Below, piece by piece: positions 1-64,000 of a stretch of DNA of 64,000 nt; within the stretch, counting starts at the first letter, position 1, and every line of letters begins with the position of its first letter. The notes beneath the pieces were generated by a model. The model had not been told where the DNA came from and did not search any database. It was given only the letters and a program-made list of their open reading frames with translations. Position numbers and translations under genes: made by a program. The stretch comes from Bilabrum cf. latius (Eukaryota): assembly GCA_965178125.1 (NCBI GenBank), contig OZ237771.1, positions 248,001-312,000 of the forward strand, in the 5' to 3' direction.

Positions 1-3000
1 CCTCGTCGCCGTGTGCTTCAATCGCTGCCAGCAGCACATCCGGCGAGCTCATGCTGTTCAGCAAAGGTGCACCACCATGCAATGCACCCGTCGAGGAGAG
101 ATCTCTGGGAGCCAGATGTGACCTGCCCGTCGATGAGGATGCGTTCGCGCCCGGTCTAGCTGCTCCTGATTTAGATGGCGAAGAGAGCCGGCCGGATGCA
201 TTCCAGACTATGGCGTTCACGCTGCTTGGGCTGCCCATGGTGGAACCGCGCCGGCGCCGCGCAATACCAGGCGAGCCACCTAGTTCCGCAAGGGGAGATT
301 GCACCTACCCGACTGGAGCGGTCATGCGGCGGGTTCCGCGGGGACCAGCGAACGTTCCCTGTCGGACACGCCCCCACGGGCTTGTGATCGCAGGAAGTTG
401 CATGCTGGTGGTATCCCGTGCACCGCCGTGCAGTGCATCAGGCTTCGGTAACGTGCCATCGCTTCCGTTGCCATCCGAGCCGCTGCCTCCGGAAACGCCT
501 GGGGAATCCCGCGTAGTCCCCGATACGGTGTCAGCGCCAGCCCTAGCTAGAGGTGCTACCGGCCGGGACAGCAGCTGCTGGGTGATGTCAGCTTGCTCCG
601 CGGAAGGGGGAATCCTGCTCATGCTCATGGCCCTGCGAGACAGCATTCCGACCCGCACGATTCCGGACCTGGACGCCGGCGACCACAGCGAAGGGGACCC
701 ATCAACGGGTATTGAACCCCGGAGGCCCGGAGAACCAGGATGCAAAACGGACTGGGGTCGGGATGCGTCTAGCTGCAGCGCAGGCGTCGAGCCAGCACGC
801 AGAAATGGCGAATCCACCCGTGGAGTTCGCACTATCGCAGCCTGGTTCGGCGTGGTCTCGCCCGCGCTGCTCCCGCTCCCAGGGCCACTATCCCTGGAAA
901 GAGCTGGTGCAAGTGCACCAGTGACTCGATCGAATTTCGAGGCATGCGCAAAAGCAATGGGAGTCGCAGCATCGCTGCCATCGGTGGTGCTTGAAGCGTC
1001 GGAGACCGAGTCCAGAGCTGCTTGTTTCTCTTCATCATCATTGTTCCCGTTAATTGGTATGGTCTTTCCCTGCTCCCTCCCTTGTCGTCCTGCATTAAAG
1101 CGACTCACGTGACCCTCTGGAGAACTGGGCTCGCCGCTCCCTGATTTGGCGTCATCACTGCCTGCACTTGCACTTGCACTTGCACTTGCATTCAATTGGG
1201 CTATCCCTCGGCGGCCGTGCGTCAATGATCCCGAAGCTGGTATCCTGCCCTTGCCTTGCTGATGCCTGTTGCTGGCGTGCCTAGTAGGACTCAGCCCGTG
1301 GCGTTCGCTGCTGCCGGCTTCTTGGTGCCTGAGTGCCTGCCTTCTATTACCCTTCCCGCTACCTCCGCTGCGAGTAATCATCCCAGCACCACTGGTGGCC
1401 TGTCGGTCCCGTCCAGGGTAAGGGGAAGGCTCGGAGGAGGACTCGGAGTCGGAAAGCGAGCCGTCGGTGTCGTCTGGTTCTCTGGCGTACAGAGGGGTTG
1501 GGGGTGCACCGCCATGCATTGCACCCCGTCCCTGCGAGTTGGCTCGTCGGGAGATGCCGCGGCTATGGCCACCCTAGTTCCTCATCGTGCCCTTGCCCTT
1601 GCCCCTGCCTTCGTCCCTGCCCCTGCCCCTGCCCCTGCTGCTTCTGCTTCTGCGTGTCTTCGATGCCCACACGTCCGCATCTAGCCCTCTCTTCAGATCC
1701 ACAGGCAGCGGCCTGGATGATAGGTGGTGAAGGGAGGAATACAGCCCAGGGCTCGTGTGGAAGTTGCCGGTGTGCGGGTTATGGCGGATGGCTCTCGCGC
1801 GCCAGTACTCCACCGAGCTCATCACCTAGCCGCGGAAGAACCGCCAGTGCGCAGAACCGTCCGGTGGGGCGTGGTGAAAGGTGCCGATCAGTCCGTTGCG
1901 GCAATTGAGAAACTGCGATGGTGGGCAAAGCGGGAGGTGGGCAAGCCGACAGGAGTGGCGCATTGGGAATCCATAGATGTGCTCCACTATGGGAAGATGC
2001 GATGGGGTATCCGTTGGTCAAACAACCCGCAAGGCAGGACGTATAATAAGTGGACCTACATGACAATGCAGCGAGCGGATGGGATATGCATCACGAAAGC
2101 AGTGCACTGTACTGCGCTGCAACCGACTCACCCCGTATACTCCCTCTCCTAGGATGCTGTCCGGCCCCCTTTCTTGTCTGTGCTGGGGCTTTCTTGCCTG
2201 TGCGGTGGGATTGGGGGCAGATTCTGAGGCCGTGCTGTGGTCGGCGTGATCGCTCACAACACCGGTTGCACTCGTCACACCAGTGTCGGCCAGGTCCCAG
2301 GTCGACACCTTGAACGTGCTGTGGCCAGGGCTCGCAGCTCTAGTGTGACGAGTGCTGCTGTCGGCAGTACTGGAGGAGGGCGCAGGCGCTGACGATGCTT
2401 TCATCAGCGAGGCCGGGCCAGCGCCAGGGGCGGGGAACAAACCGGAACTGCCTCCGGTCGACGCCATGTGCTGGTGCTGCACAACTGAAGGAGTGGAGCG
2501 GGCCGCCGTCCCACGTGCTGACTCGGTGAAGTCGTCGTTCTTGACCAAACGTGCCTGCCGGAGCAGAGCTGAAGATGCTCTTGAATCCCCGCCCTATCCC
2601 CCAAACGATGACCGCCCACTCGTCACACCGGGAGAGGCATCCTGCCCGTCGCCGAGGAGGACAAGGGGCGTGTCGGCTGGAGCCGCGGGGGAATCTCCGC
2701 GCATGCTCATCGCGCTCCCAGCCATCGAGGAGGCTCGTGCGGAACCGGCGCCGCCGTCGTCATCATAGGCCCCGTGCTGCATGCAGAAGCCCATCAGAAG
2801 AGACGGTGGTTTCGGCCGTTCGGCTGGCTCGGTCAAGGCCTACTGTTGCGCTACGGACGTTGCAGGCAGATTTCCAATCGGTGCACTAATTTGCAGATCC
2901 TACTGTTTGGTTATTTGATCTATTTGAGGCTATTTCGCATTGCTGCTGGCACTGAGTGGTTGGGAAGCTTCGTCACGTTGCCTCTGCTCGGCGGGTCGTT

Positions 3001-3436
3001 CTGCCGGTTCAATCCACTCGTTTCCATCACCGGGCTCAGCACTTGCTTTTTCATTGCACGGATAATCGTTGGCCTGAACCTGGTCGCTGTTCGGAGCATT
3101 TTGGAACATGGTGGGTGCTAGAACGGCCGATGGTTCTGCCGGACCAGACACTCCGCCGAAGAAATCAAAGCTGGGTTTCATTGCTACAATCGTAGTGCTC
3201 GCAGATGCATGCTTTAATCTGGTCTCTTCTGGCGCAGAGGTAGCAGGACTGGGCCCGAGCGTACCAGGCTGTGGCCTACCTGATATTGCATCCTACAGGT
3301 TGCTCGGTTCTTCGGACTGAGCAGGCTCCTCCGCTTTGGGCGACCCTGAAAACCAAGTAGTTGGTTTAAATGCAGGTATGTCGGATTTCTTGTCGCCGAG
3401 GCCAAGCGCTTGGGGCGAAACAAAACCATCTGACAT
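1..3436 (-). CDS. Low-complexity Ser/Gly/Pro-rich protein of unknown function; 3' end outside the window; one intron; TAG read as Gln
   Basis: ATG at 3436 (MSDGFVSPQ). ORF fragments 2930-3181, 2594-2836, 2018-2548, 1574-1825 and 305-1519 share one frame. They are separated only by TAG once intron 2131-1913 is removed. Confidence 0.6.
1913..2131 (-). other. Predicted phase-0 GT-AG intron (219 bp)
   Basis: Donor GGG|GTGAGT, acceptor CATCGCAG|TTT. Both sites are conserved in the duplicate at ~9.9-10.1 kb. Splicing removes the only in-frame TGA (2018-2020). Confidence 0.55.
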
Positions 3437-3996
3437 GACAGGTCTCTTATCGCCGCGTGTCCAGCAGCCTGAAGGCCTACAGATGTTTGCACCAGGGCTG
3501 TCTAGCTTTGAGTTAGACCACCATCCTTGGAATGCTGACTTGGCTGAAAACTCTTGTACTCGTGGATGTTAAAATCGAAATGAGACCTGGATGATTGGCG
3601 CCGCGCATAGTCTACAGAAAGTTCCGCAGTTGCACGGGTGAAGATCCAAGGATGGTACGATAGTAGCCCGCCCTCACCCGCGTCACGTAGTACTCTACTG
3701 AGTTCGCGAAACATTGCGTTGCTATCCTTGTCGCTCCAGAGTGGGCAAGTCGCTCGGATTCTAGGAGATGGCCCATCGTGTCTGTGGATGACGAGTGACC
3801 CGGATCAGGGACCAGATCCTCCGACCAATGCGGATGAGGATGTTGGGAGGTAACAATTAGACTTGAGCGACAATCGAAGGTGCTCCCTGACAGGTACCCA
3901 AGCTGGGCCCCTGCCCACACGGCACGGCACCCCACGAATATCTGCCAGGGTTCTGCCCTAGCAGTAGACTAGTCCTGGTCGTCATGGATGGTGCTA

Positions 3997-4557
3997 CTGC
4001 CCTCTTGACCCACGGCTCGCCCATCCCTCCCATTGCCCCCCACGGGCCTGCCCTCTTGACCCACGACTCGCCCATCCTTCCCATTGCCCCCCACGGGCCT
4101 GCCCTCTTGACCCACGGCTCGCCCATCCCTCCCATTGCCTCCCACGGGCCTGCCCTCTTGACCCACGGCTCGCCCATCCCTCCCATTGCCTCCCACGGGC
4201 CTGCCCTCTTGACCCACGACTCGCCCATCCTTCCCATTGCCCCCCACGGGCCTGCCCTCTTGACCCACGGCTCGCCCATCCCTCCCATTGCCCCCCACGG
4301 GCCTGCCCTCTTGACCCACGGCTCGCCCATCCCTCCCATTGCCCCCCACGGGCCTGCCCTCTTGACCCACGGTTCGCCCATCCCTCCCATTGCCCCCCAC
4401 GGGCCTGCCCTCTTGACCCACGGCTCGCCCATCCCTCCCATTGCCCCCCACGGGCCTGCCCTCTTGACCCACGGTTCGCCCATCCCTCCCATTGCCCCCC
4501 ACGGGCCTGCCCTCTTGACCCACGGTTCGCCCATCCCTCCCATTGCCCCCCACGGGC
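3997..4557. repeat. 51-bp tandem repeat, 11 copies
   Basis: Unit CTGCCCTCTTGACCCACGGCTCGCCCATCCCTCCCATTGCCCCCCACGGGC, with few substitutions and no spacers. Confidence 0.95.
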
Positions 4558-4922
4558 CCGTCACCTGAGGCAGCCAATCTTGCCGTTGTGCGGCTCATAC
4601 CACTGGCAGTGGGTGGCAGCAAATTCCTATCCTCGCTGAAGTGGCCATGCAGGAAGCAGCGCATACGGTCCCTGCGACGGGGAGCAGGTATCCGGGATAG
4701 CTATCCGATAGGAAGCCATGTAGCTGCGAGGCAAGTCCACGCGCATCCAAGATTGGGAAAATGGTGGGGTGTACGGGAGGGTTCATTTCGTAGTGTCGGA
4801 TGAATACCGCAGTCAGGTCCTCTGGCGAGGAACCAGTGGTTCGGGGTGAAGACCAATGGGTCCGCGGGACCGGGGGCAGGCGTCCTTCATATTACGTATT
4901 CTGGTTTAAAACTCCAGGTTTG

Positions 4923-5478
4923 ACCGAGTTTCTCTCTAGCCCAGTCCATAGCATCTCCCCCTCATGCCACACCCAGTGCACCGAGTGCCTCTCTCGCCCA
5001 GTCCAAAGCATCTCCCCCTCATGACACATCCAGTGCACCGAGTGCCTCTCTCGCCCAGTCCGAAGCATCTCCCCCTCATGCCACACCCAGTGCACCGAGT
5101 GCCTCTCTCGCCCAGTCCGAAGCATCTCCCCCCTCATGCCACACCCAGTCCACCGAGTGCCTCTCTCGCCCAGTCCGAAGCATCTCCCCCTCATGCCACA
5201 CCTAGTGCACCGAGTGCCTCTCTCGCCCAATCCAAAGCATCTCCCCCCTCATGCCACACCCAGTGCACCGAGTGCCTCTCTCGCCCAGTCCGAAGCATGT
5301 CCCCCTCATGCCATACCCAGGGCACCGAGTGCCCTTCTCGCCCAGTCCGAAGCATATCCCCCCTCATGCCACACCCAGTGCACCGAGTGCTTCTCTCGCC
5401 CAGTCCGAAGCATCTCCCCCCTCATGCCACACCCAGTGCACCGAGTGCCTCTCTCGCCCAGTCCGAAGCATGTCCCCT
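4923..5478. repeat. 57/58-bp tandem repeat, ~9.5 copies, made of the last codons and TGA stop of the adjacent kinase-ARM gene
   Basis: Unit starts at 4941, 4998, 5055, 5112, 5170, 5227, 5285, 5342, 5400 and 5458. On the minus strand it reads ASDWAREALGALGVA-TGA plus a G-run of variable length. Confidence 0.93.
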
Positions 5479-7644
5479 ACCAGATTCCCTCAGCTGCCTC
5501 AGTGGGTCAACAGCGCCTGCATCCACCACGGCCTGCTTCAGGCCCTCTGATCCAAAGGCGACATTCATAAGCGCCCCCGCCGCCTTCTCAGCCTCTTTGC
5601 CCTTGCTCGATCCCAGCAGGCCCACCAGCCCAGGCAGTGCACCTGCATCCACCACGGCCTGCTTCAGGCCCTCTGATCCAAAGGCGACATTCATAAGCGC
5701 CCCCGCCGCCTTCTCAGCTTCCTTGCCCTTGCTCGATCCCAGCAGGCCCACCAGCCCGGGCAGTGCACCAGCATCCACCACGGCCTGCTCTTGACCCTGC
5801 GATGCCACGGCGATGTTCCGAAGCGCCCCCGCCGCCTTCTCAGCTTCCTTGCCCTTGCTGGATCCCAGCAGGCCCACCAGCCCAGGCAGTACACCAGCCT
5901 CTACAAAGGCATCCCTGGCCCGACTGTTGAGAAAGCAAGCCTGCCAAACGAGGAAGGCCCCCATTTCTGCTTCCATATTACCATCGACTCCCAGGCTCTT
6001 CACGATCCTTTCCAGCTCACTGCTGTTCGATAGCACGTGATCTGCTATGTCAGCTCTGACGTCTTCAAATAGTAGCCGGGCATGCAAACTGAAATCATCT
6101 GGATGATCAATGCCCGAGTCCATCCGTAACTGCCAAAGCACCCTGTATACACCATCCCAGTCACCCCTTGATTTAAGCCCATCCGCCAGAGACTTCAGCC
6201 TTATAACTGTTGATTCGCACTCAGGCCCACCGGTTGCCAATGCTTGCAGATACTTGCTGATATCATATAAACACGGTCCAGTTGCCCCTGAATGTCCACC
6301 AGATCGCATCACATTCACCGCCTCGTGCACTCCCATCCTATCCCCAGGATCAATGCACAGCAAATCTTGAACCAATGAAGCGTACCATTTCGGCCGCTTT
6401 GACAGTATATCGAAATCAGTCAACGGTGCATCGCAGGCATGCAGGGCAGCTGCAAGCTCCCCAGGGCTGGGCTTGCTCCCATCCTACAACTCGCAAGGAT
6501 ACTAGTCCCCGAACGGGTGCTGCCCTCCCGTGGCCAGCTCGTGCAACAGCACGCCCAGCTCCCATGATGCCTGCTTACCGAATGGCACCACAGCTGAATC
6601 GTCACCTGCCGCTCCCTTGTTCCACCCGTCCAGCACCTCAGGGGCCAAGTGGGCCCGAATACCGCCCAGCCCGTCACCACCATCCTTCAGGTATCGGTAC
6701 GTGACCTGATCTAACGCCTCCTCTGCTTGTGAAGTGCGAGATGCACTAGCTGAAGCAGCAGCAGCAGCAGCAGCAGGGTCAGCAGCAGAGACTGCAGCGC
6801 CATCCGCATGCACCCGCAGTGAGCACCCGAGATCGATCAGCACCGCACGACCCACCCCCTCCGGACCCCCCTTCGAGTCCCACATCACGTTGTCCAGCTT
6901 CAGGTCACGGTGCACCACCCCGTGCTGGAGCAAGTGATGCACGCCCTCCGCGATGTCGCTGGACAGCTGCACAAGTACATCGTCAGGCATGGATCCCGGC
7001 TCATCGTCCTCCAGGTATTCCAGATGGTCGCACATGCGCCTCTGCAGCAGCTCCACGCCCACCATCTGGGCCTTGCGGGGACGCAGAGGGGCGGCACCAG
7101 CGGACGGCATGCCTTCTCCCGCAAAATCGCTGTAGTCGCCCATATCAAGGCACACTAAACTAGGATCAGGCAGCATTTCCACCATCCACACCGGAGGCTT
7201 GCCCACGCATTCGAACAGCACGCGAGCAAGGTTACGGTGCTCGGGCAGGCGAGCGAGCACATCGAACTCTTTCTGGGAATCGATGGTTTCGAGCTTTGAT
7301 GTGGACAGTCCCCAGTTGAATACCGTCTTCACTGCAATATAATCAGGTGCTGGAGCAGCGCCTTCAGCCTCTGCATCTGTGCTGCTTGCGGGAATTGCCA
7401 CGCGAAAGACGGCCCCAAATCCGCCGCTTCCGAGCAAGACTCTTCCTCTCGAAGGCTTGATGCAACGAGCCAGAAGGGGTTTCGCAAATTTACGTCGCTA
7501 CACCATGGTCCCCGATTTCGTCATACGGTAGACCTCGATCACGCTGACGGGAAGGTCGGGAGGTGGGATGACCGCACAACCCGTATCAGGTACTGGTGGG
7601 AGATCCCTCGCACCGGCACCACTGCATGGTCCAGAAGCTGCCAT
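5422..7644 (-). CDS. PINK1-like Ser/Thr kinase with 3 armadillo repeats (~740 aa, TAG=Gln)
   Basis: Motifs GSGGFG, AVK, HRDLKLDN, DLG and APE, followed by 42-aa GALPGLVGLLGS repeats. Three in-frame TAGs (7498, 6502, 6484); ends at TGA. The start is inferred from the paralogue. Confidence 0.85.
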
Positions 7645-7852
7645 ATTGAAATGTACTGTTTCTGTATGTGCTCCAGAATGCTTCTTGAGCCCGTCCAGAA
7701 AGCAGGATACTTGAGAAGCCACTGCATTCTCGATGTGGATCGTGGTCTGATTTTGAACAAAATTGCACGTCACAAACATGAGCTGACGACGCGGAGTGGT
7801 GATGTTTAACCGATTTGCAACGAAAGGACGGAATGCTTTCGGACCAGGAGCC

Positions 7853-8593
7853 ATGGTGACTACAGCGGCAATGCAGGAGTACGGTCATCAAGGAAGACGA
7901 ATCCTGCGCATTCGAGCTGGACAATATCCACAACAGGGAACGCCCAACCTCCAGGTAATGGGCACCGCGGTAGAGCAGATGGAGCGAGCTGAGCATGAGC
8001 GTCACGCCGAAACGAAGCCGTGGACACCTGATGCCGGGGATCAGAATAGAGGGAGGTCGCCCGCCTCTCTTCGGAAGGCATGGGCGAAGACAGCTCTCGC
8101 CCTGGATCCCTGGGACGAGAAGCTGGAGCACACCAACAGGGCCAAACCAATCGTCGAAGGCGCGCTCATTCGGATAGAGCGCACGATTGCACGGTCCTCG
8201 GAACGTACAGCTGTCAAGGTGCTGGCTAACCGAGTGGTGCAGGTGCTCCGAAACCAGCTGCGCCAGCAGGAGCAGCTGACATGCAGGCAGTGGATGCGTG
8301 GTGATGCGGCGGCTGCCTTAGCCGCCACGGCCACGCAGGAGCTGATAGCGGCAACCAATGCGAACGCCCGACTACAGCGACGGATTTTCAAGCCCCACGG
8401 CTTGCTAAAGGATATAGAGAGGCAATGGGCCAAAGGCATGAGCGCGTGCATGCTCGCCTCTCTGAAGGATCGTGAGACGCAGAGACGGTCATGGAGGAGG
8501 AAATGGTGGGTCTCGACCGGGGACCCTGATGTGGGACTGGACCGCGCCTTGTGCCGGGCACACGCTCCGCACCTGTACGCTTTCTCCTTGTGA
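7853..8593 (+). CDS. Hypothetical ORF (~246 aa), possibly a degenerate mobile-element remnant
   Basis: Open from ATG 7853 to TGA 8593 with helical, charged composition. No recognisable motif. Confidence 0.25.
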   Translation: MVTTAAMQEYGHQGRRILRIRAGQYPQQGTPNLQVMGTAVEQMERAEHERHAETKPWTPDAGDQNRGRSPASLRKAWAKTALALDPWDEKLEHTNRAKPIVEGALIRIERTIARSSERTAVKVLANRVVQVLRNQLRQQEQLTCRQWMRGDAAAALAATATQELIAATNANARLQRRIFKPHGLLKDIERQWAKGMSACMLASLKDRETQRRSWRRKWWVSTGDPDVGLDRALCRAHAPHLYAFSL

Positions 8594-9789
8594 AGGCAAC
8601 AGGCTGGGGGCCTGTGGGGGACCACACTGATGGCGAAGAATGGGAACTCGGCGGCATAGGCTGAGAACGGGGGGCCTTTGGCCTGAAAGGGTCGGGGGTC
8701 TTGTAGTCCTTTGTTTTAGGGCTCCTCTGGATCTAGGTGATCACCCAAACCCCCTCGGGGGCGACGGTGCATCTGGGTGCTTACGGAATCTTTACCCAAC
8801 AATGTATTTCTGTATTTCTGTATTTCGACGAATCGAGAAGGGAAGATCAATGCTAGAAAAATCGATCGGATCGACGATATCGGCCTGGATTCTCCCTACC
8901 TGATCGACGATTTTCTTTTAACGAATCGTCGACCGAGCGGCACTTGCACAACTACGAATTATTCAAGTATTCAGGCAGTAATTCACTTTGGCCTAGGGGT
9001 TGTGACAGCCATCCTTGGTTGCACATTATTAGTCTGTGGTTTGCTTTCCCCATAAATTAGTTTGGCACTCATGTTTGCTGGCACCGAGGACTAAGGACCG
9101 AGAGGCGGCGCCTCCCGACGGGCCCGCTCCTTCACATCGTGACGGAGCGTCGCAAGTTGACCACAAAACAATACGCCATACCCAGTTCCCAATTCCACTC
9201 CACTTCTGTCCCCAGTTCACTTCACCTGTCTACCCACCGCCCTACCATTTCCTTGGGGACCACACGATGGAACTTTCGCTGAGCTCGACCCGACCAGAGC
9301 GAAACGTACTTCACGCATCGTCATGCTCAGAATACCAGCCGCCTCGACAATGCCAACCACCGCGCCCGTAGCTGAATCAAACACCTTTCCCGCTCTACCT
9401 TCCCACCCACTTGCACTAGATCTACACGATTGCCCGACGACATCCGGATAAACCTCCACTAGGTCTACTGCATCATGGCTGCCTCCCGTTTCCACGACGC
9501 ACTTCACTTCTTCCGCTGAAAGACCCCCCTCACCGCTCTGTCGTCTACCTCCCCCTCCGCCAGCTATTTCAATATCGGGCTGGATGCGCCTGCTCTTGAT
9601 CTCCATCTTCAGGATGGATTGGCACCATAGAGTGGGACTAATGTGGGCGTTTGGCGTTGGCGAGGCAATGCCGGCGGGTAGGGAGACGATGTCTGTGCCG
9701 AAGGACTTTGGCCAAGACAAGCATATGACGAGTGCAGTCAATGACGTACACCATGCTGCCCACTACGAGCCCATGGACCTACACGTGAT

Positions 9790-11424
9790 ATGGCGGATGG
9801 CTCTCGCGCGCCAGTACTCCACCGAGCTCATCACCTAGCCGCGGAAGAACCGCCAGTGCGCAGAGCCGTCCGGTGGAGCGTGGTGGAAGGTGCCAATCAG
9901 TCCGTTGCGGCAATTGGGAAACTGCGACGGTGGGCAAAGTGGGAGATTGGCAGATCGACAGGAGTGGCGCATTGGGAATCCATAGAAGTGCTTCATTATG
10001 GGAAGATGAGATGGTATCCGTCGGTCAAACAACGCGCAAGGCAGGACGTATAATAAGTGGACCTACATGACAATGCCGCGAGCGGATGGGAGATGCATCA
10101 CGAAAACAGTGCACTGCGATGCAAGCAACTCACCCCGTACACTCCCTCTCCTAGGATGCTGTCCGGCCCCCTTTCTTGTCTGTGCTGGGGCTTTCTTGCC
10201 TGTGCGGTGGGATTGGGGGCAGACTGTGCTGTGGTCGGCGTGATCGCTCACAACACCGGTTGCACTCGTCACACCAGTGTCGGCCAGGTCCCAGGTCGAC
10301 ACCTTGAACGTGCTGTGGCCAGGGCTCGCAGCTCTAGTGTGACGAGTGCTGCTGTCGGCAGTACTGGAGGAAGGTGCAGGCGCTGACGATGCTTTCATCT
10401 GCGAGGCCGGGCCAGGGCCAGGGGCGGGGAACAAACCGGAACTGCCTCCGGTCGACGCCATGTGCTGGTGCTGCACAACTGAAGGAGCGGAGCGGGCCGC
10501 CGTACCACGTGCTGACTCGGTGAAGTCGTCGTTCTTGACCAAACGTGCCTGCCGGAGCAGAGATGAAGATGCTCTTGAATCACCGCCCTATCCCCCAAAC
10601 GATGACCGTCCACTCGTCACACCGGGAGAGGCATCCTGCCCGTCGCCGAGGAGGACAAGGGGCGTGTCGGCTTGAGCCGCGGGGGAGTCTCCGCGCATGC
10701 TCCTCGCGCTCCCAGCCATCGATGAGGCTTGTGCGGAACCGGCGCCGCCATCGTCATCATAGGCCCCGTGCTGCATGCAGAAGCCCATCAGAAGCGACGG
10801 TGGTTTCGGCCGTTCGGCTGGCTCAGCCTGCTGTTGCGCTACCGTCGTTGCAGGCAGATTTCCAATCGGTGCACTGATTCGCATATCCTACTGTTTGGTT
10901 GCTTGATCTGCTTGAGTCTATTTCGCATTGCTGGTGGCACTGAGTGGTTGGGAAGCTTCGTCACGTTGCCTCTGCTCGGCGGGTCGTTCTGCCGGTTCAA
11001 TCCACTCGTTTCCACCATCAGGCTCAGCACTTGCTTTTTCATTGCAGTGATTATCATTGGCCTGAACCTGGTCGCTGTTCGGAGCATTTTGGAACATGGT
11101 GGGAGCTAGAACGGCCGATGGTTCTGCCGGACCAGACACTCCGCCGAAGAAATCAAAGCTGGGTTTCATTGCTGCAATCGTAGTGCTCGCAGATGCATGC
11201 TTTAATCTGGTCTCTTCTGGCATAGAGGTAGCAGGACCGGGCGCAAGCGTACCAGGCTGTCGCCCACCTGAGATTGCATCCTATAGGTTGCTCGGTTTGT
11301 CGGACTGAGCAGGCTCCTCCGCTTTGGGCGACCCTGAAAACCAAGTAGTTGGTTTAAATGCAGGTATGTCGGATTTCTTGTCGCCGAGGCCAAGCGCTTG
11401 GGGCGAAACAAAACCATCTGACAT
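9790..11424 (-). pseudogene. Truncated, frameshifted duplicate of the 1-3436 gene
   Basis: 9790-~11830 is collinear with 1781-~3840. An 8-bp deletion near 10222 shifts the frame, and homology ends abruptly at 9790. Confidence 0.75.
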
Positions 11425-12717
11425 GACAGGTCTCTTGTCGCCGCGTGTCCAGCAGCCTGAAGGCCAACAGATGTTCGCACCAGGGCTACCTAGCTTTGAG
11501 TTAGACCACCATACTTATAATGCTGACGTGGCTGGAAACTCTTGTTCTCGTGGATGTCAAAATCGAAATGAGACCTGGATGATAGGCGCCGCGCATAGTC
11601 TACTGAATGTTCCGCAGTTGCACGGGTGAAGATCCACGGATGGTACCGGTACGATGGTCGGGTCGTGCGCTCTCACCATCGTCGCGTCCTCTGCTGAGAT
11701 CGCGAAACATTGCGTTGATATTTTTGTCACTCCAGAGTGGGCAATCCCCTCGGATTCGGGGGCCCTCTCGACATCGTGCCTGTGGATGACGAGTGGCCCG
11801 GATCAGGGATCGGATCACCCCGACCACATCCGGATGCGGACGAAGAGGAACAAGATGTGTACACCGACACAGGCGACGATAGAGCTGTGCAATAGGGAGA
11901 ACGTAACGGAAGGATCAGGGCCCCAGGTGCCTGGCACAAAGGAGACGCACATGGCAGCGGGTTGAATGGCCAGCAGTGCGCAGATCAGGCCAACAGACGA
12001 TGGGATGGCTGGGGCAAATTGTAGAGCTTCTTAGGTAGGCAAGGACATGTAGGTGCAAGTTGAGAGGATAAGACCAGGGCGATAATGCAGTTGAGCTGGT
12101 GAATGACTAGTCGCTCGGGAAGGAGCCCAACGCGTCCGGCTAGGCCTACGTAGGACCGCCTGCCGGGTTCAAGTGCTCGCCCTGTCCAAGACTTGTTGGA
12201 ATCTAGTAATCCTGCCCGCCACCACCACTGTATCTCGATTTGATGTGTGTGCACAACCTAGATTCTGAAATCAAACAAACGAAACAAGCGCGACAAAGCA
12301 GTGCAACAAGTAGCGCGACCCTTGACCGGACTGACCGGGACACGGGAATAGCACTTGCACCGCTCCACCGCGGAGAAAAAGGTCGAGAGGATGAACAATA
12401 AAATTGCCCAGTCTCACCCCCTCACCTGGACACATACATCGAGGGTGTACGCGGCAGCGCCTACACCATCAAAATCATCCGCTGCACTTGGTCGCACGCA
12501 CCGGTCGCGACCACCAACGGATCTCAATGACACATTTCCAGTGTTACCGCTCTGACAACAGCACCGGAAACCCCCATCTAGACATAGGACCGTATCCTAT
12601 ACGATCATGCAATCGATACACAGGACTATTGGAAAGCCCCAGGTGCCAGTGCATGATCGTGTGATACTTAGGGGCAGCACTGACCTCCTGTTCTGCTGAC
12701 TAAGGCAGCGACAGGAA

Positions 12718-14628
12718 TCACACCATATGCCCAGCTCTTGGCTGGACCGACGATGCAGACTACTCCCCGGCATTGATGCTCAACCGGATGTTCTGCGTGT
12801 CTGGTTTCTTCGGCTCGCGCGCCTCCTTGTTCTTCTTCCTCCCAATCGCTCCACAGAAAAAGCAGTAAGCACATGTGCCTGCCGCCGATGCCAGCACGCA
12901 TACTACGATGATGACAACAATGACGGTGGTACTGACGCCGTCATTGCCATCGCCATCGCCGTTGCCATCGCCATTGCCGCCACTCCCGTCTACGTCCTCG
13001 TCGGTTGTCCCGTTGTCACTGGGATCCCCGGTGCCTGCAGCGACTGCCACCACCTGCAGGTCATCCGGCCTCACGCTGGTGTCCAACGTTACCTCGTCCA
13101 CCGACACGACCACCTCACTGGCGACAGATGGTGGAGCAGCAGCCTGCAGAGCTGCCTGCAAGGTACTGCCGCTCGAGTCCGTGAGGGTGCCATTGAGGTA
13201 GTCCAGGATGTCCTGCCTGGTCTGGGCTTCGTCAAACCGGTCAAGGGGAATAGTCACACTCATGTCAACCTCGACTCCCGGTGTATCGGTGCTTGAGGAC
13301 TAGCCTCCACTTTCGGAGGGGGTAGCCACCCGGTCGATGGTCACCTGACTTGCTCTTGCGATGTCAAGCATCCCATCAGAAGTAGGCTACTCCAGGTTGC
13401 TCTAGAAAATCGGAACTGTCGCACCAGACACCTCGAGTCCGGATACGGTTATCACTCTGCCTCTCCTTCGAACGGCGGCAGAGCACCTCAGGCCTTCTTC
13501 AGCGCACACGAGAGCACCTGCACAGTTTGATGTCGTAATGCACGACCTGCCCTGCGAGCACATTGGGCATTGGTCTGCCGAGGGGTCACCGCAGTCGATA
13601 TTCGTCTCTTGGCCGTTCATCTCGTCATCACTGCACGTCGGTCCAGACGCAGCATCGCTACTGGAGATCGGTGTGGGCGAGGTGCTGGGGCTGCTGGATA
13701 CACTCGGCGTGGGCGTCGGGCTGCTGGATACGCTCGGCGTGGGCGAGGTACTGGGGCTGCTGGATACGCTCGGCGTGGGCGAGGTGCTGGAGCTGCTGGA
13801 TACGCTCGGCGTGGGCGAGGTGCTTGGGCTGCTGGATACACTCGGCGTGGGCGAGCTGCTGGGGCTGCTGGTGATGCTTGGGGTCGGGCTGGTACTGGTG
13901 GAAGTTGATGGGGATGGTGACGGAAGAGTAACAGTTGGAAACAAGATCCACAAGGCCCCGTAATCATGGTATGATACGGTACCTTCAGCGTCATCCTCGA
14001 GGGCACCGACAGCGATTTCTGCCGTACCATCTCCGTCCAGATCGCCCACGGATGCCACGGATAATCCGAAGTTGTCATTATCGTTCATCACGCCCGTGAA
14101 GCCACCTTCCGTAGACGAAATCTTCTAGTGGGACTTGACTGTGCCGTCGGTGTCTAGGAACAGGATCCATACAGCCCCGGAACCAGTACCTCCGTCTCCA
14201 TCCCCGGCCGCGCCGACAGCAATATCTGTCGTGCCATCTCCGTCTAGGTCACCCAAGGATGCCACGGATATTCCGAACTTATCGCTTTCTTCTATCTAGG
14301 TGGTGAAACCGCCTGTCATGTGCGTTATTTTCTGGTATGACGCGATGCTCATCTCCGGACGAAGCGTGCTCAGCTCTCGTCTCCACGAGCCCTTGTCAAT
14401 GTCCGTGTACCCCATTGACTCAGATGCAGACTGTATCATGGGTACAATGGCCTATTCGTCGATCGATGAGGTCTATGCCACGCTAAATTGGGGTACCATA
14501 GTCCTGGTACTTGCCTCCCTCTGGGCTCGGGCCGTGTGGTACCCGCTCGCTGCAAGGGCGGCCGAAGAAGTTACCCAAGCCACCGCTAGCACGCTGCGAC
14601 GGGCAAATCGAACAGACCTACAAACCAT
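12718..14628 (-). CDS. Type-I membrane protein: signal peptide, 2 FG-GAP (integrin-alpha-like) repeats, Ser/Thr/Pro stalk, Cys-rich module, TM helix (~636 aa, TAG=Gln)
   Basis: N-terminus MVCRSVRFARRSVLAVAWVTSSAALA; repeats FGISVASLGDLDGDGTTDIAVGA and FGLSVASVGDLDGDGTAEIAVGA; TM segment VIVVIIVVCVLASAAG. One frame with ~8 TAGs; TGA at 12718-12720. Confidence 0.85.
13670..13875 (-). repeat. ~36-bp coding repeat (SSSPSTSPTPSV) forming a mucin-like stalk
   Basis: 5-6 imperfect copies within the FG-GAP gene. Confidence 0.85.
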
Positions 14629-16424
14629 AGAATGACGATCTAGAGGTCAGGTACGAAGTACCACCGTAGGCTGGTAAACAGAGGGTAATAGTCTATGGGT
14701 TTCTGCGTGAGTCAAGAAGAGTCATTGATGTCTTTCTGTACAGCCCAACCTTTACCCTCACAGGTATGCCTTTGCGCCCATGCTTGAGTTCATCCGCTTT
14801 CACGATCTCTGCAATACTTGAAGGGGCATTAAGCGAGTGAGATGGGCAAAATCGACAGGCCAGATGGGGACACTTGGCAACAGAGTACTGGGGTAGGCAT
14901 GCGGCTTGCAGCCGTTCGCATGCTAGTGGTATGACCCAAAAAGCACTATCGCATTGTTTTAATGGGGGTTAGGCGCCAATTATCGCCGAAAGAAGAGCAG
15001 TCGTGCCATAAAAGCGCTAGCTGTCTAGTGTAGTTAGCCACCTGGCCGTGGCAGGCACGACGTCTGTACTTAGAAGGGATGGATCAGTAGGCTCGCATTT
15101 GAATAGAGTCTGGCAGAATCTTCTCACGTGCGAGGTAGCTGGCTTGATGGCTTTGGGGGTAAAAGCGGTAGAGCACTGTAAGTATACAACGGCTGCGCGG
15201 GATGGGGTATAAAGGGAAGAGATGCGGGACAGCGGATAACGGTAAGACTTGGGAATCAAGTTGGGATCAGGCCCGCCTGATTCCGAGTCGTTCGGGTCCT
15301 GGTTTGTGCTCTCGAGGCACTTCCCTTGGGGCAAGTGCTCGAGTGGAAGCTGAGACGGAACACGCAGTGCCACAGATATAAAGATCTGGGCACTGGAATT
15401 CTTTTGAAAACCACTTCCTCCGCTGGCGCCGCAGCGGAACCTTAGGCGGACGGCGGCCGTGCCAGAGCCACACTTTCGGCTACGGCAAGAGATAACTTTA
15501 CCAAAACCGAAGAGTATTTTACCTAAGCTTGGTTTGCCGCGATTTCAGCGATTGGCCCCAAGCAGAATAAAAGGCTTGGGCAGGAGCGGGCGGAGCCGAG
15601 AGTTTTCTTTTCTTGACTCGGGCAAGGGTACTTTGCTCTACTTATAACTGTCTACTTGGTAGATAGAGGTGTAGTGGCCGCTAGTGTGCAGTTAAACCAC
15701 CCGAGTAGGTGTCGGGGACTTACCGGCATGATGCTCCTGCGGCTAGGACAAACCGGATGTTCAGCAACGCTGAGTTGGGGATTGTACAAGATGCTCCCGC
15801 ATAAACGGTGGTTGCAGCACGAGCTGCTGCCGGCCCTGGTGCCAGGGGTAGAGCATACCTAGCCCACAGCGAAGCATGCGGGGAGGAGGGAAGCGGCCGC
15901 GATGGGAAGCGGCCGTCAACCGGCCGACAGCCAGTAGCCATTGGACCTGACAAGTACTGACGCGCATTACGCTGCGAAAAGCGCCTTTAACATCATGGTG
16001 CAGCGCTGGGCACTGTTACTTGGGGGGGTGGGACCTCACGCTGTTTTGCAACAACCAGCCGTGCGTGGACGCATTGAAAGACTCGGCCGCGGAGAGACAC
16101 GCATTGAATCGAATGCTGATGCCGATCTTCGTATCCGCAACCCTCTGTGATATTTTTCATCTTTGCGCAGCTAGCTTACAGTCGGAGGTCCAAAGCAGCA
16201 GGCCGTATCACAACGGAATGTGTGCATTACCACACTCCCGCCCTCAGTGAAGATGCTGTAACGGCTGGTGTGCCCGCAGTGATGCTGGCGGATATTGCGA
16301 CCAGGTGCTGCCGCAGCGAATGCGGCGAGGAATGTCTGGCTCGATGTACTCGGATCAGTGCGACTTCTCTGAATTCCATCGGGACCGTGGAGAGCCGATT
16401 GTCCTCAGTCATGCGGGCACCGAT

Positions 16425-16558
16425 CCCAGTCCGAAGCATCTCCCCCTCATGCCACACCCAGTGCACCGAGTGCCTCTCTCGCCCAGTCCAAAGCATCTCC
16501 CCCTCATGCCACACCCAGTGCACCAAGTGCCCTTCTCGCCCAGTCCGAGGCACGTCCC
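16425..16558. repeat. ~2.3 copies of the 57-bp C-terminus/stop repeat at the 3' end of the second kinase-ARM gene
   Basis: Same unit as 4923-5478. Confidence 0.9.
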
Positions 16559-19500
16559 CGACCAGATTGCCTCAGCTGCCTCAGTGGGCCGACAGCACCT
16601 GCGTCAACAACAGCCTGCTTTATACTCTAGGATCCAGCAGCGATATTCCAGAGTGCCCCCGCCGCATGCTCAGCCTCCTTGCCCTTGCTCGATCCCAGCA
16701 GGCCCACCAGCCCAGGCAGTGCGCCACCATCCACCACGGCCTGCTTTCTACTCTAGGATCTAGCAGCGATATTCATAAGCGACCCCGCCGCATGCTCAGC
16801 CTCCTCACCCTTGTTCGATTCCAGCAGGACCACCAGCCCGGGCAGTGCACCTGCATCCATCACGGCCTGCTTTCGGATTTCAGATCCAGCAGCGATATTC
16901 AAAAGCGCCCCCGCCGAATGCTCAGCCTCCTCACCCTTGTTCGATTCCAGCAGGACCACTAGCCCAGGCAGAGCGCCTGCATCCACCAAGGCCTGCGTCA
17001 GACCTTCCGATCCAGCAGCGATACTCCGCAGTGTTCCCGTTGCACACTCTGCCTCCTCACCCTTGCTCGATCCCAGCAGGACTACCAGCCCAGGCAGTGC
17101 GCCTGTATTCACCACGGCCTGCTTTCGGGTATCAGATCCAGCAGCAATATTCCAAAGCGCCCCCGCCGCATGCTCAGTCTCCTAATCCTTGCTGGATTCC
17201 AGCAGGACCACTAGCCCAGGCAGTGCACCTGCATCCACCACGGCCTGCGTCAGACTTTCCGATCCAGCTGCAATACTCTGCAGCGTTCCCGTTGCGCACT
17301 CAGCCTCCTTGCCCTTGCTCGATCCCAGCAGGCCCACCAGCCCAGGCAGTGCGCCACCATCCACCACAGCCTGCTTTCGGATATCAGATCCAGCAGCGAT
17401 ATTCCAAAGCGTCCCCGCCGCATGCTCAGCGTCCTCACCCTTGCTCGATCCCAGCAAGACTACCAGCCCGGGCAGTGCACCTGCATCCACCACGGCCTGC
17501 TTTCGGGTATCAGATCCAGCAGCGATATTCCAAAGCGCCCCCGCCGAATGCTCAGCCTCCTCACCCTTGTTCGATACCAGCAGGACCACTAGCCCAGGCA
17601 GAGCGCCTGCATCCACTACGGCCTGCGTCAGACCTTCCGATCCAGCAGCGATACTCCGCAGTGCTCCCGTTGCACACTCTGCCTCCTTGCCCTTCCTCGA
17701 TCCCAGCAAGACTACCAGCCCGGGCAGTGCGCCTGCATCCACCACAGCCTGCTTCAGACCTTTCGATCCAAAAGCGATACTCCGCAGTGCTCCCGCCGCA
17801 TACTCAGCCTCCTCACCCTTGCTCGATCCCAGCAGGACTACCAGCCCAGGCAGTGCGCCTGCATCCACCACGGCCTCCTTCAGACCTTCCGATCCAGCAG
17901 CAATATTCCAAAGCGCCCCCGCCGCATGCTCAGTCTCCTAATCATTGCTGGATCCCAGCAGGACTACCAGCCCAGGCAGTGCGCCTGCATCCACCACAGC
18001 CTGCTTCAGGTCTTCCGATCCAAAAGCGATACTCCGCAGCGTTCCTGCCGCACACTCTGCCTCCTCACCCTTGCTCGATCCCAGCAGGACTACCAGCCCA
18101 GGCAGTGCGCCTGCATCCACCACAGCTTGCTTTCGGATTTCAGATCCACAAACGATACTCCGCAGCGTTCCCGTTGCGCACTCTGCCTCCTTGCCCTTCC
18201 TCGATCCCAGCAGGCCCACCAGCCCAGGCAGTGCTCCTGCATCCACCACGGCCTCCTTCAGGTCTTCGGATCCAAAAGCGATACTCCGCAGCGTTCCTGC
18301 CGCACACTCTGCCTCCTCACCCTTGCTCGATCCCAGCAGGCCCACCAGCCCGGGCAGTGCACCAGCCTCTATAAAGGCTTTCCTTGCCCTACGGTTGTCA
18401 AAGCATGCCTGCCAAACGAGGAATGTTCCAATCTCTGCTTCCATATCACCATCGGATACTAGTTTCTTCAAGATCCTTTCAAGCTCATCTTTGTTTGACA
18501 GCACGTGATCTGTTATGTCAACTCGGACTTCTTCAAATAGTTGCCGGGCGTGCAAACTGAAATCATCCGGATGACCAATGCCCGATTCCATCCGAAACTG
18601 CCAAAGCACCCTGTATACACCATCCCAGTCACCCCTAGATTTCAGCCCATCCACCATAGTCCTTATCTTAGCAACTGCTGATTCCCACTCAGGCCCACCG
18701 GTTGCCAATGCCGGCAGATACTTGCTGATATCATATAAACACGGCCCAGTTGCTGCTGAATGTCCACCAGATTGCATCACATGCACCGCCTCATGGACCC
18801 CCATCCTGTCCCCGGGATCAACGCACAGCAAATCGTGAACCAATGCAATGTACCATTTCGGTCGCTTTGACAGCATATCTAGACCAGTCAACGGTGCATC
18901 ACATGCATGCAGGCCAGTTGCAAGCTCCCCAGGGCTGGGCTTGCTTCCATCCTGAATCTCACCAGGATACGAGTCCCCGAACGGGTGCTGCCCTCCCGTG
19001 GCCAGCTCGTGCAAAAGAACGCCCAGCTCCCATGATGCCTGCTTGCCGAATGGCACCTCCTCGTCTTCCCCTCCTGGCTTTGATCCCCTGTTCCACCCGT
19101 CCAGCACCTCAGGGGCCAGATGGGCCTGATTGCCGCCCAGCCCGTCACCACCATCCTTCAGGTATCGGTACGTGACCCGATCTAGTGCCTCCTCTGCTTG
19201 TGAAGTGCCAGAGCCGCTGGCTGTAGAAACAGCAGCAGCAGGGTCAGCAGCAGAGACTGCAGCGCCATCCAAATGCACACGCAGTGAGCACCCGAGATTC
19301 ACCAGCACCGCACGACCCACCCCCTCCGGACCCCCCTTCGAGTCCCACATCACGTTGTCCAGCTTCAGGTCACGGTGCACCACCCCGTGCTGCAGCAGAT
19401 GATGCACGCCCTCCGCGATGTCGCTGGACAGCTGCACAAGCACATCGCCAGGCATGGATCCCGGCTCATCGTACTCCAGGTATTCCAGATGGTCGCACAT

Positions 19501-20118
19501 GCGCCTCTGCAGCAGCTCCATGCCCACCATCTGGGCCTTGCGGGGACGTAGTGCGGAGGCACCAGCGGACGGCATGCCTTCCCCCGCAGCACCATCATCA
19601 TCACCATCGTCTCGTAGGTCAAGGCACACTAAGCTTGGATCGGGAAGCATTTCCACCATCCACACCGGAGGCTTGCACACGCATTCGAACAGCACACGAG
19701 CAAGGTTACGGTGCTCGGGCAGGTGAGCGAGCACATCGAACTCTTTCTGGGAATCGATGGTTTCGAGCTTGGATGTGGACAGCCCCCAGTTGAATACAGT
19801 CTTCACTGCAATATAATCAGGTGCTGTACCAGCGCCTTCAGCCTCTGCATCTGTGCTGCTTGCGGGAATTGCAGCACGAAAGACGGCCCCAAATCCGCCG
19901 CTTCCGAGCAAGACTCTTCCTCTCGAAGGCTTGATGCTCCGAGCCAATACGGGCTTCGCAAAATTACGGCGCTGCACAATTGTACCCGATTTCGTCATGC
20001 GGTAGACCTTAATCATGCTGGCAGGGAGTTCGGGAAGTGGCATGTCTACACGCTCCGTCTCGTGCATTGGTAAGGGATCGCCCGCACCGGCGCCGCTTGA
20101 TGGCCCAGAAGCTGACAT
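16504..20118 (-). CDS. PINK1-like (pseudo)kinase with 14 armadillo repeats (~1204 aa, TAG=Gln)
   Basis: Close paralogue of 5422-7644. The DFG-equivalent reads NLG. In-frame TAGs at 17938, 17182, 16753 and ~16627; TGA at 16504-16506. Confidence 0.85.
16600..18365 (-). repeat. 126-bp (42-aa) armadillo coding repeat x14
   Basis: LPGLV-encoding cores recur every 126 bp from ~16713 to ~18351. Confidence 0.92.
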
Positions 20119-20297
20119 TTTGATACACAATGAATCTATGTGTACTCCAGGGCACTTCTTGAGCCCGTCCAGAAAGATGGACCCGTGAAAAGCAACTGCA
20201 TTCCAGACGTGGATCGTGGTCTGATTTATTACAACATGCACGTCACAAATAAGAGCTGCCAAAATTTGCTACAATTGAGCAGTGATACTTGAGCGGT

Positions 20298-23200
20298 TCA
20301 ATCAATAGAAGCTCCCTCCAGCTCGTCTCTTGCAATCCGCGCCGCCTCCCTCACAGCAGCAGCGGGTGCCATGGGAGCTCTTCCACCCCTGCCCACAACA
20401 AGCTCTTTGAATAGCATCCGTACCCGAGCCTGGAGCCGCTTGCCAGCCTCTGTCTCGAGCAATGACTTGGTTGGTGGTGTGGCGGATGAATCAATGAAGC
20501 CATCGGCACCTGTGCCATCGCCAGCACAAGCAACAGCACCAACGCCAGCACCTTCGCCAGTCGAGTCAGCCAGCAGCTAAGCCTTCCCGCGAATGAATCT
20601 ATTTGCATCCGATGCAAGCCGGGCAAATCCAAGCAAGGCAGCAGCACGCATCACAGCCTGTGCTATTGAACTACCATGCGGTGCATCGGGGCCGAAGAAG
20701 GTGATCCCACCTTCCCCATCGTCTGGGTTGGAGCTACGTCTCACGCTAGGACACACTCCGATGATATCGTCACATGGTACCACTGGCAACCACGCAAGTC
20801 CCCCAGCAACAGTCGCAATCGACACACACGCATCTGCAACGGCATCAGCACCTGCACCAGACGAGGCGCGATCCATTTCGCTCTCCCTTCTGCCCATCGC
20901 AAGACAGGCAGCGCTGACCGACACAAGCGGAGCTGAGACCGCCAGCACACTGCTTGGCGTGGCATCAGCCGACATTGAGGCAGAACTATCGCGCGCTGCA
21001 CCAAGCATACCAGATGACGGTATGCCTTCCACTGCCGTAGTGTGCGACCAATTGTTCATGCATGGGTGTGACGAGAGCAGCACAATCTTGTGCGGCGTTG
21101 CGTTCCTCGGCCCAGCGCTGCTTGGCACACGAACATCCTACGAGTAGCGCGGTACATGTGACGATGACACCTCTCCAGTGCTGTCAGCACCATCACTTGG
21201 TCCAGACCTCTCGTTCTCGTGCACTAACCTGGCCAGCGGCATGCAGCACGAAGCGGCCAGTGCCATCCCTCCTGGTTGTGAGAGGTCGGCTGAGCATGGC
21301 AGGACTGTCACCCAGGCGGTCTTGATGAGTTGCTCTAGGCCGCGTTTGGCGCCTGGGCCGCATGATATGAGTGTGGCGAGCATTGGCTAGCCCATGGTCA
21401 GCACTGTAGGGGCGATGAGATCAAATGCGGGCGAGCTTCCCCCTGCTCCACCACCGGACCCAGTCGATGCTGCTCGCGTGGAACGAGAAGTGGGACCAGC
21501 GGATGGACTTGGGATCGCTGCATCGGCTTCATATTCGGCGTTCGATGCAGAGGGCCTTGCAGGAATGGTGCCTCCGAATAGATCCGCCATGCCTTGTGCA
21601 GGCACGGTGGTGGCAACCGCGGCAGAATCACCGCCAGTGCCGACAGCCCCGGCTGCAGGTGTATCGCCAGCGCCCGTCTCACCCTCGGTCTATCCCTCAC
21701 GTGCTTGCACCCATGCCAAGCTACAAGAGTCATCAGCTGCAGTCCGGCAGGCGTCCAAGAAGGATATCAGCTTGGAGTCTCGCGCGTGCTTTGCGGCTGC
21801 TGTAGACCCGTCATTGACGCTCGCGAGCCATAGCCAGTTGTACTGTTTCTGCTGCTCCTGCTGCTTGTGGTCATGTCCGTTTGTACTCCTCTTGGAATCA
21901 GATACAGAGCTAGGCGATACTATCGCTGTGCCTCTGCCCGGCTACCGAGTAGGAAAGCAGCCGAGCATCCCAGGCCCCAGTCGAGCGATCCCGGCGGCAC
22001 CTGGGGGCAGCATGCCAGCGAGTTGAAGATCAACCGGTGGATCCTATACACTGCTTAACTCGGACCCACTAGCTGAGTCTCCTGCCGCCACTGCACCGGA
22101 TGACCAGGCTGAATCACCTGGGTATCCGAATGGGAAGGAGGCGTCCTGACGGGCAGCGCGAGCCTTGATCGTGGAGACGTCCTCGATGCACCGCCAGAGA
22201 CAACACTCGTCACACCCGACCGCAAGTTCGCCGGACTCATCCCTGTCAATGCAGCCGGATAGCCACAAGTGCCCGCCTGCGACTGCAACAGACACTGTTT
22301 GCTGGCAATCGATGCCCGCCACACCGGCAATCGGGCGCGCCTGCCAACCGCCCAATCGGGATTTGGACGGTTGCTTTCCATCCGGTGTGACGAGTGATCC
22401 TGTCGCGCGAGCAATGGATGTCGCCGTGGCCTGCAGCAGCCACACCACGGCACCAGTACTCTGGGGAACATCACTCATCACACGCCCAGTGACCGCAATC
22501 ACGGTGGCCGAGTCTGGGTCTGATGCCAGTGCGACGATCCGATGCCCGGGCAGCGGCCAGGGCTCATCCTTCATGAAGGTTCCCTGGGAGGGCCTGGCAC
22601 CTCGTAGTGATCCGTGCTGGGCTTCGGCTGGTTCGTCGGTACTCGTCACACTCTCTAGCTTCATACCAGCCTGTTTCCACACGGCTGCATCGGCTGCGGT
22701 CCGGTATCGGAAGCAGCGCAGCACCGTCATCCTCGACTCACTCGTCACACCCTCCGCGGCTCCTATGCCGGAATCGACCGATGTCTTGCCCATCTGCCCC
22801 AGTAGCAGCACCTGCTCGCGCTCGTCACACCCACCCCGGCTAGCGCCGCTCCCACCGGCAGATCCTTTGCTGCTGTCGATCACCCCAACGGCGAGCTGGT
22901 GACCCTGCAGCCCAGTGACGCCGGTAATGCCGATGACACTGCCGGGCAGAACAACTCCATCCGCACCTCTGCAGTGCAATGCACCCATCGAGCACTCCCT
23001 CATCGCCTTTCGGACCGCTGGATCAACCATCACCTTCAGGTGCCGGAGCGCCGCACCAGCCCTGGCCCTGGCGTCTTTTAGCTTTTTTTGTTTCTCCGGG
23101 TCCGTTGGAGACTGCGAGGACGAAGCTGACGATGCGGCGGGCTCATCCGAGCCGGGTCCGCTGGTTTGGCCACCCTTCGATTTGCCACCATCGCCGAGTT

Positions 23201-25146
23201 CGCCACGGGCCATCCTCCACTCGAGGCTCCCACTCGCCCTGCCGTGCCGCTCAGCCTCCGTCAGCTAGCCAGCCGCACCACCATGCGATGCACCGGTCTT
23301 CTTGATGATCTCCAGAGCCGAAAACCAGTCGGCCGCGTGGCGTGCCGATCGGAGCAATGCCTCATCTTGCGCTCGCCTCCAGCGAATGTAGGAGCGTCTC
23401 GCTGGAGTCACTGGCGGCAACCTAGCCGTGCGGTCCTGAAACTCGGAATGTGCACGCAACAATTGGTCCAGCCACGCCTCGGGGACGCCGTACCTGTCGT
23501 GGTTCCTCCTTCGCTCCACCACTTCGCCCATCGCTCGGGTGTATCGCATTGTCACGTCCTGCACCTCATCTCTGCCGAACGCAATCACAAAGTTGAGTTT
23601 CTGCGAAGACAGGGAATGGAAAGCAAGCTCGATCAGACTATATATTATAAGCAGCGATCGACTTCTCAATACTTAAGCTAAGCATTGGTGAGTGCTTGGG
23701 GTCCTGGCAAGGCATTGAGTGCCGCTTGCTCAATCGCTGATCGCACCGATCTGGCACCCGGCATCGTGCAAGCTGGCTTACGACAACGTGCGAACGGTGC
23801 AGACCAACAAACAAACCAATCCGCCCTATATGTACGAGTAAAGCATTAGTCGCATGCACATAACATCTAGCTTACCTTGCCCCAGCCCTGCTCGTACATG
23901 AGCGGGCTATCTGACGCTGCCTCGGCTGGATCGCAGTGCACCCATCTACCCGGCTGCGGCCCAGCGCTATCTCCGGGCGCCTTCCCCACCACATCCAGCC
24001 ACACCTCGCACCACACGTGGTCGGTGAAATCGACGATGTGGCGGGTATCGAACCCCAGGGAGGAGAGGACCAGAGAGAAGCAGTTGGCGTACTCGCCGCA
24101 CCTGCGCATATAGGACGAGTAGCGCACCAGCAAGTGGAGCAGTGGCACAGCACGCTGCAAACGAAGTGGCCTCATACAGAATGCAGGCAGAACTTTGAGT
24201 ACATGGGTTCCATTCCGACTCACCTGCCGCGCCTTGTCTCGAGCAATTTTGCCGGATCGTTCAGGCGAGGAAATCGCGTGACTGCACCGCACGGTGGGCT
24301 GCCTCCTGGTGGTGACCCGGCCGGGCTCGGCTTCCTGCCCTGGCACTGGTACAGCTCCGTGATTCCGGCGCCGAAGGAACGTTCCTCGGGGTTCGGCGCG
24401 GTCGCGCCCATGCCCTTGGTGGGGGCCCCGCACTGGTCGCAAGGCGGCTGGTTGACCCACTTGAAGAAGTCGTGCTTGAACCAACGGAGAAGCTCGCGAA
24501 GCAGGCAGTAGCGGAACGTGGGGTGCGCGGCGCCGCCCGTGCATGGCTTCTCCGGGCGCCGCTTCGTTCCGTTGGTCAGCTACAAGTCGGGCAGGGGCCC
24601 GCACGCGTGTGACGAGTGCGCACCGTCGCCGGTTCGCATGGCGTCCAACATGGCTCCCATGGCTTTGGTCGCAAGGCTCAAAGCGGGTATCTTATCCCAG
24701 ACGGCCGCCCGCTTTGTGGGATCATCGTACTGTCGCACTGCACGCGCGGCTCCCTGGACCCTTCGAATCATCTGCTGTGCTCGCTCGCCGACGGCTGGCG
24801 GCTGGTTCTGCAGATGGACCGCGGCTGTGAACATCGCCTGCTACAGGGCTTGAGCCTGGGCCTGCATTCCGAATTGCGAGATTCCATCGAAATCAGGGAC
24901 GTCAATGCTGCCGGAATGCCGGCCCTCTGCCACCGTGGCTCGCCCCCTGAGGCTGTGCAACAGCCAAGCGTGCACGTGTTGAGGAGTGCCAGGTGGCTGC
25001 GCATCAGGGCCACTGTTGGTCTTGAGCGACATCAAGTACGCTACAAACTTTTCATCAGTATTGATGTGGCCATCCGGTCCGATTATAACCTGCTATTCCT
25101 GCCCCACCCCAAAACACGATTCAAGCTGCATTGCAAGAATATCCAT
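20298..25146 (-). CDS. PNG1: Peptide:N-glycanase (transglutaminase-like core) with a long C-terminal extension; 2 introns; ~1480 aa if TAG=Gln
   Basis: Motifs LLRWFKHDFFKWVNQPPCDQC, LLETRRGR|CGEYANCF, DHVW, WVHCDP and GWGK|KLNFVIAF..VQDVT.RY; Cys-His-Asp triad intact. The start codon is uncertain. Confidence 0.85.
23601..23875 (-). other. GT-AG intron (275 bp)
   Basis: AAG|GTAAGC ... TTCGCAG|AAA restores the canonical GWGKKL motif. Confidence 0.9.
24102..24223 (-). other. GT-AG intron (122 bp)
   Basis: AG|GTGAGT ... TGCGCAG|G restores the catalytic GRCGE motif. Confidence 0.9.
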
Positions 25147-25500
25147 GCCTCCATCAGGGTCCACCTCCAAGCATGCTCTGCGATTCAATAAATATAAATA
25201 TTAGCAAAACAGTATTATTAGGTGACCTCGAATAATGCCTGATCATGATTCTAATGTACACCGCGAATGATACGATAAATCCTCACACTACACCCTCATA
25301 CAGGACGTTAAATGGAACGTCAGACATGCTTAACAAGTCAACGACTAGATCGAGACTCCTCACAGATTATTTTAATTTGCCTGCAAGTATTACGACTGTG
25401 ATCGCGCACGTTATGAACACGTGATCGTTCTGTGAAGTTTGCTCGTCACACCGGGACCTTCTTGGCCAACCACTGGCACCGCTGTCGCCTCCCCCCAGGT

Positions 25501-28500
25501 TCACTTTCCGCCACTCAACCACGGCGGCACATCCCTGACCTCCCCCGTGATCGCATTCCTGTAGACCACCTTGCCCTTCTTGCCCTTCTCCTCCCTCCAG
25601 TTCCTGGGGTCGAGCGAGGGGTCGGCCTTCCTCGACCTGCTCTGGGACCGCTGGTGCCTCGCAACCGCCGACCGAGAGGCGCCGCGGCGCCTGCCAGCTG
25701 CTCCCGCATCCGAGTCATCGCTATCATCGCCGTCGGAAGACGACCCGGAGTCGTCAGAGGAGTCATCATCGTCCTCTGATTCGGATGCGTCGCTATCCTC
25801 ACCCGACGATTCGGAGTCGCTGCCACTCGAGGAATCCGTGGACTCGGAATCTGATTCCGAGTCGGATCGACTAGGGGCCCGTGGCACGGTTGGCGCCACG
25901 GGTGCTGCCTTGGTCGCAAACGATGGCCTGGTGGAGCCCCTGTCAAACCGCTTGGTCGCTGCTTGGAGTGGCGTGAGCACCTTCGGTTCCGGTTTCTTGG
26001 GTTCCGGTTTAGGCTCTGGTTTAGGTTCCGGCTTGGGCTCTTCTCGCGGGGGCGCCTCGGGCTTGATTTTCGGAGCTACTGGCCGGGGCGGGGCCTGTGG
26101 CTTGGCAGGCTCCGGCTCCGGCTCGGGCTCGGGCTCGGGCTCCGGTTCATCTTGGTGTTTCTTGTCTTCATCTTGTTCTTTCTCCTGCTCGCTGTCAGAC
26201 CCGAACTCTGCAAATCCATCCCGCCGGAATGTCTCGTACAGGCGCCTTCGCTCGACCTGCACCCATCTCCTCCACCATCCCTGAATGCACATGGCAGCGA
26301 CGTGATAGGCAGGCCTCCGGATCATCAGAGCCTCCGCCCAGCGCGCCGCATCAAAGGCACGGTCCCTCAGCTTGGCCCTGTTGTACTCTTTCTCGTCGTC
26401 CAGATCGATCCCCGCCATGCGAAGCGCTTCGGCGTCTGCTTCTTTGGCTCGCCTGCCGTCATTCCCACCGGCTGCGGTTTCGCGGTATACGAGGTACGGC
26501 CTGAGGACTCGTTCAATGGGCGCGTGGGCGGCAGCTCGCCTGCGGATCCCGAGGACGTGCCGCAGCTCTGCGTTCATCTGCGGGCTGGAACGCAGCATGA
26601 CACTGGACGTGCGGTAGGGGGGGCACCGGGGGGGAAACACCTCGGCAAATATACCGTGATACCCTTTCCCCGCAGCGTCGTACGCTTCCTGTCGGGGTGC
26701 CAGCTTCATAGGCCCGGATAGGGGCCAGTAGAATTGGTCGGGTCGCCGCCAAGGTGCAGCCCGTTGCAGTGCATCCTCGTCACCGTGGTATGAGGACACG
26801 GCTGTGTCAGCTGCCTGGGCCTCGTCAGCCTCGCTCGCGCGCTGCTGGCTGTAGGGTCCATCGATTGTCGAGCTGGATCGCCTTCGGTCATCGATAGCAA
26901 CAGCGGGGCTGATACCTCCGCTTGTCGTGTCTGGCGCTGCACCTGCCAAACCCGTTGCACCACCCGTGGCACCACCCGTTGTACTTGACTCAGTTGCTGT
27001 CCCAGAGGTGCCGTCAGCACCTGCTGACGCCTTTCCTGAGCCTGACTCTCCTGACTCTTCACTCGTCACACCATCGCCCGTCACATCCTTCCCAGCCGCC
27101 CACAGGCCAAGGGAAGTGGATGGCTCGACAGCTCCGCTGCCGACCCGACCGATCTCCACGTCATCAATAACTTTCCCGGAAATATCTTGGACGCTTCCTG
27201 ACACCTGCGTCCCGCCGCTGAACATGGAGGCCCGCTGTCTGGCAACGAGCTGCTTCCTCCTGGTCATGTCCCGGAGTGGCCTCGGGATCGCACCCGACTG
27301 CCGTAGGGTCATGCCTCGCTCCACCCAGGCACACCCAGGACCCGTTAGGTCGCTTAACCATACCTAAAAGCAGTCTGTGTTGTGGTACACCACGTCTGTT
27401 ATGCTGGCGCACGGATAGATCGCTGCGATTCCCTTCCTCGGTCGCAATATAAACTCCTCTTCCTCCACGGTCCAGGTCAGCCGAGGTCGCCAGGATCCGG
27501 GCGCAACGGCTTTGGCCACCTTAGCCCGCATGGCCGCGTCTCGTTTCCGCCGCTCTGCCATCATGTCCGACCGGTTCATAACGACAGAACCGCGCAAGAA
27601 AACAGGCTCTGAGCTGTTCCCATCGTCTCCTAGTCCGCCGTTTGCAGCGAATACGGGCCGAAGCTGGGACTCACCGGATGACTTATGGTCCCCTGCATCT
27701 TCGTGCAGTGCATCTATGCCATCCACCCCGAGCCCAAACCCATTCCCAATGACACTGATTGAACCATTTCCAGCATCAGCACCAGCATCGGTACCAGCAC
27801 CAGCACCGGCACCGGCCGCAGCAGGCAACAGCGCCATCGTACCCCTCCGCTGCTTGCCCGGGCTCCTGGTCCTGGTCCAGCCCTCCCCTTTGGCCACCTC
27901 TGCCAGGCCACCGTCAACTACACCGGTGGTTCGGAAGGCCTTACCGTCCGGCACGATTGACCCCAGCTTCAGATCCGATGCTGCCCCCAGACCCAGACCG
28001 ACCGCGCCAGCCCTGCCCCACGCACTGAGGGCACCGACACCCGCGCCTATGCCGGCTCCTGTTCCGCTAGTCGCTGACCCTAACCCAGAGCCGAAAACGC
28101 TCCCAGACTCGTCGCTGCCGTGTGACGACAGGCTATGTCCGGTTGCAACAGACTCGCTTCTCGACCTGCCGGAAAGAAAAGCACCGATGGAGCTGCGACG
28201 GAACCGCTTCCTCCACCTCTCCAGCCGGTACACGTTCGGTGACGTTAGCGACGGTATGACGCCGGTGTCGGCTGCCGTGATGGGTGCCTACTGCTCACTC
28301 GTCACACCGGAAAGGTCTAGGCAAGGGACCGGCCCCGATACCGCCCCCCAAGTGCCCGCGCCGGAGCCGGAGGCCCCGCTGGCATTCTGGTTCCTAGCCC
28401 GCTCCCGCTCTGCTACCACGCGGGCGGCCTCCAAAGCACTCAGCGGCTTCGATGCCATTTCCTGTCCACCGGTGGATTCTTTAGAACCTCCCACGGCTCC

Positions 28501-31500
28501 GTCTGCGCCCTCCCTGTCACCAGGAGTCTCAGCGCCCAATGGATCCGGCAGCAGGGGTGAAGCATCGCCCGAGTCTCTTGCCCCTGCCCCTGCCCCTGCG
28601 CCTCGCCCACCCTAGTCGCTGAAGGAGACCCTGCTACCAGCACCACCATGCCGTGCATGTCCTTTGCTTGCCATGTCTGCACCTGCGCCTGCGCCTCCAC
28701 TGAACGAAATCCTGTTGGAAATCGAGGCAGCCGATAGCCGCTTCTGCCCGATCAGATCCATGGGGTTGGAAGGACCCGAAAGGGAGCTCCTCTTGCTATC
28801 GCTTTCACTCAACATCCTGGTTCGCTTGCGGCCCGAGCTTCCGATGAAAATGCCGGATTTTCGGAGCGTGGCTCGCCTTTGAGACTCGTTTCTGGCTGCC
28901 CGCAGCACGGCCGCGGTCTCATCCGCGTGCACGCCCAGAGACGGGGTGCGCGAGCTGTACACCGCACCCGGCGCGAATTTCGCTAGCAGTTTCTGGTCCT
29001 CTGCCTCGTCGCTGTCGCTGCCTCCTGCGCCCGTGGATCCTGTCCGGGGCGTCGATGTGCGGGGCGACGATGACAGCAGGCCGCGCGGGCTGGTGCCGGC
29101 GCTCGCGCCGCTGCTCAGGATCCCGCGGGAAGCAAACGCGCCGAGAGCACTCCCGGCCAGCCCGAGGCGCGCCGTGTCCCTATGCACCCCGATACCCAGC
29201 CTGTGTTTTGCCAGCCTCCTGCATGCCTTCTGCACCCGCTGTGCTATCACTTTCTGTTTCTGCACTTCGTACTGCCTGTACATGTCCATGTAGCAGTCCC
29301 TTGCCGCCAGCCACCCCGCATCCGAGTCTTCGAATTCGACAAGGAAGTACAGTCCCAGCAGAAAGAAGCGCGGTGCCCAGCCGCTCTCCACCCTGGATGG
29401 ATCCAGCCTCACCCGGCCGTCCCTTCTGCTCGCAGGACCCACGGCGCCGCCTTGCTTCTTCAGCTCCTCTTTTTCCTTACGGGCCTGTTGGATTGCGTCC
29501 GTCACGCTGCCACCAGCCGCAGCCGCCATTCGGAGCGCAGTGGATGCGCCGTCATCGTCCCTGTCATCGTCAATATGGTCCTCCAGCCCGATCACAACCC
29601 TTCTGACCCTCCCTGGCGCACCAGGGGCCACCTGATCAAGAGCCCTTGACACGTCAGAATGCGTGAATCGCTCGTTGTCACCTGCCTTGACCGTGGCCAC
29701 CACGCGCGAGTCTGCCGCCGCCATGTCGCTGGGGGCAATCGGGTCTGTTTGGATTTGGGCGCTGGGCAGGGCCGGAGGTTTCAGGGAATACACGGAGGAA
29801 CGTTCGTCCTTCCGGAGAGAAAATTCGCTGGCCATAGGCGGCGTGGTCACCGCCTTTCCTGCCTCGGGCCCAGCCCCTGACGATCCACCGGTGGATTGCC
29901 GCCCGTAGGCGTCCACGATCGCCCGATCCGCCTAGGTGGTTCTATGCAGCACCACCAGTGCAACCTTGTAGTACTCTTCCGCGAGGTTCCGCACCTCATG
30001 GCGCCGCGCATGCTCATAGGTTGCAACCGGCAACGTTCCGTCCGGCCGGCACCCTCCGCCTAGCCCCCTCATGCTGCCACCATAGCTGATACCTCCAGAC
30101 CCGAGCAGAGCAGGAGTACCCGGGCTGATCGTCCCGGCGACCTCGCCGGACCCGAATGCTGCCGACCCAGTTTCCGCACCTCCGACTGCAGATCCAGCAA
30201 CAGACCTCGTGCCGGCAACGCTCGACCACTCATCCTCTTCTTCCGAAGAACTGGACGATGAGCCTGATCGCCCTGCCCCCTTCTCTTTCACCTTTTTCCT
30301 TGTCACTGTCCTCTTGTGCAGGATACCTAGATGGAACGGGATACCCAACCTACCGATCGCGTCCCAGCAGCACTGGTACGCCGCTCGTCGTCTGCGCGCC
30401 GCCTGCACCGCCCGCCACCTCAGCACAAAGGAAAACACGATCTGTCTGGCGATGGGCTCCTGCGCTGCCCTTCGGATCTCCTGCACCCAACGGGCAGCCA
30501 CCCTCGGATCCGGAGCGATTAATGGAAGCACGCGTCCCGTGGTTGCAACGATCTCGAAGCAGCACGAGTGCTTCTCCATAGCCCGCTCGGACGACATCGC
30601 GGGCCCGAACCCAAACAGAGACCACCAGCCGGGGTTCTCGTCGTTTTCATCTTCTTCTTCGTTCTGGTACCGAGCCAGGGCGTGTTTGGCCAGGGCTGTG
30701 TTGGCGCCTGCCTTGGTCAAGGAGGCGCCTATGCCCACCCTGCTGTCAGATCGGGCCCGCGGCCCTGCTGAAGATGAAGATCCAGATCCACCACCAGCCC
30801 CGCCACCAGATGCACTCGTCACACCACCAAAGCGGACCCTGCTTCCACCGCCCTGCTACCGCTCCTCCTCTCCCACGGAATCTCTCCTGATCTGCTCCCG
30901 GATGGCGGTTGCTGCCCCTTGCGGAAACGTCTCGCTATCCACAGGCGCCGTCTCGAAGGCGGCCCGCAGCCGCCGCCGGGCCACCCTCTCACTGGTGAAG
31001 CCCACCCTGCGGATCGCAGTGAGTGGTATGCTGCTGATGCTTCCCTTGGCTGCCTCCATGGATCCCTCAAACCAGAAGATTCCCTTCTCGTGCGCACTCA
31101 GCACAAAGCCGACGTCGTGCCTCCAAGCGTATCCGGACTGGCTATCTGCTACGCTCAGCCTACCACGAAGCCTCACCCCACGCTGCAGATTTATGCCTGA
31201 AAATATTTTCAGGTCTCTTCGGAAATACTGTACAACGGCCGACATGCCTGCGCTCTCGGCTGCCTGCAGCGGCGTGAACTTGTCTTTAGAAGTGGACCAG
31301 AGGTCTATATCGGCCTGGTTGGCGAGCAACTTGACTACCTGCGGCATTATGAGTGATAAAAACGCTGCATACACCATTTGATCCCAGCTCTATGGCGATA
31401 ATGCTCGACATAGCAGTGCGCAGTCATAGGTAGCAGGCTTGCAGCTGCCAGCAAAACGAGCCAGCGCAATGAGCAGCCGATGGGCAACAAGGCGATACAA

Positions 31501-31970
31501 ATTGATGATGCATAGCAAATGAACCTACCTAGGCGAATGAATTCCCATAATCTGGTGCAGAATAACTAATCACGCAAAGCGAACGATGGCAGCTACAGAC
31601 CCGAGAACCTGCTATCAGAAGCACTCACCTCAAGATGTCCACCCACGCATGCCAAATGAAGTGGTGTGTCACCAAACTTATCTCTGGCATTTAAAGAGGG
31701 TCGGACTCCAGTCGCAGCTCCTTTGTCAAGCAGAGCTTTGGCGGCGTCTCTTGCTCCGCAAGCCGCAGCTACGTGCAATGGCGTTATTCCCGAGCTATCC
31801 TTACAATTAATATCTACGCCTTGTCGAGCCAGCTGTCGGATGTCCATTCCACTGTCGCGCAGGCAAGCCTCGCGGAGTCTTGAAAACAGTCTTTTGGTCG
31901 CTCGGCGAGCATCCTTTACTGATGCACCGCTCTTGGCAGAGCCTTTGCCAGCGAACTTCTTCACCGGCAT
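25501..31970 (-). CDS. ~2060-aa protein: N-terminal ankyrin repeats, PH-like segments, IQ motif, Pro/Glu/Lys and acidic tracts, C-terminal WW domain
   Basis: Ankyrin GITPLHVAA and GDTPLHLAC; PH-like FEIVATTGRVLPLIAPDPRVAARWVQEI; IQ AAMCIQGWWRR; WW NWREEKGKKGKVVYRNAITGEVRDVPP. Six same-frame ORF fragments joined by 5 TAGs, plus an N-terminal exon joined by one intron; ends at TGA. Confidence 0.8.
31339..31628 (-). other. GT-AG intron (290 bp)
   Basis: GAG|GTGAGT ... GCCGCAG|GTA restores the ankyrin consensus GHLEVVKLL. Confidence 0.88.
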
Positions 31971-32226
31971 CCGAATCAATGTAATTCTTTGAATGGATCA
32001 CAAGTCATTTTAGCCTAGCAGCCCATGCAGCTGCGCTATCTGGGACGATACACCAACCCTCCAAGGTCGCATGGGCGCCGCGCAACGGAACATTAAGATT
32101 TGGTCGCACGGTCGTGCGCACCTCATGCCTTGCAACCCATACTATTCCACAAAATGCGCTACCCGGTGCCGCACAACAACAAGTGCAAGCAGTCGCCCAA
32201 TCACCCCCTGGGTTGCTTGTAGCCCC

Positions 32227-34656
32227 TCAGATGCCTTTTGTCTTCATCTTCACCCCGCGGCTCTGCAAAGACCCAGCGCCTGGAACCCTTCTCCCCCCTT
32301 TCTTCAACCGATACATGAATCCAGGCAGCCGAAGCTCCTCACCGGGAGCAGCCGTCAGCAGGTTCAAAGCCTGGCGAGTGAACGGACACATGCGGCGCCT
32401 CGTCAGCGATCGGCGCCCTGTTGTCACAGACATGCCATCACTCGTCACATCAGAGCTACCATCTGCTGCCCCAATACTGCCCAGCCCTTCTTCGTTCCTA
32501 TTGGTACCCAGCTGAAGCCCAGCGATGCTCACCCCGCGCTGCAATGCAATGCCTGCGGGACCCTCGGGCTGCGCCTTTGTCTCTGCTGCTGCACCGTGCC
32601 GGGATTGGGACTTGCCTCCAGGTGCATGGGCCGAGACTAGTCCTGGCTTGTCCGCCCCGGCTACGCCGACCGTGCTCTGCTTGCTCTTTGGACTTGAGCC
32701 CTTCGGAGGCGATGACATCGCCCCCCCCTGCCCTGCCTTTCCGGTGAGCCTTCTCCACCGATGCATCCTCTGCTCCTCCTCCCTCTCCTTCTGGATTCGG
32801 TCCATCTTCTCCTGCTGCATGCGGCGGATTGTCCCCACCAAGGGGCCCTCGGGGATATCCCCCCCCACCAGATCCAGGTCGGGCTTCCTGACGCCCTCGT
32901 GCACCACTGCCTCCGCCGCGATCCTGTACGATTTCCCGCTCTGATGCTTCTCCCGAATCCACTCCTCAAACATTAAAGGGGACTCAACGGTCCGCAGTTG
33001 CCTGCGGATCTGCCGCGCCGACTGCCGCGGAATCCCGCCGTATCCATACAGTAGGTGCGAACCGCGCGACGGGTCCATAACCTCCTGCTGATGCTCCTGC
33101 TCCTGCCCCTCTGTTGCACCAGGCTGCCCCACATCTGGTTTCTCCCCATCACCAAGCACTATGATGCCCGGCAGGGAGATGGGAGAGGAGCTTCGGCGGG
33201 CCATGACGCTGCCGACCGATGGACGAAACGAGTCGGATGCTGACGAGGCAGACGAGGCGTGCGAGGTGGAGGAAAACACAGAGGTGGAGGAGGAGTACGA
33301 TGTACCGCGCCTCTTCCGCTTGCGGGGCGGCCGTGACAGTGCACTCCGGGGCTGTGGCAAAATCCCGATGGAGGTCGCGATGGCTGCGCTCTCGGGACTC
33401 TTCGGAGTTAGCCGCTTCACGACCTAGGCACCGCCGCCCATGCTGCGCACGGAATGCGCGCCGCTTGCGGTGGCGATGGGTGCCAGTCCGGCGGCAGCAG
33501 CGGCGGCGGCCCTCGATTCCGGATCCATGGTCCACTGCTCAGGGGGGACGTACCACCGGCCGTACTGCGGGTTCATTTTGGCTCCGGGTCGTGCTCCGGA
33601 TCTCCCAAGCGGTGACGAGTGTGGCGCGGCATCCTCTCCAAGTCGCGCGTTGGAGTATCTCATCGGCGGGAGCTTGTTGTCTCCAGCTACAGTCCCCCCA
33701 GGCACCCTCTGCAGCCGCTTCGAGTTCTGAAACATCTGGTCTACGCTTTGCGTGGGTCGCGAGCGCATCCCGAGCAGATGCCTGATGCTTGGGTCGTCCC
33801 TTTCCTCCAGGGCAAGCCTGAGCTGCTCCTCCGTGATGCTCTCCTCGCTCCCTGCGGAACTTACGGATGCGCGGCGCCCGTCGGGCGGCGGCTGCTTTTC
33901 AAGGTTCCGCTGCGAGGCTGACAACCCCTGCATCGCTGCGGCTGCGCTGAGGATACCCGCTGCCGCTGGGCCCCCTTGCTGGTTGTTCTTCAAGAGCAGC
34001 TGCTCCTGCGCTTGCTTCTCGCTCTCCCTCACCAGCACCTGCTTGGCCCACTCGGGGCGGTCTGCTGGGGACAAGTCAAAGGCTGCCCCGCTGCCGGGTG
34101 TGACGAGCCAGAGAACCTTCATCGAACGTTCGATGGCCTCTCGGGAGGTTGTGTCTGCGGGGAGGCCGCCTTCTTCGCCCTCATGCTCCACGCCGATGAA
34201 GCGAGGTATGCATGTTTTCGCGGCCTCTGTGCCTTTGTTCACGATGCTTGCAGCGGTCGGGCTGCGCGCACGTCTGCTTGCGCTTTCGCGTGGCGACCCG
34301 CCGGACAGTTCGGCTGGCCCAACCGCCACCGCCACTGCCACTGGTCCGTTAGCAGCTCCGTAGGCAGCTTCGGGAAGGGCGAATGGCTCCGCTTCCAGCT
34401 GGGACGCCAGCAACGCGACTGGACCGGATTGGATCGGCTCTGGTGAGCTACTCTGTCTTAGCGTAGCTTCCAGCTCTGTAATTTCTCTTGCAATCGCAAA
34501 GGATGTTGTGGCATCCTCTACAGACGGCTTGGTTTCGGTCTTGGTGTCGCCAACTGCTTTGACCAGCCCGACTGATGCACGTGACTTGAATACTCCAACT
34601 GGCTTATGATTCTCTTTCACGAATTTCCAGTTCGACTTGTCGAGAGGCCGCTTCAT
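32227..34656 (-). CDS. Hypothetical ~809-aa protein
   Basis: ORFs 33424-34656 and 32227-33420 are in frame and separated by one TAG; ends at TGA. Contains an NPQYGRWYVPPEQW motif. Confidence 0.65.
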
Positions 34657-35464
34657 GTCCGAGCTTGCTAGGCGTCGCCGATCAGCTCCCGACTCGCAGG
34701 TAGCGCAATTCGTACGACACCTCAGCAGAGCAATAATAATGATAAAAAATTAGTCATTGACCATGTGCCAAAATACAATCCTGACGTAATTTAGTTATGA
34801 TGTTCCTGCTGTTGATGGCGCCAAACCAGGCATTATGAGTACATTGCGACCGCGGCAGCCCAGTGACGGCAAGACCAGCGACGTCAATCTTTGCAACATG
34901 ATCATTCCACCATTCACAGCCAGCTCGCGAGAAAACGCAGCACGTATCAATTTAAAGTTTGTCGAGAGCCATTCAAGTGATGCTGCTGTCAGTAAATACA
35001 GGTATAGCTACGGAACGCAGTCCTTGGGGCAAGCAGCACCGAACCATCACAGAAGGGAGCTAAGAATGGGTTGTATGGCTGCTAGAATATAGATCATGTA
35101 TTTCATAGGATCACCTGTTGGATCAAGCTCGCGCTCTCACTGCACAAACTGGCCCGATATCACAGCAACAGCCCTGCACACCGGCATCCAGTTTCAATTA
35201 TATTCTTGCATTTCATCTGCACGATGATATGGCACAATGCCAACAGAGTGTGATAGCATAAATGGTAACATACCCATCCAATATAAGCATACAAACGTGC
35301 AATATCGCACGGATTGAACTCGACGCGTCGTTTTGGCATCGGCACTGAAGTGTGACGAGTATTCACTCATCACATCGAGGTGCCAAGCAAGAACGGATTG
35401 AAACGATCTTCAGTGTTCGCTACAACAGCAAGAGCGTCGATACAATTATAGCGTTGGCCCAAAC

Positions 35465-38400
35465 ATGTTTGTACTAGTTGTACTAGCATCATTAGCAGGC
35501 CTTGCATGGGCTCAAGGGGAGGACCCCTACTGCCCGTACTTCAATAATCGCGCCCCCGAGCCAATGCCGCGAGTACCGGTGCAAGTCGGCAACTGCTCCC
35601 GCTGGTACCGTGAAAGTTCATGTTGCCGGATATCAGAACTTAGCACGTTCCTGCCTGGGGGTGCTTCACCGGTGAGTAGGAATATCAGGGCCTATGTGGT
35701 GCGGGCGCCTTCCTGACCTGCTACCCTTGCAACGATACATTGGTATCCATGAAGCATCGCAGCTGAAAACTAGAGACAATGATTGCCTCAGAGTCCTTAA
35801 CTACATGTACTGCTGGCCGTGTTCGCCGGATAGCCAGTACTTCTACAACCTAGCAACCCAGAAGGTGAAGATGTGCAGCTCCATGTGTGACCGCATCTTT
35901 GACACATGCGCAGACGCAGTTTGGAAGGGCAAGACGGTCAGAGATTCATTTGCATCTGGCCAATAGATGTGCGCGCTACAAGGCTTTGAGTACATCGATG
36001 ATTCCGGAGACGCCCAATCTGGCGATACGCCGGGCGAGCAATTCGGCTGTCTCGGGGTTCGACCAGGCGACGACGTATCCAGCGCAGCTCCAGCCGCGTT
36101 TTTGAGTCCAACTGCAGTTTTAGCAACAGTTGCTGCTGCGATTTTTTCGATCGGCGCGAGAGGTCAGGCGTCAGGAGACGGCGCGTCTCCCTGCTGCCAC
36201 CAACGGCGGCGCGTCACCGGATTTGCGACCATCTCTGCAGCGGCCGCCCTCGCCGTCCTAGGGCTCCTAGCCCGCCCGTCCCTTGGAGCTGTTCACCAGC
36301 GCGGGGAGCATCCAATCCGCCAGAAGCAACAAATTGCGGAAGAATCCGACCCGCCGGTGGTACCCTACGAATTCTACGAAGCAGGCCCCGCAGACAACGC
36401 CCCCGTCAAGGCCGGGACCGCGAGCGAGCTCGGGGCCGGGGCAGGCGCTCCGATCGGGCCAATGACCAGGGAACAATTCGCCCTGCACCAGCAGAGGAGG
36501 CTTCAGGGAGAGGCCGGCCGCGCCTGCCCCTACATCGGCGGGGGCAGGCTTTCGGCTCCGAATTACCAGCTGAGCAACTGCACCCAGTACCAGCCCAACG
36601 CCTGCTGCACCGACCCGGAAGTTGTGGCACTGACCGAAGCACCTCCCCAACTCCGTGGCGGCACGCCTGACTGCTACTCGGCTCTCAACTACATCACCTG
36701 CAGCCCATGCTCATCGAGGCAGTCCGAGTTTTACATTGGGAGCGAGCAGGAGCAGCAGCAGGTGCGCGTGTGTTCCGGTTTCTGCGACCAGATGTTCGAC
36801 GTGTGCCGGTCCGCTCGCCTGATACAGCCGTCAGGCAGAAATGACGATGAGCAAAACGAGGGCAGGCGCGTGGACGATCTGTTCGAAGACGGCACGGCCA
36901 TGTGCGCAGGGATGGGCTTCCAGCCGATCTCACAGCCCCAGAACAACCCCCTGTTCGGGTATTTCAACCGGCGCAATCGGCAGGCTAGAGGGCTGGAGGG
37001 CTGCTTCGGCGTGGAGCCATTCCACGAGGTCTTCTCGAGCGGCAGTGGGAGGACGGCGGGAGTCGGACTCGGAGCCGTCGCCCTCGGAACCGTCATCCTT
37101 GCCATGGTAGCCAGTACCATGGGTCTCGTGTCGGACGGGGACGCACCAGCTGCCGCGGGTAGTGGCTCTACCGGCCTCCGCAGTATTACTGTCAGGGCCT
37201 CAACGGCTGTCGTGGCCTGCACCGCCATTCTGCTCGCCCTAGCAGGTGCCATTGGCCCCGCCCCCGCCTCGGCTGACTTCACGCGAGCGCTGGCGAAGAG
37301 CCTCGGGGAGGCCGTAAACCGGAACTTGGAGGAGGTGGCAGAGTCTCAGCTGCGTCGCTCAGAAATCCAGGCCATTTACGACAACGCGAACTACACTCTG
37401 CAGCAGCGGGACGGTGCGGTCCTAGTGCAGTCAGTTCGAAACAGCCTCAGCGGGTTCTTCCAGACAAAGCTGTCCCTGGTAGAGCAGATGGCTGACGATG
37501 TTGCAGCAAATCTGCAGGCGAATGCGGCCACCAACGTGGCCAATGAACCCGACTTCATCGATACTGACACCGTGCTGGAAATGCCTGGAGAGCAGTTCGA
37601 CGTCCGTTACCAGCAGCACGTCAGCTTCCAGACCTCTTCCGTGAAGATTCCCGAGTTCGCAAATCGGGATGTGGACAACGAGCGCGCTAAAGCATATCCT
37701 GACGGAGTGCTCGGCGCTGCGTGGGGCACCAACTCCATTGACGACGCGCTGCGAGCACCCCAGCTGGCTGACTCGAGCGTGAGGTGGAGCTACTTCGGTC
37801 AGCGCAGCGGGGTGTTCAGGCAGATGCCCGGCCGCCGCAGGGCGCGAAACTACTTCGGATTCACCAGCGACTACAACCCCCTCACCAGGCCGTGGTATGT
37901 AGGCGCCACAGGGCAGCAGAAAGACGTGGTGATCCTACTGGACTGCACCCGTTCCATGGTGATCAGTAACCGTCAGAACCAGGCCATCGAAGCTGTGCGC
38001 ACGGTGATCAGCACCCTTTCGCCAGAGGACCGATTCAACGTGATCTGCATGCAGCAGGGATATCATCGGGGAACTTGCGGTGGTAGTGAGTGCATCGACA
38101 CCAAGGTTTGGTACAGGCACCGTCAGACCCACACGCTGGGCTGCGGTAGAAGCCTCCAATTTGCAACCCCCGCCAACAAGGACCAAGTCCTCGCCAAGCT
38201 GAGTCCTTCAATGTTCGACGGGCAACAGGACTGGGGCGATGCAATCCAGCTTGCACGAGACTTGTTTCGTGACAGTGGGAGGGCGTGCGACACCGTTCTA
38301 ATGGTGATAACCGACAGTTTCTCCCTCGACACGTCCCTGGTGCAAGGCTACTCTCACACGAAGTGCGATGAGGACGGTATCTGCACCGACTACTACTCCG

Positions 38401-40853
38401 CTGACAGAGTTGGTATCAACAAGCGACAGATGCGGGGATTCGCAGAGGGGCTCGTGAATCTGGGTCACCGCGTCTTCTCTGTCAATCTGCAGCGCCCATT
38501 CACGACGGACCTGATCGCAGGCGCCGCTGCCTGCAACTCGGCGGGGCAGATCATGCCGCTGTGGGGCGAAGTGACGGTGTTTGAAGCACTTCGGCCGTAC
38601 TTCGACTATCTCCGTGAATCAGTGGAGCTCGGGAGCTCCCAGCTTTCGCAGCCGTACATTGACTCCTCCGGTCTTGGCCTCATCATGACGGCCTCTGCAC
38701 CGGTGTACGTGAACGGTGACTTCCAAGGCATCGTGGGAATCGATGCCACCCTGCAGGAGGTTGAGAACGCGCTGATCAGCCAGAAGTGGGGAACAGTGTA
38801 CGCCTTTTTAATCAACGGTGAGGGGCGGGCGATCGTGCACCCACTGTTGCGACCATCCGATGAGCTGACGTCAGACCCGATCTACCCAGATGTGGCCGAG
38901 CTGGAGGCCGTGGAAGGGACGCCCCAATTCGACGCCTTTATGACCCAGGTGCGCGCGCCAATGATCGCCGGAACCACTGGACAGGCCTCGTTGATCAACA
39001 TGAGGAGGCGCCTGCCGAAAGGCGACAAGCTCGACGGTGAAACCGTGGCCGTCCGCAACCAGACGTACTACTTTAGCAACATTCCGGGGACGGAGTTTTC
39101 CTTTGCGTACGTGTTCCAGACAGGCCTCGACGACGATTTCCGGGTACCAACAGAGACGGGCCCTGGTAACATTGCCAAGCTAGACGCAGCTGGCGACGAT
39201 TTTTACCACCGGCTAGACAAGTACACGGCAACTGACTCAGGAATCCCGCAGTCCCGATTGACGGATCTCGGCGCCGAAACCCGGCCATCCAACGACCGTC
39301 TCTACCCCGGTCTCGAGATCAGCACTCGTCACTCCACCTACAAGCTGGCCCCATCTGCGTTCTGCCAGGCCGAGGAGTACATCCTGGACACGAGTGCCGA
39401 CGGGTCCTTCGGATTTATCGACGGGTTCATGCGAGCGGACTACACGAACTCAACGGGAACGTACCCTAACCCGGGCTGCGATCTGGCGAACTCGACCGTG
39501 GTGATCCAGACGGGGGGCTCTGAGCCGGCGAGCGAGACGTTCCGCACCCAGCTGCAGGTCAGGCCCGACGTGGAGCTGACTCACGCCGTTGATCCAGCAT
39601 GGGTGGCCACTGCGAGCGGCGAGGGCGCCGCCACTGACGTGGTGTGGAGGTACACGTCCACCGTGCAGGGCGTGTTCCGCATCTACCCAGGCACGCGCAT
39701 GCCGCACCGGTTCAATCCAACGACCCGACCGTGGTTCCAGCGAGGCCTGTCGAGCAAAGGCAGGCTCGCCCTTACCACACCCTACCTCGACGCTGCGTCT
39801 GCCCAGCGGATCAGCACGATCGCGTCCCCTGTTTTCGCAGGGAGGGGCACGACCGACCTCGAGGCATGCTCGAGCGGTGCAAGCTGCGAATCCGGGTACT
39901 GCTACGACGGTTACTGCGCCACCACGCAGATCGAAGGCGTGGCGGGGATCGATTTCCTGTACGAGGACCTGCAGTCATCGCTGGCGACTTCCATGGGTGA
40001 CTGGGCAAGGCAGTCCCAGCTCGAGTCACGGGGCTGTTTCCGGAGCTATGACTGTCCCAGCGGCTGGTTGGACGGTGCCACGAGCTGCGAAACTCAGTGC
40101 TTCCTCGTTGACAGCGCTGGCCTCCTCCAGATGGACCCTCTCTTCGTTGAGGTGCAGGCAGCCGCGGAGGCCGAGTACTCCAGCGTGAGCTTGGGCGAGA
40201 GGGCCGGGCCGGTCATGCTGGACTTGCTGCGGCGCGGGTTTGCCAGCCGGGTGGATGCGATCGACTATCAGGGAACATGTACCGTGACGAGAGAGGAGGA
40301 GCGAGTGCCGGTGACGCTGGAGGGTCTATCCAAGTCTGCGGCAGAGGCAGATGCGTTTGCGCGGACCAGGGGCGATTTCGCGCCGTATGACAACACCTTC
40401 GGCTGCGTGCAAAAAGTGAGGTACATGCAGGTGCATCGTGATGCAGTGGACGCCGAGACTGACGGCGTGGTACGCGGCGACGTCCGGACCAGCTGCTACC
40501 GCGGGGAGTACTATTTCGTACCTCTGGAGGGCGTCGATTCATTCCTCCTCGTGGTGGAGAATGCCGCTGAGGCCAAGCCGGTCTTCCCGCTGGCATGCCA
40601 CGTGGATAATCATATCGCGGTGGCGAGGCAGACGGGCATCGTGAATCAGACCTGCGCAGACGAGGGCGACCAGGTCAGCTCTACGCAGAGCAACAGCTTC
40701 AATCCCACGTGCCCTGCCGGTACTTCGTACTCCATGCAGTGCCAGTACTCGGGTGACGGAGCGAGTCGGGGTGCAGGGGCGGTGTCGGTCGCGCTAGCAT
40801 CGATCTTAGCATTCGGGCTCATGGTCTTCGCGGGAACCCATCAGGATCCATGA
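35465..40853 (+). CDS. Secretory protein: 2 folate-receptor-like Cys-rich domains followed by a VWA + Cache (alpha2delta/CACHD1-like) module and a GPI-like tail; 1 intron, 1 TAG
   Basis: Signal peptide MFVLVVLASLAGLAWA; CC...C..C.PCS...C...C...F..C pattern twice; YNPLTRPWY, KDVVILLDCTRSM, PYIDSSGLGLIMTASAPV and FNPTTRPWF. TAG at 35964-35966 lies directly before ATG 35967. Confidence 0.88.
35672..35762 (+). other. GT-AG intron (91 bp)
   Basis: CCG|GTGAGT ... CATCGCAG|CTG gives ASPLKTRDNDC, which aligns with APPQLRGGTPDC in the second domain. Confidence 0.85.
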
Positions 40854-41545
40854 TTGAGACTCCGGGGCTGGGTCTTGTGCGGATGCCCCCCTGGTATATA
40901 TGATTCACTGCAAATATGGCTGGATTGCCTGCGCTCCGGTGTGACGAGCCATTGCGCAACTAGTACTGTTGGCAGAGCGGAGCGCAGAACAACCATGTAT
41001 CGATGTGTCAAGGCTTTAAAGCAACTTACAAAATCCATCATCACATCCGATCTGTAAAGATCTATCCCACTCATAGTTGGATCCGGATGCCGGATCCAGC
41101 GGGCCAGGGTACTCTGGAACACCTGAGACATCGTCATCTCTTGATCGACAGAATTGCCACTCGGGTCCACCAGGAACCCATTCCCGCTGACGAAGCACCT
41201 CTTCGCGATCGCCTCCATGTCTTCAGGATCTTGCTCAGTCTTGCCTGCGCTGATGGCCACCTGATGGCATGCCTTGCGATCCAGCACGATGCTGTACGAA
41301 TGGCGCGGCGACACCTGCATGGCGATGGGTGCCAGCAGCTCGCTCACCCTCCTTGCCCACTGGTCGATGAAGCTGCCCTGCGTGTCCTCGTCCTGCGTGG
41401 CGCTGACGAGCCCTGGCTCGCCCCCTTGCACCACGATCTTGACGTCTCTCACAAGAGAGGCAGTGCGGCTGGATTTGGAGTTGGACCACGAGGCCGAGAG
41501 CTCCACGGCTTGCTTGCCACCGCTGGCCGCGAGGTTGCCCAGCAT
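40841..41545 (-). pseudogene. Truncated/chimeric first copy of array gene M
   Basis: Matches gene M from MLGNL to SQVFQ (~41114), then runs into unrelated sequence and overlaps the 3' end of the upstream gene by 13 bp. Confidence 0.7.
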
Positions 41546-41707
41546 GAGGGCCCGTCGGATGGAGGGGCCGTCTGTGTGGTATGCTAGCGTGTCTATCGTC
41601 CGGTACTCTCGATTGTGCATCGTTAAGTCTCGTTTAAGGCATGATGGCTCTGTCCCCAAAGTTTGAATGCTGGTTGCAACCGGAACGGATGCTTTTGTAC
41701 CAATTGT

Positions 41708-41745
41708 CAAGATGAAGATACCGGTTGATGGACTGGCGAAGCATT
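41708..41745. promoter_or_regulatory. Conserved 38-bp block in the divergent P/M intergenic region (candidate bidirectional promoter element)
   Basis: CAAGATGAAGATACCGGTTGATGGACTGGCGAAGCATT is nearly invariant at 46033, 50401, 54770, 59096 and 63419, while its flanks diverge. Confidence 0.4.
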
Positions 41746-41760
41746 CGATTGAAATCTCAA

Positions 41761-43152
41761 ATGGCAGGTGTGGCTGGCTCTGAGCCTTCCACTGACTTGG
41801 GTAAATGTTCAGATCTCGAAGAGAAAACCGAAGGTCTTGAGCGTCATTTTGAAGCGCCCACCGAAATATCCCTTAGTGCTGCAGATCCTTCTTCGGTTGT
41901 ACTCGGCGACATTGCCTGGAGCACGATCAAAACTCAGGTTGTAGTATTCAGCACATTGGATCATGTGGTCGGCATACCTGCAGGATTTGCGCTTGCGCTA
42001 GTGTACCAGTTTCACATCAGCGAGCTGGAGATTATTTGCGTGGAGACTGGTGCCGTGGCAGCGTCCATTCTGTATGATGAGGAACAGGCTTTGTATTGGG
42101 ACAAGTTCTTGATTCCATCTTCAGGCAAATTCTACCACATGAACGGAGACATTCTTAAGATCGATCTGCATGCCATGACGGCGGTTTGTGCGGTCAGTGG
42201 CAGCAAACTTTCGAGAGGTGTTGGGATTCTCCACCCTGGTGTCGGGCTCTTTGTAAGCCCACGTACGCTACTTGAGATCTACATGATATCACCTGTGTCT
42301 GGAAAGGAGGTCTGCTTTGACCCGTCTGAGATTGAAGCAGTCGTCCCGGATGAGGACGAGCGCACAGCTGGCAAGCCGCTGGTCACCAAGGTGAATAAAA
42401 CATACACTGAGTCACTGATTGGGGTCTCTGTTTTTAAGGAGCAGATTGTCCATTGCGGGCGGTACAGCCAATTTACGGTGCTGCAAGACGGAAGGGTGGC
42501 AGCATGGGCGGACTACGGGGAGTGCTTCGGGGGCTTCACAGTGTGGGACCCTTCCACCAACAAGACCAGGTTTGTCGCTGACAACTTCATTCTGGATGGG
42601 AATCCCAAAGTCGAGGGCGCAGAACGTATAGTTCCCGATGAAGCTGGGTCGCGAGGCACCCTGCAGCAGGTGGGCCCGTCCCTCGTGGCTCTGTTTCTGC
42701 AGCGGCACAAATTCGGTATCGTCATCATCGACGTGGACCGAATGGAGCAGGTGGGGCTGGCGGCGGAAGGAGAGCGCATCCAGCTAGCCGAGGTGGTGCA
42801 AGTAGAAGGTCAAGATCACTGCATGCTGATTGCTGGGACTGTTGCGCCTGGTACTGTGCAGGTGTGGAAGCCTGTGACGGCGAAAGAGGGCTGGTACAAG
42901 AAGCAGCAGGAGGTGGAAATCGGTGAGAAGGTGAAGGGTATCACAGCTCTGCAGGTGGTCCCAGGGGGCAAGCTGCTGGCAGCAGGGCGAGTGGATGGCT
43001 TCGGGCATCGGCCGATCAAGGAGCATCCGATCGTGTGTTTGCAACTGAATGGGGTTGATGTGTCACTCCCTGAGGGTACCGGCAAGGAGGATCGTTCCAC
43101 TGGTGACAGTAAGCTGCTGGCCAAGCTTAAAGAGGGAGGGTACATGAAGTAA
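41761..43152 (+). CDS. Array gene P copy 1: ~463-aa beta-strand-rich, probable beta-propeller protein
   Basis: Intact ORF ending TAA. WD-like strands FTVWD, VQVWK and ITALQVVPGGKLLAAG. Confidence 0.8.
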   Translation: MAGVAGSEPSTDLGKCSDLEEKTEGLERHFEAPTEISLSAADPSSVVLGDIAWSTIKTQVVVFSTLDHVVGIPAGFALALVYQFHISELEIICVETGAVAASILYDEEQALYWDKFLIPSSGKFYHMNGDILKIDLHAMTAVCAVSGSKLSRGVGILHPGVGLFVSPRTLLEIYMISPVSGKEVCFDPSEIEAVVPDEDERTAGKPLVTKVNKTYTESLIGVSVFKEQIVHCGRYSQFTVLQDGRVAAWADYGECFGGFTVWDPSTNKTRFVADNFILDGNPKVEGAERIVPDEAGSRGTLQQVGPSLVALFLQRHKFGIVIIDVDRMEQVGLAAEGERIQLAEVVQVEGQDHCMLIAGTVAPGTVQVWKPVTAKEGWYKKQQEVEIGEKVKGITALQVVPGGKLLAAGRVDGFGHRPIKEHPIVCLQLNGVDVSLPEGTGKEDRSTGDSKLLAKLKEGGYMK

Positions 43153-43394
43153 CTGTTGGCGGCTACCCTGAACATGAATCCGCATTCGTCTGTGTACCAG
43201 TGTCCATGACCACATTGCTAAGGTTTAGCTAATAAGCAAGGTTCGTTTTGTAGATCGGGATACGTGTGTCACACTGAATTCTTGTAGAGATTCTTGAGAC
43301 GAGCAAGGCGCACGGCAGCAAATAGCAAAATCGATCTTCCAAAACAAGTTGTTGTCAAGCTGGCTGTGTAGGCACTGCAGAGACACTGTATGAA

Positions 43395-45875
43395 TCATTG
43401 GCAAGTGCACGTTCCCCCCGCCACAGTGGCACTAGCCAACTGCGACCTGCTGAAGTACTCCCAGTCGTGAGCTGGCACCCCGAGCATGAAGGACCGGCGG
43501 GAAGCGTCGTACCTGGCCTACTCGGCTGCATCCAAGTTCTTGTCGTGTGACCACGTTGCAGTACCTGCCACTCCAGCGCCCGTGTCCTTACCTTCATCAG
43601 CAGCTTTCACGAATGCAACTCGCTTCGCCTCAAGTGCATCGTTTGCTTCCTTGAGAGCATCTTCCCTTGAAGGCAGGTAGGCGTCCAGCCAGTGTGTTTC
43701 GCCGGATTTTGCCATCACCTGCAGGCACATGCGCTGGGTGACATGGGTGTGCCTGCTGTGGAGAGCGTGCGAAATCGGGTAGGGCTCCCTGAGCGACTTC
43801 AGGTGGAACTCATATCCCAAGTCCACTCCCAGCACAGCTCGCATTGCGTAGGTAGTGCTGCTCCTGGTCTCGGTCATGGACTCAAGGTGCGGGTAGATGC
43901 TGCTGCCCTTGGAGCCGCTGTTGCAGGCAGATGGGAATTGCATGAGCAATACAATGGGCTGGAAGTCCACGGGCTTAGCATACAGTGTCCAGGTGCCCGG
44001 CACAGTGGGTCGCTTCCAGACAGGACTGAGTTCAACAGGCGGCTCATCACCGACGGCACCGGTACTCTCTGCTCGAAACACGCTCACGGGCGACATGCGG
44101 TCAACGGAGACCTCGAGAATATGTTCTCCCCGGGCATCCTCAAGACTGCTCTTGATCTGGACGGAGTCCCCGTCCTAATCTCTAAATTGCCACCACAGCG
44201 GTACTCCAGTGTGGGATGTAGTAGCTGGATCATGCAGCTGGCACCTGGATTCACCGCGCCGCATCCCCTCAAGACTGTAGGCATCCAGCTTGAAGGCATT
44301 GCCCAGATCCCGGTGATCGATCCTTCGGTACTGCACTGGGATGCCGCTGTCCAAGTCGTGACGAGTGACAGCCTCTGCTTCAGGTACAGATGCACTATCG
44401 GACTCGCCATCCGGCGTTGCTTCGGTTTGAGAGTACGCCTCTGCCTTCGAGTGCAGCACATCACCTACCACCTCCCGGTACAGCGACCGCTGCTTGCACT
44501 CCTCACTGCCCATCGCATGGACTTTGGACCAGTCCAACTTCATGCTCACCGCGTCAGGGATGGTGATTTCCTCAGGCTCCTAGAACCCTGCCTCCAGTTG
44601 CGAGCAGAACCCAGTCACCACGCAGATGCGACGAACCGGGCACAGCTTCCTCGGCGAACGCTCCCCAGCACCGCCACACGACGGGAGCCAGTGGCCACAG
44701 GCATCGGAAGCCCCACCTCCCTGCCTGTGCTTCTTCGGGCAGTACCCCTGGCTGCCCACGTCCAGCATGGCATGCAGCGCCACCCAGCTGTAGGCCTCCA
44801 TGGGCAGCATGGCACACGTGCGGTCCAGCCTCTCGTCTGCATCCGTCGGTGGCTTGTCTCCGAACATGGCCTCGAAGCTGCTGCACACGGACTCGGAAGG
44901 AGGATCGAATCCCGTCTCTCCTTTCTCCGCGCAGGCGAGACGAGTGGGAGCATCTCCTGGATCACTTGGCGATGCACCTGCAAGAGTCTGCCTGTGCTTT
45001 GGTCCCCCTGTGAGCACATGGTCGGCCATCACGTTCTGGCACACTCGACAGCGATCTGTGACGTGATGGTCGTCCCTGTTCTTCTCAACGGCATCGCTGT
45101 CATCTGTGGCGGGATGCACCGCTGTTGCGTCCTCGTTGGCGATCTTGACCTCCTCGTGATTGATCAGCCGCTTTCGGTTGAAGGCTTCGTAGTCTGCATC
45201 GAGCTGCTCGCAGTCTTGGATCGGCAGGGACCGCACGTCGTCCCATCCGTTGGTTTGGAGGCTGTTGTGCTTCTCGATGAACAGGTTCAGGGTCTCGCAC
45301 GTGTCCTTCGGCAGACCAGCCCTCCCACTCTCCAGCATCGACAGCACGGTCTACGCCGCGTGAGACACAGCGACTATGTCGGAGGCCTTGCTGATCCGCT
45401 CTTCGGTCGCGGCCCAGAGCAGGAACTTCCTGGCTCTGGCGGCCTGGAACACCTGAGACATCGTCATCTCTTCATCGACGGACTTGCCACTCGGGTCCAC
45501 CAGGAACCCATTCCCGCTGACGAAGCACCTCTTCGCGATCGCCTCCATGTCTTCAGGCTTCTGCTCAGTCTTGCCGGCGCTGATGGCCACCTGATGGCAT
45601 GCCTTGCGATCCAGCACGATGCTGTACGAATGGCGCGGCGACACCTGCATGGCGATGGGTGCCAGCAGCTCGCTCACCCTCCTTGCCCACTGGTCGATGA
45701 AGCTGCCCTGCGTGTCCTCGTCCTGCGTGGCGCTGACGAGCCCTGGCTCGCCCCCTTGCACCACGATCTTGACGTCTCTCACAAGAGAGGCAGTGCGGCT
45801 GGATTTGGAGTTGGACCACGAGGCCGAGAGCTCCACGGCTTGCTTGCCACCGCTGGCAGCGAGGTTGCCCAGCAT
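43395..45875 (-). CDS. Array gene M copy A: ~826-aa protein of unknown function with a Cys/His-rich middle region (TAG=Gln)
   Basis: Four same-frame ORF fragments with TAGs at 45351, 44580, 44175 and 43518; TGA at 43395-43397. Confidence 0.75.
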
Positions 45876-46085
45876 GAGGGCCCGTCGGATGGAGGGGCCA
45901 TCTGCGCCCAATGTCCATGTTTATATTGTTCGGTGCTCTCGATACTGTATCGTTAAGTCTCGCCCTATGCGTGAGGGCTTTGTCCCGAAGATGTTTGTGT
46001 TGGTTGCAACCGTGCGTTCTTGGACCAAATATCAAGATGAAGATACCGGTTGATGGACTGGCGAAGCATTTCGACTGAATTCTAG

Positions 46086-47477
46086 ATGGCAGGTGTGGCT
46101 GGCTCTGGGTCTTCCACTGATTTGGTTACGTATGTAGATCTCAAAGACAAAACCGAAGGTCTCGAGCGTCACTTTGAGGCGCCCACCGAAGTATCACTTA
46201 GTACTGCAGATCCTTCTTCGGTTGTTCTCGGTGACATTGCCTGGAGCACGATCAAAACTCAGGTTGTCGTATTCAGCACTTTGGATCATGTGGTCGGCAT
46301 GCCTGCAGGATTTGCGCTTGCGCTAGTCTACCAGTTTCACATCAGCGAGCTGGAGATTATTTGCGTGGAGACTGGTGCCGTGGCAGCCTCTGTTGTTGTC
46401 GATATGGAGTAGCGATTATTTTGGGACAAGTTCTTTATTCCATCTTCAGGCAAATTCTACCACATGAACGGAGACATTCTCTAGATTGATCTGCATGGTA
46501 TGTCTGCTGAGAGTGTGGTGAAAGGCAGTCCCATTTCCAGAGGTGTCGGCATTCTCCACCCTGGTGTCGGGCTATATGTAAGCCCTCGTACGCCACTTTA
46601 GATTTTCATGATATCACCTGTGTCTGGAAAGGAGGTCTGCTTCGACCCGTCCGAGATTGAAGCGGTCGTCCCGGATGAGGACGAGCGCACAGCTGGCAAG
46701 CCGCTGGTCACCAAAGTGAAAAAGACGTACACTGAGTCGCTGATTGGGGTCTCTGTTTTTAAGGAGCAGATTGTCCATTGCGGGCGGTACAGTCATTTCA
46801 CGGTACTGCAGGACGGAAAAGTGGCAGGATGGGCACCGCACGGGGAGTGCTTCGGGGGCTTCACAGTGTGGGACCCTTCCACCAACAAGACCAGGTTCGT
46901 CGCTGACAACTTCATTCTGGGGGGAAATCCGTTGGTGGACGACTGGGGGGAATCAGTAGAAGATGAAGTCGTTACTGAAGGCACCCTGCAGCAGGTGGGC
47001 CCTTCGCTCGTGGCTCTGTTCCTATAGCGGCACAAATTCGGTATCGTCATCATCGACGTGGACCGAATGGAGCAGGTGGGGCTGGCGGCGGAAGGGGAGC
47101 GCATCCAGCTTGCCGAGGTGGTGCAAGTGGAAGGTCAAGATCACTGCATGCTGATTGCCGGGACTGTTGCGCCCGGGTCTGTGCAGGTGTGGAAGCCTGT
47201 GAGCGCGAAAGAGGGCTGGTACAAGAAGCAGCAGGAGGTGGAGATCGGTGAGAAGGTGAAGGGTATCACAGCTCTGCAGGTGGTCCCAGGGGGCAAGCTG
47301 CTGGCGGCAGGGCGAATGCATGGCTTCGGACATCGGCCGATCAAGGAGCACCCTATCGTGTGTTTGCAACTGGATGGAGTCGATGTGTCACTCCCTGAAG
47401 GTACCGGCAAGGAGGATCGTTCCACTGGTGACAGTAAGCTGCTGGCCAAGCTGAAGGACGGAGGGTATATGAAGTAA
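46086..47477 (+). CDS. Array gene P copy 2 (4 in-frame TAG)
   Basis: Collinear with copy 1; TAG at 46410, 46482, 46599 and 47025; TAA stop. Confidence 0.8.
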
Positions 47478-47759
47478 CTGGTAGAGGCTATCCTGAATCG
47501 GCATTCGTCTGTGTACCAGTGTGCATGACCACACTGCTAAGGTTTAGCTAATAAGCAAGATTCGTTTTTCATTTTTTATGGCTATCGGGAATCCGATTCG
47601 GGATACGTGTGTCACACTAGATTTCTATCGAGGTTCTTGAGATGAGCAAGGCGCATGGCAGCATATAAGTTATAACCTTATAAAGCAAAATCCAAATGGA
47701 TCGATCGCCCAAAACAAGCTGACGTCAAGCTGGCTGTGCAGAGACCCAGTATCAACTAC

Positions 47760-50243
47760 TCAAAGGGTGCAAGATCCCCCCCTCACAGTGGCACTAGCCA
47801 CTTGCGATCTGCTGAAGTACTCCCAGTCGTGAGCTGGCACCCCGAGCATGAAGGACCGACGGGATGCGTCGTACCTGGCCTACTCGGCTGCATCCAGGTT
47901 CTTGTCGTGTGACCACGTTGCAGTACCTGCCACTCCAGCGCCCGTGTCCTTACCTTCATTAGCTGCCTTCACGAACGCCCCTTGCTTCGCCTCAAGTGCA
48001 TCGTTTGCTTCCTTGAGAGCATCTTCGCTTGAAGGCAGGTAGGCGTCCAGCCAGTGCGTCTCGCCGGATTTTGCCATCACCTGCAGGCACATGCGCTGGG
48101 TGACATGGGTGTGCCTGCTGTGGAGACCGTGCGGGATCGGGTAGGGCTCTCTGAGCGATTTCAGGTGGAACTCATATCCCAAGTCCACTCCCAGGACTGC
48201 TCGCATTGCGTGGCGAATACTGCTCCTGGTCTCGGTCATGGACTCGAGGTGCGGGTAGATGCTGCTGCCCTTGGAGCCGCTGTTACAAGCAGATGGAAAC
48301 TGAACCAGCAAGGGAATCGGCTAGTACTTCTTAGGTTTAGCATACAGCGTCCAGGTGCCCGGCACAGTGGGTCGCTTCCAGACAGGACTGAGTTCAACAG
48401 GCGGCTCATTACCGACGGCACCGGTGCTCTCAGCTCGAAACACGCTCATGGGCGACATGCGGTCAGCGGAGAATTCCAAAGCAAAACTGCCCCTGGCGTT
48501 CAGCTAAACGGTAAGCATTGGAATATCTTCGCCCTCTGAGTCCATATCTGGGATTGGCCACCATAGTGGCACACCTGTCTGGTGCTCACTGCTTGGATCA
48601 TGCAGCTGGCACCTGGATTCACCGCGCCGCATCCCCTCAAGACTGTAGGCATCCAGCTTGAAGGTATTGCCCAGGTCCCGGTGATCGATCCTGCGGTACT
48701 GCACTGGGATGCCGCTGTCCAAGTCGTGACGAGTATCAGCCTCTGCTTCAGGTGAAGATGCACTGTCGGACTTGCCATCCGGCGTTGCTTCGGTTTGAGA
48801 GTACGCCTCCGCCTTCGAGTGCAGCACATCACCTACCACCTCCCGGTACAGCGACCGCTGCTTGCACTCGTCACTGCCCATCGCATGGACTTTGGACCAG
48901 TCCAACTTCATGCTCACTACGTCAGGGATGGTGATTTCCTCAGGCTCCTAGAAACCTGCCTCCAGTTGCGAGCAGAACCCAGTCACCACGCAGATGCGAC
49001 GAACCGGGCACAGCTTCCTCGGCGAACGCTCCCCAGCACCGCCACACGACGGGAGCCAGTGGCCACAGGCATCGGAAGCCCCACCTCCCTGCCTGTGCTT
49101 CTTCGGGCAGTACCCCTGGCTGCCCACGTCCAGCATGGCATGCAGCGCCACCCAGCTGTAGGCCTCCATGGGCAGCATGGCGCACGTGCGGTCCAGCCTC
49201 TCGTCTGCATCCGTCGGTGGCTTGTCTCCGAACATGGCCTCGAAGCTGCTGCACACGGACTCGGAAGGAGGATCGAATCCCGTCTCTCCTTTCTCCGCGC
49301 AGGCGAGACGAGTGGGAGCATCTCCTGGATCAGCTGGCGGTGCACCTGCAAGAGTCTGCCTGTGCTTTGGTCCCCCTGTGAGCACATAGTCGGCCACCAC
49401 GTTCTGGCACACTCGACAGCGATCTGTGACGTGATGGTCGTCCCTGTTCTTCTCAACGGCATCGCTGTCATCTGTGGCGGGACTCATCGTGGTTGCGTCC
49501 TCGTTGGCGATCTTGACCTCCTCGTGATCGATCAGCCGCTTTCGGTTGAAGGCTTCGTAGTCTGCATCGAGCTGCTCGCAGTCTTGGATCGGCAGGGACC
49601 GCACGTCGTCCCATCCGTTGGTTTGGAGGCTGTTGTGCTTCTCGATGAACAGGTTCAGGGTCTCGCACGTGTCCTTCGGCAGACCAGCCCTCCCATTCTC
49701 CAGCATCGACAGCACGGTCTACGCCGCGTGAGACACAGCGACTATGTCGGAGGCCTTGCTGATCCGCTCTTCGGTCGCGGCCCAGAGCAGGAACTTCCTG
49801 GCTTTGGCGGCCTGGAACACCTGAGACATCGTCATCTCTTCATCGACGGACTTGCCACTCGGGTCCACTAGGAACCCATTCCCGCTGACGAAGCACCTCT
49901 TCGCGATCGCCTCCATGTCTTCAGGATCTTGCTCAGTCTTGCCGGCGCTGATGGCCACCTGATGGCATGCCTTGCGATCCAGCACGATGCTGTACGAATG
50001 GCGCGGCGACACCTGCATGGCGATGGGTGCCGGCAGCTCGCTCACCCTCCTTGCCCACTGGTCGATGAAGCTGCTCTGCGTGTCCTCGTCCTGCGTGGCG
50101 CTGACGAGCCCTGGCTCGCCCCCCTGCACCACGATCTTGACGTCTCTCACAAGAGAGGCAGTGCGGCTGGATTTGGAGTTGGACCACGAGGCCGAGAGCT
50201 CCACGGCTTGCTTGCCACCGCTGGCAGCGAGGTTGCCCAGCAT
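47760..50243 (-). CDS. Array gene M copy B
   Basis: TAG at 49719, 48948, 48504, 48321 and 47880; TGA stop. Confidence 0.75.
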
Positions 50244-50453
50244 GAGGGCCCGTCGGATGGAGGGGCCATCTGCGCCCAATGTCCATGTTTATATTGTTCG
50301 GTGCTCTCGATACTGTATCGTTAAGTCTCGCCCTATGCGTGAGGGCTTTGTCCCGAAGATGTTTGTGTTGGTTGCAACCGTGCGTTCTTGGACCAAATAT
50401 CAAGATGAAGATACCGGTTGATGGACTGGCGAAGCATTTCGACTGAATTCTAG

Positions 50454-51845
50454 ATGGCAGGTGTGGCTGGCTCTGGGTCTTCCACTGATTTGGTTACGTA
50501 TGTAGATCTCAAAGACAAAACCGAAGGTCTCGAGCGTCACTTTGAGGCGCCCACCGAAGTATCACTTAGTACTGCAGATCCTTCTTCGGTTGTTCTCGGT
50601 GACATTGCCTGGAGCACGATCAAAACTCAGGTTGTCGTATTCAGCACTTTGGATCATGTGGTCGGCATGCCTGCAGGATTTGCGCTTGCGCTAGTCTACC
50701 AGTTTCACATCAGCGAGCTGGAGATTATTTGCGTGGAGACTGGTGCCGTGGCAGCCTCTGTTGTTGTCGATATGGAGTAGCGATTATTTTGGGACAAGTT
50801 CTTTATTCCATCTTCAGGCAAATTCTACCACATGAACGGAGACATTCTCTAGATTGATCTGCATGGTATGTCTGCTGAGAGTGTGGTGAAAGGCAGTCCC
50901 ATTTCCAGAGGTGTCGGCATTCTCCACCCTGGTGTCGGGCTATATGTAAGCCCTCGTACGCCACTTTAGATTTTCATGATATCACCTGTGTCTGGAAAGG
51001 AGGTCTGCTTCGACCCGTCCGAGATTGAAGCGGTCGTCCCGGATGAGGACGAGCGCACAGCTGGCAAGCCGCTGGTCACCAAAGTGAAAAAGACGTACAC
51101 TGAGTCGCTGATTGGGGTCTCTGTTTTTAAGGAGCAGATTGTCCATTGCGGGCGGTACAGTCATTTCACGGTACTGCAGGACGGAAAAGTGGCAGGATGG
51201 GCACCGCACGGGGAGTGCTTCGGGGGCTTCACAGTGTGGGACCCTTCCACCAACAAGACCAGGTTCGTCGCTGACAACTTCATTCTGGGGGGAAATCCGT
51301 TGGTGGACGACTGGGGGGAATCAGTAGAAGATGAAGTCGTTACTGAAGGCACCCTGCAGCAGGTGGGCCCTTCGCTCGTGGCTCTGTTCCTATAGCGGCA
51401 CAAATTCGGTATCGTCATCATCGACGTGGACCGAATGGAGCAGGTGGGGCTGGCGGCGGAAGGGGAGCGCATCCAGCTTGCCGAGGTGGTGCAAGTGGAA
51501 GGTCAAGATCACTGCATGCTGATTGCCGGGACTGTTGCGCCCGGGTCTGTGCAGGTGTGGAAGCCTGTGAGCGCGAAAGAGGGCTGGTACAAGAAGCAGC
51601 AGGAGGTGGAGATCGGTGAGAAGGTGAAGGGTATCACAGCTCTGCAGGTGGTCCCAGGGGGCAAGCTGCTGGCGGCAGGGCGAATGCATGGCTTCGGACA
51701 TCGGCCGATCAAGGAGCACCCTATCGTGTGTTTGCAACTGGATGGAGTCGATGTGTCACTCCCTGAAGGTACCGGCAAGGAGGATCGTTCCACTGGTGAC
51801 AGTAAGCTGCTGGCCAAGCTGAAGGACGGAGGGTATATGAAGTAA
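50454..51845 (+). CDS. Array gene P copy 3 (apparently identical to copy 2)
   Basis: Offset +4368 from copy 2, with the same translation. Confidence 0.78.
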
Positions 51846-52127
51846 CTGGTAGAGGCTATCCTGAATCGGCATTCGTCTGTGTACCAGTGTGCATGACCAC
51901 ACTGCTAAGGTTTAGCTAATAAGCAAGATTCGTTTTTCATTTTTTATGGCTATCGGGAATCCGATTCGGGATACGTGTGTCACACTAGATTTCTATCGAG
52001 GTTCTTGAGATGAGCAAGGCGCATGGCAGCATATAAGTTATAACCTTATAAAGCAAAATCCAAATGGATCGATCGCCCAAAACAAGCTGACGTCAAGCTG
52101 GCTGTGCAGAGACCCAGTATCAACTAC

Positions 52128-54611
52128 TCAAAGGGTGCAAGATCCCCCCCTCACAGTGGCACTAGCCACTTGCGATCTGCTGAAGTACTCCCAGTCGTGA
52201 GCTGGCACCCCGAGCATGAAGGACCGACGGGATGCGTCGTACCTGGCCTACTCGGCTGCATCCAGGTTCTTGTCGTGTGACCACGTTGCAGTACCTGCCA
52301 CTCCAGCGCCCGTGTCCTTACCTTCATTAGCTGCCTTCACGAACGCCCCTTGCTTCGCCTCAAGTGCATCGTTTGCTTCCTTGAGAGCATCTTCGCTTGA
52401 AGGCAGGTAGGCGTCCAGCCAGTGCGTCTCGCCGGATTTTGCCATCACCTGCAGGCACATGCGCTGGGTGACATGGGTGTGCCTGCTGTGGAGACCGTGC
52501 GGGATCGGGTAGGGCTCTCTGAGCGATTTCAGGTGGAACTCATATCCCAAGTCCACTCCCAGGACTGCTCGCATTGCGTGGCGAATACTGCTCCTGGTCT
52601 CGGTCATGGACTCGAGGTGCGGGTAGATGCTGCTGCCCTTGGAGCCGCTGTTACAAGCAGATGGAAACTGAACCAGCAAGGGAATCGGCTAGTACTTCTT
52701 AGGTTTAGCATACAGCGTCCAGGTGCCCGGCACAGTGGGTCGCTTCCAGACAGGACTGAGTTCAACAGGCGGCTCATTACCGACGGCACCGGTGCTCTCA
52801 GCTCGAAACACGCTCATGGGCGACATGCGGTCAGCGGAGAATTCCAAAGCAAAACTGCCCCTGGCGTTCAGCTAAACGGTAAGCATTGGAATATCTTCGC
52901 CCTCTGAGTCCATATCTGGGATTGGCCACCATAGTGGCACACCTGTCTGGTGCTCACTGCTTGGATCATGCAGCTGGCACCTGGATTCACCGCGCCGCAT
53001 CCCCTCAAGACTGTAGGCATCCAGCTTGAAGGTATTGCCCAGGTCCCGGTGATCGATCCTGCGGTACTGCACTGGGATGCCGCTGTCCAAGTCGTGACGA
53101 GTATCAGCCTCTGCTTCAGGTGAAGATGCACTGTCGGACTTGCCATCCGGCGTTGCTTCGGTTTGAGAGTACGCCTCCGCCTTCGAGTGCAGCACATCAC
53201 CTACCACCTCCCGGTACAGCGACCGCTGCTTGCACTCGTCACTGCCCATCGCATGGACTTTGGACCAGTCCAACTTCATGCTCACTACGTCAGGGATGGT
53301 GATTTCCTCAGGCTCCTAGAAACCTGCCTCCAGTTGCGAGCAGAACCCAGTCACCACGCAGATGCGACGAACCGGGCACAGCTTCCTCGGCGAACGCTCC
53401 CCAGCACCGCCACACGACGGGAGCCAGTGGCCACAGGCATCGGAAGCCCCACCTCCCTGCCTGTGCTTCTTCGGGCAGTACCCCTGGCTGCCCACGTCCA
53501 GCATGGCATGCAGCGCCACCCAGCTGTAGGCCTCCATGGGCAGCATGGCGCACGTGCGGTCCAGCCTCTCGTCTGCATCCGTCGGTGGCTTGTCTCCGAA
53601 CATGGCCTCGAAGCTGCTGCACACGGACTCGGAAGGAGGATCGAATCCCGTCTCTCCTTTCTCCGCGCAGGCGAGACGAGTGGGAGCATCTCCTGGATCA
53701 GCTGGCGGTGCACCTGCAAGAGTCTGCCTGTGCTTTGGTCCCCCTGTGAGCACATAGTCGGCCACCACGTTCTGGCACACTCGACAGCGATCTGTGACGT
53801 GATGGTCGTCCCTGTTCTTCTCAACGGCATCGCTGTCATCTGTGGCGGGACTCATCGTGGTTGCGTCCTCGTTGGCGATCTTGACCTCCTCGTGATCGAT
53901 CAGCCGCTTTCGGTTGAAGGCTTCGTAGTCTGCATCGAGCTGCTCGCAGTCTTGGATCGGCAGGGACCGCACGTCGTCCCATCCGTTGGTTTGGAGGCTG
54001 TTGTGCTTCTCGATGAACAGGTTCAGGGTCTCGCACGTGTCCTTCGGCAGACCAGCCCTCCCATTCTCCAGCATCGACAGCACGGTCTACGCCGCGTGAG
54101 ACACAGCGACTATGTCGGAGGCCTTGCTGATCCGCTCTTCGGTCGCGGCCCAGAGCAGGAACTTCCTGGCTTTGGCGGCCTGGAACACCTGAGACATCGT
54201 CATCTCTTCATCGACGGACTTGCCACTCGGGTCCACTAGGAACCCATTCCCGCTGACGAAGCACCTCTTCGCGATCGCCTCCATGTCTTCAGGATCTTGC
54301 TCAGTCTTGCCGGCGCTGATGGCCACCTGATGGCATGCCTTGCGATCCAGCACGATGCTGTACGAATGGCGCGGCGACACCTGCATGGCGATGGGTGCCG
54401 GCAGCTCGCTCACCCTCCTTGCCCACTGGTCGATGAAGCTGCTCTGCGTGTCCTCGTCCTGCGTGGCGCTGACGAGCCCTGGCTCGCCCCCCTGCACCAC
54501 GATCTTGACGTCTCTCACAAGAGAGGCAGTGCGGCTGGATTTGGAGTTGGACCACGAGGCCGAGAGCTCCACGGCTTGCTTGCCACCGCTGGCAGCGAGG
54601 TTACCCAGCAT
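52128..54611 (-). CDS. Array gene M copy C (near-identical to B)
   Basis: Offset +4368 from copy B. Confidence 0.75.
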
Positions 54612-54822
54612 GAGGGCCCGTCGGATGGAGGGGCCGTCTTTGTGGTATTATTACGTGTTGATCGTCCGATGCTCTCGATAATTCTGCATCGGTAAGTTTC
54701 GCGGAAGGCATGATGGCTCTCCCCAAAGTCTCGACGCTGGTTGCAACCGGTCGGTCCGGGACCAATTGTCAAGATGAAGATACCGGTTGATGGACTGGCG
54801 AAGCATTCTATTGAATTTTCAA

Positions 54823-56214
54823 ATGGCAGGTGCGGCTGGCTCTGAGCCTTCCAATGATTTGGTTAAATATTCAGATCTCGAAGAGAAAACCGAAGGTCTT
54901 GAGCGTCACTTTGAAGCGCCCACCGAAATATCACTTAGTACTGCAGATCCTTCTTCTGTTGTACTCGGTGACGTAGTGTGGAGCACGATCAAAACTCAGG
55001 TTGTCGTATTCAGCACTTTGGATCATGTGGTCGGCATGCCTGCAGGATTTGCGCTTGCGCTAGTGTACCAGTTTCACATCAGCGAGCTGGAGATTATTTG
55101 CGTGGAGACTGGTGCCGTGGCAGCGTCCATTCTATATGATGAAGATCAAGGAATATTTTGGGACAAGTTCTTGATTCCACCTTCAGGCAAATTCTACCAC
55201 ATGAACGGAGACATTCTTAAGATCGATCTGCACGCCATGGCGGCTTCATGCGTGGTAAGTGGCCGCGAACTATCGAGAAGTGTTGGCATTCTCCACCATG
55301 ATATCGGGCTCTTTGTTAGCCCTCTTACACCGTTTCAGATATACATGATATCACCTGTGTCTGGGAAAGAGGTCTGCTTCGAAGCATCCGAGATTGAGGC
55401 AGTCGTCCCGGATGAGGATGAGCGCACAGCTGGCAAACCAATGGTCACGAGAGTGAAAAAGACGTACACTGAGTCGCTGCTACATGCATCCGTATTCAAG
55501 GAGCAGATTGTGGGGTGCGGGAGGTACAGCCAATTTACGGTGCTGCAAGACGGAAGGGTGGCCGCGTGGGCTCCGCACGGGGAGTGCTTCGGGGGCTTCA
55601 CAGTGTGGGACCCTTCCACCAACAAGACCAGGTTCGTCGCTGACAACTTCATTCTGGAGGGAAATCCAAGAGTTGATGGCTGGTCAAAGACTGTCGAAGA
55701 TGATATCACATCGAAAGGCACTGTTCAACAGGTGGGCCCGTCCCTCGTGGCTCTGTTCCTGCAGCGACACAAATTCGGTATCGTCATCATTGATGTGGAC
55801 CGAATGGAGCAGGTGGGGCTGGCGGCGGAAGGGGAGCGCATCCAGCTTGCCGAGGCGGTGCAAGTGGAAGGTCAAGATCACTGTATGCTGATTGCTGGGA
55901 CTGTTGCGCCTGGTACTGTGCAGGTGTGGAAGCCCGTGAGCGCGAAAGAGGGCTGGTACAAGAAGCAGCAGGAGGTGGAAATCGGTGAGAAGGTAAAGGG
56001 TATCACAGCTCTTGAGGTGGTCCCAGGGGGCAAGCTGCTGGCAGCAGGGCGAGTGGATGGCTTCGGGCATCGGCCGATCAAGGAGCATCCGATCGTGTGT
56101 TTGCAACTGAATGGGGTTGATGTGTCACTCCCTGAGGGTACCGGCAAGGAGGATCGTTCCACTGGTGACAGTAAGCTGCTGGCCAAGCTTAAAGAGGGAG
56201 GGTACATGAAGTAA
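54823..56214 (+). CDS. Array gene P copy 4
   Basis: Intact ORF with no TAG; TAA stop. Confidence 0.8.
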   Translation: MAGAAGSEPSNDLVKYSDLEEKTEGLERHFEAPTEISLSTADPSSVVLGDVVWSTIKTQVVVFSTLDHVVGMPAGFALALVYQFHISELEIICVETGAVAASILYDEDQGIFWDKFLIPPSGKFYHMNGDILKIDLHAMAASCVVSGRELSRSVGILHHDIGLFVSPLTPFQIYMISPVSGKEVCFEASEIEAVVPDEDERTAGKPMVTRVKKTYTESLLHASVFKEQIVGCGRYSQFTVLQDGRVAAWAPHGECFGGFTVWDPSTNKTRFVADNFILEGNPRVDGWSKTVEDDITSKGTVQQVGPSLVALFLQRHKFGIVIIDVDRMEQVGLAAEGERIQLAEAVQVEGQDHCMLIAGTVAPGTVQVWKPVSAKEGWYKKQQEVEIGEKVKGITALEVVPGGKLLAAGRVDGFGHRPIKEHPIVCLQLNGVDVSLPEGTGKEDRSTGDSKLLAKLKEGGYMK

Positions 56215-56456
56215 CTGTTGGCGGCTACCCTGAACATGAATCCGCATTCGTCTGTGTACCAGTGTCCATGACCACATTGCTAAGGTTTAGCTAATAAGCA
56301 AGGTTCGTTTTGTAGATCGGGATACGTGTGTCACACTGAATTCTTGTAGAGATTCTTGAGACGAGCAAGGCGCACGGCAGCAAATAGCAAAATCGATCTT
56401 CCAAAACAAGTTGTTGTCAAGCTGGCTGTGTAGGCACTGCAGAGACACTGTATGAA

Positions 56457-58937
56457 TCATTGGCAAGTGCACGTTCCCCCCGCCACAGTGGCACTAGCCA
56501 ACTGCGACCTGCTGAAGTACTCCCAGTCGTGAGCTGGCACCCCGAGCATGAAGGACCGGCGGGAAGCGTCGTACCTGGCCTACTCGGCTGCATCCAAGTT
56601 CTTGTCGTGTGACCACGTTGAAGTACCTGCCACTCCAGCGCCCGTGTCCTTACCTTCATCAGCAGCTTTCACGAATGCAACTCGCTTCGCCTCAAGTGCA
56701 TCGTTTGCTTCCTTGAGAGCATCTTCCCTTGAAGGCAGGTAGGCGTCCAGCCAGTGTGTTTCGCCGGATTTTGCCATCACCTGCAGGCACATGCGCTGGG
56801 TGACATGGGTGTGCCTGCTGTGGAGAGCGTGCGAAATCGGGTAGGGCTCCCTGAGCGACTTCAGGTGGAACTCATATCCCAAGTCCACTCCCAGCACAGC
56901 TCGCATTGCGTAGGTAGTGCTGCTCCTGGTCTCGGTCATGGACTCAAGGTGCGGGTAGATGCTGCTGCCCTTGGAGCCGCTGTTGCAGGCAGATGGGAAT
57001 TGCATGAGCAATGCAATGGGCTGGAAGTCCACGGGCTTAGCATACAGTGTCCAGGTGCCCGGCACAGTGGGTCGCTTCCAGACAGGACTGAGTTCAACAG
57101 GCGGCTCATCACCGACGGCACCGGTACTCTCTGCTCGAAACACGCTCACGGGCGACATGCGGTCAACGGAGACCTCGAGAATATGTTCTCCCCGGGCATC
57201 CTCAAGACTGCTCTTGATCTGGACGGAGTCCCCGTCCTAATCTCTAAATTGCCACCACAGCGGTACTCCAGTGTGGGATGTAGTAGCTGGATCATGCAGC
57301 TGGCACCTGGATTCACCGCGCCGCATGCCCTCAAGACTGTAGGCATCCAGCTTGAAGGCATTGCCCAGATCCCGGTGATCGATCCTTCGGTACTGCACTG
57401 GGATGCCGCTGTCCAAGTCGTGACGAGTGACAGCCTCTGCTTCAGGTACAGATGCACTATCGGACTCGCCATCCGGCGTTGCTTCGGTTTGAGAGTACGC
57501 CTCTGCCTTCGAGTGCAGCACATCACCTACCACCTCCCGGTACAGCGACCGCTGCTTGCACTCCTCACTGCCCATCGCATGGACTTTGGACCAGTCCAAC
57601 TTCATGCTCACCGCGTCAGGGATGGTGATTTCCTCAGGCTCCTAGAAACCTGCCTCCAGTTGCGAGCAGAACCCAGTCACCACGCAGATGCGACGAACCG
57701 GGCACAGCTTCCTCGGCGAACGCTCCCCAGCACCGCCACACGACGGTAGCCAGTGGCCACAGGCATCGGAAGCCCCACCCACCGGCATGTGCTTCTTCGG
57801 GCAGTACCCCTGGCTGCCCACGTCCAGCATGGCATGCAGCGCCACCCAGCTGTAGGCCTCCATGGGCAGCATGGCGCACGTGCGGTCCAGCCTCTCGTCT
57901 GCATCCGTCGGTGGCTTGTCTCCGAACATGGCCTCGAAGCTGCTGCACACGGACTCGGAAGGAGGATCGAATCCCGTCTCTCCTTTCTCCGCGCAGGCGA
58001 GACGAGTGGGGGCATCTCCTGGATCAGTTGGCGGTGCACCTGCAAGAGTCTGCCTGTGCTTTGGTCCCCCGGTGAGCACATAGTCGGCCACCACGTTCTG
58101 GCACACTCGACAGCGATCTGTGACGTGATGGTCGTCCCTGTTCTTCTCAACGGCATCGCTGTCAGCTGTGGCGGGACTCACCGTGGTTGCGTCCTCGTTG
58201 GCGATCTTGACCTCCTCGTGATCGATCAGCCGCTTTCGGTTGAAGGCTTCGTAGTCTGCATCGAGCTGCTCGCAGTCTTGGATCGGCAGGGACCGCACGT
58301 CGTCCCATCCGTTGGTTTGGAGGCTGTTGTGCTTCTCGATGAACAGGTTCAGGGTCTCGCACGTATCCTTCGGCAGACCAGCCCTCCCATTCTCCAGCAT
58401 CGACAGCACGGTCTACGCCGCGTGAGACACAGCGACGATGTCGGAGGCCTTGCTGATCCGCTCTTCGGTCGCGGCCCAGAGCAGGAACTTCCTGGCTTTG
58501 GCGGCCTGGAACACCTGAGACATCGACATCTCTTCATCGACAGAATTGCCACTCGCGTCCACCAGGAACCCATTCCCGCTGACGAAGCACCTCTTCGCGA
58601 TCGCCTCCATGTCTTCAGGATTCTGCTTAGTCTTGCCGGCGCTGATGGCCACCTGATGGCATGCCTTGCGATCAAGCACGATGCTGTACGAATGGCGCGG
58701 CGACACCTGCATGGCGATGGGTGCCGGCAGCTCGCTCACCCTCCTTGCCCACTGGTCGATGAAGCTGCCCTGCGTGTCCTCGTCCTGCGTGGCGCTGACA
58801 AGCCCTGGCTCACCCCCCTGCACCACGATCTTGACGTCTCTCACAAGAGAGGCAGTGCGGCTGGATTTGGAGTTGGACCACGAGGCCGAGAGCTCCACGG
58901 CTTGCTTGCCACCGCTGGCAGCGAGGTTGCCCAGCAT
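56457..58937 (-). CDS. Array gene M copy D (A-type C-terminal half)
   Basis: TAG at 58413, 57642, 57237 and 56580; TGA stop. Confidence 0.75.
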
Positions 58938-59149
58938 GAGGGCCCGTCGGATGGAGGGGCCGTCTTTGTGGTATTATTACGTGTTGATCGTCCGATGCTC
59001 TCGATGATTCTGCATCGGTAAGTTTCGCGGAAGGCATGATGGCTCTCCCCAAAGTCTCGACGCTGGTTGCAACCGGTCGGTCCGGGACCAATTGTCAAGA
59101 TGAAGATATCGGCTGATGGACTGGCGAAGCATTCCCATTGAATTTTCAA

Positions 59150-60541
59150 ATGGCAGGTGTGGCTGGCTCTGAGCCTTCCAATGATTTGGTTAAATATTCA
59201 GATCTCAAAGAGAAAACCGAAGGTCTCGAGCGTCACTTTGAAGCGCCCACCGAAATATCACTTAGTACTGCAGATCCTTCTTCTGTTGTACTCGGTGATG
59301 TAGTCTGGAGCACGATCAAAACTCAGATTGTAGTATTCAGCACATTGGATCATGTGGCCGGCATGCCTGCAGGATTTGCGCTTGCGCTAGTCTACCAGTT
59401 TCACATCAGCGAGCTGGAGATTATTTGCGTGGAGACTGGTGCCGTGGCAGCGTCAATTGTTGTAGACAAGGAGCAGGCATTGTATTGGGACAAGTTCTTG
59501 ATTCCATCTTCAGGCAAATTCTATCACTTAAATCGCGACCTGCTCTAGATTGATCTGCATGGTATGTCTGCTGAGAGTGTGGTGAAAGGCCGTCCTATTT
59601 CCAGAGGTGTTGGGATTCTTCACCCTGGTGTCGGGCTATATGTAAGCCCTCGTACGCCACTTTAGATTTTCATGATATCACCTGTGTCTGGGAAAGAAGT
59701 CTGCTTCGAAGCATCCGAGATTGAAGCAGTCGTCCCGGATGAGGATGAGCGCACAGCTGGCAAGCCAATGGTCACCAAAGTGAAAAAGACGTACACTGAA
59801 TCACTGATTGGAGTCTCTGTATTTGAGGAACAGATCGTACATTGCGGGCGGTACAACCATTTCACGGTGCTGCAGGACGGAAGGGTGGCAGCGTGGGCGG
59901 ACTACGGGGAGTGCTTCGGGGGCTTCACAGTGTGGGACCCTTCCACCAACAAGACCAGGTTCGTCGCTGACAACTTCATTCTGGAGGGAAATCCAAGAGT
60001 TGAGGGCGCGGAACGCATAGTTCCCGATGAAGGTGGATCGAGGGGTACCCTGCAGCAGGTGGGCCCTTCGCTAGTGGCTATGTTCCTGCAGCGACACAAA
60101 TTCGGTATCGTCATCATTGACGTGGACCGAATGGAGCAGGTGGGGCTGGCGGCGGAAGGGGAGCGCCTCCAGCTTGCCGAGGCGGTGCAAGTGGAAGGTC
60201 AAGATCACTGCATGCTGATTGCCGGGACTGTTGCGCCTGGTACTGTGCAGGTGTGGAAGCCCGTGAGCGCGAAAGAGGGCTGGTACAAGAAGCAGTAGGA
60301 AGTGGAGATCGGTGAGAAGGTGAAGGGTATCACAGCTCTTGAGGTGGTCCCAGGGGGCAAGCTGCTGGCGGCAGGGCGAATGCATGGCTTCGACGAGCGG
60401 CCGATCAAGGAGCATCCGATTGTGTGTTTGCAACTTGATGGAGTCGATTTGTCACTCCCTGAAGGTACCGGCAAGGAGGATCGTTCCACTGGTGACAGTA
60501 AGCTGCTGGCAAAACTGAAGGAGGGAGGGTACATGAAGTAA
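59150..60541 (+). CDS. Array gene P copy 5 (3 in-frame TAG)
   Basis: TAG at 59546, 59663 and 60296; TAA stop. Confidence 0.8.
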
Positions 60542-60776
60542 CTGGTAGAGTCCATCCGAAATCTGCATTCTTCTGTGTACCAGTGTCCATGACCACATTG
60601 CTAAGGTTTAGCTAATAAGCAAGGTTTGTTTTCTAGATCTAAATGCGTGTATCACTTTACATTCTTGTAGAGGTTCTTGAGACGAGCAAAGCGTGTGAAA
60701 GCATATAGCAAAATCGATCGTCCAAAACAAGCACACGTCCAGCTTGCTGTGCAGAGACCCAGTATCAATCCATAGT

Positions 60777-63260
60777 TCAAAGGGTACAAGTTCCCCCCGT
60801 CACAGATGCACTAGACACTTGCGACCTGCTGAAGTACTCCCAGTCGTGAGCTGGCACCCCAAGCATGAAGGACCGGCGGGATGCGTCGTACCTGGCCTGC
60901 TCCGCTGCATCCAAGTTCTTGTCGTGTGACCACGTTGAAGTACCTGCGAATCCAGCGCCCGTGTCCTTGCCTTCGTCAGCAGCTTTCACGAATGCCCCTT
61001 GCTTCGCCTCAAATGCATCGTTTGCTTCCTTGAGAGCATCTTCGCTTGAAGGCAGGTAGGCGTCCAGCCAGTGTGTTTCGCCGGATTTTGCCATCACCTG
61101 CAGGCACATGCGCTGGGTGACATGCGTGTGCCTGCTATGGAGAGCGCGCGGAATCGGGTAGGGCTCTCTGAGCGATTTCAGGTGGAACTCATATCCCAAG
61201 TCCACTCCCAGCACAGCTCGCATTGCGTGGCGAATACTGCTCCTGGTCTCGGTCATGGACTCGAGGTGCGGGTAGATGCTGCTGCCCTTGGAGCCGCTGT
61301 TACAAGCAGATGGAAACTGAACCAGCAAGGGAATCGGCTAGTACTTCTTAGGTTTAGCATACAGCGTCCAGGTGCCCGGCACAGTGGGTCGCTTCCAGAC
61401 AGGACTGAGTTCAACAGGCGGCTCATTACCGACGGCACCGGTGCTCTCAGCTCGAAACACGCTCATGGGCGACATGCGGTCAGCGGAGAATTCCAAAGCA
61501 AAACTGCCCCTGGCGTTCAGCTAAACGGTAAGCATTGGAATATCTTCGCCCTCTGAGTCCATATCTGGGATTGGCCACCATAGTGGCACACCTGTCTGGT
61601 GCTCACTGCTTGGATCATGCAGCTGGCACCTGGATTCACCGCGCCGCATGCCCTCAAGACTGTAGGCATCCAGCTTGAAGGTATTGCCCAGGTCCCGGTG
61701 ATCGATCCTGCGGTACTGCACTGGGATGCCGCTGTCCATGTCGTGACGAGTATCAGCCTCTGCTTCAGGTGAAGATGCACTGTCGGACTTGCCATCCGGC
61801 GTTGCTTCGGTTTGAGAGTACGCCTCCGCCTTCGAGTGCAGCACATCACCTACCACCTCCCGGTACAGCGACCGCTGCTTGCACTCGTCACTGCCCATCG
61901 CATGGACTTTGGACCAGTCCAACTTCATGCTCACCGCGTCAGGGATGGTGATTTCCTCAGGCTCCTAGAAACCTGCCTCCAGTTGCGAGCAGAACCCAGT
62001 CACCACGCAGATGCGACGAACCGGGCACAGCTTCCTCGGCGAACGCTCCCCAGCACCGCCACACGTCGGGAGCCAGTGGCCACAGGCATCGGAAGCACCA
62101 CCTTCCGGCATGTGCTTCTTCGGGCAGTACCCCTGGCTGCCCACGTCCAGCATGGCATGCAGCGCCACCCAGCTGTAGGCCTCCATGGGCAGCATGGCGC
62201 ACGTGCGGTCCAGCCTCTCGTCTGCATCCGTCGGTGGCTTGTCTCCGAACATGGCCTCGAAGCTGCTGCACACGGACTCGGAAGGAGGATCGAATCCCGT
62301 CTCTCCTTTCTCCGCGCAGGCGAGACGAGTGGGAGCATCTCCTGGATCAGCTGGCGGTGCACCTGCAAGAGTCTGCCTGTGCTTTGGTCCCCCTGTGAGC
62401 ACATAGTCGGCCACCACGTTCTGGCACACTCGACAGCGATCTGTGACGTGATGGTCGTCCCTGTTCTTCTCAACGGCATCGCTGTCAGCTGTGGCGGGAC
62501 TCACCGTGGTTGCGTCCTCGTTGGCGATCTTGACCTCCTCGTGATCGATCAGCCGCTTTCGGTTGAAGGCTTCGTAGTCTGCATCGAGCTGCTCGCAGTC
62601 TTGGATCGGCAGGGACCGCACGTCGTCCCATCCGTTGGCCGGGAGGCTGTTGTGCTTCTCGATGAACAGCTTCAGGGTCTCGCACGTGTCCTTCGGCAGA
62701 CCAGCCCTCCCATTCTCCAGCATCGACAGCACGGTCTACGCCGCGTGAGACACAGCGACGATGTCGGAGGCCTTGCTGATCCGCTCTTCGGTCGCGGCCC
62801 AGAGCAGGAACTTCCTGGCTTTGGCGGCCTGGAACACCTGAGACATCGTCATCTCTTCATCGACGGACTTGCCACTCGGGTCCACTAGGAACCCATTCCC
62901 GCTGACGAAGCACCTCTTCGCGATCGCCTCCATGTCTTCAGGATCTTGATCAGTTTTGCCGGCGCTGATGGCCACCTGATGGCATGCCTTGCGATCCAGC
63001 ACGATGCTGTACGAATGGCGCGGCGACACCTGCATGGCGATGGGTGCCGGCAGCTCGCTCACCCTCCTTGCCCACTGGTCGATGAAGCTGCTCTGCGTGT
63101 CCTCGTCCTGCGTGGCGCTGACCAGCCCTGGCTCGCCCCCCTGCACCACGATCTTGACGTCTCTCACAAGAGAGGCAGTGCGGCTGGATTTGGAGTTGGA
63201 CCACGAGGCCGAGAGCTCCACGGCTTGCTTGCCACCGCTGGCAGCGAGGTTACCCAGCAT
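60777..63260 (-). CDS. Array gene M copy E (B-type variable block)
   Basis: TAG at 62736, 61965, 61521 and ~61338. Has CAG where copies A-D have TAG (AAE-Q-ARY). Confidence 0.75.
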
Positions 63261-63472
63261 GAGGGCCCGTCGGATGGAGGGGCCGTCTTTGTGGTATTAT
63301 TACGTGTTGATCGTCCGATGCTCTCGATGATTCTGCATCGGTAAGTTTCGCGGAAGGCATGATGGCTCTCCCCAAAGTCTCGACGCTGGTTGCAACCGGT
63401 CGGTCCGGGACCAATTGTCAAGATGAAGATATCGGCTGATGGACTGGCGAAGCATTTCTATTGAATTTTCAA

Positions 63473-64000
63473 ATGGCAGGTGCGGCTGGCTCTGAGCCTT
63501 CCAATGATTTGGTTAAATATTCAGATCTCGAAGAGAAAACCGAAGGTCTCGAGCGTCACTTTGAAGCGCCCACCGAAATATCACTTAGTACTGCAGATCC
63601 TTCTTCTGTTGTACTCGGTGACGTAGTGTGGAGCACGATCAAAACTCAGGTTGTCGTATTCAGCACTTTGGATCATGTGGTCGGCATGCCTGCAGGATTT
63701 GCGCTTGCGCTAGTCTACCAGTTTCACATCAGCGAGCTGGAGATTATTTGCGTGGAGACTGGTGCCGTGGCAGCGTCCATTCTATATGATGAAGATCAAG
63801 GAATATTTTGGGACAAGTTCTTGATTCCACCTTCAGGCAAATTCTACCACATGAACGGAGACATTCTTAAGATCGATCTGCACGCCATGGCGGCTTCATG
63901 CGTGGTAAGTGGCCGCGAACTATCGAGAAGTGTTGGCATTCTCCACCATGATATCGGGCTCTTTGTTAGCCCTCTTACACCGTTTCAGATATACATGATA
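63473..64000 (+). CDS. Array gene P copy 6, partial (near-identical to copy 4)
   Basis: ATG GCA GGT at 63473; open to the window end. Confidence 0.75.
   Translation, partial: MAGAAGSEPSNDLVKYSDLEEKTEGLERHFEAPTEISLSTADPSSVVLGDVVWSTIKTQVVVFSTLDHVVGMPAGFALALVYQFHISELEIICVETGAVAASILYDEDQGIFWDKFLIPPSGKFYHMNGDILKIDLHAMAASCVVSGRELSRSVGILHHDIGLFVSPLTPFQIYMI

What the first reader, a model, noticed from the sequence alone, without database searches (positions are those of the whole stretch)
1..64000. Variant nuclear genetic code: TAG = Gln while TAA and TGA remain stops
Seen: about 70 in-frame TAGs (hand count) interrupt otherwise frameshift-free genes across the window. TAG aligns with CAG in a paralogue at 47025 (FL*RH vs FLQRH), 60296 (KKQ*E vs KKQQE), 46599 (PL*I vs PFQI), 46410 (E* vs EQ), 48321 (Y*PI vs FQPI), 43518 (AAE*ARY vs AAEQARY in copy E), 7498 (V*RR vs VQRR), 6484 (L*DG vs IQDG) and 2840 (QQ*A vs QQQA). 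It also aligns between FG-GAP repeats (SH*KI at 14126 vs SYQKI). Genes end in TGA (most) or TAA (gene P), and no internal TAA/TGA was found in the reconstructed exons. Established: most nuclear reassignments change UAA and UAG together; UAG-only reassignment is rare (e.g. UAG=Gln in the fornicate Iotanema spirale). Inference: this organism has decoupled UAG from UAA, which implies a tRNA-Gln(CUA) and an altered eRF1; it may be a further independent origin.
Basis: partly seen in the sequence, partly recalled or inferred. Interest (0 to 1): 0.95.

Follow-up and report, generated by a model that had tools for sequence, protein, structure and literature searches.

The report
Nuclear code with TAG read as glutamine
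This GC-rich eukaryotic DNA comes from an organism that appears to read the stop codon TAG as glutamine while still ending its genes at TGA and TAA, a rare but already described kind of genetic-code variant.

Summary
In 13,659 codons of high-confidence coding sequence there are 56 in-frame TAG, 0 TAA and 0 TGA. Out of frame, all three are common.

- **TAG is translated.** TAG-bearing genes are transcribed and spliced, and TAG is unchanged in the RNA contigs. Purifying selection continues downstream of shared TAGs, with dN/dS 0.23-0.43.
- **Glutamine is the best-fitting residue.** Gln is among the partner residues in 10 of 17 TAG columns in paralogue or internal-repeat alignments. In one deep FG-GAP column, with the TAG masked as X, 757 of 1,150 database repeat units have Q.
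- **TGA and TAA end genes.** TGA ends the seven gene families C, E, F, G, H, I, J, the L family, and the open frame of B. TAA ends all 5 complete copies of gene K, after which the coding signal stops.
- **The usual TAR=Gln code is unlikely.** With CAA:CAG at 114:381, that code predicts about 17 in-frame TAA. None is seen.

Three things could not be tested. No tRNA lies in the window, no whole genome is held, and the taxon is unknown. The same code is published for Iotanema spirale, Protocruzia tuzeti and some phyllopharyngean ciliates. I therefore rate this a new member of a known kind, possibly a further independent origin.

The parts
20298..25146 (-). Gene G, PNGase-like (weak Rad4/transglutaminase and PAW matches), 1,483 codons. 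Exons about 25146-24221, 24098-23876 and 23600-20298. 10 in-frame TAG, with the first base on the minus strand at 25095, 24843, 24582, 23267, 22046, 21944, 21692, 21389, 21140, 20579. Ends in TGA at 20298-20300.
   Evidence: A spliced RNA contig of 4,489 nt matches with 0 other letters. The frame was rebuilt. The 92 codons after the last TAG score as coding, 0.14 per codon against -0.10 to -0.17 for known 3'UTRs.
25501..31847 (-). Gene H, ankyrin repeats followed by a long low-complexity protein, 2,018 codons. Exons 31847-31627 and 31336-25501. 5 in-frame TAG at 30858, 29934, 28614, 28290, 27366. Ends in TGA at 25501-25503 with a 97-nt 3'UTR.
   Evidence: An RNA contig of 6,269 nt matches with 0 other letters. 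Frame, ankyrin match. The TAGs at 31392 and 31527 fall in the intron 31337-31626.
32227..34656 (-). Gene I, 809 codons, unspliced. 1 in-frame TAG at 33426. Ends in TGA at 32227-32229.
   Evidence: RNA contig 32013-35303 matches with 0 other letters. Frame.
35465..40853 (+). Gene J, alpha2delta-like (two folate-receptor domains, VWA, Cache), 1,765 codons. Intron at about 35671-35761. 1 in-frame TAG at 35964-35966. Ends in TGA at 40851-40853.
   Evidence: The database protein P0122 (100% identical, 1,628 aa) begins just after this TAG, as a standard-code gene call would.
5422..7854 (-). Gene C, protein kinase plus armadillo repeats, 810 codons. TAG at 7500, 6504, 6486. Ends in TGA.
   Evidence: Pfam. 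Aligned to paralogue F: the three TAGs sit opposite CAG, TCG and CAG. dN/dS between C and F is 0.39.
16504..20118 (-). Gene F, kinase plus about 14 armadillo repeats, 1,204 codons. TAG at 17940, 17184, 16755, 16629. Ends in TGA.
   Evidence: In the repeats, TAG sits where other repeats have E, K or D, and the paralogue C has GAG at 16629.
12718..14628 (-). Gene E, FG-GAP repeats, Ser/Thr/Pro-rich stalk and a membrane span, 636 codons. 8 TAG at 14475, 14454, 14298, 14127, 13404, 13389, 13302, 12762. Ends in TGA.
   Evidence: The TAG at 14127 falls in a column that is Q in 757 of 1,150 homologous repeat units.
41761..64000 (.). Tandem array, period about 4.32-4.37 kb, of a convergent gene pair.
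- K (+ strand, 463 codons, ends in TAA): 41761-43152, 46086-47477, 50454-51845, 54823-56214, 59150-60541, and 63440 onward (cut by the window end).
- L (- strand, about 825 codons, ends in TGA): 43395-45875, 47760-50243, 52128-54602, 56457-58928, 60777-63251.
- TAG count: K1 0, K2 4, K3 4, K4 0, K5 3; L1-L5 have 4-5 each. Two L columns are TAG in all 5 copies.
   Evidence: dN/dS is 0.17-0.27 for K and 0.25-0.44 for L. An exact 4,478-bp duplicate makes K2=K3 and L2=L3.
2018..3568 (-). Open frame B, with its paralogue D at 9217-11514. Low-complexity protein, exon limits not settled. 5 TAG in B at 3295, 2932, 2902, 2842, 2596; 4 are shared with D, and the fifth (2842) is CAG in D.
   Evidence: No RNA was laid here, so this part is lower confidence and was left out of the 13,659-codon count.

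Best explanation
The window is nuclear DNA of a compact, GC-rich (58-60%) eukaryote with few introns. Its translation system reads UAG as a sense codon, most probably glutamine. UGA is the main terminator and UAA also terminates.

Shown here:
- TAG sits in frame in almost every gene, about 4 per 1,000 codons and about 10% of Gln codons.
- TAG is kept in spliced RNA.
- It is followed by sequence that is still under purifying selection.
- It aligns mainly with CAG/CAA or with Q.

Inferred, not shown:
- Decoding is by a tRNA-Gln with anticodon CUA, one base change away from tRNA-Gln(CUG).
- The release factor eRF1 has lost recognition of UAG but keeps UAA and UGA. This is what was proposed for Iotanema spirale.
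For: 1. **Frame statistics.** In 13,659 codons the reading frame holds 56 TAG, 0 TAA and 0 TGA. Frames +1 and +2 hold TAG 92 and 59, TAA 32 and 57, TGA 271 and 395.
2. **Expression.** Three runs gave contigs with canonical GT..AG joints that are absent from the DNA run. These contigs cover genes G, H, I and the 5' part of J with 0 other letters. All 17 coding TAGs of these genes are therefore present in RNA.
3. **Selection.**
   - Variable columns by codon position are K 62/48/158, L 61/46/103 and C/F 96/73/162.
   - dN/dS is 0.17-0.44.
   - It is the same for copies with TAG (K2, K5) and without (K1, K4).
   - It stays at 0.23-0.43 downstream of shared TAGs.
4. **Residue identity.**
   - Of 17 TAG columns with a sense partner, 10 include Gln. 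The others are E in 2 (one of them shared with Q), K 1, S 2, L 1, V 1 and A 1.
   - Summed BLOSUM62 scores are Q 46.5, E 21.5 and K 11.
   - With the TAG masked as X, the FG-GAP column is Q in 757 of 1,150 repeat units from 120 database proteins. R is 117, A 34, S 32, T 31 and K 29.
   - No TAG aligns with TAC or TAT.
5. **Terminators.**
   - TGA ends C, E, F, G, H, I, J, L and the frame of B. RNA contigs stop 5 to 214 nt after the TGA in G, H and I.
   - TAA ends 5 of 5 complete K copies.
   - Before that TAA, substitutions by codon position are 3/1/15. After it they are 3/4/4, with indels of 6, 24, 27, 9 and 4-5 nt, and the next in-frame TGA is 17-19 codons on.
6. **Against TAR=Gln.** CAA:CAG is 114:381, so 56 TAG predict about 17 TAA. 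None is seen. The Poisson probability is about 5e-8 by my arithmetic, and less extreme once paralogues are discounted.
Against: - Only one gene family (K) ends in TAA, so 'TAA is a stop' rests on that family plus the absence of in-frame TAA.
- TAG to CAG is a single transition. Paralogue columns would therefore favour CAG whatever TAG means.
- Only one deep-homology column was informative. The second FG-GAP TAG falls in a variable column (T 140, P 55, S 36 of 460).
- In the armadillo repeats of F, TAG sits where other repeats have E, D or K. In the distant K homologue P0125, the TAG columns hold N, T, D/L and H rather than Q.
- The RNA status of the three runs is the tool's guess, and one is flagged 'probably DNA'. 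I infer RNA from the splice joints.
- Whether UAG also terminates some genes cannot be decided from about 10 gene families.
- No tRNA, eRF1 or peptide evidence exists here.
Confidence: 0.8

Rival explanations
1. The organism uses the ordinary ciliate or diplomonad type code in which both TAA and TAG mean Gln. TAA is simply rare in this GC-rich window.
For: This is the commonest nuclar variant (PMC5304391 abstract and passages). GC-rich codon usage lowers A-ending codons. Only one gene family shows TAA as a terminator.
Against: - 0 in-frame TAA in 13,659 codons, although CAA is 23% of CAA+CAG (114 of 495) and TAA occurs 32 and 57 times in the other two frames.
- No TAA aligns with CAA or CAG in any paralogue.
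- The coding signal ends at the K TAA in 5 of 5 copies.
Confidence: 0.06
2. TAG is a sense codon for another residue, most plausibly glutamate. Lysine, serine and leucine are also possible, as in other published UAG reassignments.
For: TAG aligns with GAG at K187 (copy K1) and F1225, and with AAG at K148, TCG/TCA at C461 and L582, and CTT at L595. In the armadillo repeats of F the TAG positions are mostly E, D or K in other repeats. UAG=Glu, Leu and Ser are all published (PMC11687900 passages).
Against: Gln is a partner in 10 of 17 columns, and the BLOSUM sum for Q is twice that for E. K124 shows TAG, CAG and CAA in one column. The deep FG-GAP column is 66% Q, and E is not among its six commonest residues.
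Confidence: 0.08
3. UAG is ambiguous. It is read as Gln inside genes but also ends some genes, depending on context, as in Condylostoma, karyorelicts or Blastocrithidia for other codons.
For: This cannot be excluded from about 10 gene families. Gene E has a TAG only 13 codons before its TGA.
Against: Sense TAGs are spread evenly along coding sequences, at relative positions 0.04-0.98. The base after TAG resembles that after CAG. The tail of G after its last TAG still scores as coding. No gene here needs TAG as its end.
Confidence: 0.08
4. The TAGs are nonsense mutations in pseudogenes (for example repeat-induced C-to-T mutation of duplicated genes), sequencing errors, or sites corrected by RNA editing.
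For: Many TAG-bearing genes lie in tandem or segmental duplications, and CAG to TAG is a C-to-T change.
Against: - Single-copy genes G, H, I and J carry 17 TAGs.
- There are no TAA or TGA and no frameshifts.
- dN/dS is 0.17-0.44 and unchanged downstream of TAG.
- Two TAG columns are conserved in all 5 L copies.
- Contigs from three further runs in two other studies show the same letters, so there is no error and no editing.
Confidence: 0.01

Closest known systems
Iotanema spirale (Fornicata) nuclear code: UAG=Gln, UAA and UGA stops (Panek et al. 2017, PMC5304391; passages read)
   Same: The same three codon meanings. In-frame UAG only, with no in-frame UAA or UGA. The proposed route is a tRNA-Gln(CUG) to CUA change plus a change in eRF1.
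   Different: Iotanema mostly ends genes in UAA (passage), whereas here TGA dominates and TAA ends 1 of about 10 families. This window is 58-60% GC. I found no GC figure for Iotanema in the main text (0 matches for 'GC content' and 'GC-rich'), and its supplements were not seen. The taxon here is unknown, and neither tRNA nor eRF1 has been seen.
Ciliates with UAG=Gln only: Protocruzia tuzeti and two phyllopharyngean lineages (McGowan et al. 2024, PMC11687900; two passages read)
   Same: UAG is reassigned to Gln without UAA.
   Different: From my own knowledge, ciliate macronuclear genomes are AT-rich. This locus is GC-rich, lies on a contig of at least 21 kb (record 1), has GT..AG introns of 91-290 nt and carries 4.3-kb tandem gene arrays. 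Membership of the ciliates was not tested.
UAR=Gln codes (NCBI table 6: many ciliates, hexamitid diplomonads, some green algae)
   Same: UAG is read as Gln, and UGA is kept as a stop.
   Different: In-frame TAA is a defining feature of those codes. It is absent here (0 of 13,659 codons), and TAA ends gene K.
Other UAG-only reassignments: rhizarian exLh (Leu), Scotinosphaera (Ser), ciliate PL0344 (UAG=Glu, UAA=Lys)
   Same: UAG is uncoupled from UAA.
   Different: The residue differs. Leu, Ser and Glu are partners in only 1, 2 and 2 of the 17 columns here.

Membership tests
UAG=Gln, UAA/UGA=stop nuclear code (Iotanema type; 'table 15'-like) | In-frame UAG in expressed, selected coding sequences | tested here: met
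   56 in 13,659 codons. TAG is kept in spliced RNA contigs. dN/dS is 0.23-0.43 downstream of TAG.
UAG=Gln, UAA/UGA=stop nuclear code (Iotanema type; 'table 15'-like) | UAG aligns with Gln in homologues | tested here: met
   10 of 17 paralogue or repeat columns. Q in 757 of 1,150 in one deep column. A second deep column and the P0125 columns were uninformative.
UAG=Gln, UAA/UGA=stop nuclear code (Iotanema type; 'table 15'-like) | UAA is not used in frame and does terminate genes | tested here: met
   0 in-frame TAA. The K family ends at TAA in 5 of 5 copies and the coding signal is lost after it. This rests on a single family.
UAG=Gln, UAA/UGA=stop nuclear code (Iotanema type; 'table 15'-like) | UGA terminates genes | tested here: met
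   0 in-frame TGA against 271 and 395 out of frame. RNA contigs end 5-214 nt after the TGA of G, H and I.
UAG=Gln, UAA/UGA=stop nuclear code (Iotanema type; 'table 15'-like) | UAG never serves as the terminator | tested here: inconclusive
   No gene here needs it, but there are only about 10 gene families.
UAG=Gln, UAA/UGA=stop nuclear code (Iotanema type; 'table 15'-like) | A tRNA-Gln with anticodon CUA | not testable with these tools
   No tRNA and no Rfam family in the window. No genome is held.
UAG=Gln, UAA/UGA=stop nuclear code (Iotanema type; 'table 15'-like) | eRF1 domain 1 altered at UAG-reading positions, such as the GTS motif | not testable with these tools
   eRF1 is not in the window.
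UAR=Gln code (table 6) | In-frame UAA as well as UAG | tested here: not met
   0 TAA against about 17 expected from the CAA:CAG ratio.
Codes with all three stops ambiguous (Condylostoma, Blastocrithidia, Amoebophrya sp. ex K. veneficum) | In-frame UGA and UAA | tested here: not met
   0 of each in 13,659 codons. [quoted passage not shown]

The most novel reading that the evidence does not exclude
This is a lineage outside the ciliates and outside Iotanema that has independently uncoupled UAG from UAA. It is GC-rich and uses TGA as its main stop. It would be the first such case with a contiguous genome assembly and matching transcript data, so the tRNA-Gln(CUA) and the eRF1 changes could be read directly. 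A distant K homologue (P0125) ends one residue before a column where copy K5 has TAG. This hints that relatives may share the code.
Probability: 0.5. Interest if true: 0.72.

Novelty: new member of a known kind. Interest (0 to 1): 0.62.

Why it matters
UAA and UAG nearly always change meaning together, because a single eRF1 reads both and wobble links them. The papers read here name six lineages that break this link. A further case with genome-scale data would help in three ways.

- It would show whether the same eRF1 positions change each time, such as the GTS motif proposed for Iotanema.
- It would show whether a dedicated tRNA-Gln(CUA) is always present.
- It would show whether GC-rich genomes, where TGA is the main stop and TAG stops can be lost cheaply, favour this route.

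There is also a practical point. Standard-code gene callers cut this organism's proteins at TAG. One database entry for gene J starts right after the TAG.

Tried and rejected
- **Whole genome.** None is held for this window, so tRNA, eRF1, 18S and genome-wide codon inference were impossible.
- **RNA genes in the window.** ARAGORN found none and Rfam found none.
- **L family.** No database homologue by word search among 8,000 scored candidates. Pfam gave only a weak MACPF match, E 0.0077.
- **J protein.**
  - The search returned only its own truncated entry and one protein at 31% identity.
  - J's single TAG aligns with Ala in its second folate-receptor domain, which is uninformative.
- **K2 against 1.84 billion representatives.** 3 hits.
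  - P0124 is an 89-residue fragment with R at the K187 column.
  - P0125 is 26% identical by the search (30% in the alignment) and has N, T, D/L and H at the TAG columns. This gives no support for Q.
  - P0126 is marginal.
- **Taxon.**
  - The Atlas search with J gave only alpha2delta-like clusters, mostly from chordates, and no clue to the taxon.
  - The taxon stays unknown.
- **Sequencing runs.** No listed holder is on record as RNA. I laid three 'RNA?' runs and one DNA run.
- **Literature.**
  - Four searches found no paper on a GC-rich non-ciliate with UAG=Gln.
  - This covers only the held library.
  - Supplements of PMC5304391 and PMC11687900 (codon tables, eRF1 alignments, taxon lists) were not seen and could bear on whether this organism is already described.
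- **ORF lengthening as evidence.** Rejected as weak, because TGA-as-sense lengthens frames even more.
- **An apparent gene on the + strand at 43671-45956.**
  - It is 761 aa with no stop under the standard code.
  - I rejected it as the antisense of L1.
  - Only the minus-strand L frames pass the codon score (0.16-0.17 per codon), and the L paralogue substitutions peak at codon position 3 of that minus-strand frame.

Full report
**What the window is.** The 64 kb are 56-62% GC. They carry eukaryotic genes:
- two kinase plus armadillo-repeat genes (C, F);
- an FG-GAP membrane protein (E);
- a PNGase-like gene (G);
- an ankyrin-bearing 2,018-codon gene (H);
- an alpha2delta-like gene with folate-receptor, VWA and Cache domains (J);
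- a 4.3-kb tandem array of two orphan genes, K and L.

No whole genome is held. No tRNA or other Rfam family lies in the window.

**Checking the observation.**
- Reading TAG as sense fuses the open frames: the largest grow from 1,628, 776 and 761 to 2,022, 1,725 and 1,265 codons. I do not lean on this, because reading TGA as sense lengthens frames even more.
- The specific evidence is per frame. I defined 13,659 codons from RNA contigs, Pfam matches or paralogue selection, leaving out the exact duplicates K3 and L3 and the doubtful A, B and D. In that set the reading frame has 56 TAG, 0 TAA and 0 TGA. The two other frames have TAG 92 and 59, TAA 32 and 57, TGA 271 and 395.
- TAG is therefore tolerated in frame about as often as out of frame, while TAA and TGA are excluded.
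- Some TAGs in the raw open frames are not coding. These are the K 5' leader, two in the H intron, one 5' of the ATG of F, and several in A and the tail of D.

**Are the genes real and expressed?**
- One call of read laying put four public runs on 20200-36200.
- The DNA run X1 covers the stretch in one contig with no joints at the introns.
- Runs X5, X6 and X8 come from two other studies. The tool labels them 'RNA?' and flags one as 'probably DNA'.
- These three runs gave contigs that skip 23601-23875, 24099-24220 and 35671-35761. X5 also skips 31337-31626.
- All skipped stretches have GT..AG ends once the stated cut ambiguity is allowed for. The contigs stop at gene borders: 20293-25177, 25404-31962, 32013-35303, and 35420 onward. 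I take these contigs as transcripts.
- They match the window with 0 other letters. The 10, 5, 1 and 1 coding TAGs of G, H, I and J are therefore present in RNA, which rules out editing and assembly error.
- Rebuilt from these exons, the frames run 1,483, 2,018, 809 and 1,765 codons from the first ATG to a TGA, with no TAA or TGA inside.

**Is translation continuing through TAG?**
- Paralogue alignments show substitutions concentrated at codon position 3 of the TAG-containing frames: K 62/48/158, L 61/46/103, C/F 96/73/162.
- dN/dS is 0.17-0.27 for K, 0.25-0.44 for L and 0.39 for C/F.
- K copies with TAG (K2, K5) do not differ from copies without (K1, K4).
- Downstream of TAGs shared by two copies, dN/dS stays at 0.23-0.43.
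- Two L columns are TAG in all five copies.
- This rules out pseudogenes and repeat-induced mutation, as do the absence of TAA and TGA and the 17 TAGs in single-copy genes.

**Which residue?**
- Seventeen TAG columns have a sense partner in a paralogue or internal repeat.
- Gln is among the partners in 10: K124 (both CAG and CAA), K187, K329, K398, L656, L801, C129, C467, B243 and E174.
- The rest are E (K187 in part, F1225), K (K148), S (L582, C461), L (L595), V (E117) and A (J137).
- Summed BLOSUM62 scores give Q 46.5, E 21.5 and K 11.
- CAG is one transition from TAG, so this count is biased towards Q. I therefore ran a test that does not depend on near neighbours. I masked the TAGs of gene E as X, collected 120 FG-GAP proteins from the database and aligned 1,214 of their repeat domains to the masked query.
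  - The column of the TAG at 14125-14127 is Q in 757 of 1,150 residues, then R 117, A 34, S 32, T 31 and K 29.
  - The other FG-GAP TAG falls in a variable column and says nothing.
- A distant homologue of K (P0125) has N, T, D/L and H at the four TAG columns of K2 that it spans, which is also uninformative.
- In the armadillo repeats of F, the TAG positions are E, D or K in other repeats. That fits Q or E.
- Overall Gln is clearly the best reading and Glu is the runner-up.

**Are TAA and TGA still stops?**
- TGA ends C, E, F, G, H, I, J, L and the frame of B. The RNA contigs end 5, 97 and 214 nt after the TGA of G, H and I.
- Known 3'UTRs score as non-coding, at -0.10 to -0.17 per codon. The 92 codons after the last TAG of G score 0.14, like coding sequence.
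- TAA ends all five complete K copies at the same codon.
  - In the 150 nt before it, substitutions by codon position are 3/1/15.
  - In the 57 nt after it, they are 3/4/4.
  - Indels of 6, 24, 27, 9 and 4-5 nt appear.
  - An in-frame TGA follows after 17-19 codons.
- CAA makes up 114 of 495 CAA+CAG codons. If TAA were Gln in the same proportion, 56 TAG would predict about 17 TAA, and none is seen. No TAA aligns with CAA or CAG in any paralogue.
- The weak point is that only one gene family uses TAA. Whether TAG ever terminates cannot be settled from about ten families.
- Sense TAGs lie anywhere from 4% to 98% of coding length. They are followed by C 16, G 21, A 16 and T 3, much like CAG.

**Mechanism.**
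- Shown: UAG is decoded as sense at about 4 per 1,000 codons and about 10% of Gln codons.
- Inferred from established knowledge and from the proposal for Iotanema (PMC5304391 passages): a tRNA-Gln(CUA) arose by one anticodon change from tRNA-Gln(CUG), and eRF1 no longer recognises UAG.
- A variant without a dedicated tRNA is possible and untested. In it, near-cognate tRNA-Gln(CUG) would act together with a weakened eRF1.

**Comparison with what is known.**
- From the papers I read in passages, UAG=Gln with UAA kept as a stop is published for Iotanema spirale, Protocruzia tuzeti and two phyllopharyngean ciliate lineages.
- UAG alone is Leu in the rhizarian exLh and Ser in Scotinosphaera. UAG=Glu with UAA=Lys occurs in one ciliate (PMC11687900; PMC5304391).
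- Within the caviomonads the change is specific to Iotanema (PMC9161772 passages).
- Iotanema mostly ends genes in UAA, whereas here TGA dominates.
- Four searches of the held library found no report of a GC-rich non-ciliate with this code. Supplements were not seen, and subscription journals are not covered.
- The code itself is therefore known. The organism may be new to it. I could not place the taxon.

**Verdict.**
- My confidence is about 0.97 that TAG is sense, about 0.88 that it is Gln, and about 0.85 that TAA is not sense. The full statement gets about 0.8.
- It is a new member of a known kind. Interest is 0.62, which is high for specialists in genetic-code evolution but not unprecedented.

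Noticed in passing
45757-54602: An exact 4,478-bp stretch recurs at a shift of 4,368 bp (45757-50234 equals 50125-54602). Two units of the K-L array are therefore letter-for-letter identical. This could be a very recent duplication, gene conversion or an assembly effect.
   Followed up: partly
41716-64000: There are at least five and a half tandem units (period 4.32-4.37 kb) of a convergent pair of orphan genes, K and L. They share a spacer of about 210 nt on the divergent side and 235-282 nt on the convergent side. L has no database homologue, and K has only three weak or fragmentary ones.
   Followed up: partly
35964-40853: Database protein P0122 (1,628 aa, 100% identical) starts exactly after the in-frame TAG of gene J. 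A standard-code gene call on another public contig has therefore cut off the N-terminal 137 codons.
   Followed up: yes
60296 (K5) against protein P0125: The distant K homologue P0125 (347 aa) ends at '...GWYKLQ', one residue before the column where K5 has TAG. It may itself be cut at an in-frame stop, which hints at a relative with the same code.
   Followed up: no
3997-4558; 4923-5477; 16425-16559: A 51-bp tandem repeat of 11 copies at 97% identity lies at 3997-4558. A 57-bp repeat of 9.7 copies overlaps the 3' end of kinase gene C, and a shorter array of the same unit overlaps the 3' end of its paralogue F.
   Followed up: no
27676-28209: Summed contig depth jumps to 720-4,900 in all four runs, against about 20 elsewhere. 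Many short joints and loose ends occur at 27770-27824 and 28579-28599. This is a simple Gly/Ala-rich coding repeat of gene H that recurs across the genome.
   Followed up: no
1-3568 and 9217-11514; 5422-7884 and 16504-20301: This is a segmental duplication. A/B is paralogous to D, including apparently non-coding stretches, and kinase gene C is paralogous to F. F has 14 armadillo repeats where C has about 3.
   Followed up: partly
20293-20301: The RNA contig of gene G ends 5 nt after its TGA, and the open frame of the next gene F begins at once. Other spacers between transcripts are 50-230 nt, so the genome is very compact. Whether 20293 is a true poly(A) site is unknown, because contigs cannot show ends.
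   Followed up: no
43671-45956 (+), and the same in other units: A 761-codon frame without any standard stop runs antisense to gene L1. It looks like a gene under the standard code but fails the codon score and the substitution-phase test. It is a trap for standard-code annotation.
   Followed up: yes

Follow-up and report, generated by a model that had tools for sequence, protein, structure and literature searches.

What keeps an exact word of ten nucleotides recurring, on both strands and mainly within genes, in compact eukaryotic DNA? The question is raised by a stretch of 64 kb, analysed here as a whole and referred to as the window. It is eukaryotic DNA, about 85% coding, with GT-AG introns, eukaryotic domain architectures and spacers of only 50-230 nt. 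TAG is read as a sense codon in its genes; the host lineage appears to have reassigned UAG alone to sense, which makes it of interest in its own right. The word has the form (C)ACTCGTCACAC(C), with 10 invariant and 3 semi-conserved positions. It is sharply bounded and asymmetric, and a comparison of the copies gave zero information content in the flanks outside the 13 nt. The full 13-mer, CACTCGTCACACC, differs from its own reverse complement and is hence non-palindromic. The 10-mer CTCGTCACAC is found, on either strand, in 20 exact copies, of which 17 are independent once those of a segmental duplication are removed. The original prediction had given about 20 copies, or 17 without the duplicated segment, and all 20 coordinates proved exact; the 9-mer variant that it placed at 32441 is present as CTCGTCACAT. 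The copies and variants are as follows.

2269-2281, plus strand: exact 13-mer CACTCGTCACACC, antisense within a minus-strand ORF, read as GVTS
2342-2354, minus strand: CACTCGTCACACT, sense, in the minus-strand ORF that also holds the 2269 copy, read as TRHT
2617-2629, plus strand: exact 13-mer, antisense, read as GVTS
10263-10275, plus strand: duplicate of the 2269 copy in the 92%-identical duplication
10336-10348, minus strand: duplicate of the 2342 copy in the 92%-identical duplication
10611-10623, plus strand: duplicate of the 2617 copy in the 92%-identical duplication
21065-21077, minus strand: CTCTCGTCACACC, in gene A (PNGase-like, minus strand), sense, read as SSH
22204-22216, plus strand: exact 13-mer, in gene A, antisense, read as CDE; start of the cluster
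22384-22396, minus strand: exact 13-mer, in gene A, sense, read as LVT
22472-22484, plus strand: variant CACTCATCACACG (CpG to CpA), in gene A, read as RVMS
22640-22652, plus strand: TACTCGTCACACT, in gene A, antisense, read as SVTS
22739-22751, plus strand: exact 13-mer, in gene A, antisense, read as GVTS
22819-22831, plus strand: CGCTCGTCACACC, in gene A, antisense, read as CDE; end of the cluster
24606-24618, minus strand: CACTCGTCACACG, in exon 1 of gene A, sense, read as SSH
25440-25452, plus strand: TGCTCGTCACACC, past the TGA stop of gene B (minus strand) and antisense to gene B, 36 nt inside the end of an X5 contig
27060-27072, plus strand: exact 13-mer, in the CDS of gene B, antisense, read as GVTS
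28296-28308, plus strand: exact 13-mer, in the CDS of gene B, antisense, read as GVTS
30813-30825, plus strand: exact 13-mer, in the CDS of gene B, antisense, read as GVTS
32439-32451, plus strand: variant CACTCGTCACATC, in the CDS of gene C, read as DVTS
34097-34109, minus strand: GGCTCGTCACACC, in the CDS of gene C, sense, read as LVT
35349-35361, minus strand: TACTCGTCACACT, in the spacer of about 116 nt between the divergent genes C and D
35364-35376, plus strand: variant CACTCATCACATC, 2 nt from the 35349-35361 copy and inverted relative to it
39323-39335, plus strand: variant CACTCGTCACTCC, the sole near-copy within gene D
40938-40950, minus strand: GGCTCGTCACACC, 85 nt past the TGA stop of gene D and antisense to gene D, also in a possible convergent ORF (40844-41872)

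The 20 observed copies of the 10-mer compare with 0.13 expected and a maximum of 2 across 100 dinucleotide shuffles. Markov models of order 0-3 give an expectation of 0.08-0.11, in agreement with the predicted value of roughly 0.1. A codon-aware null was built on 8 CDS segments comprising 8565 codons; synonymous-codon shuffles (n = 2000) contained on average 0.33 and at most 3 copies, as against 11 observed, and none of the 2000 reached 11. A count that agreed with a codon- and dinucleotide-aware null would have spoken against the original prediction; the nulls were run on the window and did not match the count. The word is enriched more than 100-fold over chance, on both strands and mainly within genes. 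The dinucleotide, Markov and codon nulls all fall short by a factor of more than 30, and an origin in chance or coding bias, taken together with an intron signal or an assembly artefact, is therefore given next to no probability.

The word is nearly all-or-none: exact copies are abundant (17 versus about 0.1 expected), and one-mismatch forms are close to chance (5 versus 3.4 expected); two-mismatch forms number 51 versus 41 expected. The 43.6 kb of unique sequence carry 17 copies, a density of 0.39 per kb or about 1 per 2.5 kb. Between 20.3 and 41 kb, the CDS contains 11 copies in about 17.7 kb (0.62 per kb) and the non-coding DNA 3 copies in about 3 kb (about 1 per kb). Ten of the independent copies are on the plus strand and seven on the minus strand, intermixed with each other.

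An assembly or adapter artefact, which the original prediction had named as a possible refutation, is excluded by the contigs of independent runs. The copies in 21001-41000 are covered by contigs of four runs from three studies, DNA-like in the case of X1 and spliced in the case of X5, X6 and X8, and none shows a letter difference at a copy; the word is also present in unrelated metagenome contigs. An intron signal appears plausible at first sight, since the word resembles an extended branch-point/3' splice motif and an AG often follows within 3-15 nt. However, in the spliced contigs no copy coincides with or adjoins the end of any of the four introns, and the alignments stay collinear across the copies. 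The branch-point/3' splice-site motif was consequently rejected, none of the four introns carrying the word. A tandem or protein-coding repeat was likewise rejected, as the copies have no shared flanks.

In total, 14 of the 17 independent copies are located in coding DNA: well-supported genes hold 11 of them and a duplicated ORF the other three. The coding copies occupy all five stop-free frames, and the predicted readings VTS, CDE, LVT, TRHT and SSH were each recovered. Copies also lie outside genes, as had been claimed, namely in the C/D spacer and in a UTR-like stretch. The word is defined at the level of DNA: the codon-aware null fails, five frames and both strands are used, copies are also UTR-like or intergenic, and independent contigs carry the word. 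The same evidence (codon null, frames and strands, non-coding copies and independent contigs) supports the earlier inference of a DNA-level signal, and an intron signal, a repeat and an artefact are excluded.

The assertion that protein selection cannot explain the word is borne out by the codon null and the diversity of frames, and needs refinement in one respect: filtering at the protein level is visible. The reading G-V-T-S accounts for 7 of the 14 coding copies. Moreover, the coding copies are confined to genes or an ORF without family matches, or to lineage-specific stretches. Four genes with family matches (12.8 kb of CDS) contain 0 copies. Genes A, B and C (12.9 kb of CDS) contain 11; these genes either lack a family match or are lineage-specific in the stretches that hold the copies. 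A search for homologous proteins with gene D returned only the query itself, and one with a piece of gene B gave zero matches. For the exon-3 translation of gene A, an all-against-all search recovered self fragments cut at TAG and one relative of the PNGase core (78 aa); distant PNGases align to only about the first 190 residues of this translation. Atlas protein searches matched only generic kinase and alpha2delta-like clusters. The word, exact, present on both strands and placed where the encoded peptide is tolerated, is best explained as a cis-acting DNA signal.

An element acting in RNA would be read as GGUGUGACGAG in mRNAs, as a site for an RNA-binding protein or as part of a 3'-end signal. 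Sixteen independent copies are situated in an ORF or shortly past a stop, and 11 of them share the GGUGUGACGAG orientation. Among the 11 are both post-stop copies, which lie 36 and about 65 nt short of where spliced contigs end. The bias in orientation follows from frame tolerance, however, as one antisense frame contains TGA and GVTS is benign. Both orientations of the word occur within single transcripts, five copies being opposite to the others in the same transcripts, which argues for the DNA rather than the RNA level. Transcript starts and ends are known only as contig ends, which cannot define the ends of an RNA, and contigs do not tend to break at internal copies. An RNA element is therefore considered improbable. 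Rfam and tRNA scans of the DNA gave no match.

The copies are not evenly spread. A stretch of about 630 bp in gene A (22204-22831) holds five exact copies plus one variant; when copies were placed at random 20000 times, 5 copies within 630 bp came up in 0.1% of the trials. The original prediction had singled out the same five copies in 22204-22830. Copies in related contigs are clustered as well, with 4 in 530 bp and 3 in 250 bp. The original prediction had also noticed no exact copy in the 35.5-40.9-kb gene or the tandem array. Indeed none exists in 35967-40853 or in the array, and a one-mismatch form is found at 39325; the absence from the array is not significant, since the unique sequence of the array amounts to only about 4.4 kb. 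Some copies form inverted pairs: those at 2269 and 2342 bound 86 bp, those at 22204 and 22384 bound 193 bp, and contig L038 shows a nested + + - - arrangement. The sole intergenic instance, midway in the spacer of about 116 nt between the divergent genes C and D, is an inverted pair as well. A partner word within 60 nt of the motif was sought and not found, nor was a fixed distance from the word to any feature.

Inverted pairs are suggestive of relics of mobile elements, that is, of solo terminal inverted repeats or subterminal repeats bound by a transposase. The word begins with CAC, as do the ends of several DNA transposon superfamilies, and the 10-mer is also part of an unrelated 16-bp array element that other metagenome contigs carry. 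This element, CAACTCGTCACACNGT, forms arrays of the transposon subterminal-repeat type, likewise in both orientations and in local clusters. The arrays, however, consist of conserved 16-bp units placed head to tail on gene-poor contigs of about 42% GC, whereas the window contains single words with unrelated flanks in ORFs. In addition, conservation stops at 13 nt, the segments enclosed by pairs are dissimilar, target-site duplications are absent, and the copies, most of them unpaired, lie within long ORFs that stay open. Relics of mobile elements are accordingly judged quite unlikely, slightly more so than an RNA element. A MITE or terminal inverted repeat was rejected by the unrelated flanks and enclosed segments, the absence of a target-site duplication and the mostly unpaired copies.

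The segmental duplication, whose arms are 92% identical, provides a comparison between copies: those at 10265, 10337 and 10613 mirror those at 2271, 2343 and 2619. All three are identical in both arms despite 8% divergence, although by our estimate no change in 39 nt would have a likelihood of about 10% in any case. Together with the all-or-none exactness, the unchanged duplicated copies suggest that the sites are maintained.

Hyper-abundant exact words throughout coding DNA are known in bacteria, namely uptake sequences, HIP1 and Chi, and their origin is debated. We know of no nuclear eukaryotic case, and a literature search for such a counterpart (by sequence strings and descriptive terms) found none. 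The motif itself had been put forward as undescribed, and literature searches by sequence strings and descriptive terms agree, having retrieved only primers or nothing. The uptake sequences of the Pasteurellaceae (USS) and Neisseria (DUS) resemble the word described here: they are exact words of about 10-12 nt, at least 100-fold enriched, found on both strands and frequent within genes. For these sequences, PMC2817400 describes a bias in reading frame and more frequent occurrence in genes and at positions of low conservation. The same two properties are found in the window (GVTS in 7 of 14 readings; 0 versus 11 copies). The hosts of USS and DUS are bacterial, however, and the present DNA is that of a eukaryote with spliceosomal introns; furthermore, copies are clustered here and at least two other words are enriched. 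HIP1, an 8-bp palindrome of cyanobacteria, shares with the word its abundance, exactness, occurrence in coding and non-coding DNA and in several frames, and a frequency on the order of 1 per 1-3 kb; a density of about 1 per kb in coding and non-coding DNA, as typical of HIP1, is observed in the window. Yet HIP1 is a bacterial palindromic octamer, and the word is a non-palindromic sequence of 10-13 nt in a nuclear genome: neither a palindromic octamer nor a cyanobacterial genome was found (GT-AG introns, eukaryotic domains). Chi and KOPS are also short exact DNA words tolerated in coding DNA. They are read by DNA-processing machines, of which RecBCD and FtsK are bacterial proteins, and are strongly strand-polar relative to replication. 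No such polarity is seen in the 64 kb, a local test, with 10 plus and 7 minus copies intermixed.

By analogy with uptake sequences or HIP1, the word might propagate itself or be driven by a bias, such that repair, recombination or gene conversion favours the exact word, with no function for the host gene. We hold this explanation to be possible, though rather doubtful. It accounts for copies in proportion to the type of DNA (14 of 17 in CDS of a region that is about 85% coding), the use of all five stop-free frames with a bias towards the benign GVTS, the absence of copies from the CDS with family matches, the nearly all-or-none occurrence and the intergenic inverted pair, an arrangement also known from uptake sequences. 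Against it stands the strong clustering, as uptake sequences and HIP1 are fairly evenly distributed. The enrichment of at least three words is more readily accounted for by a set of binding sites than by a single drive, and near-cognate intermediates are not in excess. To our knowledge, no sequence-specific self-propagating process of this kind has been described in eukaryotes. In its specific form, a eukaryotic counterpart of these words would be an exact 13-mer, perhaps a small family, spread through coding DNA by repair or conversion bias in a lineage that reassigns UAG alone; this, too, we consider somewhat unlikely.

Two further exact words show similar behaviour. GCGCGGCGCC has 6 occurrences versus 0.125 expected, often with GCGGAAC at a distance of 4-9 nt, and the divergent spacers of the array gene pairs each contain the palindrome GGTTGCAACC. 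Both are likewise enriched in independent related contigs. Counting the present word, at least three exact words are over-represented in the lineage, and together the three look like a lexicon of binding sites.

Our leading guess, tentative as it is and placed ahead of a self-propagating word, is a putative site of a sequence-specific DNA-binding factor. The word would be recognized by an abundant factor, such as a multi-finger or Myb-type protein, which may work on transcription units or chromatin much as general regulatory or boundary factors do. Selection for binding would keep the 10-nt core exact, and selection on the protein would restrict sites to non-conserved stretches and benign frames. 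With about 85% coding DNA and such short spacers, most sites would be forced into coding sequence. In favour of a binding site are the bounded, asymmetric 13 nt, which correspond to the size of a protein footprint, as well as the exactness, the clusters of the same word, the inverted pair in the C/D spacer and the two other exact words. The sites of Reb1, Rap1, Abf1 and CTCF are comparable, being asymmetric, about 10-15 nt long, clustered and present in both orientations, and one copy here is located in a divergent promoter spacer. Those sites are degenerate and concentrate in nucleosome-free promoters and terminators; most copies in the window, in contrast, are coding and have an exact core.

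Several observations weigh against a binding site. There is no clear preference for promoters or spacers, as coding and non-coding densities are close. Among the gene starts examined, the word was found only at the C/D spacer and was absent at gene A, gene B, two kinase-ARM genes and the FG-GAP gene. Neither a partner word nor a fixed distance is evident, and the transcript ends, being contig ends, provide a weak hint. According to PMC2817400, the restriction to non-conserved genes and the frame bias are also expected of a selfish or drive word in bacteria. With respect to a core-promoter element or gene-specific transcription factor site in particular, copies are not concentrated upstream (14 of 17 are in CDS, and of the starts examined, which are contig ends, only the C/D spacer has one), and a graded series of weaker variants is not seen among the one-mismatch forms. 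Either reading would be useful, the putative binding site as an unusually dense binding-site system in a very compact genome and the self-propagating word as a new system for the study of sequence drive.

Scans of other sequence collections delimit the occurrence of the word. A scan of prokaryote genomes gave two tandem-repeat loci only, and scans of viral contigs gave either zero matches or only tandem repeats that share the 10-mer; unlike the copies in the window, these viral and prokaryote arrays have conserved flanks. In the metagenome scan, most matches were the unrelated 16-bp array element or two-copy matches. Metagenome contigs of the same lineage, unrelated in sequence, nevertheless carry the word, which served as a practical marker for recovering them.

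The decamer CTCGTCACAC, or its reverse complement, is found 20 times in the window, and the positions listed for these copies in the original prediction were all exactly matched. Dinucleotide shuffles of the window give an expectation of 0.13 copies (maximum 2 in 100 shuffles), and Markov models of order 0 to 3 give 0.08-0.11. Three copies (10265, 10337 and 10613) belong to a second version of 1780-3648 that is 92% identical to it, so the independent copies number 17, over ~43.6 kb of unique sequence. In an alignment of these 17 copies the information is confined to 13 positions, (C)(A)CTCGTCACAC(C), with flanks at background. The word is nearly all-or-none: exact forms number 17 versus 0.1 expected, forms with one mismatch 5 versus 3.4, and forms with two mismatches 51 versus 41. 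Its copies are also clustered, with five copies in 630 bp and six gaps of at most 300 bp, reached in 0.1% and 0.3% of 20000 random placements, respectively.

The claim of an iterated DNA-level word had been paired with two possible refutations, a codon-aware null and an assembly artefact, and both failed. Synonymous-codon shuffles (n = 2000) of eight CDS segments (8565 codons, TAG retained as a codon class) contain 0.33 copies on average and 3 at most, against 11 observed; plain codon permutation of the same segments yields 0.043. Contigs of four sequencing runs from three studies, aligned over 21001-41000, cover the copies there with zero letter differences at the copies, which rules out an assembly artefact. 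The word is real and unusual; chance, an intron signal or an artefact is a negligible explanation. By the tests applied, the word does not qualify as a core promoter element, intron signal, MITE or tandem repeat. A literature search by sequence strings and descriptive terms found no description of it, the string matches listed (20 of 101) being unrelated by title.

Eleven copies are located in well-supported CDS of genes A (PNGase-like, minus strand), B (minus strand) and C, and three in a minus-strand ORF that stays open in either arm of the duplication.

Placement and coding readings of CTCGTCACAC
25440, past the gene B stop
40938, past the gene D stop, also within a possible convergent ORF
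35349, in the ~116-nt spacer of divergent genes C and D, inverted pair with a variant at 35364
G/S-V-T-S, antisense, phase 1, 7 copies
C-D-E, antisense, phase 2, 2 copies
L-V-T, sense, phase 0, 2 copies
S-S-H, sense, phase 2, 2 copies
T-R-H-T, sense, phase 1, 1 copy

The sixth frame of the word holds TGA. A single transcript carries both orientations; a role at the RNA level is improbable. Genes A, B and C harbor 11 copies in 12.9 kb, and no copy is found in the 12.8 kb CDS of two kinase-ARM genes, the FG-GAP gene and the alpha2delta-like gene. Homologues of the gene A exon-3 translation span only approximately its first 190 residues; all six copies of this exon lie beyond the homologue-covered part, where no relatives except self fragments were found. 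For uptake sequences, Findlay and Redfield (PMC2817400) report just such a spread over frames and non-conserved genes, and this favors a drive word in the manner of uptake sequences or HIP1, an explanation we consider possible but rather unlikely. The clustering and the presence of several words (described below) fit it less well. To our knowledge, no process of this type is known in eukaryotes. The word most closely resembles bacterial genome-wide words, yet fits none of their families: it differs from HIP1 in being non-palindromic and in having a host other than a cyanobacterium, from USS and DUS in having a non-bacterial host, and from Chi and KOPS in lacking strand polarity.

A metagenome scan for two copies 60-90 nt apart returned at least 118 loci, and most matches among those listed are arrays of a 16-bp unit or plain two-copy matches. 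The unit, CAACTCGTCACACNGT, forms head-to-tail and inverted arrays (L012, L013, L020, L051, L061, L082, L123 and others) in gene-poor contigs of ~42% GC. These arrays have the 10-mer in common with the word but resemble subterminal transposon repeats from a different organism. Mobile-element relics are a very improbable source of the word. The form (G)CACTCGTCACACC occurs in the contigs L038, L077, L101 and L113 (one metagenome) and L097, with unrelated flanks and on both strands. These contigs (54-63% GC) have no nucleotide similarity to the window, and L038 contains a 962-codon frame with six in-frame TAG and codon usage as in the window. The related loci were picked for a word pair, and extra copies were counted apart from the chosen pairs: four more exact copies are present in 25.4 kb. 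In frames of positive codon score, the reading is V-T-S in 4 of 4 copies. The lineage sequence examined comprises 64 kb and 25 kb. Viral and prokaryote collections returned tandem repeats with conserved flanks and nothing else.

Two further words are enriched, so that CTCGTCACAC is the strongest among a few such exact words.

Copies of the companion words
(T)GCGCGGCGCC, 253, 3597 (=11585), 24524, 30000, 32074, 33868, all-or-none, mostly CDS
(T)GCGCGGCGCC in related contigs, L077:2224-2731, four copies in 500 bp, also L101
GGTTGCAACC, 41672, 46002, 50370, 54739, 59065, 63388, array spacers
GGTTGCAACC, 30019, gene B

GCGCGGCGCC has 6 copies in the window once duplicated sequence is left out, versus 0.125 expected; its one-mismatch forms are as frequent as chance predicts, and it is often accompanied by GCGGAAC 4-9 nt off. 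The related contigs (25.4 kb) contain 9 copies. In the other 558 kb retrieved, only two instances of its 11-nt form TGCGCGGCGCC are seen. Every divergent gene pair of the array has the palindrome GGTTGCAACC in its spacer, and a further copy lies in gene B, 8 nt from a GCGCGGCGCC copy; related contigs contain 2 copies versus 1 in the other 558 kb. It looks like a candidate bidirectional promoter element.

The signal of CTCGTCACAC lies at the DNA level: the word is exact, occurs symmetrically on the two strands, forms clusters, is filtered by protein constraint and recurs at unlinked loci of one lineage. It would be maintained because the exact word is recognized. The word may be the site of an abundant sequence-specific DNA-binding factor acting on chromatin or transcription units, a reading we advance tentatively. 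Its grounds are that the word has about the length of a protein footprint, that its copies cluster with one another, that an inverted pair occupies a divergent spacer, and that there are two companion words (one clearly in spacers). Against a binding site, there is no clear spacer preference, and most gene starts are without the word.

The proteins of the window are eukaryotic in type.

Protein families and skipped GT-AG stretches
two protein kinases with armadillo repeats
FG-GAP protein
gene A, protein resembling peptide N-glycanase
VWA/Cache/folate-receptor protein, 1628 aa, like calcium-channel alpha2delta
23601-23875, minus, skipped in X5/X6/X8 contigs
24099-24220, minus, skipped in X5/X6/X8 contigs
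31337-31626, minus, skipped in X5/X6/X8 contigs
35671-35761, plus, skipped in X5/X6/X8 contigs

Contigs of the sequencing runs X5, X6 and X8 omit these four GT...AG stretches, and the X1 contig retains all four. Because the former are gene-sized and break in spacers, we infer that they are cDNA-derived, the runs being labelled as guessed RNA (X5 also "probably DNA"). By the sum of CDS coordinates, 20.3-41 kb is ~85% coding, with spacers of 50-230 nt. The paralogous kinases (5425-7884 and 16507-20301, minus) each have a fused armadillo-repeat part, for which the DNA consists of 126-nt tandem units, ~15 in the second gene. A tandem array (41114-64000, period ~4368 bp) carries a divergent gene pair per unit (~840 and 478 codons, in-frame TAG) without a Pfam match.

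TAG appears to behave as a sense codon over positions 5425-63296, with TGA, apparently also TAA, ending frames. Between adjacent high-scoring ORFs, each of the 15 single in-frame stops examined is TAG, several being copies of one array position. Ten frames (9866 codons) contain 36 TAG, 0 TAA and 0 TGA, with CAA:CAG = 80:284, and window frames terminate at TGA, some at TAA.

Examples of TAG as sense
27364-27366, minus
29932-29934, minus
30856-30858, minus
33424-33426, minus
L038:2-2887, outside the window

With TAG read through, gene B is a single frame of 2022 codons (25504-31569), in agreement with one spliced contig, and spliced contigs pass through in-frame TAGs. Database proteins of this organism are truncated at TAG. 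The residues aligned with TAG in the ARM-repeat and kinase paralogues are E, K, D, Q or S. Reassignment of UAG alone is rare among eukaryotes (PMC5304391, PMC11687900).

At 27671-28337, a (CCAGCA)n-like low-complexity stretch, summed contig depth reaches 578-3943 in all four runs, and many short joints connect 27770-27824, 28579-28599 and 33082-33106; these stretches are therefore genome-wide simple repeats. Near 22455 in gene A, the database protein P0004 is identical to the window translation over 250 residues and then follows another frame of the same DNA, indicating a 1-nt difference between two assemblies, either error or polymorphism.

Follow-up and report, generated by a model that had tools for sequence, protein, structure and literature searches.

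What would keep two genes facing each other, tail to tail, in a tandem array whose units are nearly identical except in a few strongly diverged blocks? The question is raised by a 64,000-nucleotide stretch (the window) of the genome of Bilabrum cf. latius. An initial annotation described units of ~4.3 kb, each with a gene P on the plus strand and a gene M of ~826 aa on the minus strand a short distance away, and proposed that the two form a cognate pair of the toxin-antidote or recognition type. The units (4330, 4368, 4368, 4326 and 4323 bp), strands and short P-M gaps (242–289 bp) are as described. The window holds six P starts and five M ORFs of 826–827 aa, and covers only the tail of a real tandem array on contig C37. 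The array cannot be put down to assembly error alone, because runs X2 and X8, which come from two studies, both contain its truncation junction as a loose end (X2 is possibly the assembly's own source). The features are as follows, with positions counted in the window unless a contig is named.

41114..41570, minus strand: M0, M fragment at the array edge, cut at both ends (exon-2 nucleotides 839–1299 of the full gene)
41672..41681: palindrome GGTTGCAACC, ~85–90 bp upstream of P1
41761..43152, plus strand: P1, 463 aa, predicted WD40-like beta-propeller with no signal peptide; candidate immunity protein
42991..43011, plus strand: last-blade loop of P (P1 copy, residues 411–417), covarying with the M loop
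43395..45875, minus strand: M-A, orphan 5'-truncated copy of the MACPF gene with an intact ORF; alpha block, VDF loop
43956..43976, minus strand: M loop KPxxxxP after GTWTLY (M-A copy), partner site of the P loop
44100..44230, minus strand: M hypervariable block (alpha in M-A; beta in M-B, M-C and M-E; a third type in M-F)
46086..47477, plus strand: P2
47760..50243, minus strand: M-B, truncated orphan, beta block, KKY loop
50454..51845, plus strand: P3, protein identical to P2; the unit is a very recent duplicate
52128..54611, minus strand: M-C, truncated orphan, protein identical to M-B
54823..56214, plus strand: P4
56457..58937, minus strand: M-D, truncated orphan, alpha block, VDF loop
59150..60541, plus strand: P5
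60777..63260, minus strand: M-E, truncated orphan, beta block, KKY loop
63473..64000, plus strand: P6, 5' part; the gene continues to C37:312864
C37:313942-317899, minus strand, outside the window: M-F, full two-exon MACPF gene, 1214 aa, predicted signal peptide, 313-bp intron
C37:318147-321700, plus strand, outside the window: R, second MACPF-like gene, 1143 aa, 122-bp intron

This genome reads TAG as glutamine, and the P and M ORFs of the window are open only under that reading. RIP-like mutation was rejected as the source of the TAG codons: TAG alone occurs within matches, never TAA or TGA, and it does so in single-copy genes too. A literature search on the genetic code of bicosoecids found nothing. 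A 737-aa frame runs antisense to M but is interrupted in other units, and was dismissed as a shadow.

The initial annotation could recognize neither protein, and overlooked R, the third gene, as well as the truncation and the MACPF domain of M. By its sequence, M is predicted to be a secreted-type MACPF protein. The full gene, M-F, scores 30.2 bits against Pfam PF01823 (MACPF) and a copy on C6 scores 40.9 bits, both above the curated cut-off of 21.5 bits. The five M copies of the window lack exon 1, which encodes the signal peptide, and the first ~280 codons of exon 2, and score 12–16.5 bits; the ~826-aa frames are thus present, each opened by an in-frame ATG, but as truncated copies of a 1214-aa gene rather than as whole genes. 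The hydropathy peak over the first 30 residues is 2.9 for M-F, 2.1 for the C6 M, 2.0 for R and −0.0 to 0.5 for P. M contains 25 cysteines, many of them invariant, which suggest an oxidizing compartment. Its AlphaFold model has a mean pLDDT of 29, its signature region aligns with that of C8-alpha only at E = 2, a weak match, and no toxic motif was recognized in its C-terminus.

Truncation has occurred at four independent points (exon-2 codons ~134, ~205, ~280 and ~362 of ~1100), all inside the MACPF domain. Such 5'-truncated modules, each with an intact partner gene, number five on C37, seven on C6 and one on C23, and every orphan in the window keeps the whole variable C-terminus together with an intact P, which has its own upstream motif. 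The motif, GGTTGCAACC, recurs at 46002, 50370, 54739, 59065 and 63388 and so lies upstream of all six P copies; there are seven matches in the window against 0.07 expected, six of them being copies of one repeat unit. The same palindrome or a one-base variant precedes several P copies on C6 and C23, and may be a promoter element.

Three genes, P(+) M(-) R(+), make up the basic unit, with R head-to-head with M-F and 247 bp between their starts. M is MACPF-type and R MACPF-like, and both are spliced in RNA-like runs and hydrophobic at their N-termini. Against PF01823, the C37 R scores 18.3 bits (E 0.0028), a partial C6 R 8.4 bits and the C23 R nothing, in each case short of the cut-off; a distant R-like protein on C31 exceeds it at 30.5 bits, and an M profile matches R at E 1.8e-5. 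The spliced frames of M-F and R are open. Both introns are skipped in run X5 and the M intron in X7, and they are retained in X2; no run is on record as RNA. Joints of the alpha/beta type and the truncation junction are among the matches listed for X2 and X8, not for X5 and X7, and as contigs show presence only, this is not evidence that the orphans are silent. Copies of R and of the front of M hardly vary within a subfamily; variation comes in blocks, in P and in the C-terminal part of M: C6 R copies are 98% identical, and most pairs of C6 P genes and of C6 M C-termini differ by 6–17%.

P, 463 aa when counted from its conserved MAGV/MAGA start, is predicted by modelling to be a WD40-like beta-propeller (pLDDT 57, pTM 0.62). 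The best Foldseek matches of the model are WD40 propellers (E about 1e-9), and comparison with YncE gives a VIA Z of 22.0 (rmsd 3.5, 290 aligned), with many propellers tied at Z 19–20. A Pfam scan of four P copies returned no family, WD40 repeats included, and a feature look-alike search returned only unnamed or propeller clusters with low recognition. Hydropathy revealed no signal peptide or membrane anchor (highest 19-residue value after residue 30, 1.67 for P and 1.1 for M), suggesting that P is cytosolic.

All 21 complete M 3' ends (six on C37, 13 on C6 and two on C23) face a P, across three loci whose subfamilies are 25–48% identical. The C6 cluster also harbours virophage/polinton-like insertions.

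The variation is indeed concentrated in discrete blocks, those quoted in the initial annotation among them, with ~30–40 differences per 100 columns against 0–5 in the 5' half of M; the P loop common to P1 and P5 was likewise confirmed. Only 7 columns distinguish unit 2 from unit 3, so the window holds four independent pairs, as had been counted. The annotation further held that a type I block in P always accompanies an alpha M and a type II block a beta M. The rule holds for the five pairs inside the window and breaks at the sixth: P6, although a type I copy 1.5% away from P4, stands opposite M-F, whose third type is 14–16% from alpha and beta in the C-terminal part. Three of the 7 residues separating P6 from P4 fall in the last-blade loop. 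Nor is type I one allele: P1 is 11.4% from P4, a distance close to the 12.1% that separates it from P2. M-A and M-D are near-identical (0.7%) but face P1 and P4, 11% apart. Pairing each P with its 5' M neighbour instead gives no pattern (alpha-II, beta-II, beta-I, alpha-II, beta-I). The annotation had named free combination of types in further units as the test of its pairing, and on that test the specific matching of P block 1 with alpha or beta M is refuted; the match seen in the window is accounted for by a single, mostly continuous haplotype running from ~42981 to 44225.

A different pair of sites covaries on C6. There the last-blade loop of P and the M loop match in 13 of 13 cassettes (11 of 11 when two recent duplicates are removed), and their charges are opposite in all 13 and anticorrelated (Spearman −0.87). 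The sites that lie between the loops recombine: 12 of 28 in P and 24 of 76 in M show all four gametes. The state of the P loop is likewise tracked by a second M island located in between (r2 0.73). A permutation test of the best-supported block gave p = 0.0013 (n=13) and 0.0043 (n=11) with a statistic picked after the data had been seen. Complex prediction for one C6 pair (P with the C-terminal 383 aa of M, two runs without alignments) scored 0.00 and is evidence neither way.

The broader idea of a cognate system of toxin-antidote type gains support that the initial annotation did not have, from a predicted secreted MACPF protein, from P facing M in every cassette and from the loop match on C6. 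Our preferred reading, to which we give a probability of roughly 0.42, is a polymorphic two-component pore-forming toxin locus of a eukaryote, with immunity genes and orphan cassettes in a layout like that of contact-dependent inhibition (CDI) loci. M and R would form the pore; the M C-terminus would set specificity, through target binding or a delivered activity; and P would neutralize the M variant it matches, with the covarying loops forming part of the interface. Orphans would provide an immunity library and a store of spare C-termini. Crossing over of M-F with an orphan, within the conserved arm of ~1.6 kb, would carry a new C-terminus into the expressed position along with its facing P, and this would account for the tail-to-tail layout. 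The likely targets would be related cells carrying other variants. More tentative still is the evolutionary form of this reading, in which a free-living protist independently evolved a bacterial-style polymorphic toxin with a swappable MACPF tip aimed at non-kin, variant-specific propeller immunity and recombining orphan cassettes. Such a system would let a unicellular eukaryote tell kin from non-kin by mutual killing.

The main objection to the immunity reading is topological. M appears secreted and P cytosolic, and a meeting of the two would need cytosolic entry of the M C-terminus or an unusual export of P. Further points against it are a fourth, distant M/R pair on C31 that lacks a P, pN/pS below 1, and the absence of the charge rule on C37 (Spearman −0.30, n=5), where P2 is basic and faces a basic M loop. 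The separate compartments and the C31 pair fit an M/R pore directed at prey or parasites, with the truncated copies as silent gene-conversion donors for the binding domain of M, and with P as a separate cytosolic sensor or adaptor whose loops covary through a shared ligand or through linkage, without contact. Heavy conversion is evident in the mosaic patterns, the viral-type insertions on C6 accord with such a role, and the available text of one study (PMC12853789) describes receptor specificity of BSAP-1 as set by the C-terminal domains of that MACPF protein. We nevertheless consider this explanation unlikely, as it does not readily account for the P found opposite M in every one of the 21 cassettes, deep subfamilies included, or for opposite loop charges in 13 of 13 C6 cassettes.

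Linkage poses a separate challenge. Because whole cassettes duplicate, common ancestry is enough to produce covariation, and linkage does account for part of the C6 loop match. Selection might then have favoured more or different P, with the M pieces as passengers and the covariation reflecting passive linkage of 3' ends. The linked C37 sites form one mostly continuous block, the C6 P-M correlation is highest between the physically nearest windows (rho 0.68–0.75), and a plain family-wise test of any shared partition is not significant (p 0.37–0.91). Positive selection was not found either: pN/pS is 0.27–0.41 taken as a whole and stays under 1 within the main variable blocks. Passengers would, however, not be expected to keep open 826-codon frames in five of five window orphans and uninterrupted frames in six of seven truncated C6 copies, or to be cut at four points that all spare the post-MACPF part whole. 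Moreover, perfect linkage at distances of at least 300 bp is rare within either gene (7 of 875 site pairs in P, 37 of 7891 in M), and yet the C6 loops match across gaps of 0.5–12.9 kb. We therefore regard hitchhiking as rather unlikely. An intracellular poison-antidote or decoy, the explanation nearest to the original proposal, in which a signal-less 826-aa M made from the internal ATG stays cytosolic and is checked by the facing P within a selfish cassette, would remove the topology problem and suit the intact ATG-opened frames of all five window copies and the palindrome between junction and P, but is improbable given that truncated M lacks the front half of its MACPF domain, that truncation points vary among loci so that no single truncated product is conserved, and that the many invariant cysteines suggest an oxidizing compartment.

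Searches beyond this genome retrieved no M homologue among ~8000 scored candidates (single sequence and profile). One search with P retrieved only P itself, and another, of 1.84 billion representatives, gave two hits, the close variants P0004 and P0005, which are absent from the copies found in this genome. No related locus was found in metagenome or viral contigs, and no homologue in other lineages, blanks that are weakened because code-11 gene calls break genes that read TAG as glutamine. A literature search that extended to protist allorecognition, and left most subscription papers uncovered, found no eukaryotic MACPF locus of such layout.

If the immunity reading is right, P would stand for a new class of MACPF inhibitor that acts on particular variants, and the locus would offer a mechanism, open to testing, for antagonism between protist strains. 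With 21 natural pairs and, on C6, a two-state loop code, direct assays of binding should be simple to set up. Should P and M not interact, the locus would still be a two-component perforin system, diversified by cassettes, of a kind not described before.

Complement C8/C9, perforin-2 and fungal PlyA/PlyB share the MACPF fold predicted for M and form multi-component pores, as M and R may; no variable cassette array or linked variable propeller is known for any of them. Tgr proteins are cell-surface adhesion proteins, whereas P has no signal peptide; they are not known to be MACPF proteins or propellers, or to come with truncated toxin cassettes. The tgrB1/tgrC1 genes of Dictyostelium, like P and M, are a linked polymorphic pair in a protist, situated in a duplication and recombination hotspot (PMC12745789). 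Bacteroidales BSAP toxins join a MACPF domain to a C-terminal domain (PMC12853789, in part), as M does with one that could set target specificity; BSAPs are lipoproteins, whereas this locus adds a second, MACPF-like subunit and a propeller partner, and our sequence searches with M retrieved no BSAP relative. Two-component CDCL toxins of Bacteroides are encoded as related pore-forming subunits together, with BcdI blocking pore formation (PMC11169675), and here too there are two related candidate pore subunits and a third gene. In the sections available to us, however, CDCLs are CDC-like, BcdI is a surface lipoprotein and no orphan array is described, whereas our candidate subunits match MACPF only and P carries no export signal.

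The closest parallels in layout are bacterial. As far as the consulted excerpts go, in CDI loci a full-length gene, conserved at its front and variable at its C-terminus, is followed by orphan toxin/immunity modules (PMC9086364), and Vibrio cholerae carries orphan T6SS immunity arrays (PMC5361080); here, likewise, a gene with a conserved front is followed by a row of truncated C-terminal copies with intact partners. Compared with CDI loci as excerpted there, this one is eukaryotic and has introns, its front is a MACPF domain instead of a two-partner-secretion or Rhs body, its partner gene is convergent, its orphans retain an in-frame ATG and ~1.6 kb of conserved arm, and its putative toxin variants are mosaics 85–99% identical rather than unrelated toxin domains. 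We found no two-partner secretion, Rhs or T6SS delivery domain, MACPF being the sole domain found, and the locus is laid out like a CDI/Rhs-type polymorphic toxin locus without being a member of that class. In bacteria, arrays of orphan toxin and immunity genes are a hallmark of warfare among kin, and our preferred reading, if true, would mean that their logic evolved convergently in a eukaryote.

P, M and R, a second MACPF-like gene, form a real and undescribed three-gene system. The window (G000:C37:248001-312000; C37 is contig OZ237771.1) comes from a 48.6-Mb eukaryotic assembly, and its array, gene sizes and variable blocks proved to be as the initial annotation had described them. As no more than 7 columns distinguish units 2 and 3, the window offers four independent pairs. 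All five window M genes begin near codon 280 of exon 2; the signal peptide and the first half of the MACPF domain are missing, and everything downstream of that domain is kept. P is predicted to fold as a WD40-like propeller; a Pfam scan of P returned no match, and no signal peptide was found in it. The palindrome GGTTGCAACC lies ~85-90 bp upstream of P in 6/6 C37 copies. Each of P1-P6 also has an extra ATG 33-34 bp ahead of its conserved start (window 41728 and matching sites before P2-P6); the two share a reading frame in P1-P4 but not in P5-P6. Across all three subfamilies the N-terminal MA(G/A)(V/A)AG of P is conserved; the rest of the tail is unconserved.

Other features of the window
1780-3840 and 9789-11840: 2-kb duplicated segment, 92% identity
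3997-4558 and 4923-5477: tandem repeats of 51 and 57 bp
5422-7854 and 16504-20118 (-): paralogous pair of genes that combine a kinase with armadillo repeats, the number of repeats (126-bp unit) differing greatly between them; possibly a variable sensor family; the second an example of TAG read as Gln
25501-31548: further example of TAG read as Gln (as is stretch L072:2924-4960)
35694-40853 (+): 1719-aa protein directly adjoining the array, with folate-receptor, VWA and Cache domains, which we take to be alpha2delta/CACHD1-like

Judged from the sequences, the nuclear code evidently assigns TAG to Gln, with TAA and TGA still stops. Internal stops in P, M and R matches are exclusively TAG; the codons opposite TAG in paralog alignments are most commonly CAG/CAA (15 of 40 tallied), followed by the one-step neighbours AAG and GAG; and in-frame TAG is present in single-copy genes too, a (6-4) photolyase among them. 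The terminators of 43 P and M frames were TGA (36) or TAA (7).

Past the window, P6 ends at C37:312864 and is followed by a 1084-bp (1.08-kb) spacer and then by M-F, a full M. The spacer owes its length to ~0.8 kb of extra sequence (stretch L011:2620-3340); part of this addition has very high depth in 4/4 sequencing runs compared and is therefore probably a repeat element. Exon 2 of M-F alone spans ~1114 codons, and an upstream exon encodes a hydrophobic N-terminus. The 313-bp intron is skipped in contigs from runs X5 and X7 (two studies; RNA status guessed only, with a flag on X5 as probable DNA), and X2 contigs retain it; once spliced, the frame runs open through 1214 aa. M-F and one C6 paralog match MACPF above the Pfam cut-off. 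R starts 247 bp from M-F, head-to-head, and encodes 1143 aa with a hydrophobic N-terminus and a weak match to MACPF; its 122-bp GT-AG intron is skipped in X5.

The arrangement recurs on other contigs of the assembly. C6:263-543 kb contains 13 P-M cassettes, whose identity to C37 is ~40-48%, along with five R matches, one of them in pieces; the four open R copies there are 98% identical. C23 contributes two further cassettes with a single R (~25% identity). Every M copy with a complete 3' end (21/21) faces a tail-to-tail P; four fragments of M that lack the 3' end, at the C37 array edge and at C37:322 kb, C6:125 kb and C23:567 kb, are not part of this count. On C6, M exon 2 is whole in 6/13 copies and truncated in 7/13; at least four separate truncations have occurred, at codons ~134, ~205, ~280 and ~362 of ~1100, all inside the MACPF part. 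A fourth, distant, single-copy M/R pair (C31:351.8-359.6 kb; stretches L071 and L073) is head-to-head and without P; the gene downstream of it looks homeobox-like by eye. A whole-genome Pfam scan gave 21 MACPF matches, and the further MACPF genes listed, including the head-to-head ones on C1 and C11, did not match M, P or R profiles.

M fragments and further MACPF genes
C37:322.4-322.8 kb: stray short M fragment without C-terminus
C6:125-126.7 kb: the same
C23:567.5-568.4 kb: the same
C1:23-37 kb; C11:325-328 kb, 346-349 kb and 420 kb; C31:559 kb: further MACPF genes, some head-to-head

Low-GC virophage/polinton-like insertions lie within cassette genes at C6:341-387 kb and 466-489 kb (stretches L030-L034, L018, L039-L041). 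They carry rve integrases, Prim-Pol and a V20-like capsid; they split one P and, in one M, cut off exon 2 from exon 1. Long ORFs in them stay open solely if TAG encodes Gln, and one gene uses TAG at 21/35 Gln codons, which suggests that they have adapted to the code of the host. In these integrated elements and in gene style the host may resemble Cafeteria-type flagellates.

The proposed rule that type I P accompanies alpha M, and type II beta, does not survive the first pair added: P6, 1.5% apart from P4, faces a third M block that differs over the C-terminal part by 14-16% from alpha and from beta. On C6 there is overall covariation of P with the M C-terminus (Mantel rho 0.52, n = 11, two interrupted cassettes omitted; rho 0.41, p 0.017, n = 9 without two recent duplicates), peaking between physically nearest windows. 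The last-blade loop of P and the M loop after GTWTLY are matched in 13/13 C6 cassettes, neutral-to-basic P facing acidic M in six and acidic P facing basic M in seven (charge Spearman -0.87, over non-independent points), the genes lying 0.5 to 12.9 kb apart. The P loop has an r2 of 0.01-0.05 with sites 30-60 bp from it, and four gametes occur between the loops at 12/28 P and 24/76 M sites. On the other side of the balance, the P loop is tracked as well by a second M island between the loops (r2 0.73); in the any-shared-partition test some sharing is expected by chance (p 0.37-0.91); and the significant test on these loops (p 0.0013 and 0.0043) was picked post hoc and is one by which selection and shared ancestry are inseparable. 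On C37 these loops go together too (D412 of P with VDF of M, H412 with KKY; 5/5 distinct pairs), but they do so within one haplotype block and follow no charge rule (Spearman -0.30). Nearly all informative sites at ~42981-44225 share one partition among units 1, 2, 4 and 5: the P 3' end, spacer and variable M part move as one block in the window. pN/pS, at 0.27-0.41 overall, gives no sign of positive selection, and in the variable blocks synonymous divergence climbs together with non-synonymous divergence. This pattern fits variants that are apparently old, retained and resistant to homogenisation rather than recently selected.

The analysis establishes the domains, splicing, truncation, triad conservation and loop association. 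Our leading reading, at a probability of roughly 0.4, is a polymorphic two-subunit pore toxin with a variant-matched P inhibitor and an orphan library (orphans being 5'-truncated M copies facing intact P). M and R would together form the pore, the M C-terminus would be the specificity module, P would inhibit the M variant that it matches, and the window would serve as the orphan library. With P on the 3' side of M, crossing over within the conserved arm would bring in a new M tip along with its P. Pore formation, toxicity, binding, immunity and switching are all inferred in this scheme. It is most vulnerable on topology: the features of M point to a secreted, disulfide-rich protein, those of P to a cytosolic one. 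With that separation in mind, a recognition arm with an independently acting P is the strongest competitor, though an improbable one, to be weighed against the matched C6 loops. Hitchhiking, marginally less probable still, is favoured by the single haplotype block on C37. A cytosolic poison-antidote pair is distinctly unlikely.

The pore toxin reading derives from likeness to known systems: a CDI-like layout together with CDCL- and BSAP-like parts suggests an M/R pore, C-terminal specificity and inhibition by P. Searches for P or M homologs found none beyond what seem to be variants belonging to this organism or a close one, blanks that the non-standard code weakens, and the portions of literature consulted yielded no MACPF locus in a eukaryote that combined orphan cassettes with a linked variable propeller. 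Bacterial CDI loci have the layout seen here (PMC9086364; cf. PMC5361080), a full gene followed by orphan toxin tips with expressed immunity genes that possibly recombine into the full gene (PMC9086364). The parts resemble two-component CDCL toxins and their inhibitor BcdI (PMC11169675), and are also reminiscent of BSAP-1, whose receptor specificity is set by its C-terminal domain (PMC12853789). The system stands outside the CDI, CDCL, BSAP and Tgr families, yet it is arranged like a polymorphic toxin locus.
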